Source of the DNA: a virus | Taxonomy: Duplodnaviria > Heunggongvirae > Uroviricota > Caudoviricetes | Virus record (IMG/VR): IMGVR_UViG_3300028914_000001 | Span: 189,489 to 253,488 of that record | Length of the DNA: 64,000 bases | Reading direction: 5' to 3' (one strand) | Notes under the pieces: model-generated | Database searches by the model: none | Told to the model about the DNA's origin: nothing | What the model saw: only the letters and a program-made list of their open reading frames with translations | Position numbers and translations under genes: made by a program | Part shown: positions 1 to 64,000 of the stretch, piece after piece | How the letters are laid out: the number at the start of each line of letters is the position of its first letter | Numbering within the stretch: position 1 is the stretch's first letter

Positions 1-681
1 CAGCCAACCGTCGCATACGGTTCACGGGGGCGAGCGGTAAATGACGAGTACGCTCGCATCTGGTACAAGTTTTATGGAAAGGGAAATGACGGTCTCGAAC
101 CGAAGATTGCAAAGGACGGCTCAATAGTTACCGACCGTCTCGGAAAGCCAGTCTATGTACAGTCCTATGCCAAGGGGCCCTTCCCTCCTGGTTCTGCAGG
201 TGCAAAGGCTGCACTGAACGCAATGATAGCAAAGTGCAAGGCATTAGGGTACGAAAACCCAGTCTCCAACCATACGAAGGACCCGAGCATTTCCCAATGT
301 GTCGATATTGCGACTAGCGTATGTTATGCGAAGTTCCCGAAGGTTACGGAAGCACAGATGAAAAAATTCTCTTCAATCTGCTACATGTCATCCGAACCTT
401 ACAAGAACAGCCCGAACGGAAAACAGGACAATACATATCAGACCCTTCTGATGGATTACTATGCTCCAAAGGGTTTTGGACCAAAAGAGGTGGACCCGTG
501 CATCCACCTTGAAATCAGTCAGAAAGACCCTAAGTTGTCGATGTTCGATTCGGAAAACATGGACTTGACTCAGTTGCTACCAAAAATAGAGGTTGGCCTT
601 GACAATAGCAACCTGACTGACGACAGCAACTGGGATAACGCCTACGCCAAGGACCACAACGACAAGCTTAACGCTTCTTAG
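1..681 (+). CDS. 5'-truncated protein with putative M15/LAS-type Zn peptidase motifs (possible cell-wall hydrolase)
   Basis: Frame is open from base 1 into the 223..681 ORF. SNHTKDPSISQCVD resembles SxHxxxxxxD, followed by CIHLE (HxE/D). Confidence 0.4.
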   Translation, partial: QPTVAYGSRGRAVNDEYARIWYKFYGKGNDGLEPKIAKDGSIVTDRLGKPVYVQSYAKGPFPPGSAGAKAALNAMIAKCKALGYENPVSNHTKDPSISQCVDIATSVCYAKFPKVTEAQMKKFSSICYMSSEPYKNSPNGKQDNTYQTLLMDYYAPKGFGPKEVDPCIHLEISQKDPKLSMFDSENMDLTQLLPKIEVGLDNSNLTDDSNWDNAYAKDHNDKLNAS

Positions 682-1783
682 GGCGCCCGTATTTCATATT
701 CAACATCATAATTCCAGCTTCGGAACTGTATGTGTGGGCCATGATAAATTCAGGGTCTACACAGCCGTCTGGCGTCATCTTGAATTCGGAGCAATTTAGA
801 ACAGCCTCGTTAATATCCTTTACCTTGCCGCCGAAGCCCTTTGACTGAGGGTTGTCATTGCGGAATTTTGACCAGTCGAACCACCTGAACCCCATATTCA
901 TAACAGTACGAAGGTCATCAATACCAGCGTCGTCAGCATCGAAGATGATAACGCCGTTTTCCTTGTACTCGGTGAAGTTCGGGTTTGCCTCGACAAAGCT
1001 CTTGAAATGTTTCAAACCACCGACAGCAACCGAGTTCTTGATAAAGGTAGAGTCGATTGCACCTTCAAGCATGAAGAACGGCCTGTTGAAATGTAGAAAG
1101 TCGCCATTGTACAACTCACGCTTAGCGCCCGCATAGTTTCGATAGCGCATCTTCGATTGGTCACTCAAATCTCTGGCATCGAACTGAACCCATGAACCAC
1201 CAAAACGGTAGTATGGAATAATCAAACGGTTTCCATACTCGTTCCCGGTAGGAAGACCATAAGCATTCAACTTCAAGGTTCCATCAGGGTTCTTATCCAA
1301 GAAGCGCTTATCCCTCTTGCATACGAACCAATCCTTATACACCTTTTCTCTTATGCGGCGGTTCTGGCAAAACTCAACAGCTCTCCGGGCATCGGCATCA
1401 TTCGGGTCATCAAGGGGGACAAGTTCACCTTCTTTGAACGGGTACGCACCCTCGACATAGACACGTTTGTGATGCTCCTGCGGATTTTTCTTACCCTCGC
1501 AATGCAAGGTAAAAATAAGCTTATTGTAAAGTTCAGGATATGACTCCTTGAACTCCCACATGACATGGTGCATCGGATGACATTTGTAGCAAACGAAGTT
1601 CCATGTATCCTTGTACACATATGCCTTGCGTTCAGGTTTCTGGAACTCGCTGACATTCATATTCCCGCAATACGGGCATACGAAGTTAAACGAGTTGAAG
1701 TCTTCAACCATGTGATACTGGCCGAAGGCAGTCTCAACTGCGTTTCTCATATCTGCATCAGGAATGTCCCTAAAATCATACAT
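668..1783 (-). CDS. gp61: DNA primase, T4 gp61-like
   Basis: Zn finger CPYCG...CYKCH; TOPRIM motifs EGAIDS, FDADDAG, KDINE. Confidence 0.9.
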   Translation of the reverse strand: MYDFRDIPDADMRNAVETAFGQYHMVEDFNSFNFVCPYCGNMNVSEFQKPERKAYVYKDTWNFVCYKCHPMHHVMWEFKESYPELYNKLIFTLHCEGKKNPQEHHKRVYVEGAYPFKEGELVPLDDPNDADARRAVEFCQNRRIREKVYKDWFVCKRDKRFLDKNPDGTLKLNAYGLPTGNEYGNRLIIPYYRFGGSWVQFDARDLSDQSKMRYRNYAGAKRELYNGDFLHFNRPFFMLEGAIDSTFIKNSVAVGGLKHFKSFVEANPNFTEYKENGVIIFDADDAGIDDLRTVMNMGFRWFDWSKFRNDNPQSKGFGGKVKDINEAVLNCSEFKMTPDGCVDPEFIMAHTYSSEAGIMMLNMKYGRPKKR

Positions 1784-2676
1784 TATGCAAAGTAGTCCAC
1801 GTTAGATACAATTTTTACGCTAAATTCAGAGCTTGCCACAACAATGTTAATCTCGCTTCTTGGAGCATCTTTCTCCGTATTCTTCGGGTCCAGGAGGGCA
1901 CCCGGCTTCACTATATAACCCTTCATGGTCATAAGGTCATTTGCGCTGTTCTTGAAACGGCGAAGTTCAATGTTCACATCGCCGCCGATGGTATCCATGA
2001 AACGGAGAGAACCCGACGGGAACAATCTCTGCCTTCCGCCAGCAAATGTATCAAGGCATTCAGCCTCGTCTTCGACAAAGAAGCAATGTTCGTCAATCTT
2101 TCTGGTGATTTGCTGGGTTCCGCTGCCCTTGATTAGCATGCGGCATTGCAAGTCGTTGGTGACCGTAATCGAAAGAGCCTTGCAGCTAGCAATCAACTTA
2201 ATATCCTTCACGATACTGTGTAGGATTTCTGCATTGAAACCAAGGCGAGCGACAAGCTTCAACTGTTCGTTGAAGATTTTCATGTATTTTTTGTCGGCAT
2301 ACACAGAATCGTCGGCCACGCCGATACGAGCGTCCTTGTCCTTACCAATGAAAATGATGTTGTCATAGTCCAATCCACGGATAGTCTTTTCACGGGCAAC
2401 CTTGATTTCACACTTCGGGAAACCCGTAGCTTCGGCATACTTGATGAAGTCCGGGAGAGAGGAAATCTGAAGACGAGGTTCGTCGAAGCAAACGTCGTTT
2501 TCAGTGGCGATAACATGCACCATCGCACTGTCGCAAATACCATTGAAGTAGTATTTCCCGGTATACTGTCCATCGCTGCCCTTACCTTTGAATATAAGAC
2601 CAGCTTTCATTTTCATCATTGAGTTAATTGTCTTCAATACATTGAAGTATTCTTGGCTAATTCGTACGACGCCCAT
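1783..2676 (-). CDS. gp45: sliding clamp, T4 gp45-like
   Basis: N-terminus ISQEYFNVLKTINS and ISSLPDFIKY resemble gp45 (LKNFATINS...IYDLNGFL); replication-cluster context. Confidence 0.6.
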   Translation of the reverse strand: MGVVRISQEYFNVLKTINSMMKMKAGLIFKGKGSDGQYTGKYYFNGICDSAMVHVIATENDVCFDEPRLQISSLPDFIKYAEATGFPKCEIKVAREKTIRGLDYDNIIFIGKDKDARIGVADDSVYADKKYMKIFNEQLKLVARLGFNAEILHSIVKDIKLIASCKALSITVTNDLQCRMLIKGSGTQQITRKIDEHCFFVEDEAECLDTFAGGRQRLFPSGSLRFMDTIGGDVNIELRRFKNSANDLMTMKGYIVKPGALLDPKNTEKDAPRSEINIVVASSEFSVKIVSNVDYFA

Positions 2677-2713
2677 ATGAGACCTCTTTTTTAATAATAA
2701 AATATAGTACGAA

Positions 2714-2737
2714 AAGACCCCTTTTGCAAGGGGTCTT
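2714..2737. terminator. hairpin, probable intrinsic terminator
   Basis: AAGACCCCTT-ttgc-AAGGGGTCTT perfect inverted repeat flanked by A tracts. Confidence 0.6.
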
Positions 2738-2767
2738 AAAAAAGAATCTATCTAGCAACCTATATGG

Positions 2768-3922
2768 TTAAAAAATAACCTTTCGCTGATACCTATCATT
2801 CGAACACAAGGCAACCTGCTTTCCTGCCGCAGTTTCCGCAAAAATAACGGAACTGTCGTGAATGCTGCCCAGAAGGATGTTCATGATACGGCACTTAACG
2901 GCAAACGGAGAAAATTCCTTAGCTTCGCCAACTGAAACCATTTTGAAGATTTCACCGTACTTTTCCTTCCAAGTGATGCCGACATTGCGAGGACCGATGT
3001 ATTCAAACGTCAGCACGTCATTCTTGTTGGTGGCGGCGAGGTTCTCACAAAGCTTCGGAATAGCTTCATCAAATGTCGTACCTGGGGTAATGAACTTGGT
3101 TTCGCCATCCTTGAAGACCAAGGTTTCATACTTGCTCGGACCGACATTGGCAACCACAGTGATTGTACCGTCACTAGCCATGATTGATTGAGACTTTTCG
3201 TCGTAGTCGATAGTCACTGTTCCCACACCAATAAAGGACAGCAGCTTCATAGTAGACTTGCTCACGTTAAAGGCAAAGTTCGGGGTATTCTTAGAGTTTC
3301 CAGCATTACTCATATTGTAACGAGTAACCACAGACATATCGTCGTTACCGACACGGAACGAAACCACCCCAGACTTTCTGCAGATGTCTACGTCGGCAAA
3401 GAAATCGCTGAGACTGAACAGTTCAACCATGTCACCCTGTTCCATATCAAATGTGGCACTAGATTCGCCGAACACGGCTTCGTCGAACGGTTCCACATTA
3501 ACCATTTCAGCTTCGTACGAGAATATCGGCTCGGCTTCTTCCACCGAAGCAACTTCTGTGCCCGCCGCTTCATCTTCGCCCTTTTTCACAGTAAGGTCGG
3601 AGACATCAGGTGCCTTCAAGAATCCAGCAACATGGATGGTATCGCCCTGTCGCATGAGTGCAATCTGTTCGCTGTTGATACAGGTGTTGAGCGCCTTACC
3701 AAGGAAACGGGCATTAAAGTAAAACTCGTTGCAGTCATCGAAGTCAGACACATCGTAGTCTCCAATCCATATCGGAGTCTTGATTTTAAGACCGCATTTC
3801 AGAGTGAAATACACCTCTTTTTTGCCGACAACCACCTTAACTGGTTCATCAGCACTTTCCACACCACCAATAAGCGATGCCGCATAACGAAGAGCCGGAG
3901 AATTTGTATCAAAAAGTATCAT
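2768..3922 (-). CDS. acidic 384-aa protein, possibly DnaN (beta clamp)-like
   Basis: DnaN-like size; FNARFLGKAL and FNVSKSTMKLL segments in repeated beta/alpha units; adjacent to the gp45-like gene. Confidence 0.4.
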   Translation of the reverse strand: MILFDTNSPALRYAASLIGGVESADEPVKVVVGKKEVYFTLKCGLKIKTPIWIGDYDVSDFDDCNEFYFNARFLGKALNTCINSEQIALMRQGDTIHVAGFLKAPDVSDLTVKKGEDEAAGTEVASVEEAEPIFSYEAEMVNVEPFDEAVFGESSATFDMEQGDMVELFSLSDFFADVDICRKSGVVSFRVGNDDMSVVTRYNMSNAGNSKNTPNFAFNVSKSTMKLLSFIGVGTVTIDYDEKSQSIMASDGTITVVANVGPSKYETLVFKDGETKFITPGTTFDEAIPKLCENLAATNKNDVLTFEYIGPRNVGITWKEKYGEIFKMVSVGEAKEFSPFAVKCRIMNILLGSIHDSSVIFAETAAGKQVALCSNDRYQRKVIF

Positions 3923-3968
3923 ATAACTTCCATTAGTTTACTTTCTACATTAAAATACATTATTCCAA

Positions 3969-3995
3969 CAAAAAAGACGTGCCTTTCGGCACGCC
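3969..3995 (-). terminator. intrinsic terminator after gp32
   Basis: Minus strand GGCGTGCC-gaaa-GGCACGTC followed by T6. Confidence 0.75.
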
Positions 3996-4018
3996 TCTCA
4001 CCACTTTCTCTCTCTTTG

Positions 4019-4055
4019 TTGACATACTCCCACGACTAAAGTCGTGGGCTTTCAG
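4019..4055 (-). mobile_element. solo IS200/IS605-type right-end relic
   Basis: Minus strand GAAAGCCCACGACTTTAGTCGTGGGAGTATGTCAA: subterminal palindrome plus TCAA terminus. Confidence 0.6.
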
Positions 4056-4065
4056 TTCAGCGTAA

Positions 4066-5493
4066 TTAGAACGGAAGGTCATCATCCTTGAATGCTGGTG
4101 CATTCTGCTGCATGGCCGGAGTCTGAGCCTGAGCAGTCATCTGCGGTTGAGCAGCAGCGTTGAGCTGCGGCTGAGCCGGATTGCTGAACTGCGGCTGTGC
4201 AGGGGTATTGAACTGCGGTTGGGCCGGAGCATTAAACAGCGGCTGTGCAGGAGCGGATGCCTGAACCGGGGTCGTCATCTGTGGTTGAGCGGCAGCGTTT
4301 AACTGCGGCTGAGCCGGAGATACAACAGTCGGCTGAGCAAGCGGAGTACCACCCATTCCGTTCAAAGACGGCTGTACAGGAGCATTCTGTTGCGGCTGAG
4401 CGTTAGCAGCAGGATTGATGGTCGGAGGAGTCACGAACGGGGTCTGTGCAGGCTGTTGCGGCTGAGCGTTAGCGGCGAAGCCAGCAGCGGCACCAGCATA
4501 GTTACCATTCGGATTCGGACGTGCTGCAGGAGCAGACGTGTTCGGAGTGATGTCGTCAGCACCGCCAACAGCAGCGTTACCACTCTGCGACACCAACCAA
4601 TCATTCAACATTTTTTGTGCTGTCTTATAGTCAGGAGCGAGGTCTTCCTTCTGGTATTCATCAAGGTCCACACACTGACTAAGGATTGCATAGACTTCCT
4701 CTTGTGTGTTAGCCAAGTTGCTCGGCTGGTCAACAAACTTACTGTTATCATAGCTGTTGATTGGCTTGCCGTCGATTTCCTTGCTGGATTCCTGGCAAGT
4801 GACAATGAAGTCACGTCCGCCAATAACCTGTTCAGGGTAGAAGCGGGAAGCCGTCTTCATTTCGAATGCGTCAGGGACGAATTCAGAATCCTTGGCATAA
4901 CGGTTCGCCTTGACGTTGCGCCACCTTCTCTTGGCAACAACTTCAGGTTCACGAGGATAGTCAAGCCATTCGTTCACCTTCACGGAATGGTCCCAAATCT
5001 TCACCGCACCATCAAATTCCGGCTTTACGTTATCAGCACGAATAAGGGTGTTGGCAACGTAGGAAGTTGAAGCCTGATTCAACTGGTTCACCTTCAATTC
5101 AGCAGCAGCGGCAGCATCGCCAGCATCTGCAGCCTTTTTAAGCATAGCCCAACGGTTGAACGTCCAGTCGCAGAAAGGACAGATATCCTTCTGCTTGATA
5201 CCATCGTAGGTAGTCTTCAAGCACTTAAAGTACTTCTTTTCACCATTTCCAATACGGAGATAATGGACCATAATCTTACGGAACGGGGACGGATTTGCCC
5301 TGTCGTAGTCCAGGTTTCCCTGAGCGTCACGTTTCATGTTCGGAAGAATACGGACCTGAGCCGAATAGGTCTTGTGGTCCTGGTCCAACCTGGTTTTCCA
5401 GACACGTTCGTCAACCTTATGTGTCGGTTCGGTTGAATTTTGAGGGAGGGAGCCCGCAACGGGCACGTAGTTCATGTCAATGTTATTAGTCAT
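4066..5493 (-). CDS. gp32: single-stranded DNA-binding protein, T4 gp32-like, with long Q/P/A tail
   Basis: AQVRILP, HY...KCLKT...CPFC Zn site, SYVANTLI, GRDF, SYDNSKF; ends DDDLPF. Confidence 0.85.
   Translation of the reverse strand: MTNNIDMNYVPVAGSLPQNSTEPTHKVDERVWKTRLDQDHKTYSAQVRILPNMKRDAQGNLDYDRANPSPFRKIMVHYLRIGNGEKKYFKCLKTTYDGIKQKDICPFCDWTFNRWAMLKKAADAGDAAAAAELKVNQLNQASTSYVANTLIRADNVKPEFDGAVKIWDHSVKVNEWLDYPREPEVVAKRRWRNVKANRYAKDSEFVPDAFEMKTASRFYPEQVIGGRDFIVTCQESSKEIDGKPINSYDNSKFVDQPSNLANTQEEVYAILSQCVDLDEYQKEDLAPDYKTAQKMLNDWLVSQSGNAAVGGADDITPNTSAPAARPNPNGNYAGAAAGFAANAQPQQPAQTPFVTPPTINPAANAQPQQNAPVQPSLNGMGGTPLAQPTVVSPAQPQLNAAAQPQMTTPVQASAPAQPLFNAPAQPQFNTPAQPQFSNPAQPQLNAAAQPQMTAQAQTPAMQQNAPAFKDDDLPF
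4125..4420 (-). repeat. degenerate coding repeats PAQPQ(L/F)N and PAQPQLNAAAQPQMT x2 in the gp32 tail
   Basis: Read directly from the translation. Confidence 0.75.
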
Positions 5494-5617
5494 GTTATTA
5501 CCTTCTGTTAAATTACTCTGTTATTAACTGAGGATTTCTCCTCGATTAAAGTTTATACAGTGAGCAATCATATAACAAAACATAATATAACTTATTCCAA
5601 ATGCAAATGCAAGGGTG

Positions 5618-6316
5618 CTATTGCATTTTTTTCTTCTTTTCGTATTCCAACGCTTCCGCTTGCTGACGCTTGTATTCAAGCATCTTTGCCTGTTCGGTTT
5701 TGTGCATGGTTTCCACGACTTCCCTCAGGTTCTCAGGAGTTTTGTAATCCTCTTCGTCAGCATGGAGTTCATTCAGGGCGTCCTCGATGTCGTCGAACAA
5801 GTCGTCAATGTTCCATTCGAGGTGGGCGACCACCTTGCTCTTAATGGTAGCAAAGTCGAATACGTTTCTTTCTTCCTTGCTCAACTCGGTATCTTCCACC
5901 TCGTCTGCATGGTTCGGGTTGTAATCGTCACGAATCTTGACACACTGCTGGCCCTTGTCGTCCACATAGGTCTCGGTAATCTCTTCGGCTTCCTTCTGGT
6001 CGAGAACCTTCTCATATTCAATCTCCGAAGCTTCGGTGTACTCATCTGCAATGCCGAAGTAGCTCTTTCCGACCCACTTCTTTTCAGGAGCGCTCTCACG
6101 AATCTTCTGAATCCATTTCTTATAGTGTTCGGTTTCGACAAGCTGGTAAGCCTTAGGCCCGGTCGGCAGGAACGGAGTATCGTCAAGCATCTTGCTATGG
6201 CCCGTCGCAGTCAGCCTCTGCATGTCAGCGTTCAACAGAGCAAGTTGTTTCTTCTTTTCTTGCTTGTTCTCTTCAATCACCTGTCTGTCTTTTTTCGTAA
6301 GTGTGCATCTTTGCAT
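5618..6316 (-). CDS. hypothetical protein (charged)
   Basis: 232-aa ORF packed in the minus-strand operon. Confidence 0.75.
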   Translation of the reverse strand: MQRCTLTKKDRQVIEENKQEKKKQLALLNADMQRLTATGHSKMLDDTPFLPTGPKAYQLVETEHYKKWIQKIRESAPEKKWVGKSYFGIADEYTEASEIEYEKVLDQKEAEEITETYVDDKGQQCVKIRDDYNPNHADEVEDTELSKEERNVFDFATIKSKVVAHLEWNIDDLFDDIEDALNELHADEEDYKTPENLREVVETMHKTEQAKMLEYKRQQAEALEYEKKKKMQ

Positions 6317-6317
6317 A

Positions 6318-6749
6318 TTATTTCCCCTTTTCCAAACGTGCTATAATTCTTTCTTTCAATCCCGGCGGCAAACTAGACTTGTCAAGTTCAAGCCGCCCTT
6401 CTCGCTTAGCCTTCTCGAAACCGTCAGAAATCTGGTCAACAATCAACTCGATTATATCGTCAGAAAACACGTTCTTGACAAGGAAGTCGAGGTCGAAATA
6501 TTCGTCCAGACTCGATACAATCTCGAACATGCCTATTTGAGAATCGGATTCATGCAAGAGCTGATAAACCGATTCTATACATTCGTTAAAGTAATTAGCC
6601 CGGTCCTTAATCAGCGGTTCAGGCATACTGAACAGCCCACAAGTTCCGTCGACTGCGGACGGGGTCGAGAACATAGCCTCAATCTTTCCGCAAATCATCT
6701 GCCTCTGGTGTTCATCTAGGATAGTAAACATAAAAACCCAGTAGTTCAA
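6318..6749 (-). CDS. hypothetical protein (weakly gp33-like); true start may be downstream
   Basis: Small acidic helical ORF between gp41 and gp32. Confidence 0.55.
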   Translation of the reverse strand: MNYWVFMFTILDEHQRQMICGKIEAMFSTPSAVDGTCGLFSMPEPLIKDRANYFNECIESVYQLLHESDSQIGMFEIVSSLDEYFDLDFLVKNVFSDDIIELIVDQISDGFEKAKREGRLELDKSSLPPGLKERIIARLEKGK

Positions 6750-6770
6750 TCTACTGGGTAAAATACATTT

Positions 6771-8270
6771 TTAATATAGAATCTCTACCGCCTCTACTGG
6801 CTTTTCCTTCTTCTGCCGTTGTTGAGGCTGAGGCTGAGGCTGCTGCAGCGGAGGTTGTTGTGCCTGAGGCTGGGGACCTCGATACTGGTTCCTCTGTTCA
6901 AACTCTTCCTGCAACATCGATTCCTTTTGGATACTCTCGATAAGTTCCATATCCTCGGGGTCAATATCGCTGAGTCGCATGTGAGGCCAATCGACCTTTA
7001 CATTGAACTGAACATCAGCCGAGCCCATTCGGTTCTTGCTAATCGTCACGCACAGGAACCCTGCCTTTTTCAAGGCAACGTCACGAACGATGATGTAGTA
7101 GAAGTCCACCGTATCGCCAAGACCCATGGAACCTGATGTCTGGTCCATGCCGATATCCTTCATGCGGTAGCCAGCTCGTTGCATCTGCGTTCCCGTCAAG
7201 ATAGCCATATCCCTGTTGACGGCCATGTTTCTCAACTGTTCTGCGGCATACAAGATTTTCTGGTAACTGCCTTCATGCGGACTGTATGTACCCGCATTCG
7301 GGCTCATGATACCAATGTAGTCAACAACCAAGAAGTCAATCTTGACCCCTTCCAGCTGTTCCAATTCGGAAAGATAAGCCTCGATGTCATCAGGTGTAGT
7401 CTTACGGGTAGGCATCCAGTTGATGTACAAGTTACCAGGAGTGGCGAGTTCCGGGGCATGGGAATCTTGAAGTCTGACAATAACTTCCTCATCGTCCATC
7501 TTAGCGATGTCATAACGAGACACATCAAGAATAGCGCTTGTGACACGTTCCCAAATCTTCGCCGCATCAAGTTCAAGGCTGATATACACCACGTTGTAAC
7601 CGAGCGTGGCAGCAAATGCAGCCTCGTTAACCATGAACATCGACTTACCACCGCCAGATGTACCGCCAACAAGGCTTAGGCACTTGCGGAAATAACCACC
7701 ACATGTTCCCTGTGCATCAGGGGTTTCGCTTGTAAACCGTCTTATCGCCTCAATCTTAGATGGAATACTCTTTTCCATGCTACCAAGTCTTGCCTTAGCA
7801 GCCCTGGCATCACGAATATAATGTATACCCATGTTAGTATTAAGCCGGAAGTTTAGCGCATCCTGCAACTTCGGCATAATCCCACGCATGGCGGTCGGGT
7901 CCTTGCCATGCATGTGGAGGGCGTATTCTTCCATCAATCGTTGGGATACCTGAAACTTGAAATAATTTTCAATGGTCTCTTTCTTTATGTCAGGAGCGAT
8001 TACCCCAATAGGCTTCGTAATCTTTAAGAGCTGTTCCTTCGCCTCGTCACTATATCCGGGATTCTGGTTCAGACCAGTAACAAGTTCTTGGGCAGTCGGG
8101 TAACGACTATATTTCCGATGAAACGCATTAACAAGATGAACAATCTGCTTATTCGCCTTATCATCGAAATATTCTTCTTTCATCTTGTCAGTGATACGTA
8201 AACGGACATTTTCATCCTCAAAGAAGCATCTCAGGACATAATCTTCATCACTCAAATCCGCTACTATCAT
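6771..8270 (-). CDS. gp41: replicative DnaB-family helicase, T4 gp41-like
   Basis: Walker A GTSGGGKS, SLEL, VVDYIG, TQMQR, KNRMG; Q-rich C-terminal tail. Confidence 0.92.
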   Translation of the reverse strand: MIVADLSDEDYVLRCFFEDENVRLRITDKMKEEYFDDKANKQIVHLVNAFHRKYSRYPTAQELVTGLNQNPGYSDEAKEQLLKITKPIGVIAPDIKKETIENYFKFQVSQRLMEEYALHMHGKDPTAMRGIMPKLQDALNFRLNTNMGIHYIRDARAAKARLGSMEKSIPSKIEAIRRFTSETPDAQGTCGGYFRKCLSLVGGTSGGGKSMFMVNEAAFAATLGYNVVYISLELDAAKIWERVTSAILDVSRYDIAKMDDEEVIVRLQDSHAPELATPGNLYINWMPTRKTTPDDIEAYLSELEQLEGVKIDFLVVDYIGIMSPNAGTYSPHEGSYQKILYAAEQLRNMAVNRDMAILTGTQMQRAGYRMKDIGMDQTSGSMGLGDTVDFYYIIVRDVALKKAGFLCVTISKNRMGSADVQFNVKVDWPHMRLSDIDPEDMELIESIQKESMLQEEFEQRNQYRGPQPQAQQPPLQQPQPQPQQRQKKEKPVEAVEILY

Positions 8271-8306
8271 ATTACACCTTAACGTTAGTTATTTCATCAA
8301 TATATA

Positions 8307-8335
8307 AAGATACATTATCAACAAATCTTTGGCAA
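8307..8335 (-). promoter_or_regulatory. sigma70-type promoter for gp41
   Basis: TTGCCA-N17-TATCTT. Confidence 0.5.
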
Positions 8336-8338
8336 GAG

Positions 8339-8376
8339 AAAAAACCAGGCGGAATTACAAATATCCGCCTGGTTTT
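8339..8376 (-). terminator. intrinsic terminator after uvsX
   Basis: AAAACCAGGCGGA...TCCGCCTGGTTTT inverted repeat. Confidence 0.75.
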
Positions 8377-8391
8377 AATTAGGTATTTCTG

Positions 8392-9648
8392 TTACTTAAC
8401 GCCCTTAGCAGCGATTTCAGCAGCAGACTCTTCCTGCACATCCTCGATTTCATCACTGATGTTCTTCGGGGTGGCAGCAGCTTCTTCCTTCAACTTGCTC
8501 TTGCGGGCCTTTTTCTTGGTGACTTCTTCCTCGCTGAGCGGAGCTGGCATCTCACCAACAAGGTCTTTCGCAAAGAGAGACACGTCGTACATGTAGTTCT
8601 TGGCGATGTAATCAAGGAACTTCTGGTCCGTCATGAGCGGTTCCATAAATTCCCTTGTATTGCATTCGTCAGCATCGTCGTCCGTCCAACGGAATTCACG
8701 GAGAAGTTCACCCGTTTCCTTGTCGATATCGTAATCAGGACGATGGAGGAATGTACCCTTGTTGCCCTTCGGCGTTACAACCGCAACGCCAGCAGCGATT
8801 ACGTCATCGACCAATCCGTACCAGCGGTCGATACCGCCGTTCGTAAGGATACGGTATTCGCACTTACGGTCTTCCATACCGTCACGTCCCTTCTTAATCT
8901 GGGCGGTAACAATCTTACCAATCTTGGACGAACCAGATTCCTGCTTTTCCTTCGACTTGTAAGCTCTTCCAGTCGTACAAACAAGCACAATAGCATCGCT
9001 GTTGAAATACAGTTCGCAACCACCAGGGATATTCTTCGGGTCCTTGTACTGTTCGAGGGAGTCGTAAACGTGGTTGATGATAAGGGCGGTGAACTCGGCT
9101 GCGTTAATCAGCTTGGCAAGTTCGTTCTTCTTGATGGCGGTCTGACCCATGTCAGCCGTCGGCTTGTCCTTACCCGTCTGCTTGTCGATAGCCTCGACAC
9201 GCTGCAAGGAAACAAGCGGGCCCCAAGAGTCGAACAGGAGGAACACTTCATGACGTTCCTTACGGGTCAATCCCTTCTGGGCATTCGTTACAAATTCATT
9301 GATTTGGTGGATATACTTAGATTCAAACACCACGATGTCGTCAGTATTCACGCCGAGACGCTGTGCCAACTTAAAGTTGAATGCGCCTTCCGAGGACACG
9401 ACAAGGCAGTCCATCCCTGCATGATACGCACTGGCGAGGTAATAAAGGCCGATAAGGGACTTACCCATTGTTGACGGGGCTGCGATTTCCGTCATGTGGC
9501 CTTTCTTGATACCGTGGTTCAGCATACCGCTGAAAAGGATGTCAAGAACTGGGATTCCAGAACCAATGTATTCGACTGGTTCATTCTTGGTAATAATGTT
9601 TTCTGCGAAGGCTTTGTTTGCCTTCAGCCTGTCTGTCAATTTAGACAT
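8392..9648 (-). CDS. uvsX: RecA-like recombinase UvsX
   Basis: APSTMGKS, FDSWG, NHVY, PGGCELYF; start moved to MSKLTD, which follows AGGAG. Confidence 0.9.
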   Translation of the reverse strand: MSKLTDRLKANKAFAENIITKNEPVEYIGSGIPVLDILFSGMLNHGIKKGHMTEIAAPSTMGKSLIGLYYLASAYHAGMDCLVVSSEGAFNFKLAQRLGVNTDDIVVFESKYIHQINEFVTNAQKGLTRKERHEVFLLFDSWGPLVSLQRVEAIDKQTGKDKPTADMGQTAIKKNELAKLINAAEFTALIINHVYDSLEQYKDPKNIPGGCELYFNSDAIVLVCTTGRAYKSKEKQESGSSKIGKIVTAQIKKGRDGMEDRKCEYRILTNGGIDRWYGLVDDVIAAGVAVVTPKGNKGTFLHRPDYDIDKETGELLREFRWTDDDADECNTREFMEPLMTDQKFLDYIAKNYMYDVSLFAKDLVGEMPAPLSEEEVTKKKARKSKLKEEAAATPKNISDEIEDVQEESAAEIAAKGVK

Positions 9649-9734
9649 ATCGTACTCCTGTCTGGTTCGACGCTCAACCCAGGGGGTCATGGTCTTCAGA
9701 CTCGTTAATGTGTTGACATTCTATGTTTATAAGA

Positions 9735-10151
9735 TTACTGGTGCCCGACCGAGACCTCATGGTCAAGAATCTTCTGGCAGGCAAACCTGTTTTCACGGAT
9801 GATTCCCAAGACCGATTTCATCGATTCAAGGTATTCTTCCTGCTCAGCAATCTTCTTGTTCCAGTCCACGATACGGGGGTCTCCGTTGATTCTGTTCATC
9901 AGAAGCGTATTATTCGTGTAGCGGGGAATCGTCTTGAACTTGTGCTTGTGAGTGACCTCTGACAGAATTTCATCTTTCTTCAACTTCATCTCACACACAA
10001 GACGGGTTTCCTCGTCCACAAGACGGGCGAAAGTATATTCATGGTTTGAAATATTTCTCAGGTACTCGACAATCTCCGGGACGGTCTCGGGTATCGTGAT
10101 GTACTTTTCGGCCATCGGCAAAACGTCATTCTTGAATTTATCTTCCGTCAT
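9735..10151 (-). CDS. uvsY: recombination mediator UvsY-like
   Basis: 138-aa helical protein next to uvsX; INGDPRI...EYLESMKSVL...RF pattern. Confidence 0.6.
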   Translation of the reverse strand: MTEDKFKNDVLPMAEKYITIPETVPEIVEYLRNISNHEYTFARLVDEETRLVCEMKLKKDEILSEVTHKHKFKTIPRYTNNTLLMNRINGDPRIVDWNKKIAEQEEYLESMKSVLGIIRENRFACQKILDHEVSVGHQ

Positions 10152-10221
10152 TACAACTCCAAAGGAAAAATGGGAACCCAGCGGATTCCCATTAAAAATA
10201 TATTGTTTTTCGGTTATTCCA

Positions 10222-11598
10222 TCATTCTTCCTGAGAATCTGTCGGAATTTCCTCTACTGGGCATTCCTTGGTTCCCGGTTGAACGCCGTTGTCGATGTCC
10301 TCTACGGTTACGGTTTCGCCCTTTTTCTTGCGACCTTTTGACTTCGGCTTCTTTTCCTTTTTCTTATCTTTGGTTTCATCCACCGATACAGGAACGACAT
10401 CCTCGAATGCGGCAAGAGCCTCCTCGGCGATTGCCTCCCGGTCAAACTTCGCCTTGATTTCAGCAGGGATACTTTCGAGCATTTCACGCCACTTCTTCAG
10501 ATTCTTCGGCGAAATATGCAGTTCCTTCATGATAGCCTGCGGCTTCACACCATCAGTCAGCATCTGCAACAGATGCTGGAACGGCTCGCTGCCCTCGATG
10601 ATGTTATAGCATTCCCGGTCGTAAACAATCTTTACGGCATCGTCCGAGACAGGAAGTCTAGCCGCATGGATATCTTCAAGAACCTTAGGATAGTCCTTTC
10701 CGCTCATGATGGAAGCAATGACTCTGCCAATAAGCTCCCCATCAAGGTTGTACTCGACCTTTTCATCGACAGGAGCTTCAACCTTTACTTCTTCGGCAAT
10801 TTCCTGAACCTTCGTTTCAACCTCTTCCTTGGCCTTAGTCGCCTTCGGCGGGAACCTAGGGGTAATTTCCGGGAACTTGTAGAGGTAGTAATGCCAGAAT
10901 GCACTTGCCTTTTCAGTGAAAGACTTATCGGACTCTTCGTCAACGGCATCTGACTCAAGAAGTTTGAAAATACGGACGGCACATTCAGTAAACCTTGGAA
11001 TCTGAGTCGTCAGAATATCCTTGTTCATCGGCTGCCAACGGGAGTCAATCCATTGAGCTTGATTTGCCGGAGTGAACGGGCTAGACAACGGATTACTGTT
11101 GACATCCTGCACGCTAAACATAATTGCACTCGACACAGGGAACTTTTCGTCGTCCATGGTGTACGTGTTGTAATCCTTCGCCTTGAACTCAAAACCGTCA
11201 TTTTCCCTGACGTATTCCTTATATAGCGTGATGGAACGGGCATGGAGCCGCTGAATAGCGTAGCTGACAAGGTTGCCGACGTTGAAATTGTCATGCTTTT
11301 CGGTGTAGATATACTCGTCAGTGGACAAGAACAGGCCCCAGTCACCGTTGCCGCAATGTTTTAGGAACGCCTTGATGATTTCGCTTACCTTCCTCCAACG
11401 TTCGTCAGCCTTGATAAAGACAAAACGGTCGCTTGCGTCGATAATTTCCTTCTTGGCTTCCTGGAACCATTCAGGTTCATCCTTCACGAAGATGTAAATT
11501 TTCTTAAACCCAACATTCTCGTGGTACTTGCACCACATTTTGAACTTCATCTTGGTTTTGTTAGCCAGTCTGGCCAATAGATATACTCTTGGATTCAT
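10222..11598 (-). CDS. degenerate glycosyltransferase-like domain (GT2/GT92-type) with charged, possibly HTH-containing C-terminus
   Basis: WCKYHENVGFKKIYIF and WGLFLSTDEYI match the W..YH...G..F.iY and W..f.D.DE patterns. Confidence 0.5.
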   Translation of the reverse strand: MNPRVYLLARLANKTKMKFKMWCKYHENVGFKKIYIFVKDEPEWFQEAKKEIIDASDRFVFIKADERWRKVSEIIKAFLKHCGNGDWGLFLSTDEYIYTEKHDNFNVGNLVSYAIQRLHARSITLYKEYVRENDGFEFKAKDYNTYTMDDEKFPVSSAIMFSVQDVNSNPLSSPFTPANQAQWIDSRWQPMNKDILTTQIPRFTECAVRIFKLLESDAVDEESDKSFTEKASAFWHYYLYKFPEITPRFPPKATKAKEEVETKVQEIAEEVKVEAPVDEKVEYNLDGELIGRVIASIMSGKDYPKVLEDIHAARLPVSDDAVKIVYDRECYNIIEGSEPFQHLLQMLTDGVKPQAIMKELHISPKNLKKWREMLESIPAEIKAKFDREAIAEEALAAFEDVVPVSVDETKDKKKEKKPKSKGRKKKGETVTVEDIDNGVQPGTKECPVEEIPTDSQEE

Positions 11599-11696
11599 AA
11601 TAGTAACCCTTAAAATTCAATAATAAATTACATTTTTTAACAAAACGGAAATGTCGGACAGTTTCCTGCCCGACATTGAGGTATCTATGTCCAATA

Positions 11697-13115
11697 TTAA
11701 AACGGTGGGTCATCCCCAAACGGACTATCAAACACATGGTCAGCATTGATGTCTGGCACAGGTGATTGCTGCTGAATGCCCATAAGAGTTGCTGCCGGAA
11801 CCGCAGAAATCGGAGATTCCATATCCTCCTGAATACGGTCGATTTTGGCGGCCTGTGCATTCTTTTCGTTCATGAACGTCACGTTGCACATGCTAACTTC
11901 GGTCCTTGGGTGGAAAGCGTAGAATCCACGCTGGCGTAAATTCTTAATCAAATCTATTTGGTGCTTAGTGATACCAATGCTTTCCAACGACTCCGCTTGC
12001 ATAAATTCACCTGTACCAACACGGCTGCAAGCTTCGGTGATAGCAGACTTGATATTGTCCGGAGTGCAACTAAGGTCGATAAGGGTCTTGTTTCTAAGGT
12101 ACTGGTCAAGCCACCCTTCCCTCTTTGCCGTCTCGTAGATGTCGCCGCAGGTCTGGATGAACTTCCCCGCACCATCCTTTCCCACGCAGGTAGCCTTAGG
12201 GAAACCGGGCGTTTTAGGGTTAGGAACACACATTCCGTGAATATTATCGCTATCGTCACCAGAAACGATTTTCTTGGCGAGATATTCAGACGGGGAATCG
12301 CACGAGAGGAACTTGCCATTGAGATGGTCGTAGAATACCGCCTTGCTGCATTCAATCTGCATCATATCGCTATCTCTCGTAGCAATCACAATGCTGGTAT
12401 ACTTATCCTGCAAAGACGATACCGCACCATAAATAATGTCATCGCCTTCCGCACCGTCAAGTTGCACAACAGTCGCACGATAATACTTTCCGAGTTCAAA
12501 CGCAAACTTATCCTTGTAAGACTGCCACTCAGACTTAGGTGTCAATGCCGACCAATCACTATACTTGCGTTTTCCCTTGTAACTAGGAATAATCGGAGTT
12601 TTGCTTTCATTCTTAGACTTCTTGCTTACTTCGTAAAGATTCCACAGAAGGTCCTGTTTTTGCGGAGGAAGTTCTCCGAGAAGCTTATGGGGCTTATCCC
12701 TAAAAGTCTGGTATTCCTTAACGGCAATTCTGTCAACCGTATATTCTTCCTTCTTCTTGTCAGGCTTGCCGATACGGTAGGCATAGTTTTCCGTTTCCGT
12801 GTAGATGTAGGTATCATCGTGGTACACGATTGTATGCTTTCCGTAATAATCCTTGACGAAATCCTTTCTCCAAGAGAAACCGTCAACCGCAATGATGATA
12901 TCCAGCGGATTGAAACGCTGAATCAAATCATTCATCGCAGTGACCATCTTGTTGCGCCACAGACGGAGTTCATCTTCCTTGCTCTGAATACCATAATCGT
13001 CCCCAGCCTTTTCAGCAGCCTGGACCGAATGGATAGCCTGGTAAGCGACTGACGACCAGTCGATAACCATAAGCCTGTTTGTGTCATACTTGTAGGTAGT
13101 TGGGGTACTTATCAT
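11697..13115 (-). CDS. rnh: T4 RNase H / 5'-3' flap exonuclease
   Basis: IDWSS, YKGKR, EGDDII, DSDMMQ, GDDSDNI. Confidence 0.88.
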   Translation of the reverse strand: MISTPTTYKYDTNRLMVIDWSSVAYQAIHSVQAAEKAGDDYGIQSKEDELRLWRNKMVTAMNDLIQRFNPLDIIIAVDGFSWRKDFVKDYYGKHTIVYHDDTYIYTETENYAYRIGKPDKKKEEYTVDRIAVKEYQTFRDKPHKLLGELPPQKQDLLWNLYEVSKKSKNESKTPIIPSYKGKRKYSDWSALTPKSEWQSYKDKFAFELGKYYRATVVQLDGAEGDDIIYGAVSSLQDKYTSIVIATRDSDMMQIECSKAVFYDHLNGKFLSCDSPSEYLAKKIVSGDDSDNIHGMCVPNPKTPGFPKATCVGKDGAGKFIQTCGDIYETAKREGWLDQYLRNKTLIDLSCTPDNIKSAITEACSRVGTGEFMQAESLESIGITKHQIDLIKNLRQRGFYAFHPRTEVSMCNVTFMNEKNAQAAKIDRIQEDMESPISAVPAATLMGIQQQSPVPDINADHVFDSPFGDDPPF

Positions 13116-13136
13116 ACTTTACTCCTTAATGTTGAT

Positions 13137-13165
13137 AATATAGTATACATGATAGGGTCTGTCAA
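13137..13165 (-). promoter_or_regulatory. sigma70-type promoter for rnh
   Basis: TTGACA-N17-TATATT. Confidence 0.75.
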
Positions 13166-13175
13166 GCCAAAAAAG

Positions 13176-13184
13176 TATAAACTA
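13176..13184 (+). promoter_or_regulatory. putative late promoter TATAAACTA
   Basis: Recurrent motif, 22 nt before ORF 13207. Confidence 0.7.
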
Positions 13185-13206
13185 GAGATAATTACGAGGT
13201 TATCCC

Positions 13207-16200
13207 ATGTTTACGACCCTTCAAAAGGAATATGCTATACTGTTCTACATCCGTTATAAGCTAGGGCAAGAAGACAACAACGGCTTCTTGCATGAACTGT
13301 ATACTGAAAAGAATGTCAAAAGCATTCTTGAAAAGCTGGTAAACAACAAGACTAAGGACACTTCGACTATCAGTACCGAGCAGGTCGTTGAAAGAGTATT
13401 GCCATCCGTCAACATAGACACCTTGACCAACCCGAGAGCAACACACCCTAAATTCAACGTCCTTCCATACAACCCGGTAAGCTTCATGGAACTCTACATG
13501 GGTAAAACGATAAACAACGTGCTGATGAATATGAAGGAGAGGATATTCGTAGACGACATTACGGATGCAAAGGACGGCATGGCCGCATATTTTGTATCGA
13601 TATTTTCTCGAAATATGATGGTTAACGATAATTTTGCGAAATTTGCAACCATCGAACAACATCCATCAGCAGATAAAATCGTCCATACGCTCCGCACGCA
13701 ATTCCCGGACTCCTACCTTGCAAATGATACCGAAGCACTATCCAAGTATGCCACCCAGATGGTTCGGGAAAACTTCACCCACAAAGATTTGGGTACAGTA
13801 ATCATGTACCTCCAAAAGAAATTCGGAAACTCGCTCAACAGAACATCTATCGTCAATGCTATCGCAAGTGCCTCCAAGTATAAAGAAAATGATGATGACA
13901 CCACGTTCGATGAAATTCGAGACACTGCTGAAGAAAGCACGATGGCAATGGTGCAATCGACATCTAGCATAGACAACATGTTCAAAACCTCGGCAAAGTA
14001 CAGGTTCTCTGGAACCATGAAATACAAGAGAGGGGCGAAAGATTCCAGCGGAAATACCGCACCTAACACAATCGAGCTCAGTTTAAGAAAGCAGGATATG
14101 GAAGGCAAACTACATATAGACTGCTTTACCCAATTCATCACCGTCCTAAACAAGCTTCTTCACCTTGAAGGACTGCCCGGAGTAAATACGAGCCAATATA
14201 ATAGCCTGAACACAGTACTGCTCTCAGAGGAACAGTACCACGCACTATTCCCGGAATACTTCGTTACTGTCGGAATCCTTAAAACTAAGGAGAAGACAGC
14301 TTCAGAAATGGGCACCACCACGATGAAAAGCGGTGACGAATCAACGAACATTATCGACCGTTATACTGGCGAGGACGAAGACAAATATGACAGCGAGGAT
14401 GAAGAAACATACGACTCTTCCGTTCTTACCCTCGGAAAGACCAAAAAACTTATGCTGGCAAAGATGCTGGCAACACTTAATGGACACCCGGAAACTGTCC
14501 CGGACCAAATCGAATCGGCAAAAGGAAAGAAATCCGCTATTTACGAACTGAACCGTATTTTCATCACGGAATTATTCAACTCCCCATATCCCACAATACA
14601 GGCGTTGGTCGGCTTCCTTACGCATGACGAACTTCCGCCAGATATGGAATCCCATGACGACGAGCTGTTCATACTCAGACAGAAATACCTTAAAGACAAT
14701 GCGGAGGACGCAAAAGTATTTGGTGAACGAGACACCAATGTCAAGGCATTCGCTACCGTACTTAGCGAACTCTCAAAGGCCGCACATATGGGCCCAAACG
14801 ACAGATTGCCGTCACAGAATATCGTCATTTCCAACGGAGCCAATCAATACGTACTGACTGGATTGCCTAGCGTAGTTAACGCAATGGTAGCGCATGCAAT
14901 CAAGGGACAATACATTGACGGGATAACGGTCACAAGCAAAAATCCTATATACGACGCAATCAACTTCCTCATCAAATCCAATCTGCTCCGCAAAAACGGA
15001 AAAACTTACGTACTTGTAACAGACGCAAACCAAATAAACAGTGTCGTAGACTCGCTTCCATGGAAACAGCTCGAAACCCTTCATCACACGATGATGGTAA
15101 CTGCCCTTCACAACTGTTCGTACCTCTACAAGCAAAACGGCTGGGTTAAAATGACTCCCCAGGAAAGTTCACGGCACGAGTACGAGAAAATCAAGGATGA
15201 CGCCAAGACTAAGGATGATTTTTACTTCACAGGAAAACTTGTCAAGATTATGGAATCCGTCCAAGGAAATGTCAAACCATATTTTGACGACCTGAGAGAC
15301 ATCAACGATGTTATCGCCCGCATCAAAATGGATTACGGCATAACAAGCGTAGAACCAGCACAAGCCCCGACGGTTGACGAAAACACCCTTTCGGTTAACG
15401 ACCGTGTAATACAGATGTTCAGCACAGACGATTCTTCGGAAGCTATCGACAGCCTTTCCCAAGATTACTATCTAAGAAGTGTCGAAAGCAAGTACGAGGA
15501 AATCGTTGACAAAAAGTGCAAGGAAGTTACCGCCGCACTCAGGCAGAACAAGCACCTTGACGAGGACACCAGAAAAGCCCTTATCAGGAAGTTTGGCCAT
15601 GTCGGCGGGAAAACCAAGATAATCAACAGGGTATTCGACGGTGTCAAGAAGTCAGCATCAGGTAACGTCGCAGAGAAATTCAACAAGCAGGACGAACAGA
15701 GGATGTTCCAGATTGCACAAGATGTAATCCGGCTCTACAACTTCGTCCGAAACGACGTTGAAAAACATAACCCGACGATTGCAAAAGAATTTCCGCAAAC
15801 CCGCCAGTATGTCCAATCAGCAGACCTCGACACTATGTCAAAGGGCCAGAGCCTAACCGGGAAGAACTATATCGAAAATGGCTCTGCCGTAGACAAAGAC
15901 TTTTTACTGAACGCATACCTCATTGATGTACTTTTCGAGACCATATACCTCATGACCATCCTCTTCGACCTCCCGGCACGAACCGAGTACAGCGTACAGG
16001 ATATCATGCAAATGTCCGACGTGTCTGAAATGATACGCTATATCAAGGAAAACATGAATATCGCCATGGAAGGCAACATGGTCTACACTCAGCTCCTGAC
16101 TGCAATCAAGAGAAAGTCTAACATACTGTTCAATTCTCCGATGTTGAATATAATCATCGCAGTCATGTTGAGCAATCCTGACCTGAAGCAGTTGAGCGTC

Positions 16201-16320
16201 GGTGAAGCCAACAAGCTTAACGGAAAGAATAGACACTTGACTTCTGGAAAGGTATTGTCAGACATCGCCGCACACCAAATGGCACATGTTACAGCGAATT
16301 CGAAAAAAAGAACCCGCTAG
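13207..16320 (+). CDS. large hypothetical protein, probably late/virion-associated
   Basis: 1037-aa ORF with RBS GAGG and late motif; no recognised domain. Confidence 0.8.
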   Translation: MFTTLQKEYAILFYIRYKLGQEDNNGFLHELYTEKNVKSILEKLVNNKTKDTSTISTEQVVERVLPSVNIDTLTNPRATHPKFNVLPYNPVSFMELYMGKTINNVLMNMKERIFVDDITDAKDGMAAYFVSIFSRNMMVNDNFAKFATIEQHPSADKIVHTLRTQFPDSYLANDTEALSKYATQMVRENFTHKDLGTVIMYLQKKFGNSLNRTSIVNAIASASKYKENDDDTTFDEIRDTAEESTMAMVQSTSSIDNMFKTSAKYRFSGTMKYKRGAKDSSGNTAPNTIELSLRKQDMEGKLHIDCFTQFITVLNKLLHLEGLPGVNTSQYNSLNTVLLSEEQYHALFPEYFVTVGILKTKEKTASEMGTTTMKSGDESTNIIDRYTGEDEDKYDSEDEETYDSSVLTLGKTKKLMLAKMLATLNGHPETVPDQIESAKGKKSAIYELNRIFITELFNSPYPTIQALVGFLTHDELPPDMESHDDELFILRQKYLKDNAEDAKVFGERDTNVKAFATVLSELSKAAHMGPNDRLPSQNIVISNGANQYVLTGLPSVVNAMVAHAIKGQYIDGITVTSKNPIYDAINFLIKSNLLRKNGKTYVLVTDANQINSVVDSLPWKQLETLHHTMMVTALHNCSYLYKQNGWVKMTPQESSRHEYEKIKDDAKTKDDFYFTGKLVKIMESVQGNVKPYFDDLRDINDVIARIKMDYGITSVEPAQAPTVDENTLSVNDRVIQMFSTDDSSEAIDSLSQDYYLRSVESKYEEIVDKKCKEVTAALRQNKHLDEDTRKALIRKFGHVGGKTKIINRVFDGVKKSASGNVAEKFNKQDEQRMFQIAQDVIRLYNFVRNDVEKHNPTIAKEFPQTRQYVQSADLDTMSKGQSLTGKNYIENGSAVDKDFLLNAYLIDVLFETIYLMTILFDLPARTEYSVQDIMQMSDVSEMIRYIKENMNIAMEGNMVYTQLLTAIKRKSNILFNSPMLNIIIAVMLSNPDLKQLSVGEANKLNGKNRHLTSGKVLSDIAAHQMAHVTANSKKRTR

Positions 16321-18065
16321 AACTGGCGACGGTAATTCTTGAGAAGGCCCTCTGCGGCCTTCTTCTTCTTTTTCTCCAACTGCTGGGCCCGTTTCTCCGC
16401 CTTTTCCTTTCGCTTCTGCTTGATGTCGTCAAGCTTCACATCAGCAGCAACCTTACCGTTAAGGTCTTCTATCGTAACTGGAATCTTGTCGGCATTGTAA
16501 TATTTCATCCTTTCACGGAAATGGCGAACCATGTAGTTCTCGTTGACGTGGTCTCCCAGTGTACGGCCATGAACCATGTATGAAGCGTCATCGACAATAT
16601 CGTAACAAGTGGCAATTTCCTTGCCCGGACACTTACGGACGATACGTCCAATAGACTGCATAATCATGTACATCGACTTTCCTGGGTCGCCAAACACAAG
16701 GTTGTTCAACTGCTTTACATTCACGCCAGCCTGCAAGCACCCGTATGTACCGAGAAGGATGTGGCCATAAGATGTATCCATATCCTGTCTGATAACATTT
16801 CGTGCGTTCGCCTTGACATCACCCTTGATGATGCTATACTTAAACTCTGGATGATTTTCCTGCAAGTAAGCCGCAACACGTTCCATCGGCTCGATATTTC
16901 GGAACAGGATTACCGTGTTCTGGTCCGTCGTTATCCTCTTCTCGTTGATAAGCATGTCAAGAATATCAAATCGGCTTCGGTTGCCAGTCACGACGGCATA
17001 CTCCTCATCAAACTTCGAGTAGCAGATTGTCGTTCGGCAATCCAAAGGATATGGCACAAAAAGACCAACCACTCGTGCAGGCGTGATAATGCCTTTCTCG
17101 GCTAGTTCCCAAAGGCTGACAATGTGATACTTCTTTCCGAGAGACGACTCTATATAGGCAGCTTCAAGACCCTCATCAGGAATCGTACCCGATACGCCTA
17201 TCTTAAAGTTTTCTGCCGAGGTGCAATAGTCAAGAATCTGACGCAGCACCGGGCCACGGCATCCTTGACACTCGTCAACAATCACCGCATCAAACCGCTT
17301 GAAGAAGGACGGCTCCTTGTTCTGCAGACTCTGCCACGTCGTTATCACAATAGGTTTCAACATGACTTCTTCGCCAAGGTTCAGCTCGGCAAGTTTCTTC
17401 TTTTGGGCGGCGGTCAGCTTATCCTTCGAATCGCCATAGATTAGCGTACAGTTGTCGTGCGCCTCGTCCCATGAATAGTCGTCATAGAAGTTCTGCATCA
17501 ACTGGACTACCAGCCCGGAGTTCGGAACGACAACGGCAATCTTCTTGTGTTCAACCTCGGTCATGTAACGGGCCATCACATAGATTGACAGCGACTTTCC
17601 TGATGCAGTACAGGCCTTCAACGAGCCACGACGATGCAGCATGGCTTGATAAATCAATTCAACTTGATGGTCATAGAGGGACAGCTTGAACCCCTTCTTG
17701 CGGTCGTGGATGTTCAGCGTGTCGGCATACTTGATGATTTCATCCCTGGTCAGAACAACCTTTGGCGTGAACATCGAGTGAATCCTCGGCGACAACTTGA
17801 AGCCGATACCCGGAAACCGTCCTTTGAGCAAGGTGCAAACCCTGGCTATCAGACCGATGGGGATAGTCCGCTCTTCACTCTCATAGAAGTTGACATACTC
17901 CTTATGGTATCCATTTTTATACTTTTCCGTGTATGTAGCCTGCTTGTCCTCGTACTTGATGGCACTGTTCAGGTAATTGTAGACCTGTCTGGTTTCAAAG
18001 TCATTGCCTTCGTATACGGTGACTTGCGCTAAGTTATCTTTCAAGAAGTCAAAATAAACAATCAT
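16317..18065 (-). CDS. uvsW: SF2 helicase UvsW
   Basis: TASGKS, DECQ, SGT, QSIGRIVR; N-terminal IPIGL. Confidence 0.9.
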   Translation of the reverse strand: MIVYFDFLKDNLAQVTVYEGNDFETRQVYNYLNSAIKYEDKQATYTEKYKNGYHKEYVNFYESEERTIPIGLIARVCTLLKGRFPGIGFKLSPRIHSMFTPKVVLTRDEIIKYADTLNIHDRKKGFKLSLYDHQVELIYQAMLHRRGSLKACTASGKSLSIYVMARYMTEVEHKKIAVVVPNSGLVVQLMQNFYDDYSWDEAHDNCTLIYGDSKDKLTAAQKKKLAELNLGEEVMLKPIVITTWQSLQNKEPSFFKRFDAVIVDECQGCRGPVLRQILDYCTSAENFKIGVSGTIPDEGLEAAYIESSLGKKYHIVSLWELAEKGIITPARVVGLFVPYPLDCRTTICYSKFDEEYAVVTGNRSRFDILDMLINEKRITTDQNTVILFRNIEPMERVAAYLQENHPEFKYSIIKGDVKANARNVIRQDMDTSYGHILLGTYGCLQAGVNVKQLNNLVFGDPGKSMYMIMQSIGRIVRKCPGKEIATCYDIVDDASYMVHGRTLGDHVNENYMVRHFRERMKYYNADKIPVTIEDLNGKVAADVKLDDIKQKRKEKAEKRAQQLEKKKKKAAEGLLKNYRRQF

Positions 18066-18222
18066 AATAAATGGATAAACTAGGGGTGAAATTGATGTTT
18101 TTCTAAACTAAAATATCTTTTTTACACCCGAAGTTTATATTTTAATATAAAAAAATGAGAACATATAGTGTTACCTGGAGGCAAAGGAGATAAAATTTCT
18201 ATGAAACTTTCGTATTGGACGC

Positions 18223-18251
18223 TTGACAAAACTTCACTTTTATTGTAGCTT
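18223..18251 (+). promoter_or_regulatory. sigma70-type promoter
   Basis: TTGACA-N17-TAGCTT, 8 nt before ATG 18260. Confidence 0.55.
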
Positions 18252-18259
18252 TAGCGACG

Positions 18260-19804
18260 ATGAATTCGAACCTTGAACTTTCTTTACGTATTTTAGACCA
18301 GTTTTCCGAAACTGACAGCCGTTACTCTTTCGATAAAATGCTGATTCCTAACAGTATTTTTGACTTCATGATGGCTAAAGCGGAAAATCTCAAAGGTGTG
18401 GAAAGGAAAAACTTCGAATTTTTGCTGTATATAGTCAACACGGTATATCGCCGCTACCAGATAGCCTTCAACCTGGCTACCAAGCATAACTGGAAAATCG
18501 ATATTGACAAGTGGGCAGTCCCCATTTACTCCAAAATCTATGACAGGATACTCGGTTCCAACTACTTGGAATACGTACACATTCTCGAACAATGGGGCAT
18601 CATTGGCCGTAGCCGTTCCTACATCAAGGGAAGCAAGGATATTCCGGGAAAATGCAAGCATTATTGGTTCACACCCAAGTTTTTAACCTATGTTCAGCGT
18701 TATTTGCACACTAGGGCACAGGAAGAAGCCGGAGATATCAAGAAAAGAAAGGGTGGTGTCCGTGTAGTCATGGTGACCAACCCCCGTCTTTATCGAAAAT
18801 TGGCCGAAAGAGCCGAAGAAGTTCATTCAGAACAAATGAACATGCCTGAAATTAAGGAACTTTACGAAGACTTGACGCATTTTAGCATCGATGAAGACGA
18901 AAGTTACGATATTTTGGGCAATCTTGTCGATAGCGGTTCGATTCCCGTCGAAAGATTGACCTCTGAAATGAACAAAGTCAAGCTTTTCAATAGCTACACG
19001 ACCGATAAATACGCTCTTTACTGCAAACGTGACCCGTATGGCCGTGTTCATACTAACATCACCCAGTTGAAAAAAGAGGTTAGAAAGAGCTGCATCTACT
19101 GTGATGGCAAGCCGACGGTCGAAATCGACATCAAGAGTTCTCAGGGTGCATTCTTGTATCGTGTTCTTGACCGATACATTTCTAATTTTGATGGCCGAGA
19201 ACATATTGTGATTTCTCCTAAGGGAGAGAATTCGGAAGCCTACTGGAATTCCTTTGAGGAAGACGAATGCATCTCGGCATTCCACTCCGAATTGGATAGA
19301 TACAGAAATCTGCTTGTTTCTGGTGGTTTGTATGAATACTTCCTTAACTATGTAAACAAAACTTTGCATACGAATGTAGACCGTAATAAGGTAAAGAAAG
19401 AATTCCTTACATGCCTTTTCTGCGGACGTTTCTATTCTAAGAAAAAGCATAAGCTTGTCGAAGCCATTCAGAAGCTCTGGAAGGAAGCATTCCCTAACCT
19501 CTACAAGGCAATCCAGATTATCAAGCGTGGGCACTACTCTGAGTTGGCCCATGAGCTGCAACGTACTGAAAGCCACCTCATTTTCAGCGTGGTTTATCGC
19601 AGAATCAAGGACGAATTGCATTGCCCTGTTTGTACCGTACACGATAGCATCATAGTGTCCTCCGATGTTGCTACCCGTGCCAAGCAAATCTTCGACGACG
19701 CTTTGAAGGAATTGGAAATCCCTACCTTTACCGAGCAGGAACAGATGGAAGCAACGATTGAAGACACCTTTATTGCTGACAAGACCTTGACAACCAAGAT
19801 TTAA
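18260..19804 (+). CDS. minimal PolA/T7-RNAP superfamily polymerase-like protein
   Basis: GRVHT; motif A EIDIKSSQ; motif B RNKVKKEFL; LQRTES; motif C TVHDSI. Confidence 0.6.
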   Translation: MNSNLELSLRILDQFSETDSRYSFDKMLIPNSIFDFMMAKAENLKGVERKNFEFLLYIVNTVYRRYQIAFNLATKHNWKIDIDKWAVPIYSKIYDRILGSNYLEYVHILEQWGIIGRSRSYIKGSKDIPGKCKHYWFTPKFLTYVQRYLHTRAQEEAGDIKKRKGGVRVVMVTNPRLYRKLAERAEEVHSEQMNMPEIKELYEDLTHFSIDEDESYDILGNLVDSGSIPVERLTSEMNKVKLFNSYTTDKYALYCKRDPYGRVHTNITQLKKEVRKSCIYCDGKPTVEIDIKSSQGAFLYRVLDRYISNFDGREHIVISPKGENSEAYWNSFEEDECISAFHSELDRYRNLLVSGGLYEYFLNYVNKTLHTNVDRNKVKKEFLTCLFCGRFYSKKKHKLVEAIQKLWKEAFPNLYKAIQIIKRGHYSELAHELQRTESHLIFSVVYRRIKDELHCPVCTVHDSIIVSSDVATRAKQIFDDALKELEIPTFTEQEQMEATIEDTFIADKTLTTKI

Positions 19805-19836
19805 TAAACTATATTTGTGGAAAAAGGACTAATATC

Positions 19837-20826
19837 ATGGATATCCAATACTTCAAAAACCCTAACATGAACGTGCTCAACTGCACACACTATGACCTTG
19901 ATGGAGTGGGGTCCCATCTTATCATCAAGACAATCTTTCCTAACGCAAAGTACGCCAAGATGTACTACGGCAAGGATAATGACCTCTTGACATTCAACAC
20001 TATTCCTAACAAGGAACAGTACAACGCCATCATCTTTACCGATTATACGCCAGTAAAATTCATGGACAGTGTTCGTGCAACTGGCATTCCTACCATGGTT
20101 CTTGACCACCATGCTAGCGCATCTGATTTCAACGACCCGGCTAATGCAATCATTATCGACAAGTCTGCTTGCGGCGCCCGTCTTGCCTATGATTTCTACC
20201 GTGATGTCAAGGATATTTCCCACCTCGAAGAACTCATCAATTATATCGACACGTTTGACCGTTGGATTAGAACCGATAAGGCACGATTCGAACATGCATA
20301 CAAGATGAACATGCTGTTCAAGGACAAGTACAAGCTCAATTTCGATGCTTGGATTGAAGCCTACAAGGATGGCCATACCGAATTCACGGAAGATGAAATT
20401 GCTTTCCTCAACCAGATTGACAGTGAAGTTGAACAGACATACAATAATCTGCAGTTTACAGACCTTCCTGGTGGCGGTGTATTGACCCGTTGCGACAAGC
20501 ATTCGACAGAAGTCGGTATTCGTATTCAGGACAGCGAAAAGTATAACTACTGGATTAACATCTATAATAACAAGCGTGAAAACAAAATCGGTTTGATGTT
20601 CCGTGGATATAACCCGAACATTTCCTTTGACAAGTTTGCTAGAAAGATTGAAATTCATGTTCCTGGCTCGAACATGGGTGGACACGGACTGTCATGTGGA
20701 GGCAAGGCCGATAATGAGACTGATGCAATGCGAATGGTCGCCATGTCAATCCCGTACATTCAGCAGCAGATTGACGGCACCTTTGTACAGGACGAAGAAA
20801 TGCTGAGTAAGCCTGACGAAATATAA
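19837..20826 (+). CDS. DHH/DHHA1 family phosphoesterase
   Basis: HYDLDG, FTDY, LDHH, C-terminal GGH. Confidence 0.88.
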   Translation: MDIQYFKNPNMNVLNCTHYDLDGVGSHLIIKTIFPNAKYAKMYYGKDNDLLTFNTIPNKEQYNAIIFTDYTPVKFMDSVRATGIPTMVLDHHASASDFNDPANAIIIDKSACGARLAYDFYRDVKDISHLEELINYIDTFDRWIRTDKARFEHAYKMNMLFKDKYKLNFDAWIEAYKDGHTEFTEDEIAFLNQIDSEVEQTYNNLQFTDLPGGGVLTRCDKHSTEVGIRIQDSEKYNYWINIYNNKRENKIGLMFRGYNPNISFDKFARKIEIHVPGSNMGGHGLSCGGKADNETDAMRMVAMSIPYIQQQIDGTFVQDEEMLSKPDEI

Positions 20827-20856
20827 ACTCTTGGTGCAAAAACCCAAGCAGTCAAC

Positions 20857-21984
20857 ATGAAAATTCTACAAATCAGGACGGTGCTTGCAACCGTCCTTCT
20901 TTCTTTATGTATCGGCCAGGTTTATGCCTGGTCTCTTCTATCCAACGCTGTCAACTCGGTTCTAAACCACGACATGTCGTTCGCCTTCTCTCTTGCCATC
21001 CTGTTCCTCGGCCTGTCTGCAGCTTTCATGGGAAAGTTCGTGGAAAGAAACCCGAAGGCGACCTACATCATGTCCGTGATTTTCTTCGTTGCCGGATTCC
21101 TCCTAAGTGGATTCGCTTGCAGCGTAGGAAGCGTCGGGATGTTCTATGCATCGTATGGCGTACTCTTCGGATGCGCATGCGGTCTCGGGTATGTAGCCCC
21201 AATCAAGACGCTGATGCTCTACTTCCGTCATAACAAGGCTGTCGCATCTGCCATTGCCATCCTATCGTTCGGGTTGGCAAAGTCTGTTGCAAGTCCGCTG
21301 TACACATACCTTACCTCAACCTATGCTATCGACCAAGTGTTCTATCTCCTTGCTCTAATCTATACTGTTCCGCTTATCGTGACATCGTTCCTGTTCAGGA
21401 AGTTCCCGGTCAATTACAAACCACCTATGGTCGAGACAATCGATATCGGAAAGACGGTTAGAACATTGCCTTACATTTCAATCTGGTTGTTCTTCTTCCT
21501 CAACATCGCTTGCGGCCTAGCCTTCATCAGTCAGGAAGCTCAACTATATTCCCACTATGGCGTGGCAATCGGGATGGCAACCTTGCTGTGTACATTGAGT
21601 GCTGTTTTCAATGCTGGCGGGCGTTTTGGGTTTGCTTGGATTAGCGACAAGTTCGGTCGATACGTTCCGTACATCATCCTGTTCGCATTGAGTTCCCTGC
21701 TGTGCTTGATTAACTTTGGATTTGCTGGACTGGGCCTGTTCGTTGTCAGCGTCATGCTCATCAACGCTTGTTATGGCGGAGGTTTCTCCGCTTTGCCTGC
21801 ACTGCTCGCAAGCAAGTACGGGATAACGAATACATCAACCATCCATTCTCTGACATTGAGCGCTTGGGGTATTGCAGGAATTGCTTCACTCTTCTTGAAG
21901 CAGCTCCCGGTTGATACCTTGTTCATCACATGCTTCATACTGTATGGCTTCAACCTTCTGTTGCTGTACCTGAGCAAACGATAA
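20857..21984 (+). CDS. MFS transporter, oxalate:formate antiporter (OFA)-like
   Basis: LCIGQVYAWS, GLGYVAPI, NAGGRFGFAWISDKFGR, CYGGGFS; many TM helices. Confidence 0.85.
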   Translation: MKILQIRTVLATVLLSLCIGQVYAWSLLSNAVNSVLNHDMSFAFSLAILFLGLSAAFMGKFVERNPKATYIMSVIFFVAGFLLSGFACSVGSVGMFYASYGVLFGCACGLGYVAPIKTLMLYFRHNKAVASAIAILSFGLAKSVASPLYTYLTSTYAIDQVFYLLALIYTVPLIVTSFLFRKFPVNYKPPMVETIDIGKTVRTLPYISIWLFFFLNIACGLAFISQEAQLYSHYGVAIGMATLLCTLSAVFNAGGRFGFAWISDKFGRYVPYIILFALSSLLCLINFGFAGLGLFVVSVMLINACYGGGFSALPALLASKYGITNTSTIHSLTLSAWGIAGIASLFLKQLPVDTLFITCFILYGFNLLLLYLSKR

Positions 21985-21997
21985 ACTATATGTAATT

Positions 21998-22639
21998 ATG
22001 AATGACTTACTGAAAACCTATAAGACGTTTGTCGATTCGGTCTATGCCAACTTTGGCAAGGCTGCTGCAAAACCCATTATCAGAGAAGGGTTCAAAGCGT
22101 TATGTGAAGCTATTGACGATAACATGGTCAAGCTGGTCGAGTACCTAAATCAACCAGCTGCTACGCCAATACATAACTCTGATGGCGTTCTGATGACAGG
22201 GCGTAAGGCTTTCAACTACTTCGAGAACGCCTCTATAAAAGAAGGAATGTGGGGTGTTCATTTTACCTACCTAGAACCATTCTATTATATATTGGAAGAG
22301 GGGTTTTCTAACGGAACGACTAATTTGGACCAACTTGCCTATACAGGAAACTACGAAGGTGGGCGAGGAAAGGATGGATGGTTCTTTGCACTTCCATTAG
22401 ATAGCAAATACTTGAAGTCGTATGACATGGGTTACGGTGACTACGGGTTCCTTATAAAGACTGATTGCGTATTGGTTGACCACTTGGGCGATGGTGATAC
22501 TGAGATGTTGTTCCGTGGCAGTGATGTAATTGAAATGATACCTTTCTATTACGACGAAGACTCCGAGATGTGGATATCAAAGTCCGACGGGGCTGAATAC
22601 GCTACTCTTGAAGAGTTAATCGCTAAGTACGCCAAATAA
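21998..22639 (+). CDS. leader-tagged protein, putative ADP-ribosyltransferase-like fold
   Basis: VHFT...ILEEGF...GWFFA...YG...E pattern; F-x25-E leader; GATAAACTA upstream. Confidence 0.45.
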   Translation: MNDLLKTYKTFVDSVYANFGKAAAKPIIREGFKALCEAIDDNMVKLVEYLNQPAATPIHNSDGVLMTGRKAFNYFENASIKEGMWGVHFTYLEPFYYILEEGFSNGTTNLDQLAYTGNYEGGRGKDGWFFALPLDSKYLKSYDMGYGDYGFLIKTDCVLVDHLGDGDTEMLFRGSDVIEMIPFYYDEDSEMWISKSDGAEYATLEELIAKYAK

Positions 22640-22659
22640 GTGGATTGTTACCTGTTTTC

Positions 22660-22689
22660 AGCCGACCTGCAATAGTGGTCGGCTTTTTT
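22660..22689 (+). terminator. intrinsic terminator
   Basis: AGCCGACC...GGTCGGCT followed by T tract. Confidence 0.75.
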
Positions 22690-22740
22690 GTTGCTGGAAT
22701 AATATATTTTAAGCTAGAATAAAGATTGGAGGAAACCGAT

Positions 22741-23193
22741 ATGGTATCGGCTGGCCTTTTGATAACAGACGGCGAGAAGTTCCTTGTGGAGCTGCCGTTG
22801 CACCAGACTCCTGGTGAACACCATTTTGATTTGCCCAAGGGTCACGTCGAGGATTTCGACAGTGACTTTAGGGGCACTGCGTTTAGAGAAGCTAAGGAAG
22901 AGACTGGTTACGATTTTGACTCTTATAAGGACCGTGCATACGCATTGTGTAATGAACCTGTCAGCTACATCAAGGGCAAGCAGATTGTCCTGTACCGTCT
23001 CGACCTGACGAAAGAAGAGATGCCTAGTATCGGCGAGTACAAGTGCCAGAGTTTCTTCCCGGACAAGAGGACGGGCAAGAATGTTCCTGAGGTTATTGGC
23101 TATGCCTACAAGCCGCTTTCCGAAATCAGGAAGTGGCTCTTCAAGGGTTATAGCCGCACGTTTGACAGGCTCGGTATTTTCAAGGAAGGATAA
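22741..23193 (+). CDS. NUDIX hydrolase (no leader)
   Basis: DLPKGHVE...AFREAKEETG; ATG follows GGAGG. Confidence 0.9.
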   Translation: MVSAGLLITDGEKFLVELPLHQTPGEHHFDLPKGHVEDFDSDFRGTAFREAKEETGYDFDSYKDRAYALCNEPVSYIKGKQIVLYRLDLTKEEMPSIGEYKCQSFFPDKRTGKNVPEVIGYAYKPLSEIRKWLFKGYSRTFDRLGIFKEG

Positions 23194-23693
23194 TGTCACT
23201 GTTTGAAGTCATCGTCTATTCGCTCGGGATATTCCCCATGCTCCTTGTACTCGGAATGATTGCGAGGGAGTGGTGGGTGTTCCGTAAGAATAGGGTTAAG
23301 GGAAGCTCTAAGACCAAGGGCGAGCCGCCTACACCAGTTCTCCCGAAGGCAGAGTTAGCAAAGTCTGATTTCGATGACATAGCGAAGAAAAAGCGGGAGG
23401 TCGAACTCGCCGCAGAGATACGCCGCATCCTTGCCAAGTCGGTTACACGTCAGGGCGAAGGTGAATACGACTTCGACGCAAACAAGCTTACCGCAGTTGA
23501 ATACCAGCTTCTTTTGAACTATGCCAAATCCCGCAAGGAGGAACTTAATTCCTATGTGGAGATGTGCAACAAGATAAGTGAAGAACCCGAAGCTGATTGC
23601 AGCGAGGAAATGAAATTGATTTACGGAAACATCGGCCTTATCGAATTGGCTAAATTCGTCGAGGCTTTCTCTGACAAAGCAAATCGTTGGTAA
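23193..23693 (+). CDS. hypothetical membrane-anchored protein
   Basis: N-terminal hydrophobic helix; translationally coupled (TAATG). Confidence 0.7.
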   Translation: MSLFEVIVYSLGIFPMLLVLGMIAREWWVFRKNRVKGSSKTKGEPPTPVLPKAELAKSDFDDIAKKKREVELAAEIRRILAKSVTRQGEGEYDFDANKLTAVEYQLLLNYAKSRKEELNSYVEMCNKISEEPEADCSEEMKLIYGNIGLIELAKFVEAFSDKANRW

Positions 23694-23704
23694 TGGAGGC
23701 AAAA

Positions 23705-25063
23705 ATGAACAACGATAAATACCTAAACATAATGGAATTCCTGGCAAAGGCGCTTTATGATGTCGGTGCCACGGTAAAGCATATCTACAAGGAAGAGCAT
23801 CCTGCGATTCCGCCTATCCCGACGACGCCGCAGCCAGTGCCGCCTAGTCCGCCTAGGTACACTGTCGAACAGGAAATCCCTTTCCCGCCAGCGCCGAATT
23901 GCCCGCCACCCGTGGTGGTCAGACAGCCAGAACGCTATGGTGGTCTTGGTTTCAAACCGCTTATGAAGCCGAAGGAACCCTGGTTTGATAAGCAACGTCC
24001 GATACCTGGCCCGAACCAGTTCTGCAACATGCAGGACTACACCTTCCAGCAGTTGAACGGTAATGTCCCGGCGGAAGCTACCATCTTGGCTGACCCGTTC
24101 ATGAAACCGAACCAGAAAGTGAATCTTGAATCGAATCCCGATTATTTTGGCTTTGACCATAACAAGAACACCCCAATACGGATGAAAACCATGGTTGACA
24201 CCGCTGATGGACACCCAGAGCCGATTGGCAATCTGATTAAGGAACACCCGGCGGCTCTTGACGCAGCTAAAACCAATGTGCAGAAGATGAATCCATCCCT
24301 CGGTATTTGTCAGAACCTGAGCAACGGTAAGATAGAACGGGAAATCGAGTCCCTTACCAAAGCGTTGAACGATATGACTCTTATGGGCAAACCGGGTTCT
24401 ATGAGCGAGGTGTCCAATAAGCTCGTCGGCCTAACTTTTGCTCGTACCTATCTCAACTTCCTGCCGAATGAAACTGGAAAGAAATTCATTGTTAACGAAC
24501 TCAAAGATAATCCAGTTGCACTCAAGGCTTTCAACGATGCCGTCGACGAGAATGAAGGAATGAGAGCTAAGGCTATTGCTGAGCGTCAATATGAAAGTCA
24601 ACGTGTCATGTCGCAACGTGGTATCAGTATCGGAAAGGATTTAAAAGCCTCGATGGACAATTTCTATAGCCCTAAGCCAGATGAACTTATGGCTAAGCAG
24701 GTAGACTTTCCGACAACTCCGCAAGACTTAATCAAAGCTGCCATGACAAAAAAATACCTGAAAAGCATCGACGCAAAGAAAACCGTAGGTAAAATGACCG
24801 ATATGCTGGATACATGCAACAACTTGGCTAAATCTCCCGCAATACCTGGAAACGAGGCAATGAAGGAAGCCGAAATGTCGCTGACCGAGGAAAACTTGAA
24901 GAAGGATGCATCGGAGATAAAGGCAGATGACCGTCCAGTAATACCTGAAAAAGAGGAAACTCCCGATGCTCCGGCTGAACAGCCGAAAGAAAACGTCAAG
25001 GAAAAGAAATTGAAAGCGAAAGCTAAGGAACAGAAAACATTAGCCAATTCTAACAAGGAGTAA
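23705..25063 (+). CDS. hypothetical Pro-rich protein
   Basis: Long ORF with GGAGG before MNNDKY. Confidence 0.75.
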   Translation: MNNDKYLNIMEFLAKALYDVGATVKHIYKEEHPAIPPIPTTPQPVPPSPPRYTVEQEIPFPPAPNCPPPVVVRQPERYGGLGFKPLMKPKEPWFDKQRPIPGPNQFCNMQDYTFQQLNGNVPAEATILADPFMKPNQKVNLESNPDYFGFDHNKNTPIRMKTMVDTADGHPEPIGNLIKEHPAALDAAKTNVQKMNPSLGICQNLSNGKIEREIESLTKALNDMTLMGKPGSMSEVSNKLVGLTFARTYLNFLPNETGKKFIVNELKDNPVALKAFNDAVDENEGMRAKAIAERQYESQRVMSQRGISIGKDLKASMDNFYSPKPDELMAKQVDFPTTPQDLIKAAMTKKYLKSIDAKKTVGKMTDMLDTCNNLAKSPAIPGNEAMKEAEMSLTEENLKKDASEIKADDRPVIPEKEETPDAPAEQPKENVKEKKLKAKAKEQKTLANSNKE

Positions 25064-25066
25064 AAA

Positions 25067-25336
25067 ATGGCAACGAAGAAAACGAAGACCTATAACTTTG
25101 GAAAAGCACTTGAAGCCTTGAAGGGCGGTAAAACTATCCGTCGTCAGGGTTGGAACGGAGTCGGTATCTTTATCGCTCTCCAAGTTCCCGATAAGAAGTC
25201 CAAGATGAGCCAGCCGTACCTCTACATCGACACCCTCGGTTTGCAGACGACAAACCCGAAGGCTCCGAAGGGTCGTGTACCGTGGGCACCGAGCCAGACT
25301 GACCTGCTTGCCGAAGACTGGGAAATCATCAAGTAG
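25067..25336 (+). CDS. DUF2829 / Tad2-like anti-defence nucleotide-signal sponge
   Basis: FGKALEALKGGK.IRRQGWNG...PYLYI...PWAPSQTDLLAEDW is the DUF2829 signature. Confidence 0.85.
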   Translation: MATKKTKTYNFGKALEALKGGKTIRRQGWNGVGIFIALQVPDKKSKMSQPYLYIDTLGLQTTNPKAPKGRVPWAPSQTDLLAEDWEIIK

Positions 25337-25356
25337 GAATTTTCCCCACACAAATA

Positions 25357-25384
25357 AAGCCTCCGTGTTACACGGGGGCTTTTC
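25357..25384. terminator. bidirectional terminator
   Basis: AAAGCCTCCGTG-tta-CACGGGGGCTTTT between convergent genes. Confidence 0.75.
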
Positions 25385-25406
25385 TGATGTTTCACGTGGA
25401 ACAATT

Positions 25407-25991
25407 TTAGAACTTGATACCTTCCCTCTTGAAGGTCTTGTCAAACTCTGGCCATAGCCACTTGCCTATTTCCTTCAATGGAAGATATTCGTAGGAGCAT
25501 GCTTCTGGCATTGCGGCGTTCTTCTTAGGGTCATGGAAGTATGACTTGCAGGAATAAGATGTCAACGGTGGAAGCTCTTTCAGATTTATCCTGTAAAGCA
25601 TCAGGTTGTTTCCTTTACGGAATGGCACCTGCTTGCGGAAAATTCCCTTGGCATCGTTGTAATACTTATGCCAGTTGTACCCGGTTTCTTCCAACGCTTC
25701 CCTGAATGCGGCATCTTTTACACTTTCGCCATCGTTCTCGACGTGGCCTTTCGGTAGGTCATACTGGTGTGGCTTTCCCTTCTTGTTTCCTGTCGGAAGT
25801 TCTGCAAGGAATACTTCACCATCGGTGATGAGAAGTCCAGACGAGCATGACGGATGTTCCTCATTGTTTCTCGGGTCTGCAAATTCAAGCAGGGTCTTGG
25901 CTAAATCCTTGACAGCTTCAAACTGTGCCTTTGATGCAAGTATATGCTTGGCTGACTCGTTGAATGTATCTATGACATATTGTGGGGTCAT
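25407..25991 (-). CDS. NUDIX hydrolase with N-terminal F-x25-E leader
   Basis: DLPKGHVE...AFREALEETG; paralog of 22741 with about 47 extra N-terminal residues. Confidence 0.9.
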   Translation of the reverse strand: MTPQYVIDTFNESAKHILASKAQFEAVKDLAKTLLEFADPRNNEEHPSCSSGLLITDGEVFLAELPTGNKKGKPHQYDLPKGHVENDGESVKDAAFREALEETGYNWHKYYNDAKGIFRKQVPFRKGNNLMLYRINLKELPPLTSYSCKSYFHDPKKNAAMPEACSYEYLPLKEIGKWLWPEFDKTFKREGIKF

Positions 25992-26017
25992 TTTAGGTCA
26001 CATGTTAAATCTAATGA

Positions 26018-26026
26018 TAGTTTATA
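26018..26026 (-). promoter_or_regulatory. putative late promoter TATAAACTA
   Basis: Recurrent motif upstream of 25991. Confidence 0.7.
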
Positions 26027-26040
26027 TTCCAAAAAAGACT

Positions 26041-26072
26041 AAAAAAGGAGCCTGCCTTGCGGCAAGCTCCCT
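26041..26072 (-). terminator. terminator after major capsid gene
   Basis: GGAGCTTGCC-gcaa-GGCAGGCTCC followed by T6. Confidence 0.8.
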
Positions 26073-26100
26073 TTCAGTTCCGTTTAAGGAATTCGAGTGA

Positions 26101-27594
26101 TTACCACTCTTCTTCCTTAGCAGCCGTACCGAACGGACGGTCGAGCGTGTGGCCAGCCTTGTCTGCAACACCAACGGTGTCGAGAGTTACGCCCACAGTC
26201 GGACCTTCGTTAGATTCCCACGGGATGTCACCAGTGAAGGAAACACCGAGGAGGTCGTTGTTCACGAAGCGAACAACACGGTAGAACAAGCCGCAACCGA
26301 GCAAGTTGCTGACAATGGCGTAACGGCTCTTCACGATGAGACGTGGGCTTCCGTCTTCCTGTCCTGCAGTCTTGCAGAAGATATACGGGATGTACGGCAT
26401 GAAGATGATACCAGATTCGCCCTGACGTGGTCCCTTGTAACCAACGAGAGCGTAGTCCTGCCAAGAATAGATATCCTGGTAGAGCTTAATCTGACCGTTC
26501 AGGAGAGAACCAGCGTCGGAAACGCCACCACCCGGCTGAACAGCGGCATCTGTACCGAGGTAAGTCGGGATATAGATACCAGAGTTGAGAGTAGAGATTG
26601 CAGCAACGATGCTCGGAGAGCAGATTGCAAAGTTACCAGAGCCCATGCGGGTCGTAAGAGAAATCTTACGGGCAACTGCGATAATCGTGTTCACGATACC
26701 GCCAGCAATCTTTTCAGCGACCCAACGGCCATCCTGGAAGTTTGCGTGACCAGAGAGGTCAACGGTGATAGCGGCTTCACCACCAAACATCGGGTTCTGA
26801 GCGACAGACACCATAGCAGCGAGGATTTCACGGTCGATTTCCTGCTGAATCTCAAATTGGAGACCTTCGAGCAAGAGTGCTTCAACGTCTTGGCCATGGG
26901 CTGCCGCCATATCCTGTTGAAGTTCCAAGGTGTAATGGCTCTTGATAGCCTTCGTACCAACACGGATAGCACCACTTACGACCTTGATAGAGGCCTTCTT
27001 GATGTTGTAGTGGCCAGTGTTTTCATCGTAGTAGTCACCAGTACCCGGCTGGTCGCCAAAGTGGTTGGTGAGGTAAGCGTTACCAGTCTTGTTGGCAGAG
27101 TTCATTGCAGCGCCATCATAAGACGGACCACCGAACGTGCCTTCACCGTAGTTGGAGAGCATTTCGCCAGCCATCGTTGTCCACGGGTTGAAGGTGCCCT
27201 TCACACCAGTGTGGTCAGACACGAGGTCATAACCAATTTCCTTCTTGAGACCCTTACGGAAACCAACAGTCTTCGGAGCTTCGTCGTCATAGAGGAAACG
27301 AAGTGCGAAGTAAATTCCGTTAGGAGTTGTGGTCGGGATGGTAGCTACGGTCTGCATAGCCAAGAGGTCAGGGAACTGACGACGTACCAGCGGCAAAGCG
27401 TACTGCTGGTATTGGGCTACGTCAGCACTGACGTTAGCAGATTCTGGGAGGAAACCCTTGTTGAGCTTGCACTGGGTTTCAAGAAGTGTGGAAACCACAG
27501 CAGCTTCAGCACGGGACTTGAGCTTACGACCAAGGTTGGATTCCAAAATTGGAGCCCACTTGCTCGTAGCTGACTTAGGTCTGAACTGTTGCAT
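26101..27594 (-). CDS. gp23: major capsid protein, T4 gp23-like
   Basis: KWAPILE, LVRRQFPDL, IYFALRFLY, YTLELQQDM..HG.D, EIDREI, PYIP, SRYAI; start MQQFRP follows AGGA (27612 is an alternative). Confidence 0.95.
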   Translation of the reverse strand: MQQFRPKSATSKWAPILESNLGRKLKSRAEAAVVSTLLETQCKLNKGFLPESANVSADVAQYQQYALPLVRRQFPDLLAMQTVATIPTTTPNGIYFALRFLYDDEAPKTVGFRKGLKKEIGYDLVSDHTGVKGTFNPWTTMAGEMLSNYGEGTFGGPSYDGAAMNSANKTGNAYLTNHFGDQPGTGDYYDENTGHYNIKKASIKVVSGAIRVGTKAIKSHYTLELQQDMAAAHGQDVEALLLEGLQFEIQQEIDREILAAMVSVAQNPMFGGEAAITVDLSGHANFQDGRWVAEKIAGGIVNTIIAVARKISLTTRMGSGNFAICSPSIVAAISTLNSGIYIPTYLGTDAAVQPGGGVSDAGSLLNGQIKLYQDIYSWQDYALVGYKGPRQGESGIIFMPYIPYIFCKTAGQEDGSPRLIVKSRYAIVSNLLGCGLFYRVVRFVNNDLLGVSFTGDIPWESNEGPTVGVTLDTVGVADKAGHTLDRPFGTAAKEEEW

Positions 27595-27693
27595 AATGTT
27601 ATCCTGTGCCATCTGGCACTGTTTGAGTTCTACTTTAAGTTTATTGAGGTATTTCGACAAAAAATTTTTTACCTCAAAATCTGCATTGAAATG

Positions 27694-27721
27694 AAAAAAA
27701 CCCTCCGAATGGAGGGTTTTT
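27694..27721. terminator. terminator after portal gene
   Basis: AAAAAAACCCTCC-gaat-GGAGGGTTTTT. Confidence 0.75.
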
Positions 27722-27745
27722 GAGGTGATTTTCGGCTGTATTTCG

Positions 27746-29449
27746 CTAGAAGGCTCCTGTCTCGGGTGGCGGGGCCATTCCGCCGAAGTCGCCCAAGGAC
27801 TCGCCTTCGCCGCTATCGGCATCGGTTTCTTCACCGAGGAGAACCTTCTGTTCATGCTCACGCCACTTGCGGTTCTGAGTGAGGTCGGCATCTGAAATAC
27901 CGAGACCGTAACGGAGACAGTATTCTTGGGAAAGCGGGTTGTTCGGGGCATCGTCCTTCACAGCAAATTCCATCATGCTCTGGAATACTGCGAGACGGGT
28001 AGTCCATACGTCGGCATCGATGTAGCTCTGGAAACCATTGCTTCGCTTGAACTTGATGTCGAAGTTCTCTTCCAACTTGATATTCTCGGTAAATTCTTTC
28101 CTTGTATTGAGCACCATGATGAAGAGTCTTACGAGAGCTTGTTCGAACGGTGTCTGGTAACGGTCAACGAGTCTAGCGAATGCTACTTCCGCCTGAGTAA
28201 CTTCACCAACCTTACCGTTGGAGTAGTTTACACTGTCGCCAGCCAATGCTGTGATACGTCCAGGAGGCACCATCAAGGCGTTGACGAGGTTTCTCTTGAA
28301 GAATTTGAGGTCGTCGATGTTGCCTAGCTGGTCACCGCCAGGTAGTCTTTCAATGGTTGAACCTGACGAACCGCCCTGAACAGGGATGATGAAGTGTTCC
28401 GATAGGCCGATTGCCTTACCCCAGTTGGTAATTTCACCCGTAGTGGCGTTATAGTCAATCTGACGGCTGAACATCTTGGCCTGTTCCTTCATTGTCGCTT
28501 CGGCCTGCGGTTTAGGCTGGCCAGCCACGTCAACTTTTAGAATCATCTTTTCGGAGCCCCAGAGAACACGGTACATAACAACGCTATCTTCAATCGTATT
28601 CAGTTGGTTGTGTGCCTTCACTGCTGGTTCGAGGATTGAACGGGGGTCGTTCACGCCGCCTGGGCCGTAAAGGTCGAGGGAGAGGAACAAAATCTGGTTC
28701 GGAGAGTAGTCGATGTAATTCTTGCTGGTATGTGCGTATGTTCCAGTAAGCATTTGACGATAGCCGATAATCAAGTTATCCTGGACGACCACAATCATAT
28801 TTTCGCCCGGTAACATGTTCAGTCCGACGATTTCATTGGTTTCCTCGTCATATACGACTTCGAGGAAGAGTCGGCCTTCGATGAGCATCTTTCTCATGTA
28901 CTGCCAAGCAGTCTTCTGGAACTTGAAAATCTTCCTGAGCACATCCCTTTTGAAGATTGTCTGCAAGCTCATCTTTGTCACTTCGGCAATTTCAGAATAT
29001 TCGTTGACCTGCAAGCTGCAAATGTCGCCCTTGTCGTCCTTATAGATTGCCTCATTGCAAATCTGGGTCAGAGACTCGTTCACCTCCGAGCGTGTGGCGA
29101 TGATGTTGTACTTCAACATGCGTTCCACGTTGTTTCGCCAGTAGAGTTGCACCTGATTTTCGGCGATGGTATCTTGAACCTTGGTGGGGTCAATCTGCCC
29201 GTCGTTAATCATGATGGTCGGCATGTAGGTGGAGAATCCGTCAGGTGACATACCGTTCGGGTACATCATCTGCTGGACGCCCTGTCCTACCGCATTCCTG
29301 GACCTTGATATTTCATGGTTCAGGTCTTCTCCGTTGAACATTCGGTCAAAAAGTTCGCCTCTCGGGTTATTTTCGCCGTAGTCTCTCACATGCGTCATGA
29401 CCATGGACGCAATGTTTTCGGGTCTTTTCTTTTTCGATGAAAAAAGCAT
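27746..29449 (-). CDS. gp20: portal protein, T4 gp20-like
   Basis: ICNEAI, NQLNTIEDSVVMYR, LPGGDQLGNIDDLKFF...ALMVPPGRI. Confidence 0.93.
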   Translation of the reverse strand: MLFSSKKKRPENIASMVMTHVRDYGENNPRGELFDRMFNGEDLNHEISRSRNAVGQGVQQMMYPNGMSPDGFSTYMPTIMINDGQIDPTKVQDTIAENQVQLYWRNNVERMLKYNIIATRSEVNESLTQICNEAIYKDDKGDICSLQVNEYSEIAEVTKMSLQTIFKRDVLRKIFKFQKTAWQYMRKMLIEGRLFLEVVYDEETNEIVGLNMLPGENMIVVVQDNLIIGYRQMLTGTYAHTSKNYIDYSPNQILFLSLDLYGPGGVNDPRSILEPAVKAHNQLNTIEDSVVMYRVLWGSEKMILKVDVAGQPKPQAEATMKEQAKMFSRQIDYNATTGEITNWGKAIGLSEHFIIPVQGGSSGSTIERLPGGDQLGNIDDLKFFKRNLVNALMVPPGRITALAGDSVNYSNGKVGEVTQAEVAFARLVDRYQTPFEQALVRLFIMVLNTRKEFTENIKLEENFDIKFKRSNGFQSYIDADVWTTRLAVFQSMMEFAVKDDAPNNPLSQEYCLRYGLGISDADLTQNRKWREHEQKVLLGEETDADSGEGESLGDFGGMAPPPETGAF

Positions 29450-29455
29450 AATTTC

Positions 29456-29668
29456 CTACCTGGGGTACTTAAATCTGATGCCTTCGAACATCACATAAAA
29501 GGTTGGTTTACGTTCGGATATGTAGAATGACTTTAACGATTCGTTGAGTATGTTCTTGGACAAAAGTCTCCTGTTGTTAACCTCCGCATCGACTATCGTG
29601 CGGAAATCACACAAGTCCACTTGGAAGACTGGAAGACCGTTGTATCTGTATAATTCACCCATAGTCAC
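29456..29668 (-). CDS. small hypothetical protein
   Basis: Lies between a late motif and the portal gene. Confidence 0.55.
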   Translation of the reverse strand: MTMGELYRYNGLPVFQVDLCDFRTIVDAEVNNRRLLSKNILNESLKSFYISERKPTFYVMFEGIRFKYPR

Positions 29669-29699
29669 ACAATAAATTATATTTTTGGTGATTTATCAA

Positions 29700-29708
29700 T
29701 AGTTTATA
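29700..29708 (-). promoter_or_regulatory. putative late promoter TATAAACTA (portal operon)
   Basis: Recurrent motif. Confidence 0.7.
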
Positions 29709-29717
29709 CCCCATGCG

Positions 29718-29746
29718 TTGATAGCGCTGGATGAAAAATGTATTTT
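29718..29746 (+). promoter_or_regulatory. sigma70-type promoter
   Basis: TTGATA-N17-TATTTT. Confidence 0.5.
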
Positions 29747-29781
29747 ATCGATGTAAGTACCTTTATTTTACAGGGATTATC

Positions 29782-30117
29782 ATGAGCAAGACTATTGATT
29801 TGACCATTAGCGACAGAGTTGCAATCGGACGTTATGTGAACCTTATCCGTTGCACAATCCCAATCCGTCTAGTAATCGACGAGTTTAACGACAAGTTCGT
29901 TCCGACCGCAGAGGAATTGAAGAAGGCTGGTGCCGTAATCGAGATGGGCAAGCTAGCCAAGATTAAGGACGATTTTGTCAAGTCTTTCACCGATGAAGAT
30001 GTTCCGCAGGTTATCCGGGATGGCATTGCGGAATTTATCGAGAAACTTGAATCTAACAAGAATGCCGACGCTGCGTACGTAGAAAGGGTCACCTCTGCAT
30101 TGAAGAAGTTGATTTAA
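29782..30117 (+). CDS. hypothetical protein
   Basis: Start MSKTID follows AGGGA. Confidence 0.7.
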   Translation: MSKTIDLTISDRVAIGRYVNLIRCTIPIRLVIDEFNDKFVPTAEELKKAGAVIEMGKLAKIKDDFVKSFTDEDVPQVIRDGIAEFIEKLESNKNADAAYVERVTSALKKLI

Positions 30118-30118
30118 T

Positions 30119-31012
30119 ATGTTGATGTCCCGTTATTATTACATGATGTCTGATTTCTATCTCCATGCGGACGAGAACACGACATCAACGATGGTTGAGA
30201 ACTTTGCCGAGCAGCTGGACAAACTGTACGACTCCGGCGAGGCAAACAACACGGTAATTCCAATCTTTATTGTGCGTGGAGGCGATGAGTCTAACCCGAC
30301 GTGCAGTCTGGAACCGTTGTACTTTATTGCTATCGACGGGGTGCCTCTCATATTCTCCACCTGTTACCGTCTTTCTGGCGATTCGTTGAAATCTATTGAC
30401 AGTAATGCAGACGGCGGCTCATTTATAACGGAGATGCTCGCATACAACAACACCCATGTGTACCAGCTAGGGGCAATCGACTCGGTAACATCTGTTGACG
30501 ATGCTCTGCAGCAGGCTACGGCTGGCAATCTATTGGAAAGCGACCAGATTGATGCCGAAATGCTGAATACGCTTCTTATCCAGAACGAGATTGAGCCTAT
30601 TCGGAAATTGGAACTCCCGAATGCAGGATATGTCGAGGTCTATGCTTTGACTGGTGCCGAGATGGACGCCTTGCAGAAGGACAAGAACTATAACAATCCG
30701 TACGGACAGACGATTGTCGACTACGATAATTCAGATGGGGTGTACTACCTTGTCGGAATCGGCGGTAACGCTGCCATTCGTGAAGTTGCGGTAAGATGCG
30801 GCTCCGATGGGTTCATGTACACGATTTGGACGAACAACTCTCCAAAATTTCTCAATCGGGCCACCGTTATTGCAGAGGATTTTCCAATAGAAGCAATAGA
30901 AAATGACCTCACCGACATGAGCAAGGCCCTTGGGGAGCATATCATCATGCACATGAGGAAAAAGAAACTCTTGGATAGCCAGGAAATCAATGCCGTAAAC
31001 GGAACGATTTAG
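30119..31012 (+). CDS. hypothetical protein
   Basis: 297-aa ORF, operon-packed. Confidence 0.75.
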   Translation: MLMSRYYYMMSDFYLHADENTTSTMVENFAEQLDKLYDSGEANNTVIPIFIVRGGDESNPTCSLEPLYFIAIDGVPLIFSTCYRLSGDSLKSIDSNADGGSFITEMLAYNNTHVYQLGAIDSVTSVDDALQQATAGNLLESDQIDAEMLNTLLIQNEIEPIRKLELPNAGYVEVYALTGAEMDALQKDKNYNNPYGQTIVDYDNSDGVYYLVGIGGNAAIREVAVRCGSDGFMYTIWTNNSPKFLNRATVIAEDFPIEAIENDLTDMSKALGEHIIMHMRKKKLLDSQEINAVNGTI

Positions 31013-31021
31013 CGCCACGAT

Positions 31022-31030
31022 TATAAACTA
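31022..31030 (+). promoter_or_regulatory. putative late promoter TATAAACTA
   Basis: Recurrent motif upstream of 31054. Confidence 0.7.
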
Positions 31031-31053
31031 TTTTTTGATTGAAATGGTGAATT

Positions 31054-34000
31054 ATGGCGATAAATCTATACATACGACTGGCAACTACATTCAACGAATT
31101 CGAAAATATTAATCAGCACTACAAGGAAATTTATCGTTTCCATGCGACTGGTAGTGATGCCAATGCCCGTGTCCAAAATTATCGACTTCGCCATTTCCTA
31201 ACAGCAGGTGCGCCTAATTCCACCGTTACACCTAACAGTGGGTTGATGGTATATGATGGAACTGGCATTATGCCCTTGACGGGTTCGTACAATGACTGGA
31301 ACACGCCGAATAGACCTCCTCGGATTGATAATGGCAACAAACAGTTCGATACTGAACTCATAATGAGATTCGACAGAGACAGCATCTTTAGTCAACTTTC
31401 CAATAATGCACAGGTTTGGATTACCACACCGTACAGTAATGATAACGGCGGCTTTTCGACGTTTGATGTTGAGTCTTCGTTCTCGTTTCTAGGATATTCG
31501 AATGACGGGGTATTTGTCAAAAACCCAATGAATGTCGTGCTGGAGCATAAGGTCGGAGGTGGCTCGGTAACAAGGATTTATACTGATAAGAATACCCTCC
31601 CGAACGGAGGTGACTCTGGTTGTGACCCCAACGGTAACCTATACAAAGTTGAAACCGTTGTGGTTCAAACGCAGGGTGAACACGGGCTTCAGGTAGGGGA
31701 TGCTGTTACCCTTTACAGCAGGGATGCTTGCCATACCGCATACATGGCAAACTGGGGAAGAAGGTTTGGTAAGGAGGATGGTGAAAAATACCTTGGCGAT
31801 TTTGTCGTCACGAGCGTACCTAACTCATACACGTTTACTTATCAAACATACCATAACCCAATGCTCATAAATAGGGTCACTCACCCTGAAGAGTATCCGT
31901 GCCAACATACAAGTTATGACTGGCCAGACCTTGTATGGGAGCGTTGGGAACTATATGAATATAGTGAGACAGTATCCGTGGATACAAGCGGAGCATCCCC
32001 CTTATTTATTTTTACGAGTCCTGACCCAAGTGACCTCACTACTCCGTATACTCGCAATCTAGTTGCACGTACAAATGATAGTGAAGGTGACCGAGTCACG
32101 TTTGTGTATAACGGCTCGGATAAGGTTCATCTTGAAGTGACCGAAGTTAATGTATATGGCAATAGCAATCTAATCAAAGCCGTACCTGTTGACGGTGAAA
32201 CTTTCCCGTCTGGAGTAACGTCGGGTACATTGAAATACACGCCACGCCTACCTTCCGCCGATATTGCCTATAATGTGGCGAACTCTGATATCGCCCCGAA
32301 ACGTGAAAAGGCGCATTCAAAGGAAAGTGCTATAATTTATGCGTGCCAAGACACATTCTATGTAGTTAACGGTTATAATGTATCGCATGGAACAGACAAT
32401 CCATTGCAGCTTAATCGTGACAGGATTTTCCCTATCCTAAAGTTCCCGATAAAACAGTATACCGGGGATGCCGTGGATGACCCGAATCTTGTCGCTAAAA
32501 TGTTTATATACGCACTTGATAACGCAGGTGTAAGTAACAACAGCATCAATTTGATGGGGTTCAGTACGGATACCTGGGATGAAAGTGATACTAACGATGA
32601 CCTTGCTGGCAAGCATATTGTCCAATCTGCAATAGGACATATTGCCGACTTCTCTTACGGAAATCCTACCAGAACTTTCTCCAACAGGTACATCAAGTTT
32701 AACATAAATAATTCCTACACGATAGCTATGCTTAAAGGTAATGCGTTTAAGACATTGTACCTTAACGCATTGAAATCAACGGGAGACCGTTCGATTACGT
32801 TTTCTTCACGTCATGCGGTAGAAAACTGGCCTTATATAGCGATTACATCGTCAAAATTTATAGGAACAACGCCGAGTATTGCCCTTGAAAATACGTACAT
32901 GTATCTAGTTTGCGATTCAATCGAAAAGACTAATACCACGTTTGAGGCAAAGACGGTTTTTTCTGCGAAGGTATCTGATAAGGTCTTCGATAGTTCGAGT
33001 CTGATGTACGTCCGTAGTTGGGGTAGTTCTAAACCTTTCTTTAATCCCGGCGATACTATTGAGGTGATGAACACCGACCACTATGACACTATTAGTGGTG
33101 AGGTAGTTGCGGTAGACTTGGCTACCCATGAGGTCAAATTTACTTATACAGGGGATGAGCCTAATGTAAATATTCCTGAGTGCGGAATCATCAGAAACCG
33201 TTCAAGGATGATTTCAACATATACTGCAAGCGATGCGGAGAATATACCTAACAATCTTCATGTCGACGGTCCCGATGTTCATGGCAAGTATGGATATCCA
33301 GGGGATACACTTGAATTTGATGTAATCCATGACGAAGCAACGGATAATCAGTCTTCGATGAGTGTAGTATATGATGACGACGGAAATGCATCAAATGTAT
33401 TGAATCCTGTATTCCTTACTGATGTCGACCTTGTTTCTGGAAACGACCACGACCGAGCTGCAGACCGATTTATGCATGTGGGCCAGAATTACGGCGTTGT
33501 GTTGAAGGGTCTTAACCTAGATAAATTGACTGGCAATGCTTATGCCGTTCTCGGTAATCCAATATGGGAAAACGGCCTGTTTTCGGGAGGCCGTGCAGTT
33601 GAGCTTCTTTCGGTAGATGGCCACCCAGAACAACGAAAGTTCTATTATGACAATTCGTTAAACTTGCAGAGGTCGATGCCTATATACGAAGTTCGCAATG
33701 ACGACGGTGTAACCAAGTTTAAGATTCATGATGATGATTATCCATACTGTGGCCCCGGTGATATTGTTGGAGCGGTTTATACTGGTACATACATTAGCGG
33801 AGGGCAAACTTCCCTTCCAAGTGCGCTTAAATATGGCAAGAACTACTATGTAGTCAGTGCAACTAAAGAGGGCGATGATTTGTGGCTGACCTTGTCATCG
33901 TCATATATTTTCAGATACGAAGAACTCACTCCCACTTATGTTTCGCTTAGTATTGATGAGGTTGATTATATCAATCAGCAAATTGGACGTGCGTCTTCTG

Positions 34001-36009
34001 CCGGAAATGAACTCCCGGTGATATTGTATAGCTCTATCACGTCGCTCACCATCAAGGACGTTGATTTTGATACGACCAACTATTCCAATAGGCTCTATTT
34101 GCAGATAGATGAAGAACCTCCTGTATGCTATGTTGATGAAGCCGCCGATGCACATATTGCTGGTCGTCCGTTCGATGTCTATATTTCCGACTTGAACGAT
34201 ATTTTCAGAATTGACGATAAGTTGTTGGAAGAGCTGGATAGCGGAATGGTTACCTATATGTTAGGTAACAGAGACGCTAGGTTTATCAAGCTTACCCTGA
34301 CACTGGATAGCGATACTAGAATTTATATATACGATGCCGCCGGAAACAGCACGTATCTTGATTTCACTGTGATAAATCCGGCAGCGACGCTTACTCTGAA
34401 TCTTGAAAGTATAGTTGACAATACCGTCGATAGTAATAAAACGCATATCCTAAGTTTCCGTGCTGACGGTAGCGATTATAGTGTACTTTCTAATGCATAT
34501 GAGGATGTTAGCAATCCGGGAGATGCTGGTATCTATAAATCAATGGCGCTGGCTAGAATAGAGAATGTTTCCGAGATTACTCAGGATGCTGATGATGCCG
34601 GACACTTCACGTTCGACGTTGTTATTGATGAGTCGACGCTCGACCAAACAAACGGGCATCTTGAAGTATGGGTTGGTGATAGCAACGTTGGTGAGTACCA
34701 CAGTACGGCTAGCTGGAGTGAACCTATTATCTTCAAGGAAGACATACAATGTAAGCTACCTGGTGATGTTATTGAATTTAAAGGGGTTAATCTCTATAAT
34801 AAGTCTGATAGCAATAATTTGACTTTGATGGGCCAAGGCTTTCGCCTAGTGCAATCTTCTGTAAGTTCAGGAACACATGTTTCTGTTGAAGTGGTCGCTT
34901 CTAATCCGGGGACGAGAAACCTTTGGGCAAAGTGGGCGAATACTTTATCTTCGCCAGTGGTCGCTGCGTATCAGAGTAGCGTTACTGTCATAGAGTTGCC
35001 AAAGATAACGATAAGGGACAAGGTCATACGATGGCCGGAAGGACAGGCATGGGAAGAACCAGGAGATGTTACCGCAAATAACGGATTGTCCTACACGGTT
35101 GATGCTAGTAACCTAAACTGTAATGAACCTGGTATCTATACGATAGAATACACTACCGAGGTGGATAGTTGCGGTTATAGTGCATCGGATACGAGAACTG
35201 TCATCGTGACGAAATGCAATATACCGATATACCTATCTAAAGGATATGATGATATTGTAGCCACTTACGACCAGTACGAAGACATTGAAATTGTAATTTC
35301 ACCTGAAAGCGGTGTGTTGTTCAACCAGAATCTAATGAACAACGTCGTATACTATCAGCTGCCTGATTCTGATGAATGGAATACTGCTATCATTCTGTCT
35401 GGAACGCCAGACCGAAAGAGGCTGACTATCAAGAATCCGGGTGTCATTGCGTCTCTCATTAAGCTTAAAGTTGATGTCGGCACTGACAATATGTCGCTGG
35501 AACCAAATAGCAACTGTGTCGAGACGGACCCGGTTTTATTCACAGTTGTATCAAAGGAAGAACAGGATAAACCGCTCGATGTTGACGGCAAGCATTCTAT
35601 CGTGAGACGTAATTCCAGCCGTTCTCGCTTTGACGACCTTAACTTCGAGCCTATCTACAACAAGGATTTGTCCTACTCGTCATTCTCTATCACGGCTGAC
35701 GAAAACAGCCTGATGCAGAATGTGTACAGTATTCTTTTGACTAACCTAGGCGAACGCCTGTACGATGACGAGTTTGGTTCAACGTTGGAGGAGAGCATAT
35801 TCGAAATTATCGGTGACCTGAATGGAGAATCCAAACTTCTTAACCAGTGTGTTTCCCTCATCAACAAGTATGAACCGAGGGTGGTCGTCGTTGAGGACAA
35901 GAGCTATATCTCAATCAGCGATGATAACACGGTAGTCATAGTTCTTTACATTAAGGTTCCTCGTGGTATTGCAAGAAAGATTGAACTGACATTTAGGAAG
36001 GATTCATGA
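31054..36009 (+). CDS. large baseplate protein: beta-rich/Ig-like modules with a C-terminal gp25-like domain
   Basis: C-terminal SLMQNVYSILLTNLGERLYDDEFGS...INKYEPRV is the gp25/GPW pattern; PGIYTIEY...D..G...TRTVIV is an Ig-like (DUF5011-type) module. Confidence 0.75.
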   Translation: MAINLYIRLATTFNEFENINQHYKEIYRFHATGSDANARVQNYRLRHFLTAGAPNSTVTPNSGLMVYDGTGIMPLTGSYNDWNTPNRPPRIDNGNKQFDTELIMRFDRDSIFSQLSNNAQVWITTPYSNDNGGFSTFDVESSFSFLGYSNDGVFVKNPMNVVLEHKVGGGSVTRIYTDKNTLPNGGDSGCDPNGNLYKVETVVVQTQGEHGLQVGDAVTLYSRDACHTAYMANWGRRFGKEDGEKYLGDFVVTSVPNSYTFTYQTYHNPMLINRVTHPEEYPCQHTSYDWPDLVWERWELYEYSETVSVDTSGASPLFIFTSPDPSDLTTPYTRNLVARTNDSEGDRVTFVYNGSDKVHLEVTEVNVYGNSNLIKAVPVDGETFPSGVTSGTLKYTPRLPSADIAYNVANSDIAPKREKAHSKESAIIYACQDTFYVVNGYNVSHGTDNPLQLNRDRIFPILKFPIKQYTGDAVDDPNLVAKMFIYALDNAGVSNNSINLMGFSTDTWDESDTNDDLAGKHIVQSAIGHIADFSYGNPTRTFSNRYIKFNINNSYTIAMLKGNAFKTLYLNALKSTGDRSITFSSRHAVENWPYIAITSSKFIGTTPSIALENTYMYLVCDSIEKTNTTFEAKTVFSAKVSDKVFDSSSLMYVRSWGSSKPFFNPGDTIEVMNTDHYDTISGEVVAVDLATHEVKFTYTGDEPNVNIPECGIIRNRSRMISTYTASDAENIPNNLHVDGPDVHGKYGYPGDTLEFDVIHDEATDNQSSMSVVYDDDGNASNVLNPVFLTDVDLVSGNDHDRAADRFMHVGQNYGVVLKGLNLDKLTGNAYAVLGNPIWENGLFSGGRAVELLSVDGHPEQRKFYYDNSLNLQRSMPIYEVRNDDGVTKFKIHDDDYPYCGPGDIVGAVYTGTYISGGQTSLPSALKYGKNYYVVSATKEGDDLWLTLSSSYIFRYEELTPTYVSLSIDEVDYINQQIGRASSAGNELPVILYSSITSLTIKDVDFDTTNYSNRLYLQIDEEPPVCYVDEAADAHIAGRPFDVYISDLNDIFRIDDKLLEELDSGMVTYMLGNRDARFIKLTLTLDSDTRIYIYDAAGNSTYLDFTVINPAATLTLNLESIVDNTVDSNKTHILSFRADGSDYSVLSNAYEDVSNPGDAGIYKSMALARIENVSEITQDADDAGHFTFDVVIDESTLDQTNGHLEVWVGDSNVGEYHSTASWSEPIIFKEDIQCKLPGDVIEFKGVNLYNKSDSNNLTLMGQGFRLVQSSVSSGTHVSVEVVASNPGTRNLWAKWANTLSSPVVAAYQSSVTVIELPKITIRDKVIRWPEGQAWEEPGDVTANNGLSYTVDASNLNCNEPGIYTIEYTTEVDSCGYSASDTRTVIVTKCNIPIYLSKGYDDIVATYDQYEDIEIVISPESGVLFNQNLMNNVVYYQLPDSDEWNTAIILSGTPDRKRLTIKNPGVIASLIKLKVDVGTDNMSLEPNSNCVETDPVLFTVVSKEEQDKPLDVDGKHSIVRRNSSRSRFDDLNFEPIYNKDLSYSSFSITADENSLMQNVYSILLTNLGERLYDDEFGSTLEESIFEIIGDLNGESKLLNQCVSLINKYEPRVVVVEDKSYISISDDNTVVIVLYIKVPRGIARKIELTFRKDS

Positions 36010-36941
36010 TAGTACAGATAAAAAACGACAATACTCAGTACATATACACGCAGGACGCATCGAAGGATTACCTCGACGTGGCCAAGGCGCTTGGCCTTGG
36101 AAGCGGTGCTGGCCTGTCCAGTTACGTCACTACGTCGCCTATCGAGTTTACTAACGCCAACGGTGCTAGGGTCAAGGCTGTACGTATAAACGGGTACAGC
36201 AACCTGTCCTACTACGTCATGAATGATTCGGTCAAGCTTGACATTAAGCACAAGGGCAATCTTGACAAAGAAATGTTCAAGACGATTATAGATGGATTGA
36301 ATTTCTTTGAAAACTCCCGCATAAAGCTAGGCGACAGGGTCTATCTCGGCCCGTTCCGTGCGCTCAACTACGCCACGATGAATTCGATTACCGACGCTGC
36401 CGGAAACCATATCATGCTGTCTAGTTCGCAGGTAAGGGATGTTGCCGCTATAAATGCGTTACTAAGTAGATTGGATTACGATAATGGGAAAATGTACGAA
36501 CCTCTTGTCAGGAGGTACGTAAACATTCTTGCGGGGCTGCTGGATAAGAGTGTGCTTCCGATAGGATATTTCAACATGGAAAATTACTTGCGGATTATAC
36601 AGTCTCAGGCAAAAATCTTGTTTGCATCGTTCGCCAAGCCTAAGTCGAAGCCAACAATTCTCTTGCGTAGTGATGGGACTCCTGGGTATGCAAAGGTCGT
36701 TTCGGCCAACGGGCCCTATGTGAATATCACGCTATCCCCAAACATACAGGTTCTTGACCTTGCTAAGGAGAATGCCTACAACCCGTTTGTCATCGTTTCG
36801 CTGAGGCCGTTCCCTATCGCCCAGTCATCGTTCCCGTGGAAAAAGGTCATGTTTGGCAACACCGCAGTATTCATGTGCCCTATCATATGTAACGAAAATA
36901 AGTTAAGGACTCTTACCAAATCCATCAATTTGCTCGAATAG
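36006..36941 (+). CDS. hypothetical protein, probably structural
   Basis: ATGA overlap with the baseplate gene. Confidence 0.7.
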   Translation: MIVQIKNDNTQYIYTQDASKDYLDVAKALGLGSGAGLSSYVTTSPIEFTNANGARVKAVRINGYSNLSYYVMNDSVKLDIKHKGNLDKEMFKTIIDGLNFFENSRIKLGDRVYLGPFRALNYATMNSITDAAGNHIMLSSSQVRDVAAINALLSRLDYDNGKMYEPLVRRYVNILAGLLDKSVLPIGYFNMENYLRIIQSQAKILFASFAKPKSKPTILLRSDGTPGYAKVVSANGPYVNITLSPNIQVLDLAKENAYNPFVIVSLRPFPIAQSSFPWKKVMFGNTAVFMCPIICNENKLRTLTKSINLLE

Positions 36942-36942
36942 C

Positions 36943-36971
36943 TTGACATCCTGTGGTTTTTGTGCTATATT
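36943..36971 (+). promoter_or_regulatory. sigma70-type promoter
   Basis: TTGACA-N17-TATATT. Confidence 0.75.
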
Positions 36972-37012
36972 TATGGTTACGTACATAAAAACCATCAACA
37001 AAGGATGTCAAA

Positions 37013-37597
37013 ATGAAAAAAATCTTAACCCTTCTCCTCGTCTTTATCTTCTCCTCCGTCGCCTTTGCAGGCGGTTGGGACTGGTTCAATCCGTCTTCTG
37101 GCGGTACTGCACAGTTCCGTACAGGTGTTTCCTTCGACCATGAAGCCGAAAGCGCCGCACATTACGAAAACGTCCGTGCAATCATCAAGAGCAATGTCGA
37201 AGTTGCTGCCGCTTTCTATGCGGGCGAAGTTTCCAGCATGTCCGTCAGGACGGATATCTATGACGTTGCCGCAGTCGGTGTAGAGTTCACCGAAAAGAGT
37301 GTCCGTCCGTTCGTTCAGGGTTACAAGGATATCGGTAAGTTTAGCGTCGGTGGCGAATACCTCTTCGATACCGATACGAAGGTCAGCCGTTTTGGTGCCG
37401 AACTCGATTATCTCCTTCTGTCCGATATTATTCTTTATGGCGGTTCCACGGTCGATACCGAAAATTCATGGGAACCGTATGCTGGCGTCGTATATATGCT
37501 TGGCAAGGTTGACCTTTGCCTTGGCTACTACGCCGTTATCCCGAAGGCTGAATATCTCACCTCGGGTTATACCTTCGACATTACTTTTAACTTCTAG
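37013..37597 (+). CDS. putative outer-membrane beta-barrel protein
   Basis: Sec signal MKKILTLLLVFIFSSVAFA; amphipathic strands; C-terminal YTFDITFNF. Confidence 0.7.
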   Translation: MKKILTLLLVFIFSSVAFAGGWDWFNPSSGGTAQFRTGVSFDHEAESAAHYENVRAIIKSNVEVAAAFYAGEVSSMSVRTDIYDVAAVGVEFTEKSVRPFVQGYKDIGKFSVGGEYLFDTDTKVSRFGAELDYLLLSDIILYGGSTVDTENSWEPYAGVVYMLGKVDLCLGYYAVIPKAEYLTSGYTFDITFNF

Positions 37598-37606
37598 TAT
37601 TAGCCT

Positions 37607-39838
37607 ATGCATGATATTACCTTCAAAAAGCTGGTTTTCAGGAACTTCATGTCCTACGGCGACATTGATAACGTCGTGGAGTTCAACCCTGGCTTGAGTT
37701 ATCTTAGCGCCCCGAACGGTTATGGAAAATCCACAATCGTCGAGGCTCTTACCTATGCCCTTTATGGCAAGTCTTACCGTGGTGGAAACCAAGGTGACTT
37801 GAAGAATACCGAAAACAAGAATGCCGACATGGTGGTGACGCTTGATTTCGATGTCGATACGGGTACTGGAAAGCAGGAATACCATATCGAACGTCGCATG
37901 AAGGCTAAGTCTCTCAAGACTAGCTTTACCATCTGGATTGATGGCCAGGAACAGCTGAAAAGAGCTGGAATGACCCAGCAGGACTTTGAAAACCGTGTTC
38001 TCGGTCCTTCTCTCCTGCTGTACCAGTCCACTGTCGCCATGAACAGTCAGGAAACCATCCCGTTGCTCGAAATGCCTGCTGACAAGATGCGTAAGCTCAT
38101 CGAGAATACCATCTCGCTCTCGACGGAGAAATGGAAGAATGCCAATAACAAGGTGTTGAGCGACTCCAACATGCAGTTCGATGTCTCGAAAAACTCGGTC
38201 GATAGAATCACGGCGGATATCAATTACACGAGCAGCATGATTCAGACATTGAAGGCCAAGAAGCACGAACAGATTGACGACTTGAAGCGTCAGCTTGCTG
38301 AGCTTGAAGCGAAGACTCCTGAACTTGTCGCAAACGCCAATGCGGCCAAGGCTGCAGATGACGAATGCGCCCGTCGTGTGACCGAGTACAACAATGCCCA
38401 GTCTGAGTTGAGAATGGTCATGACGAAGGTCAACGATATGTCCGCCTGCCTCAACCTCTTTTCTGAAATCGACAAGGAAAAGAAGAATATCGAGGATTTG
38501 AGCGGACAAGTCGCTGCCGCTCGTGCTCAGGCCGATGGTTTCAAAATCGGCGAAACACAGGCCAAGCTCAATGAAATTACGACAAAGAAGAACGGGCTGA
38601 ACAACCAGATTACCGCACTCAAGTCGACCATTGCTTCCAACGAAAGACAAATCATGTCTTATCAGGCGAAGATGAAGGAAGTCACTGACAAGGCTACCTC
38701 AGTCAAGGCTGGTGTGCCTTGCCCGACATGTGGTAAACCGTCCACTGAGGCTGATGTCGAACATGTCAAGGATGCCTATCGCAACCAATGGCGTAGCCTC
38801 CATGCCGAACAGATTGCTATCATCAACGAGAAAGAATCCAAGAAGAAGGAATTGGATGAGTTGTCTGCACAGGCAGCCGACCCGACTATCGAACAGCAGA
38901 TTTCCGAGCTTAATGCCAATATTCAGGCATATAACAATTTCCAGGCAACTGTCTATGGTCCTATCAACGGTCAGTTGACTGCCGCTACGAGCAGATATGC
39001 CACCCTTACGACAAAGGCTTATGTCTACGGTCAAGATATCCAGAAGATTCATGGCGACATCGACACACTTGTCAAGAGACAGGAAGAATTGACTAACTGG
39101 ATTAACTCGAACAGTTCCGTGATGGAAGCTTCGTCGCAGGCAAAGAACGCCTATTATCAGGCCAATTCTGCCTTGACATCGAACAATAACAGCATCGCAT
39201 CGTTGAAGGCTTCCATCCAGAAGGAAGAATCCAGCAACGACGACAAGGCATTGAAGAATTCTGAAACCCACCTTGCAGAACTACAGAAGGAGCTGGAAAC
39301 CACGATGGCATCAATCAAGGATTTCTCCGACAAGATTGCCATGTGCAAGTACATTTCCTATATGTGTTCGGACGATGGACTCAAATCCTATGTCATCAAG
39401 ATGTTCGTTCCGTTCTTCAACCAGGCAATCGAAAGCAACCTTCGTCGGTTCAACCTTCCGTACACCATTACGTTCGACAAGAGCATGGATTACAAGTTCG
39501 AGTCAATCTTCGGTGCGGCTCCTTGCTACGACATGTTGTCCCAGGGTCAGAAGCGCAAGGTTAACTTCGCTATCGCCATGGCGTTCTGTGACTTTGTGTT
39601 CCGTGTTGCCAACTTCAAGATTAACGTCCTGTTCCTTGACGAAATCCTTGACGTTTCCACGGACGATGTCGCCCTCAGGGAAATGGTGATGCTGGTACGA
39701 ACCAGGGCCAAACAGACCCCGACGATTTTTGCCGTCACACACCGAGAAGCCATTATCAGGGACCTCTTCGACTATAAGATGAACATAGACAACAACGGTT
39801 TATTCTCTACAATCGGAAGTTGCACTAAGTTAAAATAA
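37607..39838 (+). CDS. gp46: SMC/Rad50-like recombination ATPase, T4 gp46-like
   Basis: FRNFMSYG, NGYGKST, zinc hook CPTCG, LSQGQK, LFLDEILD, VTH. Confidence 0.92.
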   Translation: MHDITFKKLVFRNFMSYGDIDNVVEFNPGLSYLSAPNGYGKSTIVEALTYALYGKSYRGGNQGDLKNTENKNADMVVTLDFDVDTGTGKQEYHIERRMKAKSLKTSFTIWIDGQEQLKRAGMTQQDFENRVLGPSLLLYQSTVAMNSQETIPLLEMPADKMRKLIENTISLSTEKWKNANNKVLSDSNMQFDVSKNSVDRITADINYTSSMIQTLKAKKHEQIDDLKRQLAELEAKTPELVANANAAKAADDECARRVTEYNNAQSELRMVMTKVNDMSACLNLFSEIDKEKKNIEDLSGQVAAARAQADGFKIGETQAKLNEITTKKNGLNNQITALKSTIASNERQIMSYQAKMKEVTDKATSVKAGVPCPTCGKPSTEADVEHVKDAYRNQWRSLHAEQIAIINEKESKKKELDELSAQAADPTIEQQISELNANIQAYNNFQATVYGPINGQLTAATSRYATLTTKAYVYGQDIQKIHGDIDTLVKRQEELTNWINSNSSVMEASSQAKNAYYQANSALTSNNNSIASLKASIQKEESSNDDKALKNSETHLAELQKELETTMASIKDFSDKIAMCKYISYMCSDDGLKSYVIKMFVPFFNQAIESNLRRFNLPYTITFDKSMDYKFESIFGAAPCYDMLSQGQKRKVNFAIAMAFCDFVFRVANFKINVLFLDEILDVSTDDVALREMVMLVRTRAKQTPTIFAVTHREAIIRDLFDYKMNIDNNGLFSTIGSCTKLK

Positions 39839-39878
39839 ATGTATTTTAAATACGTAGAAACATCAGACAGGTACTCAC

Positions 39879-40433
39879 ATGAAAAGACTAATGAGTCATC
39901 AAGCGATTTTTGACATGAACCAAGCGTTCAAGAGGGCTATTAAAGAAAAACTCTTCACTGGACGTATTAGCAGTACGTTCAGATATGCGATGCACAAGAA
40001 CATGGACGCTACCGACAAGGAAGTATCCAATATGCTTGAGGCATTCAGGCCGGACGATGAATATTCAAAGTATATTGCTGAACTTAGCACTATTGCCAAG
40101 AAGTTCGGGCTTCCTCCGCTCACGAACATGAAGGAATTTGAGGCAGCGGTCGAAGCTTTGCCGCTAGAAAAGAATGCCGAATTTACAAAGTTGGAGACGG
40201 ACCTTTCCGACCGATACAGGGATGCCATTGAACGCCAGAAGGATAACGATGCTGAACTCGGCGTATTCTTGAAGGAAAAGGTTGAGATTGACCTTGCTAT
40301 GGTTCCAGCAGAACAGTGCCCAGACATCGTTGGCGACTCTGCAATCTACATCTATGATTCCCTGTTCCCAATGTTCATCCCGGCTAAGGAAAGCGAAACC
40401 CTTTCCGAACTCGTTCCGTATGAAACAAAGTAG
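39879..40433 (+). CDS. hypothetical protein
   Basis: 184-aa ORF. Confidence 0.7.
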   Translation: MKRLMSHQAIFDMNQAFKRAIKEKLFTGRISSTFRYAMHKNMDATDKEVSNMLEAFRPDDEYSKYIAELSTIAKKFGLPPLTNMKEFEAAVEALPLEKNAEFTKLETDLSDRYRDAIERQKDNDAELGVFLKEKVEIDLAMVPAEQCPDIVGDSAIYIYDSLFPMFIPAKESETLSELVPYETK

Positions 40434-40441
40434 GTTATGCT

Positions 40442-40954
40442 ATGAAAATCAAGGAATTCCTAGATAACCTAGCCAAGGAGTTGCAGTCGAAATCTGGAAT
40501 CGCAGTAGAGATTGTCGATGACCGCAATTTCCCTGGTGGATTCTATATGAACTTTACCGAGTTCAGTACGGCTGTCCTTAGGGTAAACCAATACGGCAAG
40601 TTTAGCATGCGTGGGGTTGACCCTCAGGAAGAAAAGTTCGCCTACCCGTGGAAATATAAGTTCTTGATTTTGACCGACAAGGCTATCGCCGAGTTGTCAA
40701 AGACGTTCCCGCAGGTTGCGTTCGATTCTTCGAAGGAAACAGAAAAGGCAATGTTCCCTATCTTCTGCTACCTCAACGTACTGCATCAGTTCTACAGAAA
40801 GAAGCTTGGAAACAAGAAAAGTTGGTATCCGAAATTCAAGGATATCGAAAGCAGGAAGTTTGAAAAGATTAGGCACACTTTGGCCAATCTTCCTAGCAGA
40901 GAAGCATTAAAGCTAATCCCGAAGGAAGAACAGGACAAGTTTATCGAAGCCTAG
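40442..40954 (+). CDS. hypothetical protein
   Basis: 170-aa ORF. Confidence 0.7.
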   Translation: MKIKEFLDNLAKELQSKSGIAVEIVDDRNFPGGFYMNFTEFSTAVLRVNQYGKFSMRGVDPQEEKFAYPWKYKFLILTDKAIAELSKTFPQVAFDSSKETEKAMFPIFCYLNVLHQFYRKKLGNKKSWYPKFKDIESRKFEKIRHTLANLPSREALKLIPKEEQDKFIEA

Positions 40955-40971
40955 TGTCTTTTCCCTGATGG

Positions 40972-41001
40972 GCCCGCCATAACGATGTGGCGGGCTTTTT
41001 T
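40972..41001. terminator. terminator between convergent genes
   Basis: GCCCGCCAT...GTGGCGGGC followed by T6. Confidence 0.75.
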
Positions 41002-41596
41002 ATGCAAACCAGAGATTTATGGATGATATGTCCGTCGAGATGTCATTGAACATTTCGTGGATTTCATCGAGGGTGTATTTCTTGGATAGTTCGTACTTGT
41101 CGTCGAGGGTGCTCGGGTCCACATCCCTATATTCGCATAGATATCCATTCATGTTTTGGTCCGTCTTTTCATCCCATATTACGTACGAAAGCAACCCTTT
41201 GAAATTAGCCCTGACATCTATGCAGAAGTCGAAGTCCGATGATGTACAGTAAAGATAGGCTCTCGGGAAATTATCATCGCTGGGATTGTATTCTTTGGAC
41301 TGTCTTATCTCAAACCCACTTCCACACCATTCATCGTCCAGAAACTCTGCGAGTTGTTGAAGAATTTTTGAGTGTCCGCCATTGCTAGCGAACAGGGCTT
41401 CCGCCTTTTTTAGGGCTTCCTCGTCTACCGTGCTCTCTTCGCCATCTTCTAGCCCATCTTGCTCGTAAGCATCGTATTCTTTTTCGAGCTGTTCACCGCC
41501 CTCCGATTCGAGGCATATTTTTCGCAGCTGAATGATGGTTTCCTTTGCCGTCGGAGTGAGGTTTAACTTGCTGATTTCTGATTCGAATAGGTTCAT
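41000..41596 (-). CDS. acidic leader-tagged protein (putative internal head protein)
   Basis: Start MNLFESEI lies downstream of the late motif; F-x25-E leader. Confidence 0.75.
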   Translation of the reverse strand: MNLFESEISKLNLTPTAKETIIQLRKICLESEGGEQLEKEYDAYEQDGLEDGEESTVDEEALKKAEALFASNGGHSKILQQLAEFLDDEWCGSGFEIRQSKEYNPSDDNFPRAYLYCTSSDFDFCIDVRANFKGLLSYVIWDEKTDQNMNGYLCEYRDVDPSTLDDKYELSKKYTLDEIHEMFNDISTDISSINLWFA

Positions 41597-41620
41597 ATTA
41601 GTGCCCAAGTAGTATATCCA

Positions 41621-41629
41621 TAGTTTATA
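41621..41629 (-). promoter_or_regulatory. putative late promoter TATAAACTA
   Basis: Recurrent motif. Confidence 0.7.
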
Positions 41630-41722
41630 AAGTAGATTTGTTTTGCTTAGGGCAGGGTTCTGCATCTATGCCACTTTAATTAAAATGTATTTTAATTATG
41701 AGATTCAATCCATGAGTAGAAT

Positions 41723-42388
41723 ATGGAAAACGCAGTACCGACCAATGAGGAAGTAACGCTTGACTTTGAAATCCCAGAAAGCGGTTACTCCTGGACCCCT
41801 AAACAGTTGAAGGCGTTCGACGCTCAGATGAGGAGCGGGAAGATTGACAAGGATATTTTGACTAAGTTGCTTATCGAGTTGAAAGATGTCCGCAAGAAAT
41901 ATGGAAAGGAATATCCCGTTTCGGAGCCGCTTGGATATGTGTTTAATGTTGTTATCGACAAGAACCTTGGCAACCAGAAGTGGCGTGGCTACACCCCCGA
42001 CTGGAAGCAGGAAATGCGTGACCGTGCTGTTGAACTTCTTATCAAGCACAGTCACAACTTCGACCCGGTCAAGATGCAGACTACGAAGAATGTAGACCCG
42101 TATTATTACCTTGCCAAAATCACATTCTGTGCATTCATTCAGGCTCATAACAAGCTTGCTGCCCGAAGCAAGAAAATCAAGTTTGTCGCCCTGAATGAAG
42201 GCGCCATGAATAACTACTCGTCCATCGATGAATTTGCCATTGATGCCAACAAGAAGATTGACGAGGAAGAAAAACTGGAAAAGGAAAATGCAGCCAATGG
42301 TGTAACCACTGACGATATCGACATCTCGACAATGCAGACTGATGACCTGGTGAAGCAACTGAATGACGATGATTATACGAATGGGTAA
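41723..42388 (+). CDS. gp55: late-transcription sigma factor, T4 gp55-like
   Basis: GYTPDWKQEM...HNFDP.K...PYYYLAKITFCAFIQ. Confidence 0.8.
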   Translation: MENAVPTNEEVTLDFEIPESGYSWTPKQLKAFDAQMRSGKIDKDILTKLLIELKDVRKKYGKEYPVSEPLGYVFNVVIDKNLGNQKWRGYTPDWKQEMRDRAVELLIKHSHNFDPVKMQTTKNVDPYYYLAKITFCAFIQAHNKLAARSKKIKFVALNEGAMNNYSSIDEFAIDANKKIDEEEKLEKENAANGVTTDDIDISTMQTDDLVKQLNDDDYTNG

Positions 42389-42391
42389 AAT

Positions 42392-43480
42392 ATGAGACAT
42401 GAACTTTCAGTTGTCTTGGTCGTCAGGAATGGCGAATCAAAAATTCAGGAATGCTTGCAGCGTCTCGTAGGCCTTGCTGACGAGTTTGTTATCGTCGATA
42501 CTGGTTCTACGGACAAGACGCTTGATTTGGCAAGGAAGTTTCAGACTATGGTTCGCCAGCCTGTCATTATTGATGCAGTAGGCACACTCTTTCTTGATGA
42601 TGAAGGAAACTTCGACTTCGGCAAGGCTAAGAACTACGGGTTTTCGCTGGCGACCAAGGAATATGTGATGTGGGTCGACGTGAACGACATGCTTGATAAT
42701 GCCCGAGAAGTCCGTGCCAAGTTCGACAAGGCTAGTACGATGTACTCTACGTCAGACATTGTTATGTACACTAGGATAACCCGTTCGATGAAATTTCCTA
42801 GGGTCAGGATTGTGCGTAGGGAAACATCGAGGTTCATCAACCCGATTCATGAATACGTTATAGACACGGCGGAACCGAGGAAGGTGATTACCTTTAAGAA
42901 CGAGTTCATTAACTTCAAGAAACAGCGTGATGTCTCTCGAAACTTGAAGGCGTTGATTAAGCTGTGGAAGAAGGGTCATTCCCTCCGTACGGCATATTAC
43001 ATTGCAACCAGTTACAAGGACACGAAGAATCCCGAAATGGCTCGTCTGTGGTATGAAATCTGTCTAAATGAATTTCCTTACTGGGAATTTGACGAAACGA
43101 TTGCTGCTGCCGACTATGTAGTTGCTGATGCGTTGACGAAGGGCGAATTCGCTTTGGCCGATGAACTGACGATGGAAATGATAGAAAATATCCCGGAGCG
43201 TGCCGAAGGGTTCTACTACCGCTATATCTATAATGTCAAACTGAATAAGCTCGAACATGCCTTGAAATGCCTTGTCAAGCTCCGTGAGATTCCTCCTCCG
43301 GCAAGATGCCGCATTGGAATCAATACGAAGGCGTACAATGCAAAGGACAGGGAAACCCGTATCGAGGAAATCTGGCGTCAGGTCAAGTACAATCATCAGA
43401 CGATGAATACCGATGCACGAGTCTACGACAGTGTCCAACAGGCCATTGATGCGACTCAGTTCATGACAACGGTCTATTAG
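42392..43480 (+). CDS. GT2 glycosyltransferase with TPR-like C-terminus
   Basis: VRNGE..I..CL, VDTGSTDKT, DFGKAKN, WVDVND, IHE. Confidence 0.85.
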   Translation: MRHELSVVLVVRNGESKIQECLQRLVGLADEFVIVDTGSTDKTLDLARKFQTMVRQPVIIDAVGTLFLDDEGNFDFGKAKNYGFSLATKEYVMWVDVNDMLDNAREVRAKFDKASTMYSTSDIVMYTRITRSMKFPRVRIVRRETSRFINPIHEYVIDTAEPRKVITFKNEFINFKKQRDVSRNLKALIKLWKKGHSLRTAYYIATSYKDTKNPEMARLWYEICLNEFPYWEFDETIAAADYVVADALTKGEFALADELTMEMIENIPERAEGFYYRYIYNVKLNKLEHALKCLVKLREIPPPARCRIGINTKAYNAKDRETRIEEIWRQVKYNHQTMNTDARVYDSVQQAIDATQFMTTVY

Positions 43481-43491
43481 TAAGATAGCAT

Positions 43492-43520
43492 TTGACATTT
43501 GCCGTCTTATTATGTATATT
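43492..43520 (+). promoter_or_regulatory. sigma70-type promoter for the dda operon
   Basis: TTGACA-N17-TATATT. Confidence 0.75.
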
Positions 43521-43527
43521 TATCGGC

Positions 43528-44925
43528 ATGAGTCACACGAATCTAATTACAAAGAAACAGCTTAGCCCTGACCAGCGTAAGGGGTTGGCTGAAATGCTTG
43601 CATTCATGCACGACGATTCCCAGAGGGAAATGGTCCTTGCTGGTGCCGCTGGAACTGGCAAGACCTCCCTTCTTAATGTGTTTTTGAAGGAAGTCGTAAA
43701 AGATTTTAAATCGGACAAGAAGTTTAAGGTATACTGCACTGCTTATACTAATGAAGCCGTGCGTGTCCTTTCGCAGAGAAGTGGCAAGAATTACGACAAG
43801 ACTATCAGTGGGCTTCTCGGACTTAAACTTGAACAGAATGAAGACCGTGGCAAAGTTCTCGTAAGGGAAGGTAAATGTCATGCCTCCAAATATCGCCTCA
43901 TTGTTATCGACGAAGCGTCGATGATTAACGACGAATGTTACGAGATGATTCAGAGTATTCTTCGTGAGTTTCCTTTGATGAAGATACTCTATGTCGGTGA
44001 TGAAGCTCAGTTACCTCCTGTTAATTTGCAATCGTCGGTAGTATTTTTCCGGGTTCAACATATTTTCCGCTTGACTCAGGTTATGCGAGTTTCCGCAGAC
44101 AACCCTATCATCGGGCTTGTGACTCCTATCCGTGACCCGAGGAATATGCTTCGTGCGACAGATTGTTTTGAACATGTGGATAGAGTGAATGAACGTGGGG
44201 AAGGGGTTCGCTTCTACACGATGAAGAAGCCGTTCTTTGAAAACCTGTTTGCCGATTTCATGTCGGAAGAATACAAGGAAAATAAAAATTTCTGCCGCCT
44301 TCTGGCGTACACGAACAATGCAGTCGACAAGTCTAACTGCTTCATCCGGCGCCATATATTTGGTCCCGAGGTTGCAGAGTATACTGCGGGCGACGACTTG
44401 ATTGTAACGGAAGGATACAGCGTTCCCGTGGTCGGTGAGAAAAAAATGCAGGTTTATGCCAACGGTGAACGTTTGATGGTGCTTGAAGCTGACAAGTATG
44501 TTGAAGAGGGCACGAACATTGTCTGTTGGAGCCTGCTTGTGGATAACTATATGGCCCCGCCGAACAAGAGAGAGAAACGCCATATCAAAGTATTGTCATC
44601 GGAAGGTTATCCGACTTACATTGCGATTAAAAGAAATCTCATCGGAAAGGCAAGGACGCTGTGTGCCGAAGTGAACCCAATGACGGGCCTCCCTGTCCAT
44701 AACAGGCATGAGGTCTGGCAGGAGTTCTATGACTTCATCGAATCGTTCTGCTACGTCAATTACAGCTATGCAATGACCATCCACAAGGCTCAGGGTTCCA
44801 CAATCGACAATGTTTATGTTGTCGAAAAGGATATCAATATCTGCGACTGGGATGTTGTCCAGCGTAACAAGCTTAAATACACCGCTTTTACCCGTGCATC
44901 GAAGAATCTCCATATATTCAATTAG
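43528..44925 (+). CDS. dda: SF1B helicase, Dda/RecD-like
   Basis: GAAGTGKT, IDEASM, GDEAQLPPV, YAMTIHKAQGST, YTAFTRA. Confidence 0.9.
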   Translation: MSHTNLITKKQLSPDQRKGLAEMLAFMHDDSQREMVLAGAAGTGKTSLLNVFLKEVVKDFKSDKKFKVYCTAYTNEAVRVLSQRSGKNYDKTISGLLGLKLEQNEDRGKVLVREGKCHASKYRLIVIDEASMINDECYEMIQSILREFPLMKILYVGDEAQLPPVNLQSSVVFFRVQHIFRLTQVMRVSADNPIIGLVTPIRDPRNMLRATDCFEHVDRVNERGEGVRFYTMKKPFFENLFADFMSEEYKENKNFCRLLAYTNNAVDKSNCFIRRHIFGPEVAEYTAGDDLIVTEGYSVPVVGEKKMQVYANGERLMVLEADKYVEEGTNIVCWSLLVDNYMAPPNKREKRHIKVLSSEGYPTYIAIKRNLIGKARTLCAEVNPMTGLPVHNRHEVWQEFYDFIESFCYVNYSYAMTIHKAQGSTIDNVYVVEKDINICDWDVVQRNKLKYTAFTRASKNLHIFN

Positions 44926-44967
44926 TCGAAAAATGTAGTTTAATTACAAGATTACACGACTATTTAT

Positions 44968-45882
44968 ATGGATATTACACTTTTGCTGACGATTGATGCA
45001 AATGGCACGATAGGAAACGGGACATCGATTCCTTGGAATTGTGATGCTATTCACAAGGACATGGAGAAGCTTATAAAGGGAAACACTATTATCATGGGGC
45101 GCAACGCTTACAATGAATTGGCCTGCTTTAGGAAAACCCGAGTGGCTTCCCGTATCCTTTTTTCAAAAAGCTTGACCACTCGGTTGAAGAATACTTCATA
45201 TACGACCAATGTGTTCACCGCATTGACTTTGGCGAAGCGTATTGACAAGCCTGTTTACATCCTTGGCGGAAATCAGACGGCAATGTCTTTCCTGAGCGAA
45301 GGCGTTGTTACTCACATGATACTGTATGTTGTGCCTGAAAAGCATGATGGAATCAAGTTCATTTCCGTAGGTCCCAAGAGTTTTTCTATGACAAAGATTG
45401 AGGAGAAGGATGGCTATGTCGTGAAGCATTTTACGGCTATCCCGAACAGCCAGCTTCCTATCAATACGATTTCTGACATGAAGATTCCTCCTGTAAAGAA
45501 ACCTGAAAAAGTATTGACCCCGAAAGAAGAATCCGCAGTTGACGATATGCTCGCCTCCGTGTTTTCTGGTGGTGGTTACAGCATGGATGAGTTCAACGAC
45601 ATGGATGACGATGTCAACAAGGCGGTGTACAAACTGGCCGACAATGTCGAGGGCCTGTATGATATCATAGGGACTTATGCCAACAATCAGAAGGATATAC
45701 TTGATAAGGTGAATGCTCTGATAAGGCAGGACCAGCAGATAATCGGCTCACAAATCTCTATGCAGGAAAGGGTTCGTTCGATTGAAACTCTTACCACGGA
45801 GAAAAAGTTCCCTATTGAATATGTGGCGATTGCTCTGTCTGTTATTGGAATTGTTCTTGGAATCATTGGGATAGTAGTATGA
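44968..45882 (+). CDS. degenerate DHFR-like domain with C-terminal coiled coil and TM anchor
   Basis: IG...IPWN, IIMGR, YILGG; C-terminal VAIALSVIGIVLGIIGIVV. Confidence 0.7.
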   Translation: MDITLLLTIDANGTIGNGTSIPWNCDAIHKDMEKLIKGNTIIMGRNAYNELACFRKTRVASRILFSKSLTTRLKNTSYTTNVFTALTLAKRIDKPVYILGGNQTAMSFLSEGVVTHMILYVVPEKHDGIKFISVGPKSFSMTKIEEKDGYVVKHFTAIPNSQLPINTISDMKIPPVKKPEKVLTPKEESAVDDMLASVFSGGGYSMDEFNDMDDDVNKAVYKLADNVEGLYDIIGTYANNQKDILDKVNALIRQDQQIIGSQISMQERVRSIETLTTEKKFPIEYVAIALSVIGIVLGIIGIVV

Positions 45883-46721
45883 TAGGCTTAATCATTATAA
45901 GTAAAAATCAGGTCCCCTATATGGACCAGATATTGACTAAGGTGGATGAAATGAGCGTGAAGCCTGACCGTCTCTACTATATGCTCGACCGTGAATCCGA
46001 TACAGTAACTAAGCAGGCAATCGGGATAATGTCCAAGCATGATTGCAAGTCATTTTCCAAGTTGCTGTTCAACGTCAATGTTCCCGAAAATGTCTACCGC
46101 CCGATGATGACCCCAGGTGTGGATTACTTCCTCGCAGGCTACTGCCGCAACATCTGTATCAGGGAGGCACTCGCCGACGGTTGCGACAAGCTGGTGTTCA
46201 TCGACGGTGACTGTCTCCCGGAAGGGGATATCATCAAGGGATATGACGAATACTTGACCAATGATAAGCCAGTGGTTCTTTGTGGGAGGCGTGATGACTT
46301 TAGCTTTGGCTACACTGACCAGCGGGAGCACAACAAGTATAGGAACATCTTCCGTGACCCGTTTACTGTAATCGACGAGGAAGCTCCTGTCCTTGACTCC
46401 GCTGTACTCTGGTCATGCAACATCGGGATGAACAAGGCGGCAATCGAGCGTCTAATTAAAATCAATTCGACACTGTATGGGTATGACTGCGTGTTCTCCC
46501 CCATATTTAGTGGACGATGGGGTGGAGAAGACAGTTTCCTTGGTATCGAATGTTTCTATGACAAGGAAATTATCCTTGCTGGCCTCGGGGTTCCTCGAAC
46601 TGGAATTACCCATATCCATCACGGAAGGCCGAAAGAAAAGTATGGCCATGCGACGTTCATCGAACCTTTGCGGAATGCTGTTATCGCTCACAGGTATCTA
46701 TTGGAAAACTACGAGGTGTAA
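45879..46721 (+). CDS. GT-A fold glycosyltransferase (GT2-like)
   Basis: AGYCRN, VFIDGDCLP, WSCNIG, WGGED. Confidence 0.8.
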   Translation: MIGLIIISKNQVPYMDQILTKVDEMSVKPDRLYYMLDRESDTVTKQAIGIMSKHDCKSFSKLLFNVNVPENVYRPMMTPGVDYFLAGYCRNICIREALADGCDKLVFIDGDCLPEGDIIKGYDEYLTNDKPVVLCGRRDDFSFGYTDQREHNKYRNIFRDPFTVIDEEAPVLDSAVLWSCNIGMNKAAIERLIKINSTLYGYDCVFSPIFSGRWGGEDSFLGIECFYDKEIILAGLGVPRTGITHIHHGRPKEKYGHATFIEPLRNAVIAHRYLLENYEV

Positions 46722-46722
46722 A

Positions 46723-47025
46723 ATGGCTGGAATCAAACCTGAACTTAGAGAAAAGATTATTGCGTCCTTCACGGACGAACAGAAGAAAGTGTATGAAAAT
46801 CTTGTCGGCGACAAGGCTCGCCTGTGCAACGAGTTTAAACTTTGCCGCCAGTTTTACGGTGACGTGATAGATGTTATCAGCAAGAAGGAATGCGGCCAGC
46901 AGGTAAGGATATTTCTTCGTAACGTAAGCGACTACTGGCAGCGCCGCATGACCATCATGGAAAGAAGTCTTGAAGTATTGTGCGGCCCCGATTTCGTTAA
47001 AGAGGTGAAGAATGCCAAGGATTAA
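46723..47025 (+). CDS. hypothetical protein
   Basis: Start MAGIKP follows GAGG. Confidence 0.65.
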   Translation: MAGIKPELREKIIASFTDEQKKVYENLVGDKARLCNEFKLCRQFYGDVIDVISKKECGQQVRIFLRNVSDYWQRRMTIMERSLEVLCGPDFVKEVKNAKD

Positions 47026-47455
47026 AGTTGACTACCAGTTTCCTGCAGAAGTCATCGACTGTAACAATCCGACCAGGGATTCTACCACTAACGAGCTGCA
47101 CTGGTATTCCCCGGAGACGATTGACAATGTGGTCAAGAAGTTCAAAGAAGGAGAAAGGTTCATCATTCAGGAGTTAAACCCGATTGAGAGGGGAATCAAG
47201 AAAATTCCACTTTCTTCTGTATGGGAAGACCAGATAATGGGTCATTGCATTGCTGCCGAAAATGTCAACGGCAGACTCATCATGACATTTAAGTGCGAAT
47301 CAAACAAGCACGGCAAGAAGCTGATGAACATTTGTGAAAGCTACGGGGTAAAGAACTTGAAAATCTTTCCTGTCGGCTGGGGAGACCTGGAAGAACGGGA
47401 TGGAAAGAAATTTGTCACGAAATTCAAACTAATATACGTTGCATTCGAGGGATAA
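47012..47455 (+). CDS. prohead protease gp21-like protein lacking catalytic residues
   Basis: YSPETIDNVV...QELNP...HGKKL...FPVGWGDL parallels gp21 YP..ILEKAV...GELNHP...G.KL...SSRGLGSL. Confidence 0.5.
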   Translation: MPRIKVDYQFPAEVIDCNNPTRDSTTNELHWYSPETIDNVVKKFKEGERFIIQELNPIERGIKKIPLSSVWEDQIMGHCIAAENVNGRLIMTFKCESNKHGKKLMNICESYGVKNLKIFPVGWGDLEERDGKKFVTKFKLIYVAFEG

Positions 47456-47457
47456 CC

Positions 47458-47694
47458 ATGATTATCGCTAAATACAAGAGAAACAACATTTCCGAATATC
47501 AGAACATCTTCGAAAAAATCGGAATCTTCATTGCCAACCAGATTCTTCGCCTCATGGCTGACTTCAAGCTATACAGCATCGAGGCGAACACGTTCAATGT
47601 ACGTGTTATCGTATGGGTAATCATCTTCATGGTTCCCATAATGCTGATGCTTGGAATCGCCATGATAGCCTGTCTCAAATTTATCTTTTTCTAA
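47458..47694 (+). CDS. small membrane protein
   Basis: C-terminal hydrophobic helix. Confidence 0.6.
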   Translation: MIIAKYKRNNISEYQNIFEKIGIFIANQILRLMADFKLYSIEANTFNVRVIVWVIIFMVPIMLMLGIAMIACLKFIFF

Positions 47695-47724
47695 ATCGAG
47701 TATACCAATTTCAAAGGAGAAAAC

Positions 47725-48033
47725 ATGAACGTCAATCTGAGTAAACGTGAAATCATCGACATGATTAAGTCCGTTCCCGTATCTTATGGAAGATACACGA
47801 AGGAATTGAATGAAGCAGGTGCGTGGGAGTTTAACATGGACGGCCCAACTCATTTCGTCTGGAATGTCACCGTGCTTCTTACAAAGACAGAAGAATACCT
47901 CTACGAGTTCTACCAAAAACTATATCGTGGCGACTACTATTTGCCTGACGAAGAAATAGATTATACTCCGAAACCAGTGGAATTGCCTCTCCTGAGGCGA
48001 ATGTTTCCCGTGCTTAAACCGATATCGGTATAA
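47725..48033 (+). CDS. small protein ending in a capsid-protein-like peptide
   Basis: RBS AAGGAG; LPLLRRMFPVL versus LPLVRRQFPDL in the major capsid protein. Confidence 0.7.
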   Translation: MNVNLSKREIIDMIKSVPVSYGRYTKELNEAGAWEFNMDGPTHFVWNVTVLLTKTEEYLYEFYQKLYRGDYYLPDEEIDYTPKPVELPLLRRMFPVLKPISV

Positions 48034-48050
48034 GCATTGTCGCTTCCAGT

Positions 48051-48449
48051 ATGGAAACTTTGTATAACGCATACGACATGTACACATTGCAGGCCTGGAT
48101 GATGTTTCTTCCAGGACTGCTTTTAATAGTATTCCTGCTAGCGGTGTATATCGCACTGAAATACTATGCCAAGCGCACTACTACGAAAATCGACATTGAC
48201 GAGGCAATAAGCGACCATTGCTTTGTACTCGTCGATTTTAAACACGGGAAGTTTCTCGGTGAATACAATGACGAGCGGTATGGAGATTTTGTCGATGACC
48301 CGAGATACGCCTTCAAGTGGCTGTCCAAGAGGAGTGCAAAGGATGTGTGCGATGAATTGAACAGGAACCGAGGTTGGGAGCTGGAACCAATCACTATTTT
48401 AGAAGCCATGGTTATATGGCGGGACAAGAGACAAAAGGAAGGTACATAA
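48051..48449 (+). CDS. membrane-anchored hypothetical protein
   Basis: N-terminal TM helix. Confidence 0.65.
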   Translation: METLYNAYDMYTLQAWMMFLPGLLLIVFLLAVYIALKYYAKRTTTKIDIDEAISDHCFVLVDFKHGKFLGEYNDERYGDFVDDPRYAFKWLSKRSAKDVCDELNRNRGWELEPITILEAMVIWRDKRQKEGT

Positions 48450-48739
48450 TGGATAACAAAGACTCTGCACTAAACCTTATTCATGCCCGAATGATGCTTC
48501 AACATATTAACAACAAGCTTGAAGAGTATATCGGAACCCCCATTGGCCAGGATGCGGAGATGGCATCTATCGAACGGTATTTGCAGTCGGTAACAATGTC
48601 TATGGTTCAGAAAATCGACCCGGAGGCCACTACTGATGTGAGGATGCCTCGTATTAGCGAAGGCGGACGAACCATAGACTGCAACATAACTACCAGACAC
48701 CCAGAAAAATTTGGTATAAGTCTTGACATCGCTCGTTAA
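48449..48739 (+). CDS. small protein, weakly like a tail-sheath C-terminal domain
   Basis: TAATG-coupled; LEEYIGTP...IERYL...IDCNITTRHP. Confidence 0.55.
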   Translation: MDNKDSALNLIHARMMLQHINNKLEEYIGTPIGQDAEMASIERYLQSVTMSMVQKIDPEATTDVRMPRISEGGRTIDCNITTRHPEKFGISLDIAR

Positions 48740-48751
48740 ATTTTCTATAAT
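48723..48751 (+). promoter_or_regulatory. consensus sigma70 promoter
   Basis: TTGACA-N17-TATAAT. Confidence 0.85.
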
Positions 48752-48756
48752 ATGTG

Positions 48757-49015
48757 ATGGAAGGTTTTTCAGGCTGGTACCTGGAAGGCCGCCGAGCAAA
48801 GGAATCTGATGCTTTTCCTTATAACGGTAAGGGATTCTCAGAAAAAAGGCTGAGTTCGGAACAGCTCGTTAAACATTGCCGGACGGGGACCGTGACCCGT
48901 AGCACGGAGGCAAGCCATTTCGCCACAGGACTTGGCCGCCATCCCGTTACCCAACACCATGGGATGTATGGCATGGGGGTTCTCAGAGTCGACGCTGGGG
49001 ACCCCTTTCGTTTTT
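48757..49015 (+). ncRNA. candidate structured ncRNA (~260 nt)
   Basis: Consensus promoter, multiple hairpins, terminal hairpin plus U tract, no credible CDS. Confidence 0.55.
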
Positions 49016-49475
49016 AAAGTTTTTTGAAAAGAAGTTTCAGCTGCTCGGTTGAGTGAGGAGACAGGGTGAATCCCTGATGTTCCCAGTAACTACGGGCATC
49101 ATCGTCGAACGCCATCAGGGTTATGTACTGACACTCGTGCTGTCGTGCGTACTTGAATACATAGTCCAACATCGTGTTTGAAAATCCGTTACCTTGTGCA
49201 TCAGTCGCCACTTCGAACTCATAGAGGTGAAGATTTCTGGTTGTCTTTTCTTCGACATCGGCACAGGCAAGTCCGATAATCACATTCATGCTTGTGAATA
49301 CCATCCACTCGCCGTTATACCCCATCGTCTTTGCGTTGTCCATGATTTCTTCAGGGGTCTTGCCTTCGATGTTGCTTTCGTCCTTTTCGTAACAAATCAT
49401 CGGAAATCTCTTGATGGTATCCATGTTGGACAAGAGTTCCTTTACTTCTGCTGGGCTGTATAACTTTACTTCCAT
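49014..49475 (-). CDS. GNAT acetyltransferase
   Basis: FEVATDAQGNGFS, ARSYWEHQGF. Confidence 0.8.
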   Translation of the reverse strand: MEVKLYSPAEVKELLSNMDTIKRFPMICYEKDESNIEGKTPEEIMDNAKTMGYNGEWMVFTSMNVIIGLACADVEEKTTRNLHLYEFEVATDAQGNGFSNTMLDYVFKYARQHECQYITLMAFDDDARSYWEHQGFTLSPHSTEQLKLLFKKL

Positions 49476-49482
49476 TGTTAAC

Positions 49483-49953
49483 CTAGGTGAACTTGTATTC
49501 CATGACAGTGTAGTGCCCATAGCTTGTCAGGTTTTCGATAAGGAATTCCTTTATCCGTTCGATATCCCTGATGAAGTCACTTGTGTTATAGAATGCAAAT
49601 GCTTCTTTGGTGTTCATCAGTAGTTTATCCTTTACATGGTAGACTAAGTCCGTGAACGGGCGTTCGTGTAGCATGATATCATGGATAAAGGTGTCATGCC
49701 TGTTTTTTGTATTGGCTACGGCATTTATGGTTAGCTTGAAGTAATCGACAAACGGGAAAATCAGTCCTCCCTGACCATCGCATGAGGTTATGGTTCCTGA
49801 CGGTATCTGCTGGATTCCCTTCTGCATCACGTTATACTGATGTTGGCGTTCAAGGATATTGTCAGTTTCACCGAGTATGAAACTCTTCCTGTACAGAGGG
49901 TGTTCGAGCATGTTGTTCGCAGCAAAGTAGATGTATTTAGATACCATAGGCAA
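49483..49953 (-). CDS. GIY-YIG/T5orf172-like protein
   Basis: YIYF...ILGETDNILERQHQYN...KEAF. Confidence 0.45.
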   Translation of the reverse strand: MPMVSKYIYFAANNMLEHPLYRKSFILGETDNILERQHQYNVMQKGIQQIPSGTITSCDGQGGLIFPFVDYFKLTINAVANTKNRHDTFIHDIMLHERPFTDLVYHVKDKLLMNTKEAFAFYNTSDFIRDIERIKEFLIENLTSYGHYTVMEYKFT

Positions 49954-49969
49954 TTCACGTAAGTCTGGC

Positions 49970-49978
49970 TATAAACTA
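49970..49978 (+). promoter_or_regulatory. putative late promoter TATAAACTA
   Basis: Recurrent motif. Confidence 0.7.
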
Positions 49979-50001
49979 TATTTTGAAAATGGAATTCTGA
50001 C

Positions 50002-50505
50002 ATGCTCGACCTAAAATTATCTGTACAGCAGCCGATGGAAAATGTCTATCGAATCTTCGCTTACCCTGCCTATGCAAATGAGGGCGAATCTGGTGTCGCT
50101 CGGGCGATGGTAGTTAAATCTGGCGATGCGAACTTTCTATGCGACTTCGTCGTCAAGGATGAAGAGCGTGGCCATGGTGTCGGGACAATCCTTCTCGACA
50201 TGCTGATGGACCAGTTTGATATCAACTGCCTTACCGTCGAGAAGGGAAACGACATCGCCAAGCACATGTATGAAAAGGTCGGTCTGACCGATGATGAACC
50301 CGTCGATATCACACTGTTCAATAAAAATGGCGGACATGACCAGCATTGCATGTTGATGTCATCGTACAAGTTGAGCGATGATGAAAAGAAGGCGTTGGCA
50401 CGCCTACTGAACGAAGTGACAATGAAATTGTTCAAGAGTGTCTATGTAAATAAATATAACGCATCTGACCTGGATGTCGATGCGTTGTTAGATAGGTTAG
50501 GCTAA
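50002..50505 (+). CDS. GNAT acetyltransferase
   Basis: FVVKDEERGHGVGT, N..AKHMYEKVG. Confidence 0.85.
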   Translation: MLDLKLSVQQPMENVYRIFAYPAYANEGESGVARAMVVKSGDANFLCDFVVKDEERGHGVGTILLDMLMDQFDINCLTVEKGNDIAKHMYEKVGLTDDEPVDITLFNKNGGHDQHCMLMSSYKLSDDEKKALARLLNEVTMKLFKSVYVNKYNASDLDVDALLDRLG

Positions 50506-50506
50506 T

Positions 50507-52285
50507 TTATTCAACCTCTGGCCAGTTAGTCGAATTGGCTACACGACTCATTCCATCGAAGTGTTCTTCGTAGGTGCCACGAGTGTCATCGTCCTGTTCC
50601 AGCTGGTCGAGAACGGTATCGAGCGGAGTCTTTCCAGTCTCTTCATTCGGCGTGGTCGCCCATTGCTTGAATGGTAGCGGGTTTTCATGCCGAGGTTTCT
50701 TTACGGTTCGTTCACGAGGCAACGGGGTGTCGTCACCCATCATCTCACGCCTGAAACTCTCAAATCTGTATTCTCTGTCTGACATCGTTTCGACGACTTC
50801 TACATACATATATTCATCGTACATTTTCTGCAGACGGGATAGCACCTTGTCTCGATTGAAAATAAGCCCGTTACGCCAGATACGGCCATCCACGAGCTGA
50901 ACACTGTTGCTTCCCAGATATCTACCAGTTTCATATTTCTTTGTTATGAAGGTAATCGCTTGGAGTACCTTCATATTCTTCTTGATGGCTTCATTTATCG
51001 CTGCTTCGGCTTTTTCTGGTTGGAGTTCGCATCCATAATAGTTCAGCAACTCAATGAAAGTATCAATATCTAAATTTTCTGTTTCAATGAATTTGCCCAA
51101 TGTCATATTTGCGTAATTCGGGTTGCAATTTTCAAGGAACTCTTTCACTTTCATCATAGTATGTCGGTACGATTGATGTTCGCAGGTTTCCTCGTCCAGA
51201 AGCGGCATAACGTCCACCTGATGCGAGCGTTCTATAATTTTAGCCATGCCGTCCTTGATATAACGAACGACTTCGTCGTTGTTCGTAAGCAACTCGGTCA
51301 ATTCCTTGGATACCAGTTCTTTCATATCATCGGGATTTGTGCCAGTTACGGTAGCTGTTAAGAAATCCATTAGTACCTTAGATTTTCCTTGTAGAAGAAC
51401 CTCAATGGCATCAGGTTCGTTTTTATGCTGCGGAGTATTATATACAGGAGATATATATACCGTAATGAGAGGCGGATGGAATGTAAGCTTAAACTCAAAG
51501 GTGCGTTTGAAGTTGCCGGTGAACCTATACCAATCTTCATTAAGGTAAAAGTTAAGCAAATGCAGTAGATGGCCGTAATCTTCCTCGACTTCATTTTTCA
51601 CGTCGAGTGCTTCCAAACACGGCTTGCTGCAGGATTCGTTAAGAGGTTCCTTTGATTTCGGGACTGGCTGGGCCTCCTTGATTTTCAAACCAAAATACTT
51701 TTGGAAATTCTGGCGGAACTTGTTAATTGTGGCTTTGTCAACTGGTTTACCACTTGTCGATTTGAAAAACGGGAGTATTTCTTCATCGAAGTTGATAGGT
51801 GAGTTTGACTTCGACCACTCTTCAACTCGCTTCAATATAGCCTTTCCATTTTCACCAAAATCCTTTATTAGGGCATTTTTTACTGTCTCTTTGCAGCCGT
51901 TCAGATATCCAGTAAACTCTTTCATCAGTTTCTTTGCGTCGATTTGATTCTCGTTAATGTTTTGCTGAGTGTTTTGTTGTGCGGGCTCTTGTTGCTGATT
52001 CGTATTTGGCTGAGGTGGTTGCTGTGCAGGCTGTTGTTGTGCATTTGCCTGAGCTGGTTGCTGAACAGGCTGCTGTTGTGCATTTGGCTGAGCTGGTTGC
52101 TGAACGGGTTGTTGTGGCTGCGTCTGAACAGGCTGTCGTTGTGCCTGTTTTTGACCCGGTTGCTGAACTGGTTGTTGAGCGGGTTGTGCCCCGGCTTCCA
52201 TACAAATATTCCTTAGGGATACGATTTCATCCACGATATATCCGGGAAGATTCAATTTTCGTATTTCTGATTCAAACAACGTCAT
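50507..52285 (-). CDS. leader-tagged Gln-rich protein (putative internal head protein)
   Basis: Start MTLFESEI; F-x25-E leader; QQP(V/A) repeats. Confidence 0.75.
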   Translation of the reverse strand: MTLFESEIRKLNLPGYIVDEIVSLRNICMEAGAQPAQQPVQQPGQKQAQRQPVQTQPQQPVQQPAQPNAQQQPVQQPAQANAQQQPAQQPPQPNTNQQQEPAQQNTQQNINENQIDAKKLMKEFTGYLNGCKETVKNALIKDFGENGKAILKRVEEWSKSNSPINFDEEILPFFKSTSGKPVDKATINKFRQNFQKYFGLKIKEAQPVPKSKEPLNESCSKPCLEALDVKNEVEEDYGHLLHLLNFYLNEDWYRFTGNFKRTFEFKLTFHPPLITVYISPVYNTPQHKNEPDAIEVLLQGKSKVLMDFLTATVTGTNPDDMKELVSKELTELLTNNDEVVRYIKDGMAKIIERSHQVDVMPLLDEETCEHQSYRHTMMKVKEFLENCNPNYANMTLGKFIETENLDIDTFIELLNYYGCELQPEKAEAAINEAIKKNMKVLQAITFITKKYETGRYLGSNSVQLVDGRIWRNGLIFNRDKVLSRLQKMYDEYMYVEVVETMSDREYRFESFRREMMGDDTPLPRERTVKKPRHENPLPFKQWATTPNEETGKTPLDTVLDQLEQDDDTRGTYEEHFDGMSRVANSTNWPEVE

Positions 52286-52313
52286 ATATGCCAGCAAAAT
52301 CTTAATCTGATTA

Positions 52314-52322
52314 TAGTTTATA
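52314..52322 (-). promoter_or_regulatory. putative late promoter TATAAACTA
   Basis: Recurrent motif. Confidence 0.7.
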
Positions 52323-52345
52323 GCCTCGGGTGGATTATAAATGAA

Positions 52346-52371
52346 ACACCCACGAGATAGCCCGTGGGTGT
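52346..52371 (-). terminator. intrinsic terminator
   Basis: ACACCCACG...CGTGGGTGT hairpin followed by TTCATTT. Confidence 0.6.
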
Positions 52372-52393
52372 ATGTTAATGTGTTGATGGTAGA

Positions 52394-54217
52394 TTAGCTT
52401 TTGTTGCCTTTCTTCTGTCTGAATCGGAGAACAGCAACTTGTGCATTCATCTGAGCCTTTTCGTATGCGGTTTGCTCATTGTTTCCTTTCTTTATATATT
52501 CTGCCATAGCTTTCTTTTCGGCATCGTCATAAACCTTCTTCTCGTCTGGGGGAAGATTCATGTAAGATATTTTTCCTGACATGTACTGGGTCGAGCCTTG
52601 GGGTTGCTTCGGGTTCTGCTGTTGCTGTTGAACTTGCGGTTGTGCCTGCGGCTTCTGAGGTGTTGTTTGGTTTACAGGTTGTTCCGTACCTTTCTGCTGT
52701 GTTGGATTTGCTTTGTTTTGCTGGGCCACTTGTTGTGGCTGTGCGGCATTTTGAGTTTGATTATTGTTTCCCATGTTGTCAATCACCTTGTTGAGTGCGG
52801 CCTGACCTTCTTTGGCCCATTCGCCTTTTTGCATCTTGGCGAGAGCCTCCCTTGCTGCTTGGTCAGCCTTTTCAACTATCATGCTTTTGGGTGTCTTTTT
52901 ATCGACAGAGTATATTGTGATGTAATTCTGTTTGGTCTGGTCGAAGAACTTCTTTTCAGCGGCGTTTCGTGGTCCGTTGGTTGTATATGCAGTCTGTTGT
53001 CCACCCTTCTGTACATTAGTTCCTGTATTTACTTCCTTCTGTTTCTGTTGCATTGCGGCAATCTGATTTTGAGTTCCTTGCGGGTTCTGCCTCTGGAAAA
53101 CTGGGGCGATACCGTACTGCTTCCAGTTATTGTATTCTTGCTGGGAGATTATGTTGTTTTTAAGGAATTTCTGAGCCTGTGCTTCGTTAAACTTCTTGGA
53201 AGTTACATTTTGTGCCTGTTGCTGCGGCTGTGCTTGCTGTGGCTGTGCTCCTTGCTGTTGAGCTGGCTGTGCATTTGCGGGAACCTGAAGGTTACCGCTG
53301 AATACAGATGCTACCTGCATATTAGCCTTCTGCAATGCGGCGAGCGTCTGCTTTCCGATGAGGCCATCCTGAGATACACCTAGCTGAGCCTGTGCTGCTT
53401 GCACTTTTTTCTTTGCTTCGTTAAGGAGTAGGTTGAATGCTTCCTTGGTGTCATTGTCCATCTTGCCTGTTGCATTGATGTTTTCTGTTGCCTGAATTGC
53501 CTTGATTGTGTTAGGACCGAGTACGCCATCAGTAGCAAGTTTCAGGTTTGGATTCCTTGAATTTAGGAAATACTGCACGGTTGCGACATCTGCACCTTTC
53601 CTGAGCTGAGGTTGCTGTTGCTGCTGAGGTTGCTGTTGCTGAGGAGCCTGCGGTTGAGCTTGCTGTTGTGGTTGCTGTTGCGGTTGAGCTTGCTGTTGTC
53701 CGTTTGCCGCAGGTCCTGATGTGCGGACTTGGCTCGGTTCCCTTGTCATGCCCTTCGGAACTTGCGTCTGAGCTTGCTGTGCTGCTGGTTGTGCGGCAGG
53801 AGCACCTTGCTGCGGAAAGATATTATAGGACGACGGGTTGTTGAAATCCATTGCCTGCGGTTGATTACGCTGACGTGCCGGGTCTACAGATACTTGTTGC
53901 TGAACTTGCTGTTGTCCGTTTGCCGCAGGTCCTGATGTGCGGACTTGGCTTGGTGCCCTTGTTGTGCCCTTTGAAACTTGCGGCTGTCGGGTCTGCTGTT
54001 TTGCAGGTTGTGCAGCAGGTGCAGCGTTTTGTGGAAAGACATTATAAGACGACGGGTTGTTAAAATCCATCGCCTGCGGTTGATTCCGCTGACGAGCTGG
54101 GTCTTTTTCATCGCCTTCCGCTTCTAGGCATATATTGTTAATGTTCTTGATAGCGGTTTTCATCTCCGCTGGAATGTGCAGCGTATCAATAGACGCTTCA
54201 AAAAGAGATTTTAACAT
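52394..54217 (-). CDS. leader-tagged Gln-rich protein with two peptidoglycan-binding-like motifs
   Basis: GADVATVQYFL...DGVLGPNT and VQAAQAQL...DGLIGKQT; F-x25-E leader. Confidence 0.75.
   Translation of the reverse strand: MLKSLFEASIDTLHIPAEMKTAIKNINNICLEAEGDEKDPARQRNQPQAMDFNNPSSYNVFPQNAAPAAQPAKQQTRQPQVSKGTTRAPSQVRTSGPAANGQQQVQQQVSVDPARQRNQPQAMDFNNPSSYNIFPQQGAPAAQPAAQQAQTQVPKGMTREPSQVRTSGPAANGQQQAQPQQQPQQQAQPQAPQQQQPQQQQQPQLRKGADVATVQYFLNSRNPNLKLATDGVLGPNTIKAIQATENINATGKMDNDTKEAFNLLLNEAKKKVQAAQAQLGVSQDGLIGKQTLAALQKANMQVASVFSGNLQVPANAQPAQQQGAQPQQAQPQQQAQNVTSKKFNEAQAQKFLKNNIISQQEYNNWKQYGIAPVFQRQNPQGTQNQIAAMQQKQKEVNTGTNVQKGGQQTAYTTNGPRNAAEKKFFDQTKQNYITIYSVDKKTPKSMIVEKADQAAREALAKMQKGEWAKEGQAALNKVIDNMGNNNQTQNAAQPQQVAQQNKANPTQQKGTEQPVNQTTPQKPQAQPQVQQQQQNPKQPQGSTQYMSGKISYMNLPPDEKKVYDDAEKKAMAEYIKKGNNEQTAYEKAQMNAQVAVLRFRQKKGNKS
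53690..54103 (-). repeat. tandem internal duplication (~73-aa period)
   Basis: DPARQRNQPQAMDFNNPSSYN(V/I)FPQ...PSQVRTSGPAANGQQQ occurs twice, 219 nt apart. Confidence 0.9.
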
Positions 54218-54245
54218 ACAGATACCCTATATTGTATTCTGACTC

Positions 54246-54254
54246 TAGTTTATA
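54246..54254 (-). promoter_or_regulatory. putative late promoter TATAAACTA
   Basis: Recurrent motif. Confidence 0.7.
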
Positions 54255-54260
54255 GCGTCA

Positions 54261-55889
54261 CTAACCTGCTTCAACAGTGTTGATGGCTATCATGGTGTCG
54301 CTGAAATTAGTCTTTACTCCGAACATTCCTTTGTCACCTTTGTCGTACAGGGCGAAGTAGAAGGAATATATAGTTTCCTTGTTCGGGTGAATAAGGTCGG
54401 ATACAAAGGTTTTGTACTTGCTTGATGTATGGTAAGTAAAGTATAGGCGGCCATTCATCATTCCCCAGTCAAACCATACTTCACCCTCGGGTATTACCGT
54501 ACCGTCAGGCAGCGTAGTTTCGTCATTGCTGAGGTACTGGAATATGGTATCACCTGGGGTATCCTCGACAAACTGTATCGTCGCCTTGAACGTATATGAC
54601 GACTCGATGTCGCCGTTTGCGTTGTCGCCAAACCAGTTGAGAATCTTGCTCCAATCGACGTCATCCTCCACCGCATACCCGCCTTCGACTTCCTGACCAT
54701 TTCCGGGAGCGATGTTCGGAATGAACTTTCGTGTATCGTCGTTGACGGCAACGAAGTCACGCCCGAATCCGCTAAGGTCGCTCTCGTGAGAATTATCGTA
54801 GTCGAAGTTGAAGCGGAGAAGGTCGAACGACGGGACTTCCGAAGGTTTCGTGATGTCCTCCGTCACCGATTCGCAATAGGTGTAAACGGGAATGCCGTTG
54901 GCATCAAAATCTTTTGGAAGAATCTTGTAGTCGGTATTGGGGTCATCATACGGAAGACCTTCCGTATCCTTGTTGTATTCGCCGATATCACAGCGTTTCA
55001 AACCTTCGTGGTAAGTCGTTGTTGTGAAACGGTCGAACAGGAGCAACTGTTTTAGCGATACATCCTCGTAATACTTGCTGCCGTCCGCATCCTGTTTCTG
55101 CATAAGAGTCGTCGACAGCGTGTGTAGAATAGAGTATCCTTCCCTGATGGTCGGGCACACTGTTTCCCACAGCTTTTTCTTCTGCTGTATGATTTCGCTC
55201 GGGTAGACGAGTAGCTGTTCCTTGTGGATTAGGTCCTCGTCGATATTGAAGTTCATCTCGGCGTACTTAATCATCTCTGGGGTCTCGTACGGCCTGTGGT
55301 AAACACCGTAGCAGTCAATAGGATAACTCACCTTGAAAATCTGTTGCTGTGCGTCTGAGTCAGTAACATCTTCGTTCAACTCTGTCGTGTTGCTGCTGAT
55401 GACTACTTGAACAGGCCTAGGAATTTCCGGGGCGAAGTCCCACTCCTTAATGACTATTGTCCTGTATTCATTGAAGTACGGCTCGATGTTCTCCTTTATC
55501 TGGAAGATATCGGAGATGTTGTCAGCCTGAAATTGCAATTCAAAGTGGAATACATACGGGGTCGGCTGGATGTCACGAATCCATCGGTCGGCTGACCTAC
55601 AGAAAATCTCCCTCGCATAGGTAGGCTGCGGTCTGTTGGTCGAGTCTGGGCTGTTGCTCACGAACCTGATTGACCCTATTGGATAGGGAACGGTTAGCTG
55701 CTTATACTGCGTGCTGGACCAGAAGTTGGTAAAATTGGCATTGTTGTGGGTGATGATGGGAATTTTTGCACTTCTTGAGTATGTAGTACGATACATGTCG
55801 TCGTATTTGTTGACATACATGTTATTGAACATGTCTATCAGTCCAATAAGGATTTTCTCAATAGTTCGTACGTAGTAAAATGGTCTCAT
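54261..55889 (-). CDS. gp15: tail sheath stabiliser/terminator, T4 gp15-like, with C-terminal extension
   Basis: FYY.RTI...DMFNN...KIPI; PTPYVFHFEL...DIFQIKENIEPYF. Confidence 0.75.
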   Translation of the reverse strand: MRPFYYVRTIEKILIGLIDMFNNMYVNKYDDMYRTTYSRSAKIPIITHNNANFTNFWSSTQYKQLTVPYPIGSIRFVSNSPDSTNRPQPTYAREIFCRSADRWIRDIQPTPYVFHFELQFQADNISDIFQIKENIEPYFNEYRTIVIKEWDFAPEIPRPVQVVISSNTTELNEDVTDSDAQQQIFKVSYPIDCYGVYHRPYETPEMIKYAEMNFNIDEDLIHKEQLLVYPSEIIQQKKKLWETVCPTIREGYSILHTLSTTLMQKQDADGSKYYEDVSLKQLLLFDRFTTTTYHEGLKRCDIGEYNKDTEGLPYDDPNTDYKILPKDFDANGIPVYTYCESVTEDITKPSEVPSFDLLRFNFDYDNSHESDLSGFGRDFVAVNDDTRKFIPNIAPGNGQEVEGGYAVEDDVDWSKILNWFGDNANGDIESSYTFKATIQFVEDTPGDTIFQYLSNDETTLPDGTVIPEGEVWFDWGMMNGRLYFTYHTSSKYKTFVSDLIHPNKETIYSFYFALYDKGDKGMFGVKTNFSDTMIAINTVEAG

Positions 55890-55911
55890 AAGGCATCACC
55901 TAATCAATGAA

Positions 55912-55954
55912 TAGTTTATAATGTCTGGATGCCGAAGCCTGAAATTATAAACTA
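55912..55954. promoter_or_regulatory. back-to-back divergent late promoters
   Basis: TATAAACTA at 55912-55920 (-) and 55946-55954 (+). Confidence 0.75.
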
Positions 55955-55978
55955 TGATTGATTACTTATGGATGAGTC

Positions 55979-57205
55979 ATGACCCCAGAAGAACAGTTCA
56001 GACAGGTAGTATCCACACTCAATATACCGAAAGTGCAACTAGAAGCGATTTGCGACCTACACTCCGCAGTCTACGAGGCTATGGATTTGAAAGGAATCTA
56101 TGACAAGTTGTCCCATCTGGACAATTACCCGAAGATTAGCAAGGCGATTAAGCTTGGTGGGGCTGCATTGATTGGAGGATGCCCGGTAGGTGGCGTGTGT
56201 AACACTGACTGGAACAAGGTGGCTGAGGGATTTGGCGGTGCCGACAAGCCCGTAGAGCAGTGTATAGACCAGCCGGAGAGTGCATACGACGAACAGGATA
56301 CGGTTTTCGACTATAAGGGCAACCCAGGTGTTGTCGATACCAATTTCACCGTAAAGACGGAGCCTAAGGCGGAAGAAACGCCTAAGGCGGAAGAAACGCC
56401 TGAGCCGAAAGAAACGCCTGAGCCTAACGAGGAAGTGAAGGAGGATGAGGATGATGACCTTGTCAGGGATACATTCTTGGTGAAGTTCCCGACACCATCT
56501 TCATCCGAATCGAGCGACGATGCTCTAAGGAAGTTCATGATGACGAATCTCTCCAGTGTATTCAAGGAAACCCATACACCTCAACAACAGGCTGCCCATA
56601 TCGAGCGCATCCTTCGTGCGGTCAAGAATGTGGCCAAGATTACGTCAAGTCGTGGAATCGGCGAAGCCGAGTTGCTCGCCATCATGTGTGTCGAGAGCAT
56701 GTACAACGACAAGCCGAAGACAACGAAATACAGGGGACTCGCCCAGCTGGGTGACGATGCAATGGACGATGCAAGGAAATATGCAAGAAGGTTCGGTCTG
56801 GATGCGTCAAAGATGCGTGACCCCGAGATTGTAGAGGATGCAGTGAACCTTGCCGCTGGCTACCTGTTGTACCTCATGTACCGTACCGACCGCAGCAACA
56901 AGGTGAAGCCTGACGGGAATGACGACAAGGAGATTGGTAACATGACCTACGCCATTGCCTGTTATAACGGAGGCATAGGCACGACCAAGTCAAAGTACCA
57001 TAACAATAAGGAACTTAGTGTTCCTATGCTTTACCGAATGGTTGAACGTAAAGAACTGACCCCCAACCAGGCAGTGAAAGTGAGGGGTTCGATGAAGGAG
57101 GCGTTAAGCTATCCGAAAAAGGTATTCAAGGTGCTTGATTACTTTAAGAGTATCGGATTGCCAACGCACTTTGGTTCGGGAAATGTATATTATCGAAAGA
57201 GGTAA
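55979..57205 (+). CDS. leader-tagged lytic transglycosylase (SLT-like)
   Basis: AIMCVES, GLAQL, AAGYL, ACYNGG, YPKKV; F-x25-E leader; (P/K)EETP repeats. Confidence 0.8.
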   Translation: MTPEEQFRQVVSTLNIPKVQLEAICDLHSAVYEAMDLKGIYDKLSHLDNYPKISKAIKLGGAALIGGCPVGGVCNTDWNKVAEGFGGADKPVEQCIDQPESAYDEQDTVFDYKGNPGVVDTNFTVKTEPKAEETPKAEETPEPKETPEPNEEVKEDEDDDLVRDTFLVKFPTPSSSESSDDALRKFMMTNLSSVFKETHTPQQQAAHIERILRAVKNVAKITSSRGIGEAELLAIMCVESMYNDKPKTTKYRGLAQLGDDAMDDARKYARRFGLDASKMRDPEIVEDAVNLAAGYLLYLMYRTDRSNKVKPDGNDDKEIGNMTYAIACYNGGIGTTKSKYHNNKELSVPMLYRMVERKELTPNQAVKVRGSMKEALSYPKKVFKVLDYFKSIGLPTHFGSGNVYYRKR

Positions 57206-57208
57206 TAC

Positions 57209-57541
57209 TTGAATTATTCTGCTATCTATTACAGTATAATCAGACAGGCGAATAAACGGGAATGCGTTATCGGTGAACTATGCGAGAATCACCATATAAT
57301 ACCGCTCTCCTGTGATGGTAGCAACAAGAAAAGCAATCAAGTAGAATTAAAACTCAAAGAGCATCATATTTGCCATCTTCTCCTTTTACGCATGGGGTTG
57401 TGTAAAACATATTATTTTTCCAGACTTAGCTCAAAACAATATATTTTTATGAAGACTCTGGAAAAACAAAAGTATGAGCGAAGTAAACACAAACAGAAAA
57501 CCCGAAGACGTTACAAGGCTCGCCAAGTATCTCTTGTTTAA
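57209..57541 (+). CDS. small HNH homing-endonuclease-like protein
   Basis: NYSAIYYSII...ENHHIIPLSCDGSN...N...L..KEHHICHLLL. Confidence 0.75.
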   Translation: MNYSAIYYSIIRQANKRECVIGELCENHHIIPLSCDGSNKKSNQVELKLKEHHICHLLLLRMGLCKTYYFSRLSSKQYIFMKTLEKQKYERSKHKQKTRRRYKARQVSLV

Positions 57542-58733
57542 GTATGCCCCAATCACGCATGCAGTTCTCGGATTCGCCGAGTTCGTATTTGACGACGTGA
57601 ATACGGTGGCCAGTTGCATAGAAACGGGAAAGCTCTATGTCAAGATGAACAAGGAATTCGTGGCTACGCTGGAACCCCAGGAACTTGCCCTTATTTTCTA
57701 TATCGAGTCGGTCCGAATCGGCCTCGGCCATGTTAGTACTCGTCTGTACAGTAACAAGAAGATATCCCTGATGGCTTCCGACCTGATTGCACTCAGAATG
57801 GGGTTGTGCTCGGACATTGGCGTGAACAATACGGCTTACGGCAAGGTCTTATCTAAGGTTTCTTTACTGGAAACCAATGTAAATAATCTGTATTACAGCA
57901 AGTATTACAAGGAATACGATTACCGAAAGGTAAGCATCGAAATCCTCTACAAGTTACTTACCGAGGGTAAAAACGGCGGTAAGAACAATGATGGCGACCA
58001 GAAGGATGATTCCAGCGAAAAGGATAATTCCGGGGGAATGTCTACCTATTTGAATGATGAAACTAGGGCTGACGAATGGAATGCCGAGGCCAACATTACG
58101 GAGGCTGTCGAGAGTGCTGCGGTCAACGGTGGCGGCAGTTGGGGAACGGCAGATGCCAATGGGGTAATCAGCATGCTCTCGAAGGCTACGAAAGTAGTCG
58201 ATGGCCGTACCATAATCAGGAAATTTGTGTCAGACGCTGTTGAATGTGGATGGCGTGAATGTCGATTCAAAAGAAACAGGCGGTTTGACCTGATGTATCC
58301 GGGACATATTCCTGAATACAAGGCGAAACTTCTGGTGGCAGGGGATGTTAGCCGTTCGATGCCGACAAGTGCCGTTTCTAGGATAATTTCACTTATTCTG
58401 GCCGTAGGCAAGGATGTCGATATCGACTATTGCTGGTGGAATACAAAATGTACCACTCCGGCCCACTTGACCCCGATGATGAGAAAAAAGAAGGAATTTG
58501 CCATATCGACTGGTGGTGGAACGGACTGCAACTGTGTTTTCCGCATGTTGGATACTTGCCGTACACGGTATGACGGAATAGTCATCGTGAGCGACATGGA
58601 TTTCTATCCCGAGCTCAAACTGGCTAAAAGGTACAGGGTTAGGAAGATACTGTGGGTGAAGACCAATCCCGACAAGGACCCTCCCGAAAAATACGCCAAA
58701 AAAGTGGTTGACTTGAACGAGTTGGAACATTAA
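57474..58733 (+). CDS. DUF2201-like metallopeptidase/VWA protein (HEXXH degenerate)
   Basis: DVSRSM, GGGTD, VSD VWA motifs; RNRR..L.YPG; IESVR at the HEXXH position. Confidence 0.7.
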   Translation: MSEVNTNRKPEDVTRLAKYLLFKYAPITHAVLGFAEFVFDDVNTVASCIETGKLYVKMNKEFVATLEPQELALIFYIESVRIGLGHVSTRLYSNKKISLMASDLIALRMGLCSDIGVNNTAYGKVLSKVSLLETNVNNLYYSKYYKEYDYRKVSIEILYKLLTEGKNGGKNNDGDQKDDSSEKDNSGGMSTYLNDETRADEWNAEANITEAVESAAVNGGGSWGTADANGVISMLSKATKVVDGRTIIRKFVSDAVECGWRECRFKRNRRFDLMYPGHIPEYKAKLLVAGDVSRSMPTSAVSRIISLILAVGKDVDIDYCWWNTKCTTPAHLTPMMRKKKEFAISTGGGTDCNCVFRMLDTCRTRYDGIVIVSDMDFYPELKLAKRYRVRKILWVKTNPDKDPPEKYAKKVVDLNELEH

Positions 58734-58762
58734 CCGTCGAATCTGCTTTTTTGGCATGATTA

Positions 58763-58894
58763 TGAACTACCCATCCACATAAGATGGGTGGGTTTCCCCG
58801 AGTCCATCAGTGGCATTACAGAAATGGTTGATTTTTTGTCAAGGTGGCTTTCATCTCGGCCACTAAATATGACTGAGGGTTTTCGTCGCCACAT
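58763..58894 (-). mobile_element. non-autonomous IS200/IS605-type miniature element (left and right ends joined)
   Basis: Two imperfect palindromes: GAAAACCCTCAGTCA-tattta-GTGGCCGAGATGAAAG (left-end-like) and GAAACCCACCCATC...GATGGGTAGTTCA (right-end-like); no ORF. Confidence 0.5.
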
Positions 58895-58903
58895 TATAAA
58901 CTA
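58895..58903 (+). promoter_or_regulatory. putative late promoter TATAAACTA
   Basis: Recurrent motif. Confidence 0.7.
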
Positions 58904-58931
58904 TTTTTGATTGAATTTAATCGGCTAGACT

Positions 58932-61900
58932 ATGTCATTTGAAAGAATTGTAAAAGAAGTTGACGTATTGACCTATAATGCGAGGAGTGTTCTTAACGCC
59001 TTGATTAGGTCGGTACTCCGATATGGGACATCAAACGGATATACCGTCGTAAAAAGCGGGGTCGAACTCAAACTTACCAGGAATGACATCTACCTCCTTT
59101 ACAGACTGTACAATGAATGGGCTGGCCTTGGCTTTGAAAAGGATACATTCGAGGCTGCTTGTGACAATGTTCGTGAAAAGTTCATGCCTGTGGCAAACGT
59201 GAACCCGCTTCTGGTAGCCGATGCGGACGATGACGAACTTCTCCATGCGGTTGTTACTCATTCTAAAATTCTGTATCTGAATTCCAGTAACAAGAAAAAC
59301 GATAACCAATACTGGATTGAACAGATTATAAATGCGGCTGACAAGACGGTCATATTAAATTCATCCCCTATTCCAGTCAACCTGAGAACCCCTGTATTCG
59401 ACGAGAACATGGAAGTGGACAAGTATTCCCAGTATGAGACCTACTTGCTCCCGATGGGCTACTACATGTCTCTTATCCTTGGTTCTGCTGGTGATGAAAC
59501 TGACCATGTAGGTGGCGGAAGAAACTGGTGGTTCGATGTCGATAACGAGTTCAAGGTCAGCTCCCCGGCAGTAGTGCTTGGCGGAGATAATGGAACTGAC
59601 CGATTCACTCACCGTGTCGCAAAAGACGAAAGCGGTAATCTGTCTAGTTACAGCCTTGCATACGGGTATAACACGAAACTCATTGGTGATTACGATACCG
59701 TTGGCGGTGTTTCAACTTTCGTATTCGGCTCCAGTTCACATGGTATATCCAGTGCTTCTATGCTGCAAGCGAATTATGCTGGCATCTATGCAGGATTCAG
59801 CAACCAAGTGCATGCAGATAACGGAATGACCGCAGGCGGTGAGGACCTTACTGTCCTAGGAACTCACGGATTTGCCGCAAACCGTTCCAACACGGTTGGC
59901 TATCCTGGACATCTGTTCAAGGTTCCTGACCTTAAAAAGATTGACGAAAACTGCGAAGTCGTGGTAAATGTATGTGAAGGGGAGACTTCAAAGACTCTTA
60001 CCAAGTATAATCCGACCAACGTTCTTGATATTTATGTTAACCAGAATGAGTTAACACCAGTATCATGGTCGAAATTCAAGGTTGGCGACAAAGTCATTAT
60101 CTATGACCAAACAATCAATGACAAGAACTATATGTATTGGTTCGGTGTTGAATTGCGCCATCAGATAACGACAATTACGGGTATTGACACGGCGAATATT
60201 GCTTTTACTAGGCTTATTCTTAAAGATAATATCAAGTATAGTGAAATCGGTGTCGATGGTGGCCGTGTGGCAAAGTATAGTTCTGCCCAACACGCTAGCT
60301 TTGGTACACACTCCACTGCATTGAACTACTTGACGATAGCGGCTGGGGTCGACCAGACTGTCGTCGGCACAGCAAACTATCCTGTGGTAAACCCGAATTT
60401 CATTGTTGGAACAGGTTACATTCCCGAAGGCGACGAGATACAGAGCCAGTATATAGGTATTGGTGCATTCGGTACTGATGCCGATGGATACATTCATAGC
60501 AAGGTCTATCGTAGAAACGCTTTCATGGTTGCCCGTGACTATATCCATGGAGCGACCAGCGACTATATCATGATTGGCATGGTCAATGACCAGAATCAAA
60601 CGGATATTCGCCACTGGGTAGCTACTACGGATGACCAGGACCATAGGGAATTGTACCTTGAAGTTGCAGACGGGTCCGAGGAAGTCGCATGGAACGACCC
60701 TAACGATGACGACATTGACCCGGATGACTATCAGCAGTATCACACCAGCCATATAGGCCTATCCAATACTAGGATGGTGCTCGGTAGGTTCACTGACCGT
60801 TCAAATGATGGAGACAAGAGCTGTCTCGCTGCAATCAATTTCTATGACAAGCGTTGGTTTGCTGAACATGACGACGTGAACCAACACAACATGCCTAGAA
60901 ATACGGCGCTCGAACTAATTGGCGAAAATGCAATTCGTGAACTGAAGACGAATTTCAATATTACAAACGGATTCGTCAAGCCAGACGGTTATATCTGCCA
61001 GTCCAGATATGCACCAGACAAGAGTTATGCCGTATGGAGGGATAACCCTATTGCCAACATGTTGTATGCGGAAAACGAATACATCGCAATAAGCAGTGCG
61101 AATACGCTGTCCATGTATTCATCAAATCTAGTCCTTCTTGCGTCCAAGAGCAGAATCGCTATAGAAGGGCCTAGGTTTGAAATCAGTCCGGCTACGAGTA
61201 CAATAGGAACCCTTGCATTGACGGGTGATGGTAAAAGCCATTGCCACGACTGGATTTGTGGTTGTGGAAAGGTGAATGACGTTCAGCAGCCGGACTTTGC
61301 CCGTGTTATGTACGCTGGCTTCCTGATTGCTACGTTTGGAGATGTTTTGTATGGATATTCGAAGAATATCTTGCCGACCCGAGACCTCGTATGCTGGGGG
61401 CTCGAAGAATTTGCGTTGGGTTCAGCGTCTGCACATATATTCTCGTCGGTAGGCGGAAACAATGGCGATATTGAGAATTACAAGACGGAGTGTCAGAATG
61501 AATCCGTAAAACTCATCTTGCCTGGTCCGAGTAATACTGAGCATATTCATCCTGTATTGATGCGATACAAGGAAGAGACGACAAACCCGGCGGGTATCGT
61601 AAGCCCAGAAATAATGAAAGTGGACAAGCTTGCCCTCATGGACGATGTCGTTACCAGGCGTACAATTCAAGGGGCATTGCATATCACAGGTGACAACACT
61701 CCATCTGCTTATAGGTGGGTGAAGGTGGCTAATGTGACAGTCCCTGCGCCAGTTGGCGGTGTGCAGAACTTTGCCGCTGGTTCGTTCATTATCATGGCAT
61801 CTGGCAGCAAGGGATGCGCTAAGCGTGAAATCCATTTCAATATTGCCGGAGTTGGCGGAGGTAGCAGTACGGCGACGGTAAGGGGGTACTCGATAGACAG

Positions 61901-62174
61901 CCCGAACAGTGGTCGTGCATATAACCAGAAGGCTTGCGGTGCAGTTAAGGCAGTGCCTGTCAACACGCCATCGGACACTGAGCCAGCACACTACGGTATA
62001 TGGGTCCAGATTTACAACCTCGACTTCTTCAGTATCTACCAGTCAAGCTTCAACGAAGGACAGGGTATTCTCTTATGGGAAAAAGGCGTATTTGCATTGA
62101 ATAACATTACAGATACCAATCTCGTACGGACCGAAGTACAAGACGCAAACGCCACAACCATTGCAGATGCATAA
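58932..62174 (+). CDS. putative tail fibre / receptor-binding structural protein
   Basis: Gly/Ser/Asn-rich short repeats (QTVVG..N...FIVGTG...R.NAF), C-terminal WVKVA beta module; late motif. Confidence 0.6.
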   Translation: MSFERIVKEVDVLTYNARSVLNALIRSVLRYGTSNGYTVVKSGVELKLTRNDIYLLYRLYNEWAGLGFEKDTFEAACDNVREKFMPVANVNPLLVADADDDELLHAVVTHSKILYLNSSNKKNDNQYWIEQIINAADKTVILNSSPIPVNLRTPVFDENMEVDKYSQYETYLLPMGYYMSLILGSAGDETDHVGGGRNWWFDVDNEFKVSSPAVVLGGDNGTDRFTHRVAKDESGNLSSYSLAYGYNTKLIGDYDTVGGVSTFVFGSSSHGISSASMLQANYAGIYAGFSNQVHADNGMTAGGEDLTVLGTHGFAANRSNTVGYPGHLFKVPDLKKIDENCEVVVNVCEGETSKTLTKYNPTNVLDIYVNQNELTPVSWSKFKVGDKVIIYDQTINDKNYMYWFGVELRHQITTITGIDTANIAFTRLILKDNIKYSEIGVDGGRVAKYSSAQHASFGTHSTALNYLTIAAGVDQTVVGTANYPVVNPNFIVGTGYIPEGDEIQSQYIGIGAFGTDADGYIHSKVYRRNAFMVARDYIHGATSDYIMIGMVNDQNQTDIRHWVATTDDQDHRELYLEVADGSEEVAWNDPNDDDIDPDDYQQYHTSHIGLSNTRMVLGRFTDRSNDGDKSCLAAINFYDKRWFAEHDDVNQHNMPRNTALELIGENAIRELKTNFNITNGFVKPDGYICQSRYAPDKSYAVWRDNPIANMLYAENEYIAISSANTLSMYSSNLVLLASKSRIAIEGPRFEISPATSTIGTLALTGDGKSHCHDWICGCGKVNDVQQPDFARVMYAGFLIATFGDVLYGYSKNILPTRDLVCWGLEEFALGSASAHIFSSVGGNNGDIENYKTECQNESVKLILPGPSNTEHIHPVLMRYKEETTNPAGIVSPEIMKVDKLALMDDVVTRRTIQGALHITGDNTPSAYRWVKVANVTVPAPVGGVQNFAAGSFIIMASGSKGCAKREIHFNIAGVGGGSSTATVRGYSIDSPNSGRAYNQKACGAVKAVPVNTPSDTEPAHYGIWVQIYNLDFFSIYQSSFNEGQGILLWEKGVFALNNITDTNLVRTEVQDANATTIADA

Positions 62175-62185
62175 CGGAGATTTTT

Positions 62186-63949
62186 ATGGCACAGAGTTTT
62201 TCTAATGCTTTTCCTCTTGAATCTATCGGGCGTGACATTGCCAGAAACAACTATAACTACGAGTCGATTTTCAACGCACTGATGGAGTGGAATAATTCTG
62301 AAAAGGATTATGTCACGGTTCGCCTGATGAAGAATAGCGCACCTTATTTCCATACATGGACTTTCCCTACGAAGAAGGCTCAGTCGAAAACGGCTAGCAT
62401 CTCGTTGGTAACCCCTGTCGCAGCAAATGCCTTTGACCTTGATGGCGAATACGGGATGGTTGCATCAACCGATGCGACTGATGAGGGTAAGGATGATGTC
62501 GTGATTCGAATAAATGTAGTTAATCCAGGTAACACCCGTTGGCGAGCCTTTGCTGATGTTTTAATCCTAGATTCTACGGACGAAGCGGAAACTCTCAAGT
62601 ATGCTGTTTACCGCAAGCCCGAAACGGGTGGAGTATACAGCCTTTACATGGTAGATAGTCCGAAGGAAGGCTCGACCGATGCTGTTGTTAGCCCATTGAT
62701 TGTTGATTTTAGCTCAGTAAATGGGCGTCAGAACATGAAGCACCATTTTGTTGTCAACGAGGGTTCTGTTTATGCAGTTACCACAGACAATCCGCTGTAT
62801 ATTAACGATTTGGGCACATCGAAGGCGATTCGTGTTGGAACTGTGTGGAAAACAGGGACTTCGTACAACAAGGGTGAGCTTGTCGTGAAAAATGATGGCG
62901 ATGGCTACCACATGTTTGTTAACCTGGCTGAAGACGGTGCTAACCTGAGTGACCCTAGCGATTATTTAGGAACTTTGGTTGACGGTAGCTATGTAGATTA
63001 TGCAGGGGAGGACCAGCTATGGAAGGAAATGGTGCTTCTTCCGATAAGCAACATTTTCAACAGTTCGTCCGTAATCAGGATGAAGCCAGACAATGACTTT
63101 ATGGGTATTGTTTTGCAAAACGCAGGCAATTCCTATGCCGAACCTGCCGTCAATATTGGAATAGAGGGTAATAGCAAGTACAAGACGAAGGATAGTACCT
63201 ATGCCCGTCGTGTAGGCGTGTACAATACGGCTAACTACACCATGTTCCCATACACGAACAACGATGTGTGGGTTGAAGGAAGGGATTGTGTCTACGACCC
63301 TAATATTCCTATCACACAGCGTCAAGGATACAGTGCAAGCATGATTTTTGACCATTCCAGGGATGATGTAACTACTCTGAATTACATCAATTACGATGGC
63401 CCGGACCTTGACCAAGGCCTGTGCATCTATCTTCCTGTTCATGGCCAGTCCGATGATAGTAATGCGGAGAACACGCCGGAAGATGGATACACATTTGACT
63501 TCTTCTTTAGGATATGGCCGACTCCTGCATACAATGGTCATTCGACAAACGACCTTATCATAAACAAGGCTCAGATATACGTTTACTCCGTTGATGATGC
63601 TGACGAGGCTAAGAGCGGTTCATGTACGCTCAACCCTCTGGCAAAGTTTAGCATGGCCCGTCTCACGAACTTCTATGTCTATGACGAGAATATCGGCGTG
63701 CCTAACCGTCCCGTGATGTATCGTGCATCATTCGTCTATTCTGCCGAAGATAAAAAGTGGAAAGTGGCGGACTATTACCAGTTGCCGGACCATGTGTTTA
63801 TCGGTCCTGTCGGCTTCGTTGACCCTACAAATAAGGGCATTACGGACGATTCCAGACCCGGAAATGACTACCAGGGTTATGAAACAGCAGGATTCCCGAT
63901 GTTTGCTGACCCGTTTGAAAAAACTTCGTTAGAACCTGTGCAAGAATAG
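62186..63949 (+). CDS. putative virion structural protein
   Basis: Follows the fibre gene; WKTGTSYNKGELV resembles a CBM5/12-type motif. Confidence 0.55.
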   Translation: MAQSFSNAFPLESIGRDIARNNYNYESIFNALMEWNNSEKDYVTVRLMKNSAPYFHTWTFPTKKAQSKTASISLVTPVAANAFDLDGEYGMVASTDATDEGKDDVVIRINVVNPGNTRWRAFADVLILDSTDEAETLKYAVYRKPETGGVYSLYMVDSPKEGSTDAVVSPLIVDFSSVNGRQNMKHHFVVNEGSVYAVTTDNPLYINDLGTSKAIRVGTVWKTGTSYNKGELVVKNDGDGYHMFVNLAEDGANLSDPSDYLGTLVDGSYVDYAGEDQLWKEMVLLPISNIFNSSSVIRMKPDNDFMGIVLQNAGNSYAEPAVNIGIEGNSKYKTKDSTYARRVGVYNTANYTMFPYTNNDVWVEGRDCVYDPNIPITQRQGYSASMIFDHSRDDVTTLNYINYDGPDLDQGLCIYLPVHGQSDDSNAENTPEDGYTFDFFFRIWPTPAYNGHSTNDLIINKAQIYVYSVDDADEAKSGSCTLNPLAKFSMARLTNFYVYDENIGVPNRPVMYRASFVYSAEDKKWKVADYYQLPDHVFIGPVGFVDPTNKGITDDSRPGNDYQGYETAGFPMFADPFEKTSLEPVQE

Positions 63950-64000
63950 CGTTTGAAAAATATAATTTAGTGGTAGAAGCGCTGACTGCTTCATGTTACA

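Follow-up and report, generated by a model that had tools for sequence, protein, structure and literature searches.

The window analysed here is a 64,000-nt stretch of the genome of an uncultured phage from IMG/VR, a T4 relative with a genome of 422,150 bp; coordinates of features are window positions unless marked as genome. Its capsid protein is at most ~30% identical to those of cultured T4-like phages, and the region of the SLT gene had no match in cultured phages by megablast or tblastn. The phage encodes a Peptidase_S77 prohead protease (PF03420, 49 bits; phrog_207, E 2e-30). This gp21-family protease and the Gp23-family capsid protein, with the portal, make up a T4-type head machinery. 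The following genes were identified in the window:

21998-22639, + strand: class-B leader gene, body of no known family; leader at 22028-22108, box GATAAACTA at 21980-21988
22726-23193, + strand: leaderless NUDIX paralogue with no late box (blastp E 5e-44 against the tagged copy)
25407-25991, - strand: leader-NUDIX gene (Pfam), directly downstream of the capsid gene; leader at 25884-25964, box TATAAACTA at 26018-26026
26101-27612, - strand: major capsid protein, Gp23 family (PF07068, E 2e-65; phrog_138)
27746-29449, - strand: portal protein (phrog_213, E 8e-69), upstream of the capsid gene
41000-41596, - strand: leader gene with an acidic body; leader at 41507-41587, box TATAAACTA at 41621-41629
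50507-52285, - strand: leader gene with a Gln/Pro-rich body; leader at 52196-52276, box TATAAACTA at 52314-52322
52394-54217, - strand: leader gene with a peptidoglycan-binding domain (PG_binding_1, E 3e-7); leader at 54122-54202, box TATAAACTA at 54246-54254
55979-57205, + strand: leader gene with an SLT lytic transglycosylase domain (E 2e-8), the sole SLT match in the genome; leader at 55997-56077, box TATAAACTA at 55946-55954

The capsid gene starts at ATG 27612 or 27594 rather than at 27951, its start and the terminator being placed from the DNA and from relatives, and has a variant box, AATAAACTT, at 27637-27645. The acidic-body gene was taken to start at MNL (41596), and not as the longer listed ORF, because its relatives start at MNL.

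The sequence-only reading had picked out a 27-residue leader at the head of six proteins of the window, and translation of the genes placed all six leaders where that reading had put them, each on the strand of its gene. An HMM built from the six leaders only and run against the complete six-frame ORF set of the 422-kb genome (5,023 ORFs) returned nine more matches at E < 1 (best 1.7e-5), each a few residues past an in-frame Met. After iteration the profile matched 26 ORFs, 23 of them at E <= 4e-3, with the best E-values down to 1e-11 over the same ORF set. The leader was N-terminal in 26/26, with a Met 3–17 residues upstream; noise matches below these 26 were not N-terminal. The leader family is beyond chance, and its genes are scattered across ~316 kb (genome 60-377 kb). 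The scan was the check proposed with the original six, and its matches were N-terminal and in putatively late context, as had been anticipated.

Two leader classes, A and B, were distinguished in the genome. The leader of the gene at 21998, formerly grouped with the other five, belongs instead to class B, a separate sister class, and is missed by a class-A-only profile (E 25); hhalign gave P 0.011. Phe at position 1 and Glu at position 27 had been called invariant; the Phe stood, but the Glu is kept in 21/26 leaders of the genome and absent from the other five. Across 68 leaders, positions 1, 5, 8, 10, 18, 21 and 24–26 are 88–100% hydrophobic; positions 5, 8, 18 and 21 had been described as mostly hydrophobic. 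At the end of the same 68 leaders, Cys occupies P3 in 71%, P1 is Glu in 91% and P1' is A, S or G in 84%, giving the motif [A/V/I]-C-[F/L/M]-E↓[A/S/G], where the arrow marks a putative cut that is read from the motif. The leader thus closes on hydrophobic-x-Glu, the gp21-type site motif. C-[FLMY]-E-[ASG] was observed 17 times, against 5.6 expected, and 10 of the 17 are at leader ends.

AF2 on the leader alignment gave a pLDDT of 89.5, with a helix at residues 2–9, a loop, a second helix at 15–29 and a floppy cut site, so that the leader is predicted with high confidence to be a helix-loop-helix hairpin. It is amphipathic with acidic positions and contains no hydrophobic core or membrane segment of a Sec/Tat or SAR export signal. 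Foldseek with the 33-residue leader model against the PDB found nothing at E <= 0.001 (best E 3.4). Short portable peptides or helical hairpins that dock a protein to the inside of an HK97-fold shell are known from encapsulins (cargo-loading peptides) and from P22, whose scaffolding protein has a coat-binding helix-turn-helix domain; as a rule these elements sit at the C-terminus, and no protease cuts them off.

A nine-base box upstream of all six genes had also been described and is present, as TATAAACTA except for GATAAACTA at the gene at 21998. The genome has 53 copies of TATAAACTA, where ~3 would be expected of a 9-mer, and the box sits 12–50 nt ahead of structural and leader genes, the structural genes being those of the baseplate wedge, the tail sheath stabiliser and the portal neighbourhood. 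Because of its similarity to T4's TATAAATA, it was taken as the putative late promoter. Seventeen leader genes lie behind TATAAACTA, one behind GATAAACTA and two behind other one-base variants; the remaining leader genes follow same-strand genes. In one family the leader lies inside a longer ORF, behind an in-frame copy of the putative late promoter (TAT-AAA-CTA, translated Tyr-Lys-Leu). Some leader genes flank tail genes.

Behind the leaders, the bodies of the 26 profile matches belong to different Pfam families or to none, and most begin with an acidic or low-complexity linker. A 19-residue hydrophobic window, that is, a transmembrane stretch, was found in none of them. PHROGs searched with ten cargo bodies gave only amidase/endolysin families and, on a WG-repeat body, one family of unknown function. 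The six bodies of the window had been called unrelated, which Pfam and composition support, and the description of the 21998 body as ART-like persists as a weak, unconfirmed lead: this body had no Pfam or PHROG match but Atlas scores of 0.90 for the PARP/DarT and Arr clusters, and its AF2 model (pLDDT 57.8) was too poor for a fold search. Two kinds of body also occur without leader and linker. The NUDIX pair is 45% identical in its bodies, with the alignment running from residue 44 of the tagged copy, so that the start of the leaderless protein coincides with the start of the tagged body. The Amidase_2 paralogues with and without leader and linker are 30% identical, the leaderless one having a typical endolysin layout. 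The folded-enzyme bodies (NUDIX, SLT and Amidase_2) have cut motifs at the leader end only; some other bodies have further internal cut-like motifs, as in the Gln/Pro-rich protein, with a second motif, KPCLE↓A, at residue 229.

In a sister genome (capsid protein 94% identical) the leaders are 56–89% identical, whereas many bodies are 15–40% identical or unmatched; leaders are usually better kept than bodies. Relatives also have an additional leader gene inserted between the portal and capsid genes, a further sign of modularity. A search of 1.84 billion proteins gave 90 matches at E <= 1e-3; ~83 of these are true leaders, the bodies behind them are of many kinds, and the carriers all look like relatives of the phage. 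More distant relatives (capsid protein ~60% identical) have the same late box, but with only heterogeneous N-terminal segments ending in hydrophobic-x-Glu or with class B leaders only.

The capsid protein itself carries a propeptide of the form W-x25-E at 27478-27558 that ends in TLLE↓T, the same kind of site as that of the leader and at the place homologous to where T4 gp23 is cut. The earlier suggestion that the tag may mimic this propeptide draws on the equal length and the same last residues, which stand as an observation; a profile comparison of leader and propeptide was not significant (hhalign, P 0.31), for which reason neither homology nor mimicry is supported by sequence.

We consider the leader, with the 3–10 residues that come between it and the Met, to be probably a long capsid-targeting propeptide that is removed by the gp21-like protease, in the way of the T4 internal proteins and Alt. 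We favour this because the family is N-terminal and in putatively late context, the head machinery and the site motif are present, the tag is modular, the bodies turn over, and fold, solubility and range agree. All computable features fit the portable, protease-clipped loading tag first proposed, save that Glu27 is not invariant and the sixth leader is of a sister class. We infer docking, cleavage at E27, retention in the virion and delivery as follows. About 26 soluble proteins made late in infection would dock by their N-terminal helix-loop-helix hairpin into the assembling scaffolding core of a T4-type prohead. The gp21-like serine protease would then cut after the Glu of [A/V/I]-C/L-[F/L/M]-E↓A/S/G, just past helix 2, and the mature bodies would remain in the head and exit with the DNA. 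The proteins so delivered would include enzymes (an SLT transglycosylase, an amidase, a NUDIX hydrolase and possible ADP-ribosyltransferases) as well as peptidoglycan-binding proteins and others that are acidic or rich in Gln.

The diverse internal proteins of T4 have only a capsid targeting sequence in common (PMC3012670, PMC9026906), and N-terminal propeptides direct proteins to the core, gp21 cleaving after Glu (PMC9026906). The phage resembles T4 in having an N-terminal element on unrelated proteins that ends in hydrophobic-x-Glu, a gp21-family (Peptidase_S77) protease, a Gp23 capsid protein, a putative late box like that of T4 and a cargo set that differs between close relatives. It departs from T4 in the 27 residues and predicted helix-loop-helix of the leader, against 10 residues of the T4 sequence (PMC9026906), in the number of putative cargo genes in the genome (~26, where T4 has three IPs and Alt), in mostly acidic or enzymatic bodies against small basic proteins, and in having classes A and B. 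T4 Alt, an ADP-ribosyltransferase that is packaged and trimmed by gp21 at its two ends (PMC9026906), offers a parallel of a head-loaded enzyme with a clipped propeptide, co-delivered with DNA, to which the possible but unconfirmed ADP-ribosyltransferase at 21998 may correspond, although the Alt propeptide has 7 residues against 27. The giant phages SPN3US and phiKZ likewise have a large head with many proteins, from which an S77-related protease takes off N-terminal propeptides by cutting after Glu (PMC10052503, PMC7411985); the propeptides of these ejection (E) proteins are 20–254 residues long and have the motif A-x-E, but are not reported to share one leader. Compared with T4 gp22, gp67, gp68, gp21, gp23, gp24, Alt and Inh, the leader profile gave nothing significant, and T4 gp22 as query found no match in the phage genome.

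If the capsid-targeting reading is correct, the leader provides a sequence-readable inventory of what a 422-kb phage brings in with its DNA, namely ~26 proteins, or ~0.94 MDa at one copy each, most without a known family. It would also mean that the loading principle of T4 can run on a longer, folded tag, and the tag would mark candidates for early-acting host takeover or anti-defence without culturing. The principle is already known from T4, which tempers the value accordingly; the folded 27-residue hairpin with its cut site would also offer a handle, open to testing, by which large capsids might be filled with foreign proteins. Counted against this reading were the five of 26 leaders without Glu27, the want of a sequence match to T4 core proteins, a leader of 27 residues against T4's 10, the nested-leader family, and the heterogeneous or class-B-only segments of distant relatives. 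Peptidoglycan hydrolases in the head of a contractile-tailed phage are unusual, which was weighed on the same side.

The tagged proteins might instead be the scaffolding core itself, made up of structural fillers that are broken down or driven out when the head matures, as are gp22, gp67 and gp68 of T4, with the leader as a core-assembly module. A short way upstream of the protease gene lies the gene of a leader protein, the two being separated by one 59-aa ORF that carries two cut-like motifs, and several bodies are acidic or of low complexity, as is T4 gp67, or contain internal cut-like motifs. Many bodies, however, are folded enzymes with cut motifs at the leader end only, and a better scaffold candidate is the helical, charged 317-aa protein encoded after the protease gene, with three conserved hydrophobic-hydrophobic-E↓A motifs; we regard the core explanation as unlikely. 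A co-fold of the leader with this candidate (alignments A1 and A2), run without controls, scored 0.00, which is no answer and counts neither way.

It also seems rather improbable that the leader is a folding or assembly tag acting outside the capsid interior, directing proteins to a chaperonin, docking them on tail or baseplate, or timing the release of wall-degrading enzymes. The T4 gp23 N-terminus sends fusions to GroEL, according to passages of PMC3012670 and PMC10052503, the W/F-x25-E length recurs in the capsid propeptide, several bodies act on peptidoglycan and tail genes are flanked by some leader genes. The leaderless amidase with its endolysin layout is nevertheless available for lysis, the leader has no hydrophobic export signal or membrane segment, and a conserved Glu and small residue at a fixed distance argue for a protease site rather than for chaperone or tail docking. 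Recognition by a modifying enzyme, as in RiPPs where one maturase serves many substrates, would suit the Cys at position 25 in 71% of leaders but not the dispersal of the genes over ~316 kb, and is very improbable. Radical-SAM proteins were matched only twice in the genome, by NrdG and by a MoaA/QueE-like protein whose gene adjoins a QueC-like one; both are far from leader genes, and neither belongs to the SPASM peptide maturases. Chance, or descent of old paralogues of which only the N-termini are still alike, has a negligible probability: two leader genes that lie in tandem (genome 115245-116870 and 116874-118580) are genuine paralogues, but the differing domain assignments contradict common descent of the bodies, two of which have leaderless paralogues, and E-values to 1e-11 over 5,023 ORFs with 26/26 N-terminal matches contradict chance.

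The capsid-targeting propeptide may be extended to a fuller scheme that is possible, though we hold it doubtful as a whole. One hairpin address of fixed length (27 residues), complete with cut site, would exist as the class A leader, as the class B leader and as the W-x25-E propeptide of the capsid protein itself, and cargo would gain entry to the prohead by copying the grip that the capsid subunit has on the core. The arsenal loaded into the megaphage head would be ~26 fast-evolving proteins, with wall hydrolases, a NUDIX enzyme and possible ADP-ribosyltransferases among them. In the nested gene, the in-frame late promoter together with an internal start would make packaged cargo of the longer protein's tail, and repeated A-C-M-E↓G junctions would be where polyproteins are split.

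The six leaders and their six nine-base boxes lay exactly where the sequence-only reading had placed them. The profile scan that it proposed was run with the six-leader profile genome-wide, covering all 5,023 stop-to-stop ORFs, and recovered the six together with nine further matches with E-values below 1 (best 1.7e-5). Each of these nine has an in-frame Met a few residues upstream, and most have TATAAACTA upstream. After iteration, with diverged members added by alignment (A1), the genome was found to carry 26 leader-bearing ORFs, 23 of them with E ≤ 4e-3; the three weaker ones are N-terminal and plainly alike. The matches ranking next had E ≥ 8 and were not N-terminal, as noise would give. 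The TATAAACTA box occurs in 53 copies, both strands counted, where a 9-mer would be expected about 3 times, and is found upstream of structural genes and of 17 leader genes. Among the leader genes without an exact copy, one has GATAAACTA and two have further one-base variants (AATAAACTA and TATAAACTG); those without any variant lie directly behind same-strand genes. The T4 late promoter is TATAAATA, and the resemblance suggests that TATAAACTA serves as a late promoter.

Residue statistics were calculated for 68 non-identical class A (main family) leaders drawn from the protein library as well as this genome (A4). Phe occupied position 1 in all 68, and positions 5, 8, 10, 18, 21 and 24–26 were hydrophobic in 88–100%. 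Gly or Asn predominated at position 9 and Ser, Thr or Pro at position 11. Gln stood at position 14 in 62%, an acidic residue at position 16 in 72%, Cys at position 25 in 71% and Glu at position 27 in 91%; in 84% of leaders the residue that follows is Ala, Ser or Gly. AlphaFold2 run on the leader alignment (33-residue segment) gave a confident model (pLDDT 89.5) with a helix at 2–9, a five-residue loop, a helix at 15–29 and a floppy Glu-bearing end. On this model, the tag folds into a small helix-loop-helix hairpin that exposes a predicted cleavage site, hydrophobic-hydrophobic-Glu↓small residue. In its strict form, C-[FLMY]-E-[ASG], the motif occurred 17 times in the predicted proteome, where 5.6 occurrences were expected; leader ends account for 10 of them.

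Glu27, previously taken to be invariant, is replaced by Asn, Pro, Gly, Asp or Lys in 5 of the 26 leaders, three of which have Glu in the sister genome, a close relative. In T4, processing is stopped, though targeting is not, when Asp occupies the cut position (PMC9026906), so the non-Glu27 copies might be loaded yet unclipped. The leader of gene 21998 shares its first residues, last residues and exact length with class A and falls into a separate class B, which has a second copy in this genome and members in more distant relatives:

Genome 309,609-310,373: second class B copy

A class-A-only profile failed to retrieve class B (E 25), and profile-profile comparison of the two classes was marginal (P 0.011). 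The "ART-like" description of the 21998 body could not be confirmed.

The source record is a single 422,150-bp IMG/VR virus with direct terminal repeats, the window being bases 189,489–253,488. The phage belongs to the T4 superfamily, in which it branches deep. Its head genes include the following:

Major capsid protein, Gp23 family (PF07068, E 2e-65; phrog_138)
Directly upstream of the capsid gene: portal (phrog_213)
Genome 154,046-154,771, minus strand: prohead protease, Peptidase_S77, gp21-type (PF03420; phrog_207)

Genes for a baseplate wedge, a tail sheath stabiliser, and SbcC-like and Dda-like proteins are also present. The capsid protein is at most ~30% identical to that of any cultured phage and has 65 relatives among IMG/VR contigs (54–96% identity). 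As listed, the capsid ORF of 616 aa extends too far upstream (window 27612–27951); the real start is the ATG at window 27612 or a second ATG at 27594. Upstream of it lie the stop codon of the portal gene, a GC-rich terminator hairpin (about 27690–27720) and a variant box AATAAACTT (27637–27645), and relatives have stop codons there. The capsid propeptide consists of 12–18 residues plus W-x25-E, with the end TLLE↓T, and the predicted cut falls within three residues of the site homologous to the T4 gp23 cut. The W-x25-E segment ending TLLE, on which a suggested mimicry of the propeptide by the tag was based, is present. Likeness of the propeptide to the leader is statistically unsupported (hhalign P 0.31).

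The protease neighbourhood contains both tagged and untagged ORFs:

Genome 153083-155805 (L078:2427-5149): protease neighbourhood
Upstream of the protease gene, one 59-aa ORF away: 245-aa leader protein with Cys/His residues in a SWIM-like pattern (scoring under the Pfam cut-off)
Between the 245-aa leader protein and the protease gene: 59-aa untagged ORF with two cut-like motifs
In the same neighbourhood: 317-aa untagged protein, helical and charged

Three hydrophobic-hydrophobic-E↓A motifs of the 317-aa protein are kept by most, or by all, of the 12 relatives compared. Its position and composition alone make it a likely scaffold candidate. The protease also has an 890-aa neighbour.

The tag behaves as a portable module, and two tagged bodies have leaderless paralogues in the same genome:

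Window 25407-25991: tagged NUDIX gene
Window 22726-23193: leaderless NUDIX paralogue
Genome 274,841-275,956: tagged Amidase_2, leader plus Lys/Asp-rich linker
Genome 118,568-119,353 (L076:5576-6361), minus strand: leaderless Amidase_2 paralogue, endolysin-like layout

The NUDIX pair is 45% identical across the whole body, and the paralogue, which is without a late box, starts where the tagged body starts. The Amidase_2 pair is 30% identical; the leaderless copy sits within a same-strand run of leader genes. In several close relatives the portal and capsid genes are separated by an additional leader gene that has a late box of its own; in this genome the gap holds a terminator and promoter only:

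L005:172-966, also in L006, L008, L037 and L014 (loci of close relatives): inserted leader gene

The leader of this inserted gene ends in Asn-Asp, not Glu. The sister genome (419 kb, capsid protein 94% identical) has about 23–25 leader genes; conservation of the leader clearly exceeds that of the body in 14 of 23 pairings (81–85% versus 27–38%, for instance), and several bodies have no counterpart whatever there. Searched with the profile, 1.84 billion proteins yielded 90 matches at E ≤ 1e-3. About 83 of these are true leaders, on bodies ranging from 59 to about 800 residues, and the carriers all look like kin of this phage. Relatives with a capsid protein ~60% identical share the late box and have class B leaders only, or heterogeneous N-terminal segments ending hydrophobic-x-Glu↓Ala. 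One 260-kb relative (L120–L132; capsid 61% identical) has the same late box, TATAAACT[AT], and lacks the uniform leader; its late proteins carry varied N-terminal segments ending hydrophobic-x-Glu↓Ala.

One leader lies inside a longer open frame:

Genome 359,681-361,462 (L085:13278-15059), minus strand: 593-residue single open frame with an internal leader

Its N-terminal part comprises a conserved 55-residue module and a variable domain of ~210 residues, after which come an in-frame TATAAACTA (TAT-AAA-CTA, Tyr-Lys-Leu), a Met seven residues before the leader, the leader itself and a 299-residue body. Five library relatives (P0012, P0023, P0025, P0032 and P0038) have the same layout with middle domains and bodies swapped, and A-C-M-E↓G-like motifs are repeated between modules in relatives. 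Either a late transcript would start within the frame and give an ordinary protein with an N-terminal leader, or the leader would also serve as an internal polyprotein junction.

The cargo bodies include NUDIX, SLT, PG_binding_1, Amidase_2, SPOR and WG-repeat families by Pfam. The other 20 had no Pfam family above the cut-off, and ten of these were additionally run against PHROGs; one body without a family is a 1,357-aa protein. Most of the 26 bodies open with an acidic or low-complexity linker. Internal K-P-C-L-E↓A/S motifs in two bodies (window about 51599–51613; genome 116871–118571, residue 464) may be second protease sites, at which these bodies would be split in two. That the leaders are alike by chance or old paralogy was contradicted by our tests, the bodies belonging to different Pfam families, and so was an export signal, a membrane-like stretch being absent from 26 of 26 bodies. 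A RiPP-like recognition sequence was likewise contradicted.

The best-supported reading is that the leader acts as a T4-type head-loading propeptide. In T4, N-terminal propeptides steer the internal proteins, and Alt as well, into the gp22 core before shell closure, gp21 removes them after Glu, and the proteins exit with the DNA; the internal proteins of T-even phages are diverse, with the tag alone common to them (PMC9026906, PMC3012670). By analogy, the leader would dock its proteins into the prohead core, be cut off after Glu by the gp21-type protease and leave the cargo to be delivered together with the DNA. The loading logic would be that of T4, working here through a longer, folded tag placed on many more proteins. 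We also considered that the tagged proteins might serve as expendable material of the core itself, and that the leader is a chaperonin tag or a tail-assembly tag. The principle of tag-directed head loading is already known; what is new here is the tag's length and fold, its division into two classes, how many and which kinds of cargo it carries, and the nested gene.

Several minor features were observed elsewhere in the genome. A short Gp23-like fragment with in-frame stops (one TGA, one TAG) at genome 413077–413361 represents a broken second capsid-like copy. NrdG is located at genome about 321500–322099. P0095, a library protein homologous to the 317-aa protein, is attributed by one source to a metagenome-assembled genome of a Prevotella sp., a weak hint at Prevotella as host. 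A radical-SAM protein (MoaA/QueE-like) adjoins a QueC-like gene (L133:1006-2935; genome about 75531–77460), a pair that possibly points to deazaguanine DNA modification.

Follow-up and report, generated by a model that had tools for sequence, protein, structure and literature searches.

Why would a phage encode two copies of one small hydrolase and furnish only one of them with an N-terminal extension? The two Nudix genes considered here, NUDIX-S and NUDIX-L, lie in a window of 64,000 nucleotides from the 422-kb genome of an uncultured, T4-like phage of the cattle gut (Table 1). The phage is known from cattle and sheep gut metagenomes, its major capsid protein (MCP) is about 30% identical to the known T4-like MCPs of deposited phages, and a megablast search of phage records with 6 kb of the sequence matched no close cultured relative. 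DNA sequencing runs from three studies, one of which may be the source sample, contain at least 92% of the words sampled from it. The reading that we favour, and in which we place slightly more confidence than doubt, is that NUDIX-S is a cytoplasmic, non-late copy and that NUDIX-L is loaded into the phage head and delivered with the DNA.

Table 1. Features of the two Nudix genes and their surroundings, with positions in the window.
Feature	Position	Strand	Details
Intrinsic-terminator-like hairpin and T-run	22660..22689	+	Ends the upstream DHH/MFS/21998 unit
NUDIX-S promoter-like element	22691..22720	+	TTGCTG, 18 nt, TAGAAT; contains AATAATATATTTTA; no late motif
NUDIX-S	22741..23193	+	150 aa; leaderless paralogue
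Membrane-anchored protein	23193..23693	+	166 aa; second gene of the NUDIX-S unit
456-aa protein	23693..25063	+	NUDIX-S unit region; fast-diverging
Tad2-like (DUF2829) protein	25067..25336	+	Last gene of the NUDIX-S unit; PF11195, E 2e-22
Hairpin terminator	25356..25382	.	Between the convergent NUDIX-S unit and NUDIX-L
NUDIX-L	25407-25991	-	194 aa
NUDIX-L catalytic body	25407..25847	-	Residues 49-194; pLDDT >90; pI 8.7
NUDIX-L linker	25848..25883	-	Residues 37-48, FADPRNNEEHPS; dN/dS 0.11
NUDIX-L leader	25884..25991	-	Residues 1-36; two-helix hairpin, H3-17 and H21-37
TATAAACTA late-promoter-like motif	26018..26026	-	35 nt upstream of the NUDIX-L start codon
Terminator after the major capsid gene	26042..26075	-	15-pair stem
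Major capsid protein (gp23 family)	26101..27612	-	Directly upstream of NUDIX-L; Pfam Gp23, E 7e-64
Portal protein	27746..29449	-	phrog_213, E 8e-69

Two Nudix paralogues with a common body

Both proteins carry a Nudix domain, scoring 39 bits (NUDIX-L) and 32.5 bits (NUDIX-S) against Pfam NUDIX (PF00293; cut-off 21.1), and they are paralogues with 45% identity across 146 residues (BLASTP, E 3e-43). All five motifs that the first-pass annotation had quoted as common to the pair, namely GLLITDGE.FL.ELP, DLPKGHVE, FREA.EETGY, Y.C.S.F.D and PL.EI.KWL, are present in the alignment, in which residue 2 of NUDIX-S pairs with residue 49 of NUDIX-L, leaving an extension of 47 residues on NUDIX-L alone, as that annotation had held. 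The F-x25-E pattern that it had placed in the extension is likewise found there, as F10-x25-E36; a sequence motif that it had also assigned to the extension, TATAAACTA, in fact lies in the DNA upstream of the gene. The REx2EE core of the Nudix box is retained by both proteins. The NUDIX-L box reads G82-x6-E89-x7-R97-E98-A-L-E101-E102-T-G-Y, with one additional residue before E89 (G-x6-E, compared with G-x5-E in the canonical box GX5EX7REUXEEXGU), and that of NUDIX-S reads G34...S41-x7-R49-E50-A-K-E53-E54-T-G-Y, with Ser41 replacing the first box Glu. In the AlphaFold2 model of NUDIX-L, residues 48-194 form a complete Nudix fold at a pLDDT above 90, and the leader forms a separate hairpin in front of this body at a pLDDT of 65-78. 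Foldseek matches the model to Dcp2, YmfB, RppH and Ap4A hydrolase with a probability of 1.00. The two bodies differ in charge, that of NUDIX-L being basic (pI 8.7-9.0) and that of NUDIX-S acidic (pI 5.6-5.9), a shift that is at most suggestive because the proteins sharing the NUDIX-L leader are of mixed charge.

In the phylogeny, the NUDIX-L and NUDIX-S clades are sisters and jointly monophyletic relative to other NudE-like proteins (98/99), and the NUDIX-L clade is supported at 100/100 on a long stem of 1.08. We take both proteins to be probably functional T4 NudE.1-like Nudix pyrophosphohydrolases that would have arisen by duplication within this phage lineage. With tblastn against phages, the 30 top matches listed are Nudix genes of T4-like phages (nudE/NudE.1-type, some of them annotated rppH), at 32-33% identity and E values of 5e-8 to 2e-6, and phrog_1185 is matched at E 3e-13. 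T4 NudE.1 hydrolyses ADPR, Ap3A, FAD, NAD and NAD-RNA caps in vitro (10.1101/2024.04.04.588121). It belongs to the same phage Nudix clade as the present pair and, like them, is a small single domain with an RppH/Dcp2-like fold. It differs in occurring as one copy without a leader, compared with two copies here, one of them tagged, and in having an activity measured in vitro, whereas NUDIX-L and NUDIX-S are known from their sequences and predicted fold. NCBIfam holds no equivalog for either protein, PDB sequence profiles gave no substrate-specific assignment, and the sequence and fold matches resolve no substrate for the pair. By likeness to NudE.1, the likeliest substrates would be adenine NDP-X compounds of the NAD/ADP-ribose group (ADPR, NAD, NAD-capped RNA and Ap3A). 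The genome also encodes a NadM/Nampt/nicotinamidase cluster.

Selection differs along and between the two proteins, with a dN/dS of 0.018 for the NUDIX-L body, which points to very strong constraint, 0.06 for the NUDIX-S body and 0.16 for the NUDIX-L leader. These values bear on the idea that NUDIX-L is a redundant or decaying duplicate whose extension is an annotation artefact or a neutral remnant. One related contig does dispense with one member of the pair, although the copy disrupted there is NUDIX-S and not NUDIX-L. The lower dN/dS of the NUDIX-L body, the value for the leader itself and the junction LLE36|F37-x-DPRN, which is invariant in all nine NUDIX-L orthologues down to 78% identity, speak against decay, as does the absence from NUDIX-L of any internal start that would yield a complete Nudix domain. 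RNA-library contigs covering part of NUDIX-L weigh weakly in the same direction. Decay of NUDIX-L is disfavoured, and we regard it as barely credible.

Upstream signals and gene neighbourhoods

The signals upstream of the two genes differ. NUDIX-L follows the MCP terminator and then a TATAAACTA motif of late type, which resembles a late promoter: it occurs 53 times in the genome where about 5 copies are expected (a 10-fold over-representation), 51 of the 53 copies have an ORF within 12-80 nt downstream, and it is also found upstream of the portal unit, a tail sheath stabilizer gene and a baseplate-wedge protein gene. No TATAAAC occurs in the 100 nt ahead of NUDIX-S. The gene is preceded by a terminator of its own, a hairpin conserved upstream of NUDIX-S in loci L021-L031, and by an A/T-rich promoter-like element with a weak -35 that is conserved in relatives; a GGAGGA (22728-22733) stands ahead of its ATG at 22741. 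A near copy of this element precedes the window gene at 2768-3922 on the minus strand, and its core, AATAATnTATTTTA, has seven copies in the genome. Although a strict sigma-70 scan called no promoter ahead of NUDIX-S, the element is probably of the early or middle class. Between the two convergent units, the hairpin has a 12-pair stem on the plus strand and an inner 5-pair stem (25363-25375) on the minus strand.

The neighbours of the two genes are conserved to different degrees. The order portal-MCP-NUDIX-L is kept in 14 related loci with the L form, and NUDIX-S is also present, with the MFS gene beyond it, in all 10 of the L-form loci that extend far enough. The membrane-anchored protein encoded next to NUDIX-S is 43-64% identical in relatives and has no match in Pfam or PHROG, and the 456-aa protein occurs as two allele types (84% or about 41% identity) among relatives that share an MCP of 95% identity. 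The Tad2-like (Thoeris anti-defence 2) protein, which scores 79.9 bits against PF11195 (cut-off 25) and is encoded by a single copy in the genome, had no tblastn match in 20 related loci and is found in this genome only; because it is strain-specific, its linkage to NUDIX-S says little about function. Contigs from four cattle-gut RNA libraries overlap parts of NUDIX-S (X21) and NUDIX-L (X20) and lie over the Tad2-like and MCP genes in all four runs, with cover densest over the MCP in each, but such contigs say nothing about transcription, its timing or its level, DNA carry-over being possible and uncovered stretches carrying no meaning.

The difference in upstream signals is what was directly observed, and it lends itself to a reading that we consider possible but tentative, in which the two enzymes are divided by timing only. 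Both would remain in the cytoplasm, NUDIX-S acting before the late phase and NUDIX-L during it, much like the early and late decapping enzymes of vaccinia virus, with no delivery to the next cell, and the leader would serve some other late role, for example as a zymogen-like propeptide, in docking at assembly sites or in oligomerisation. Against this stands the position of NUDIX-L, which ends the portal-MCP unit in every relative that carries it.

A leader on otherwise unrelated proteins

The leader of NUDIX-L is carried by at least 23 otherwise unrelated proteins of the genome, NUDIX-L included. A leave-one-out profile built from the other 22 leaders matches NUDIX-L at E 7e-5 among 3615 genome ORFs; NUDIX-L is its sole match, the best remaining non-member standing at E 0.4. 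NUDIX-L has the most divergent leader of the family. The F-x25-E spacing is found in 17 of the 23 leader proteins and is by itself weak evidence, because 74 of the 737 ORFs of at least 100 aa (10%) have it too. NUDIX-S has no leader, and nearly all of 248 homologues in a representative library start at the Nudix body. Together with the separate hairpin of the AlphaFold model and a rate of evolution about ten times that of the body, this distribution bears out the earlier description of the leader as a bolt-on module. We also considered the gene at 21998-22639, which has no match at all to the leader profile and was rejected as a family member, and a C-terminal extension of P0008 that ends in FVDPRMK and resembles the NUDIX-L linker; the latter arises by reading through into a small ORF downstream, which is separate in L036.

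A TATAAAC lies 14-56 nt upstream of most leader genes (23 found). The cargo of the leader includes an Amidase_2 protein, a PG_binding_1 protein and one weak endolysin-like match, which are activities typical of ejected proteins. Amidase or peptidoglycan-binding domains on several members would also suit a leader that acts as an export or lysis-compartment signal to the envelope, with NUDIX-L working outside the cytoplasm or merely carried along. The leader, however, is amphipathic and acidic to neutral and has no hydrophobic core, many of the cargo proteins lack an envelope domain and are strongly acidic, and no periplasmic substrate is known for a Nudix hydrolase, which leaves export to the envelope very unlikely. 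The same cell-wall enzymes count in favour of a division by timing only, in that they would gain from being held inactive until lysis.

The end of the leader bears more closely on head loading. In 17 of the 23 leaders, the last residue is a Glu that follows two hydrophobic residues. The genome encodes an S77 (T4 gp21-type) prohead protease (G000:154229-154729) that scores 49.4 bits against PF03420 (cut-off 27) and matches phrog_207 at E 2e-30, and one leader gene is located directly upstream of the protease gene. Both the protease-type Glu site that closes most leaders and this adjacency argue against timing as the sole division, as does head loading, the nearest precedent in T4-like phages for one N-terminal tag on unrelated late proteins. 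The putative cut in NUDIX-L is atypical, and this speaks for timing as the sole division. In 16 of the 17 leaders that have the F-x25-E core, the closing Glu comes after two hydrophobic residues and before one that is small or polar (A, S, G, D or Q), whereas NUDIX-L alone has a Phe (F37) after hydrophobic-hydrophobic-Glu, and its cleavage at E36 is uncertain for this reason; an alternative candidate site lies after E25, in QFE|A. Complex prediction of the NUDIX-L leader (residues 1-48, nine-row alignment) with a 316-aa protein that adjoins the protease gave a score of 0.02 (mark 0.32), a result that bears on binding in neither direction; the 316-aa protein has no PHROGs match and owes the name of scaffold to its position alone.

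Proposed head loading and known tagging systems

In the reading that we favour, NUDIX-S would be a leaderless, acidic enzyme of the cytoplasm, with a non-late promoter of its own, and its gene would open an accessory unit that evolves fast and in this strain has the Tad2-like gene at its end. NUDIX-L, which follows the portal and MCP genes directly, would be transcribed from a late promoter, TATAAACTA, and its 36-residue leader would load it into the prohead core in the manner of the T4 capsid targeting sequence (CTS). The gp21-type (S77) protease may then cut the leader off after the hydrophobic-hydrophobic-Glu site (LLE36|F37), and the basic mature enzyme would pass out of the head together with the DNA and be active in the newly infected host ahead of any phage gene expression, with NUDIX-S taking over afterwards. 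A further step, which we hold to be rather unlikely, is that the head comes pre-loaded with a basic, highly constrained NudE-type hydrolase, which would destroy immune messengers derived from NAD, or NAD caps (ADPR, gcADPR-type signals, NAD-RNA), as the DNA enters, an enzymatic counter carried in the virion against defences that work by signalling, Thoeris among them, and that NUDIX-S, expressed together with Tad2, sustains this effect later. If that were true, the two enzymes would form an anti-signalling system that works in two stages, and T4-like megaphages would have in the tag a general route for shipping enzymes.

Should NUDIX-L be packaged and NUDIX-S not, the pair would serve as a built-in control for the effect of the leader, having fold and genome in common but not tag, promoter or charge. 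One small soluble enzyme would then suffice for a direct test of head loading as the hypothesis for the whole 23-member leader family. Nudix paralogues of different temporal classes are found in vaccinia virus, whose decapping enzymes D9 and D10 are early and late, respectively; that virus is eukaryotic, the substrates are m7G caps and there is no common packaging tag.

The CTS of T4 loads diverse, even foreign, proteins into heads (PMC3012670). Like the leader, it is an N-terminal tag with a Glu end on unrelated late proteins (IPI, IPII, IPIII and Alt), from which gp21 removes it; the present phage likewise encodes a protease of the gp21 family (S77), and the cargo in both includes host-directed enzymes. 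The T4 tag has about 10 residues (MKTYQEFIAE), whereas the leader, a predicted helical hairpin, has a core of 27 residues within about 36 and stands on about 23 proteins. The two have no sequence similarity and a different consensus, so that the likeness is one of logic only.

The idea of head-packaged NudE-like Nudix enzymes is already published. Packaging was predicted from late-cluster position and from fusions to head proteins, and the packaged enzymes were proposed as an injected counter to NAD/ADPr-derived signals (Iyer, Burroughs, Anantharaman and Aravind 2022, PMC9503650). Our case arrives at this inference by evidence of the same type, in that a NudE-like Nudix gene lies among late or head genes. 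The published cases are based on late clusters or on fusion to MuF, portal or protease domains, whereas the present one is based on a dedicated, cleavable-looking tag and has an internal control within the genome, the paralogue that lacks the tag. If NUDIX-L is packaged, it would be the first concrete case of a head-packaged Nudix enzyme, so far only predicted.

The Nudix pair and the leader module

The leaderless Nudix protein, NUDIX-S, and its paralog with an N-terminal leader, NUDIX-L, share 45% identity across 146 residues (E 3e-43), and both pass Pfam NUDIX. All of the shared motifs quoted by the first-pass annotation are found in both proteins, and the ~47-residue extension is confined to NUDIX-L as claimed, with residue 2 of NUDIX-S aligning with residue 49 of NUDIX-L to leave 47 extra N-terminal residues. 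The Nudix box of NUDIX-L keeps G82, E89, and R97-E98-x2-E101-E102; NUDIX-S keeps the REx2EE core, with the first box glutamate replaced by Ser41. A third Nudix domain in the genome is part of a NadM-like NMNAT-Nudix protein (351 aa).

Features around the Nudix pair (window positions)
Feature	Position	Strand	Remark
DHH-family phosphoesterase, then MFS transporter	19837-21984		329 aa; 375 aa
A/T-rich promoter-like element of NUDIX-S	22691-22720	+	TTGCTG-18 nt-TAGAAT, kept in relatives
NUDIX-S	22741-23193	+	150 aa
456-aa unknown	23693-25063
Tad2-like gene	25067-25336	+	DUF2829
Hairpin closing NUDIX-S unit	25356-25382		convergent with NUDIX-L
NUDIX-L	25407-25991	-	194 aa
TATAAACTA of NUDIX-L	26018-26026	-	35 nt before ATG
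MCP terminator	26042-26075
Major capsid protein (MCP)	26101-27612	-	gp23 family
Portal	27746-29449	-

The proposal that the leader is a bolt-on module is borne out. An iterated profile, seeded by five N termini from the window and run genome-wide, finds 23 ORFs that start with a common ~35-residue peptide and have unrelated bodies, including Amidase_2, a PG_binding_1 protein, a WG-repeat protein, and many without a family. A leave-one-out profile built from the 22 other leaders matches NUDIX-L at E 7e-5 among 3615 stop-to-stop ORFs, and the best nonmember scores 0.4. Judged by these profiles, the leader is a real module, with NUDIX-L among its carriers. The leader of NUDIX-L is the most divergent; the closest to it, judged by eye, is that of a 519-aa protein (375304-376863 of the phage record, G000). 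The F-x25-E spacing is shared by 17/23 members but also turns up in 10% of ORFs overall, which makes it a description rather than a test of leader membership.

In the AlphaFold2 model of NUDIX-L (mean pLDDT 89.7), the leader forms helices at residues 3-17 and 21-37 (pLDDT 65-78) followed by a linker, and from residue 48 there is a complete Nudix fold with pLDDT above 90. Nearly all of 248 representative homologs begin at the Nudix body. The model, NUDIX-S, and these homologs together suggest that the extension is dispensable for the fold.

Promoters and transcription units

The late-promoter-like motif TATAAACTA, which the first-pass annotation had placed within the extension, lies instead in the DNA upstream of NUDIX-L, just past the MCP terminator. 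The genome contains 53 copies against ~5 expected, 51 of them with an ORF of at least 50 aa 12-80 nt further on, and the motif precedes the portal unit, the tail sheath stabilizer, and a baseplate-wedge-containing protein, among others. It is similar to the T4 late promoter, TATAAATA, and the motif or a one-base variant is kept before NUDIX-L in relatives.

Upstream of NUDIX-S lie its own terminator and then the A/T-rich element, which a strict sigma-70 scan did not call and a near copy of which precedes the window gene at 2768-3922. NUDIX-S may be an early or middle gene. It heads a four-gene unit, followed by a 166-aa membrane-anchored protein, the 456-aa unknown, and the Tad2-like gene (Thoeris anti-defence 2 family). 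A recurrent A/T-rich sequence, AATAATnTATTTTA, occurs at window 22697-22714 and at six other genome sites (e.g. window 3971, - strand), ~30-45 nt ahead of several start codons. It is not of the TATAAACTA class and may represent another type of promoter.

Evolution and genomic context

The virus record is complete (422,150 bp, direct terminal repeats), the window occupies its positions 189489-253488, and its T4-likeness is confined to core genes. No close deposited phage was matched by megablast, and the best MCP identity is ~30%. Phage DNA turns up repeatedly in gut metagenomes of cattle and sheep, across many studies; cattle-gut DNA runs from three studies, one possibly the source sample, contain nearly all of window 22600-27700 (at least 92% of the words sampled), and many further runs from both animals contain part of it. 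In cattle-gut RNA libraries, contigs overlap Tad2, parts of the two Nudix genes, and the MCP gene, which is covered most densely.

Among 20 related IMG/VR loci, the order portal, MCP, NUDIX-L is kept in 14/14 with the L form, and the 10 of these that reach far enough also contain NUDIX-S, with the MFS gene beyond. In the 77% relative (L033), the two Nudix genes are on the same strand. The next lineage out (L034, MCP 82%) has just an S-type gene and a 148-aa ORF beside MCP, with no NUDIX-L at that position. In a maximum-likelihood tree, the L and S clades are jointly monophyletic (98/99) relative to other NudE-like proteins, and the L clade (100/100) has a long stem of 1.08 changes per site and very short internal branches. 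Comparison of close relatives gives dN/dS values of 0.018 (L body), 0.06 (S body), 0.11 (linker), and 0.16 (leader). Selection acts on both copies, with the L body the more constrained, and NUDIX-L is very unlikely to be a decaying duplicate. In another locus, L032, a 3.7-kb insertion splits the S gene (L032:11440-15640) after ~residue 58; the inserted DNA encodes a 560-aa DNA methyltransferase of Eco57I/N6 type, a 133-aa ORF, and a transposase of the IS256 family (Transposase_mut). The S gene is intact in the sister contig L033; L032, which keeps its L gene whole, is a natural S knockout.

The interval between the paralogs looks like a diversity hot spot; the 456-aa unknown has two alleles (84% versus ~41% identity) among relatives with ~95% identical MCPs. 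Close relatives keep the DHH and MFS genes just upstream of the S unit, and both are missing from L034, which is more distant; for a phage, an MFS transporter is an unusual gene.

Proposed head loading and a possible NAD/ADP-ribose connection

The genome encodes a gp21-family S77 prohead protease, with a leader-bearing gene directly upstream and a coiled-coil protein downstream. That leader-bearing protein (245 aa; G000:C1:155068-155805, or 3069-3806, - strand, of locus L041) has a CxC...CxH pattern (CTCPDF...CKHLL) reminiscent of a SWIM-type zinc finger.

The T4 capsid targeting sequence is cut off by gp21 after Glu. Here, 16/17 F-x25-E leaders close with two hydrophobic residues and Glu, then A, S, G, D, or Q; that of NUDIX-L ends LLE36/F37, and its TLLEF-x-DPRN junction is invariant in nine orthologs down to 78% identity. 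In T4, the capsid targeting sequence, which is short and N-terminal, puts diverse internal, even foreign, proteins into the scaffolding core (PMC3012670). Our best reading, which we consider somewhat probable, is that NUDIX-S would be cytoplasmic and NUDIX-L head-loaded. The two bodies differ in charge: that of L is basic, with a pI of 8.7-9.0 and a net charge of +3 to +5, and that of S is acidic, with a pI of 5.6-5.9 and a net charge of -3 to -4. A basic shift of this kind would fit packing together with DNA, but we give it little weight because other cargo proteins are mixed in charge.

The nearest characterized relative is T4 NudE.1 (32% identity), with a match to phrog_1185 as well. Fold and profile matches include RppH, Dcp2, YmfB/NudJ, and Ap4A hydrolases and indicate no single substrate, and NCBIfam gives no equivalog for either protein. 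ADPR, Ap3A, and FAD are substrates of T4 NudE.1, as are NAD and NAD-RNA caps in vitro (10.1101/2024.04.04.588121). A NAD salvage cluster (G000:C1:322500-326000, locus L040) encodes isochorismatase-family (nicotinamidase-like), YqeY, NadM-like NMNAT-Nudix, and NAPRTase/Nampt-family (420 aa) proteins. Together with the Tad2-like gene, it shows that this genome invests in NAD/ADPr biology. The Tad2-NUDIX-S linkage is weak evidence, because Tad2 is absent from 20/20 related loci and found in this genome only.

Among the homologs, one distant protein (P0130) fuses a NudE-like Nudix domain to a KptA/Tpt1 RNA 2'-phosphotransferase; in further cases (P0034, P0055), such domains lie within 1103-aa and 1802-aa proteins bearing nucleotidyltransferase domains. 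Two more, P0022 and P0066, begin with a conserved extension of ~100 aa that is of another kind.

Iyer et al. (PMC9503650) already proposed packaging and injection, to counter NAD/ADPr-derived signals, for T4-like NudE proteins whose genes lie in late clusters or that are fused to MuF, portal, or the head protease. What is new here is an internal control: one genome encodes both a tagged and an untagged version of this enzyme, and the two differ correspondingly in promoter, position, charge, and constraint.

What the first reader, a model, noticed from the sequence alone, without database searches (positions are those of the whole stretch)
48723..49015. Consensus sigma70 promoter driving a ~260-nt structured, apparently non-coding RNA
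Seen: a perfect TTGACA-N17-TATAAT is followed by stems TTCAGG/CCTGGA (~48768-48785), TTCCTTAT/GTAAGGGA (48815-48834), CTCAG/CTGAG (48837-48854), TGCC..ACGGG/CCCGT..GGCA (~48877-48912) and CATCCC/GGGATG (48940-48966). A terminal GGGGTTCTCAG/CTGGGGACCCC stem ends in TTTCGTTTTT. The 87-aa ORF has no RBS and its stop lies at the far end of the terminator U-tract. I saw no tRNA, tmRNA or RNase P hallmarks. Inference: an abundant early phage ncRNA, for example a protein sponge, antitoxin mimic or anti-defence RNA.
Basis: partly seen in the sequence, partly recalled or inferred. Interest (0 to 1): 0.72.

Follow-up and report, generated by a model that had tools for sequence, protein, structure and literature searches.

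The report
New folded RNA gene in giant phages
A 422-kb T4-like phage from ruminant gut metagenomes carries a stand-alone gene for a roughly 255-base non-coding RNA that matches no catalogued RNA family and whose function is unknown.

Summary
A 12/12 TTGACA-N17-TATAAT promoter (48723-48751) and a strong intrinsic terminator (48975-49015) bracket about 259 nt.

It is a non-coding RNA gene, not a protein.
- I collected 17 distinct alleles from related phage contigs, 59-98% identical to the window.
- The 86-aa ORF survives in only four of them. Indels are 1-2 nt, variable columns are not enriched at codon position 3 (18/14/9), and codon variants run 15 non-synonymous to 3 synonymous.

Covariation supports eight helices. 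23 of 57 pairs change on both sides (shuffles 10.2 ± 2.1; 0 of 500 reach it). One hairpin stem is fully rewritten while its loop is kept. A pseudoknot and loop-loop contacts are likely but rest on invariant complementary bases.

It refutes one, and one is not conserved.

The gene is accessory. It lies in three genomic contexts, each with its own promoter and terminator, and is missing from a complete close relative.

Nothing matches in Rfam 15, the phage collection, E. coli genomes or 185,000 bacterial genomes.

Function is unknown. My best guess (about 0.4) is a trans-acting RNA that binds a protein through its fold. The sponge and anti-defence ideas remain untested.

This scan had noted the same stretch once before, in an overlapping window of this genome and not on other DNA.

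The parts
48723..48751 (+). Sigma70-type promoter: -35 TTGACA (48723-48728), 17-nt spacer, -10 TATAAT (48746-48751). An A/T-rich stretch (GAAAAATTT) lies upstream at about 48704-48712.
   Evidence: Scores 12/12. It is one of two such sites in the genome. The -10 is invariant in the 14 sequences of alignment A7, and the -35 is TTGACA in all but one of them (TTGATA in L003). L126 and L134 carry TTGGCA/TTGCTA-N18-TATATT instead.
48757..49015 (+). Predicted transcript of about 255-259 nt. The start is inferred at A48757 to G48759; the 3' end lies in the U-tract.
   Evidence: This is the span matched end to end by covariance models R1 and R2 in all 17 alleles. GC is 54% against 46.5% for the genome.
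48763..48790 (+). P1 hairpin: GGUUUUUCAGG (48763-48773) pairs with CCUGGAAGGCC (48780-48790). The loop CUGGUA has UGG invariant and the following U in 16 of 17 alleles.
   Evidence: The helix is kept in all alleles through U-G to C-G or U-A changes, a shifted bulge, and two pairs changed on both sides.
48793..48801 (+). Invariant junction CGAGCAAAG. Its CGAGC is complementary to GCUCG at 48864-48868, a candidate pseudoknot.
   Evidence: Invariant in the 16 aligned sequences of A9. The complementary pairs are standard in 16-17 of 17 alleles. There is no variation, so the pairing is unproven.
48805..48844 (+). Long hairpin P2b + P3. P2b is UCUGA (48805-48809) with UCAGA (48838-48841 plus 48844). 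P3 is UUCCUUAU (48815-48822) with GUAAGGGA (48827-48834). The apical loop is AACG, followed by G48827, the first base of the 3' strand.
   Evidence: P3 has 5 of 8 pairs changed on both sides in L126/L134, while the loop consensus A-R-C-G-G is kept. P2b has 2 pairs changed on both sides.
48842..48853 (+). Hypervariable linker including the A-run 48842-48847. Its length varies by 1-2 nt.
   Evidence: The A-run is 6, 5 or 4 nt among close alleles, and the sequence is unrelated in distant ones. This is what breaks the ORF.
48854..48884 (+). Hairpin P4': GUUCGG (48854-48859) pairs with CCGGAC (48879-48884). The loop carries the near-invariant AACAGCUCGU-AAA (48860-48873).
   Evidence: Pair 48859/48879 changes G-C to A-U in 7 alleles, 48855/48883 changes U-A to G-C in 2, and 48856/48882 changes U-G to C-G in 7. 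99% of cells are paired. This replaces the earlier CCGAGC/GUUCGG prediction, which is broken at two pairs in 5 alleles.
48885..48907 (+). Candidate H-type pseudoknot. S1 is GGG (48885-48887) with CCC (48896-48898). S2 is CCGUG (48890-48894) with CACGG (48903-48907). The 3' linker is 4-6 nt and hypervariable.
   Evidence: S1: all three pairs vary and all cells pair, with two pairs changed on both sides in 7 alleles. S2 is invariant and complementary in 17 of 17.
48909..48940 (+). P7 three-segment hairpin: GGC/GCC, GCCA/UGGC and UC/GA. The apical loop is variable.
   Evidence: Three pairs change on both sides and 96.7% of cells are paired. The apical loop GCCACAG is replaced in L126/L134.
48950..48963 (+). 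P8 hairpin: CCCA (48950-48953) with UGGG (48960-48963). The loop carries ACCA (A in 16 of 17 alleles, then CCA invariant), complementary to the P1 loop UGGU.
   Evidence: Two pairs change on both sides and 100% of cells are paired. The loop-loop complement is standard in 16-17 of 17 alleles.
48975..49015 (+). Intrinsic terminator and 3' hairpin. The stem is 48975-48986 with 48995-49006, the loop holds the palindrome GUCGAC (48988-48993), and the tail is UUUCGUUUUU.
   Evidence: z = -3.07. Five stem pairs change on both sides. The loop palindrome is kept in 16 of 17 alleles and becomes GUAUAC, still a palindrome, in L118.

Best explanation
**Shown**
- 48757-49015 is an autonomous gene for a non-coding RNA of about 255 nt. 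Strong purifying selection acts on its sequence and on a multi-helix fold: P1, P2b/P3, P4', S1, P7, P8 and a 3' terminator hairpin.
- The gene is accessory and moves between places in the genomes of related T4-like jumbo phages. The contigs come from bovine and other ruminant-associated metagenomes.

**Inferred, step 1.** Host sigma70 RNA polymerase transcribes it straight after infection, from a promoter of the same perfect-consensus class as the phage's tRNA operon. It would therefore behave as an abundant stable RNA.

**Inferred, step 2 (my choice, about 0.4).** It acts in trans through its three-dimensional fold as a ligand for a protein, either as a decoy or inhibitor of a host factor or as the RNA subunit of a small RNP. 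The contacts would be the invariant single-stranded elements:
- CGAGCAAAG
- AACAGCUCGUUAAA
- ACCGUG...CACGGAGG
- CAUCCCG
- UGUAUG-CAUGG
- the A-R-C-G-G loop of P3

These stay fixed while the stems that present them are rewritten. The palindromic 3' loop and the complementary UGGU/ACCA loops suggest that it may work as a dimer or a compact kissing-loop fold.
For: **Transcription unit.** The promoter and terminator are confirmed. Only two 12/12 promoters exist in 422 kb, this one and the one heading the tRNA array. Every allele has its own promoter and terminator, including those in different genomic contexts.

**Non-coding.**
- The ATG-frame ORF is cut to 29-42 aa in L091, L118-L122 and L126. 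In five other alleles only a 68-aa frame from an internal start is left. In two more, L003 and L004, about 25 codons are read out of frame.
- Variable columns by codon position number 18/14/9, against 44-58% at position 3 in the flanking genes.
- Codon variants are 15 non-synonymous against 3 synonymous.
- No gene was called in the gap in L118-L124.

**Constraint.** The RNA body is 97-99% identical between phage clades whose flanking genes are 76-78% identical. The terminator, at 83%, changes by compensation.

**Structure.**
- On the model-fitted alignment A11, 94.4% of cells are paired and 23 of 57 pairs change on both sides (shuffles 10.2 ± 2.1; 0 of 500 reach it).
- The covariation score is 0.306, against 0.165 ± 0.009 for shuffles and 0.04-0.07 for slid controls.
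- An independent MAFFT alignment already gave 0 of 500.

**Trans action.**
- In the window the next gene is convergent.
- There is no complementarity to the phage genome beyond chance: best hit 26.3 bits against a shuffle mean of 27.5.
- The invariant elements sit in loops and junctions.
Against: - There are no expression data, no known host and no identified partner.
- Folding-energy z-scores of the RNA body are unremarkable.
- The strongest covariation counts come from an alignment fitted to the model, which leans towards that structure.
- The effective number of independent lineages is small, about six.
- The pseudoknot, the CGAGC/GCUCG pairing and the loop-loop contact rest on invariant complementary bases, which neither prove nor disprove pairing.
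- Columns 123-125 of the alignment can also pair with the 3' segment UGG (old P4). One compensatory change there in L118 is contradicted by a U-U mismatch in L126, so part of the fold is unresolved.
- Nothing distinguishes protein binding from ligand binding or catalysis.
Confidence: 0.4

Rival explanations
1. The fold is an aptamer or a ribozyme. The RNA binds a small molecule (for example as a sponge for a host signalling nucleotide) or catalyses a reaction, without a protein partner.
For: The RNA has a compact multi-helix fold, a likely pseudoknot and many invariant junction nucleotides. That conservation pattern is typical of riboswitch aptamers and ribozymes, on established knowledge. It is a stand-alone unit with no gene to regulate in the window.
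Against: No known aptamer or ribozyme family matches, even at E <= 10. There is no expression platform, and no conserved cleavage-site motif is recognisable.
Confidence: 0.15
2. It is a base-pairing regulator. One or more invariant single-stranded segments pair with host mRNAs, or with a host sRNA as a sponge, to reprogramme the cell early in infection.
For: It has sRNA-like architecture: its own promoter, an intrinsic terminator with a U-tail, and an A-rich linker. Invariant unpaired stretches of 9-14 nt could serve as seeds.
Against: Conservation spans almost the whole 215-nt body rather than one seed. Complementarity to the phage genome is at chance level. There is no match, sense or antisense, in E. 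coli genomes. The host is unknown, so host targets could not be searched.
Confidence: 0.15
3. It is a self-assembling RNA. The molecule forms homodimers or higher oligomers through the palindromic 3' loop (GUCGAC) and the complementary UGGU/ACCA loops, and the assembly itself is the functional object. ROOL, GOLLD and phi29 pRNA are precedents.
For: The palindrome is kept in 16 of 17 alleles and changes to another palindrome, GUAUAC, in L118, while the stem below it is rewritten. UGGU and ACCA are complementary in 16-17 of 17 alleles, in the loops of covarying stems. RNA-only homo-oligomers held by kissing loops are documented for rumen- and phage-associated RNAs (PMC12286853).
Against: There is only one palindrome-preserving change. 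Invariance of the loops could equally reflect protein contacts or an intramolecular kiss. The RNA is much smaller than ROOL or GOLLD.
Confidence: 0.1
4. The unit acts in cis. The strong promoter plus terminator would serve as an insulator, as a source of convergent transcription against the GNAT operon, or as a substrate for antitermination like the lambda pR'-tR' '6S' transcript. The RNA product itself would be irrelevant.
For: The unit converges on the GNAT gene and shares its 3' end. The architecture resembles the lambda pR'-tR' transcript, on my own knowledge. In L134 a radical-SAM gene follows on the same strand.
Against: A by-product RNA would not be conserved nucleotide for nucleotide, nor keep eight helices by compensation. 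The unit occurs in three contexts with different downstream genes, and in L134 the downstream gene has its own promoter.
Confidence: 0.06
5. It is a leaderless mRNA for an 86-aa protein that starts at the ATG at 48757.
For: The ATG sits at about the predicted transcription start and the frame is open to 49017. Gene callers produced four protein clusters from this ORF.
Against: The frame is broken or shifted in 13 of 17 alleles. The stop is lost in L004 and L005. Substitutions are not enriched at position 3 and are mostly non-synonymous. The stop lies beyond the likely 3' end of the RNA.
Confidence: 0.02
6. It is a decaying pseudogene or a DNA-level element such as an origin or a protein-binding site, not an RNA gene.
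For: The frameshifted ORF could look like a dead gene. The GTCGAC palindrome could be a DNA site.
Against: A pseudogene would diverge faster than its neighbours, not about four times slower. Changes that preserve pairing, including G-U wobbles that make sense only on the + strand RNA, argue for RNA. The promoter and terminator are conserved everywhere.
Confidence: 0.03

Closest known systems
Large 'ornate' orphan RNAs of phages and gut or rumen bacteria (ROOL, GOLLD; also raiA, OLE)
   Same: They are complex folded non-coding RNAs of unknown function, often carried by phages and in rumen metagenomes. They form assemblies through kissing loops (PMC12286853). Here too there is a many-helix fold, invariant loops and a palindromic loop.
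   Different: Those RNAs are 200-800 nt with their own Rfam models, none of which matches here even at E <= 10. This RNA is a separate, smaller family of about 255 nt and eight helices, so far seen in only about 20 contigs.
Stable RNAs C and D (species 1 and 2) of phage T4 (from my own knowledge; sequences not to hand)
   Same: They are small stable RNAs of a T4-type phage with no known function, made alongside the phage tRNAs. Here the RNA shares its promoter class with the tRNA operon.
   Different: The T4 RNAs are processed out of the tRNA operon transcript and are shorter. This one is a stand-alone promoter-to-terminator unit about 128 kb from the tRNA array. No sequence comparison was possible.
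phi29 packaging RNA (pRNA) (from my own knowledge)
   Same: It is a structured phage RNA of about 170 nt made from a strong early sigma70-type promoter. Here the complementary loops are UGGU and ACCA.
   Different: pRNA serves the phi29-type packaging motor, whereas T4-type phages package with terminase and need no RNA. There is no sequence or structural homology. The loop pairing here is untested and may be intramolecular.
Protein-sequestering RNAs: 6S RNA, Y RNA/YrlA, CsrB/RsmZ
   Same: They are abundant, structured, trans-acting RNAs that work by binding a protein, which is the mechanism I favour. The phage also encodes a Ro60/TROVE protein.
   Different: None of the defining features is present. 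There is no 5'/3' closing stem with a central bubble (6S), no Ro-binding terminal helix or tRNA-like module (Y RNA), and no array of exposed GGA loops (CsrB). There are no Rfam hits. A close relative has the Ro gene but lacks this RNA.
Candidate structured RNAs predicted in bulk from IMG/VR (Fremin et al. 2023, PMC10690425)
   Same: The data source is the same (IMG/VR contigs) and so is the kind of object. This RNA may be among the 10,006 unnamed candidates.
   Different: The supplementary lists are not held, so this could not be checked. No name, structure or function for this RNA was found in the literature searches.

Membership tests
Any Rfam 15 family (6S, Y RNA/YrlA, tmRNA, RNase P, SRP, ROOL, GOLLD, HEARO, riboswitches, ribozymes) | A covariance-model match at or near the family's gathering score | tested here: not met
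   The best hits are U7 at 13.9 bits (gathering 34) and other chance hits with E > 1, for both the window allele and the most divergent allele. A whole-genome scan finds only tRNAs.
Stand-alone bacterial-type ncRNA gene | Its own sigma70-type promoter and intrinsic terminator, conserved in homologues | tested here: met
   The terminator stem covaries.
Stand-alone bacterial-type ncRNA gene | A discrete transcript is observed | not testable with these tools
   No transcriptome data are available for this uncultured phage.
Structured RNA | Base pairs maintained by compensatory substitutions beyond controls | tested here: met
   23 of 57 pairs change on both sides. Covariation is 0.306 against 0.165 ± 0.009 for shuffles and about 0.06 for slid controls. 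A MAFFT-based count also gives 0 of 500.
Protein-coding gene / leaderless mRNA | The reading frame is conserved, with an excess of third-position and synonymous change | tested here: not met
Type III toxin-antitoxin antitoxin RNA (ToxI-like) | Tandem repeats of a short unit upstream of an endoribonuclease toxin gene | tested here: not met
   No internal repeat appears in the alignments. The neighbours have no Pfam or PHROG nuclease hit, and the neighbours differ between contexts.
Riboswitch or cis-regulatory leader | Sits upstream of, and on the same strand as, a regulated gene, with an expression platform | tested here: not met
   The next gene in the window is convergent. The downstream genes differ in the three contexts and are separated from the RNA by a full terminator and their own promoter.
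CsrA/RsmA-sequestering RNA | Multiple conserved GGA motifs exposed in hairpin loops | tested here: not met
   Read directly from the alignments. The GGA in the junction is lost in L004 and L119-L122. The ACAGGA in the apical loop of P7 is lost in L118, L126 and L134. The other GGA motifs lie in stems.
Guide RNA of an RNA-guided nuclease, or retron ncRNA | An adjacent or co-occurring TnpB/IscB/Cas or reverse-transcriptase gene, and a variable guide segment | tested here: not met
   G000 has no RVT_1 hit and no TnpB zinc-ribbon hit.

The most novel reading that the evidence does not exclude
This would be a previously undescribed class of compact, pseudoknotted phage RNA. It is carried as a mobile one-gene cassette and made at stable-RNA levels at the start of infection. 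It would work as a self-associating particle (a dimer through the palindromic 3' loop, closed by a UGGU/ACCA loop-loop contact) that captures or inhibits a host factor. That would make it an RNA-based takeover or counter-defence device with no protein component of its own.
Probability: 0.2. Interest if true: 0.8.

Novelty: new variant of a known kind. Interest (0 to 1): 0.6.

Why it matters
Phage genomes are annotated almost entirely by their proteins. Very few phage-encoded RNAs with a complex fold are known, and fewer still have a known function.

This candidate is cleanly delimited. It has its own promoter and terminator, a covariation-supported fold and a clear presence/absence pattern among close relatives. 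That makes it directly testable by expression, probing, pull-down, and deletion or complementation.

If it binds a host factor or self-assembles, it would add an RNA-only tool to the known repertoire of phage takeover and counter-defence. If it proves to be a ribozyme or an aptamer, it would be a new class.

The main limits are that the phage is uncultured and its host is unknown.

Tried and rejected
- **Leaderless 86-aa protein.** Rejected on frame loss, codon-position pattern and the non-synonymous to synonymous ratio.
- **Known RNA families.** Rfam gave nothing at permissive thresholds on two alleles and on the whole genome. ARAGORN found nothing in the window.
- **Similar DNA elsewhere.** No match in the phage collection or in E. 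coli genomes. Exact 19- and 21-mers found nothing in 185,579 bacterial and archaeal genomes.
- **Antisense to the phage's own genes.** Complementarity is at chance level.
- **First consensus fold from ten close alleles.** P2 (CCGAGC/GUUCGG) and P5 (GACGGG/CCCGUU) are broken in the divergent alleles and were replaced by P4' and S1. P4 stays unresolved (see evidence against).
- **Functional link to neighbours.** The 96-aa and 132-aa proteins co-occur with the RNA in the main context. The 96-aa gene is absent from G021, where the RNA's neighbours are different genes, and L134 shows a third set of neighbours. The GNAT gene persists in relatives that lack the RNA. The AlphaFold model of the 96-aa protein was too poor to use, with pLDDT 58.
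- **Link to the phage Ro60 protein.** The close relative G001 has the Ro gene but not the RNA.
- **RT or TnpB partner.** None in G000.
- **Chance pattern hits discarded.** L090, L092, L093, L095, L117 and L130.
- **Host rRNA mimicry.** This could not be tested beyond the E. coli search.

Full report
**Setting.** The window is bases 189489-253488 of a 422,150-bp viral record with direct terminal repeats. GC is 46.5% and there are 38 tRNA genes. Earlier notes of this scan, and the gp23-type capsid gene, mark it as a T4-like jumbo phage. One related contig is labelled 'bovine metagenome'.

**Observation.**
- A 12/12 TTGACA-N17-TATAAT promoter lies at 48723-48751. A terminator with a 12-bp stem plus TTTCGTTTTT lies at 48975-49015.
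- The region scan as a whole finds no more promoter-like sites than shuffles do, but this site is special. The phage's roughly 75 early promoters read TTGACA-N17-TATATT (11/12). Only two sites in the whole genome are 12/12.
- The second 12/12 site sits about 390 nt upstream of the tRNA array and shares the TTTCTATAAT context. Both perfect promoters therefore head ORF-less stable-RNA units.
- There is no tRNA or tmRNA and no Rfam family at E <= 10. A full-genome Rfam scan finds only tRNAs.
- Folding energy is unremarkable for the RNA body (z = -1.71 overall; -1.6 and -0.84 for the halves). It is significant only for the terminator, at -3.07.

**Homologues.** I found relatives by four routes:
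- the protein database, through the spurious ORF (loci L002-L006);
- exact and gapped DNA patterns in IMG/VR and JGI metagenomes (L007-L009, L088-L094, L126);
- anchoring on the upstream 96-aa protein (L118-L124);
- anchoring on a neighbour of L126 (L134, L135).

This gave 17 distinct sequences, from 98% down to 59% identical to the window. Six pattern hits were chance matches and were discarded.

**Not a protein.**
- Indels are 1 or 2 nt. The A-run at 48842-48847 is 6, 5 or 4 nt long.
- From the ATG at 48757 the frame runs 85-98 aa in only five sequences (four distinct). In two of those four, L003 and L004, about 25 codons are read in another frame. Elsewhere it stops after 31-37 codons.
- In the divergent alleles the longest ORF on the RNA strand is 29-42 aa, and gene callers called nothing there.
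- Across ten alleles the variable columns fall 18/14/9 on codon positions 1/2/3. In the neighbouring genes 44-58% of third positions vary.
- Where the frame is shared, 15 codon variants are non-synonymous and 3 are synonymous.

**Constraint.**
- Two phage clades have flanking genes only 76-78% identical, yet their RNA bodies are 97-99% identical.
- The terminator, at 83%, and the promoter spacer do vary, and the terminator varies by compensation.
- A recently transferred cassette would not show this. The pattern is purifying selection on the transcribed body.
- Some exchange also occurs. The L003 and L004 alleles are more divergent than their flanks.

**Structure.**
- With only the ten close alleles there was too little variation, and the first consensus fold was partly wrong. 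The divergent alleles changed that.
- Model R2 aligned all 17 sequences. On that alignment 57 nested pairs are 94.4% paired, and 23 pairs change on both sides (shuffles 10.2 ± 2.1; 0 of 500 reach it).
- The covariation score is 0.306, against 0.165 ± 0.009 for shuffles and 0.04-0.07 when partners are slid by 1-3 columns.
- That alignment is fitted to the model and leans towards it. The plain MAFFT alignment of 15 sequences gave the same verdict: 0.161 against 0.113 ± 0.007, 0 of 500.
- Every helix has at least two pairs changed on both sides: P1, P2b, P3 (five of eight pairs rewritten in L126/L134), P4' (48854-48859 with 48879-48884), S1 (48885-48887 with 48896-48898), P7, P8 and the terminator.

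**Likely tertiary contacts.** All three rest on invariant complementary bases, so they are suggestive only:
- S2 (CCGUG/CACGG), which crosses S1 to give an H-type pseudoknot with a hypervariable third loop;
- CGAGC (48793-48797) with GCUCG in the P4' loop;
- the UGGU loop of P1 with the ACCA loop of P8.

The terminator loop holds the palindrome GUCGAC in 16 alleles and GUAUAC in L118. The palindrome is kept by a double change while the stem beneath is rewritten.

- Two are confirmed: the P1 core and P3.
- One is confirmed only in its core: the GGG/CCC part of ACGGG/CCCGT.
- One is not conserved: CTCAG/CTGAG.
- One is contradicted by covariation: CATCCC/GGGATG, replaced by P8.

**Distribution and context.** The RNA is single-copy in this genome.
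- **Main context.** It follows a 132-aa membrane protein and a 96-aa protein and converges on a GNAT acetyltransferase.
- **Absent from close relatives.** A complete close relative (G001; capsid 94% identical) lacks the RNA and both small proteins. It has a different 2.7-kb insert between the same flanks. A 91%-complete relative, G007, also lacks it.
- **Deletion variant.** L125 is a deletion variant without the RNA and without the adjacent GNAT gene.
- **Second context.** In G021 (355 kb, 93% complete, capsid 69% identical) the RNA lies among other genes, and the 96-aa gene is absent.
- **Third context.** In L134 it lies upstream of a radical-SAM gene.

Each copy brings its own promoter and terminator. 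It therefore behaves as an autonomous accessory cassette in a variable genome region, not as part of a fixed operon.

**Function.** Nothing computational settles it. These options were excluded or made unlikely:
- antisense control of phage genes;
- a guide or retron RNA, since there is no reverse transcriptase or TnpB in G000;
- a type III antitoxin, since there are no repeats;
- a CsrA sponge, since the exposed GGA motifs are not conserved;
- a riboswitch or leader, since no regulated gene is fixed downstream.

The phage does encode a Ro60/TROVE protein, but G001 has that gene without this RNA.

In this RNA nearly all the unpaired nucleotides are invariant while the stems are freely rewritten. 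That pattern fits an RNA whose fold presents fixed contact surfaces. I therefore favour a trans-acting protein ligand, decoy or small RNP (about 0.4). The alternatives are an aptamer or ribozyme (0.15), a base-pairing regulator of host RNAs (0.15) and a self-assembling RNA (0.1). Cis-acting, coding and DNA-level readings are minor.

**Novelty and score.**
- No catalogued family matches, and no paper found names this RNA. It may be among the unnamed bulk predictions of PMC10690425, which I could not check.
- It is a new RNA family of a known general kind: orphan structured RNAs of phages.
- Interest is 0.6. The candidate is solid and experimentally tractable and has an unusual conservation pattern. 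Against that, the family is narrow, the phage is uncultured and the function is unknown.

Noticed in passing
G000 genome 102.5-103.9 kb, minus strand (locus L103 about 7500-8900); outside the window: A Ro60/TROVE-domain gene (PF05731, 40 bits, 451-aa frame) sits inside the tRNA array. Next to it are two 'tRNA' model hits of 134 and 139 nt with 65-71-nt inserts in the anticodon loop (L103 8649-8782 and 8342-8480), which ARAGORN does not call. Between them is a third tRNA-like unit: acceptor GCCGAUG/CAUCGGC plus a T-arm around about 110 nt. These are candidate Y-RNA-like partners of the phage Ro. G001 also has the Ro gene.
   Followed up: partly
G000 genome 110616 to 110200, minus strand (L103 15201-15616): The only other 12/12 sigma70 promoter in the genome heads the tRNA array. 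It is followed by about 390 nt without a convincing ORF before the first tRNA, which could hold another processed stable RNA.
   Followed up: partly
G000 genome 321054, 322450 and 325871, + strand (outside the window): Each of these early-type promoters (TTGACA-N17-TATATT) is followed within a few bases by a short hairpin and a T-run.
   Followed up: no
Loci L016-L020, L024, L025 and G001 198125-200743 (capsid gene of relatives): In several relatives the match to this phage's 616-aa capsid protein spans about 2550 nt instead of about 1850. In G001 it is split into two pieces about 750 nt apart with an in-frame TGA. This points to an insertion, an intron or similar element, in the major capsid gene that this window's copy lacks.
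   Followed up: no
window 47694-49069, against G001 (L012): The block holding the 102-aa, 132-aa and 96-aa genes and the RNA is replaced in G001 by an unrelated 2.7-kb insert between conserved flanks. The 102-aa gene is found elsewhere in G001 (61% identical). This is a hot spot of gene turnover.
   Followed up: partly
window 48449-48739: The 96-aa protein upstream of the RNA has no Pfam or PHROG hit. The single-sequence AlphaFold model is poor (pLDDT 58).
   Followed up: partly
G014 14552-14755 and 167254-167460; G015 55250-55453: TnpB-type (Cas12f1-like zinc-ribbon) ORFs of 378-470 aa occur in the clade-B relatives but not in G000.
   Followed up: no
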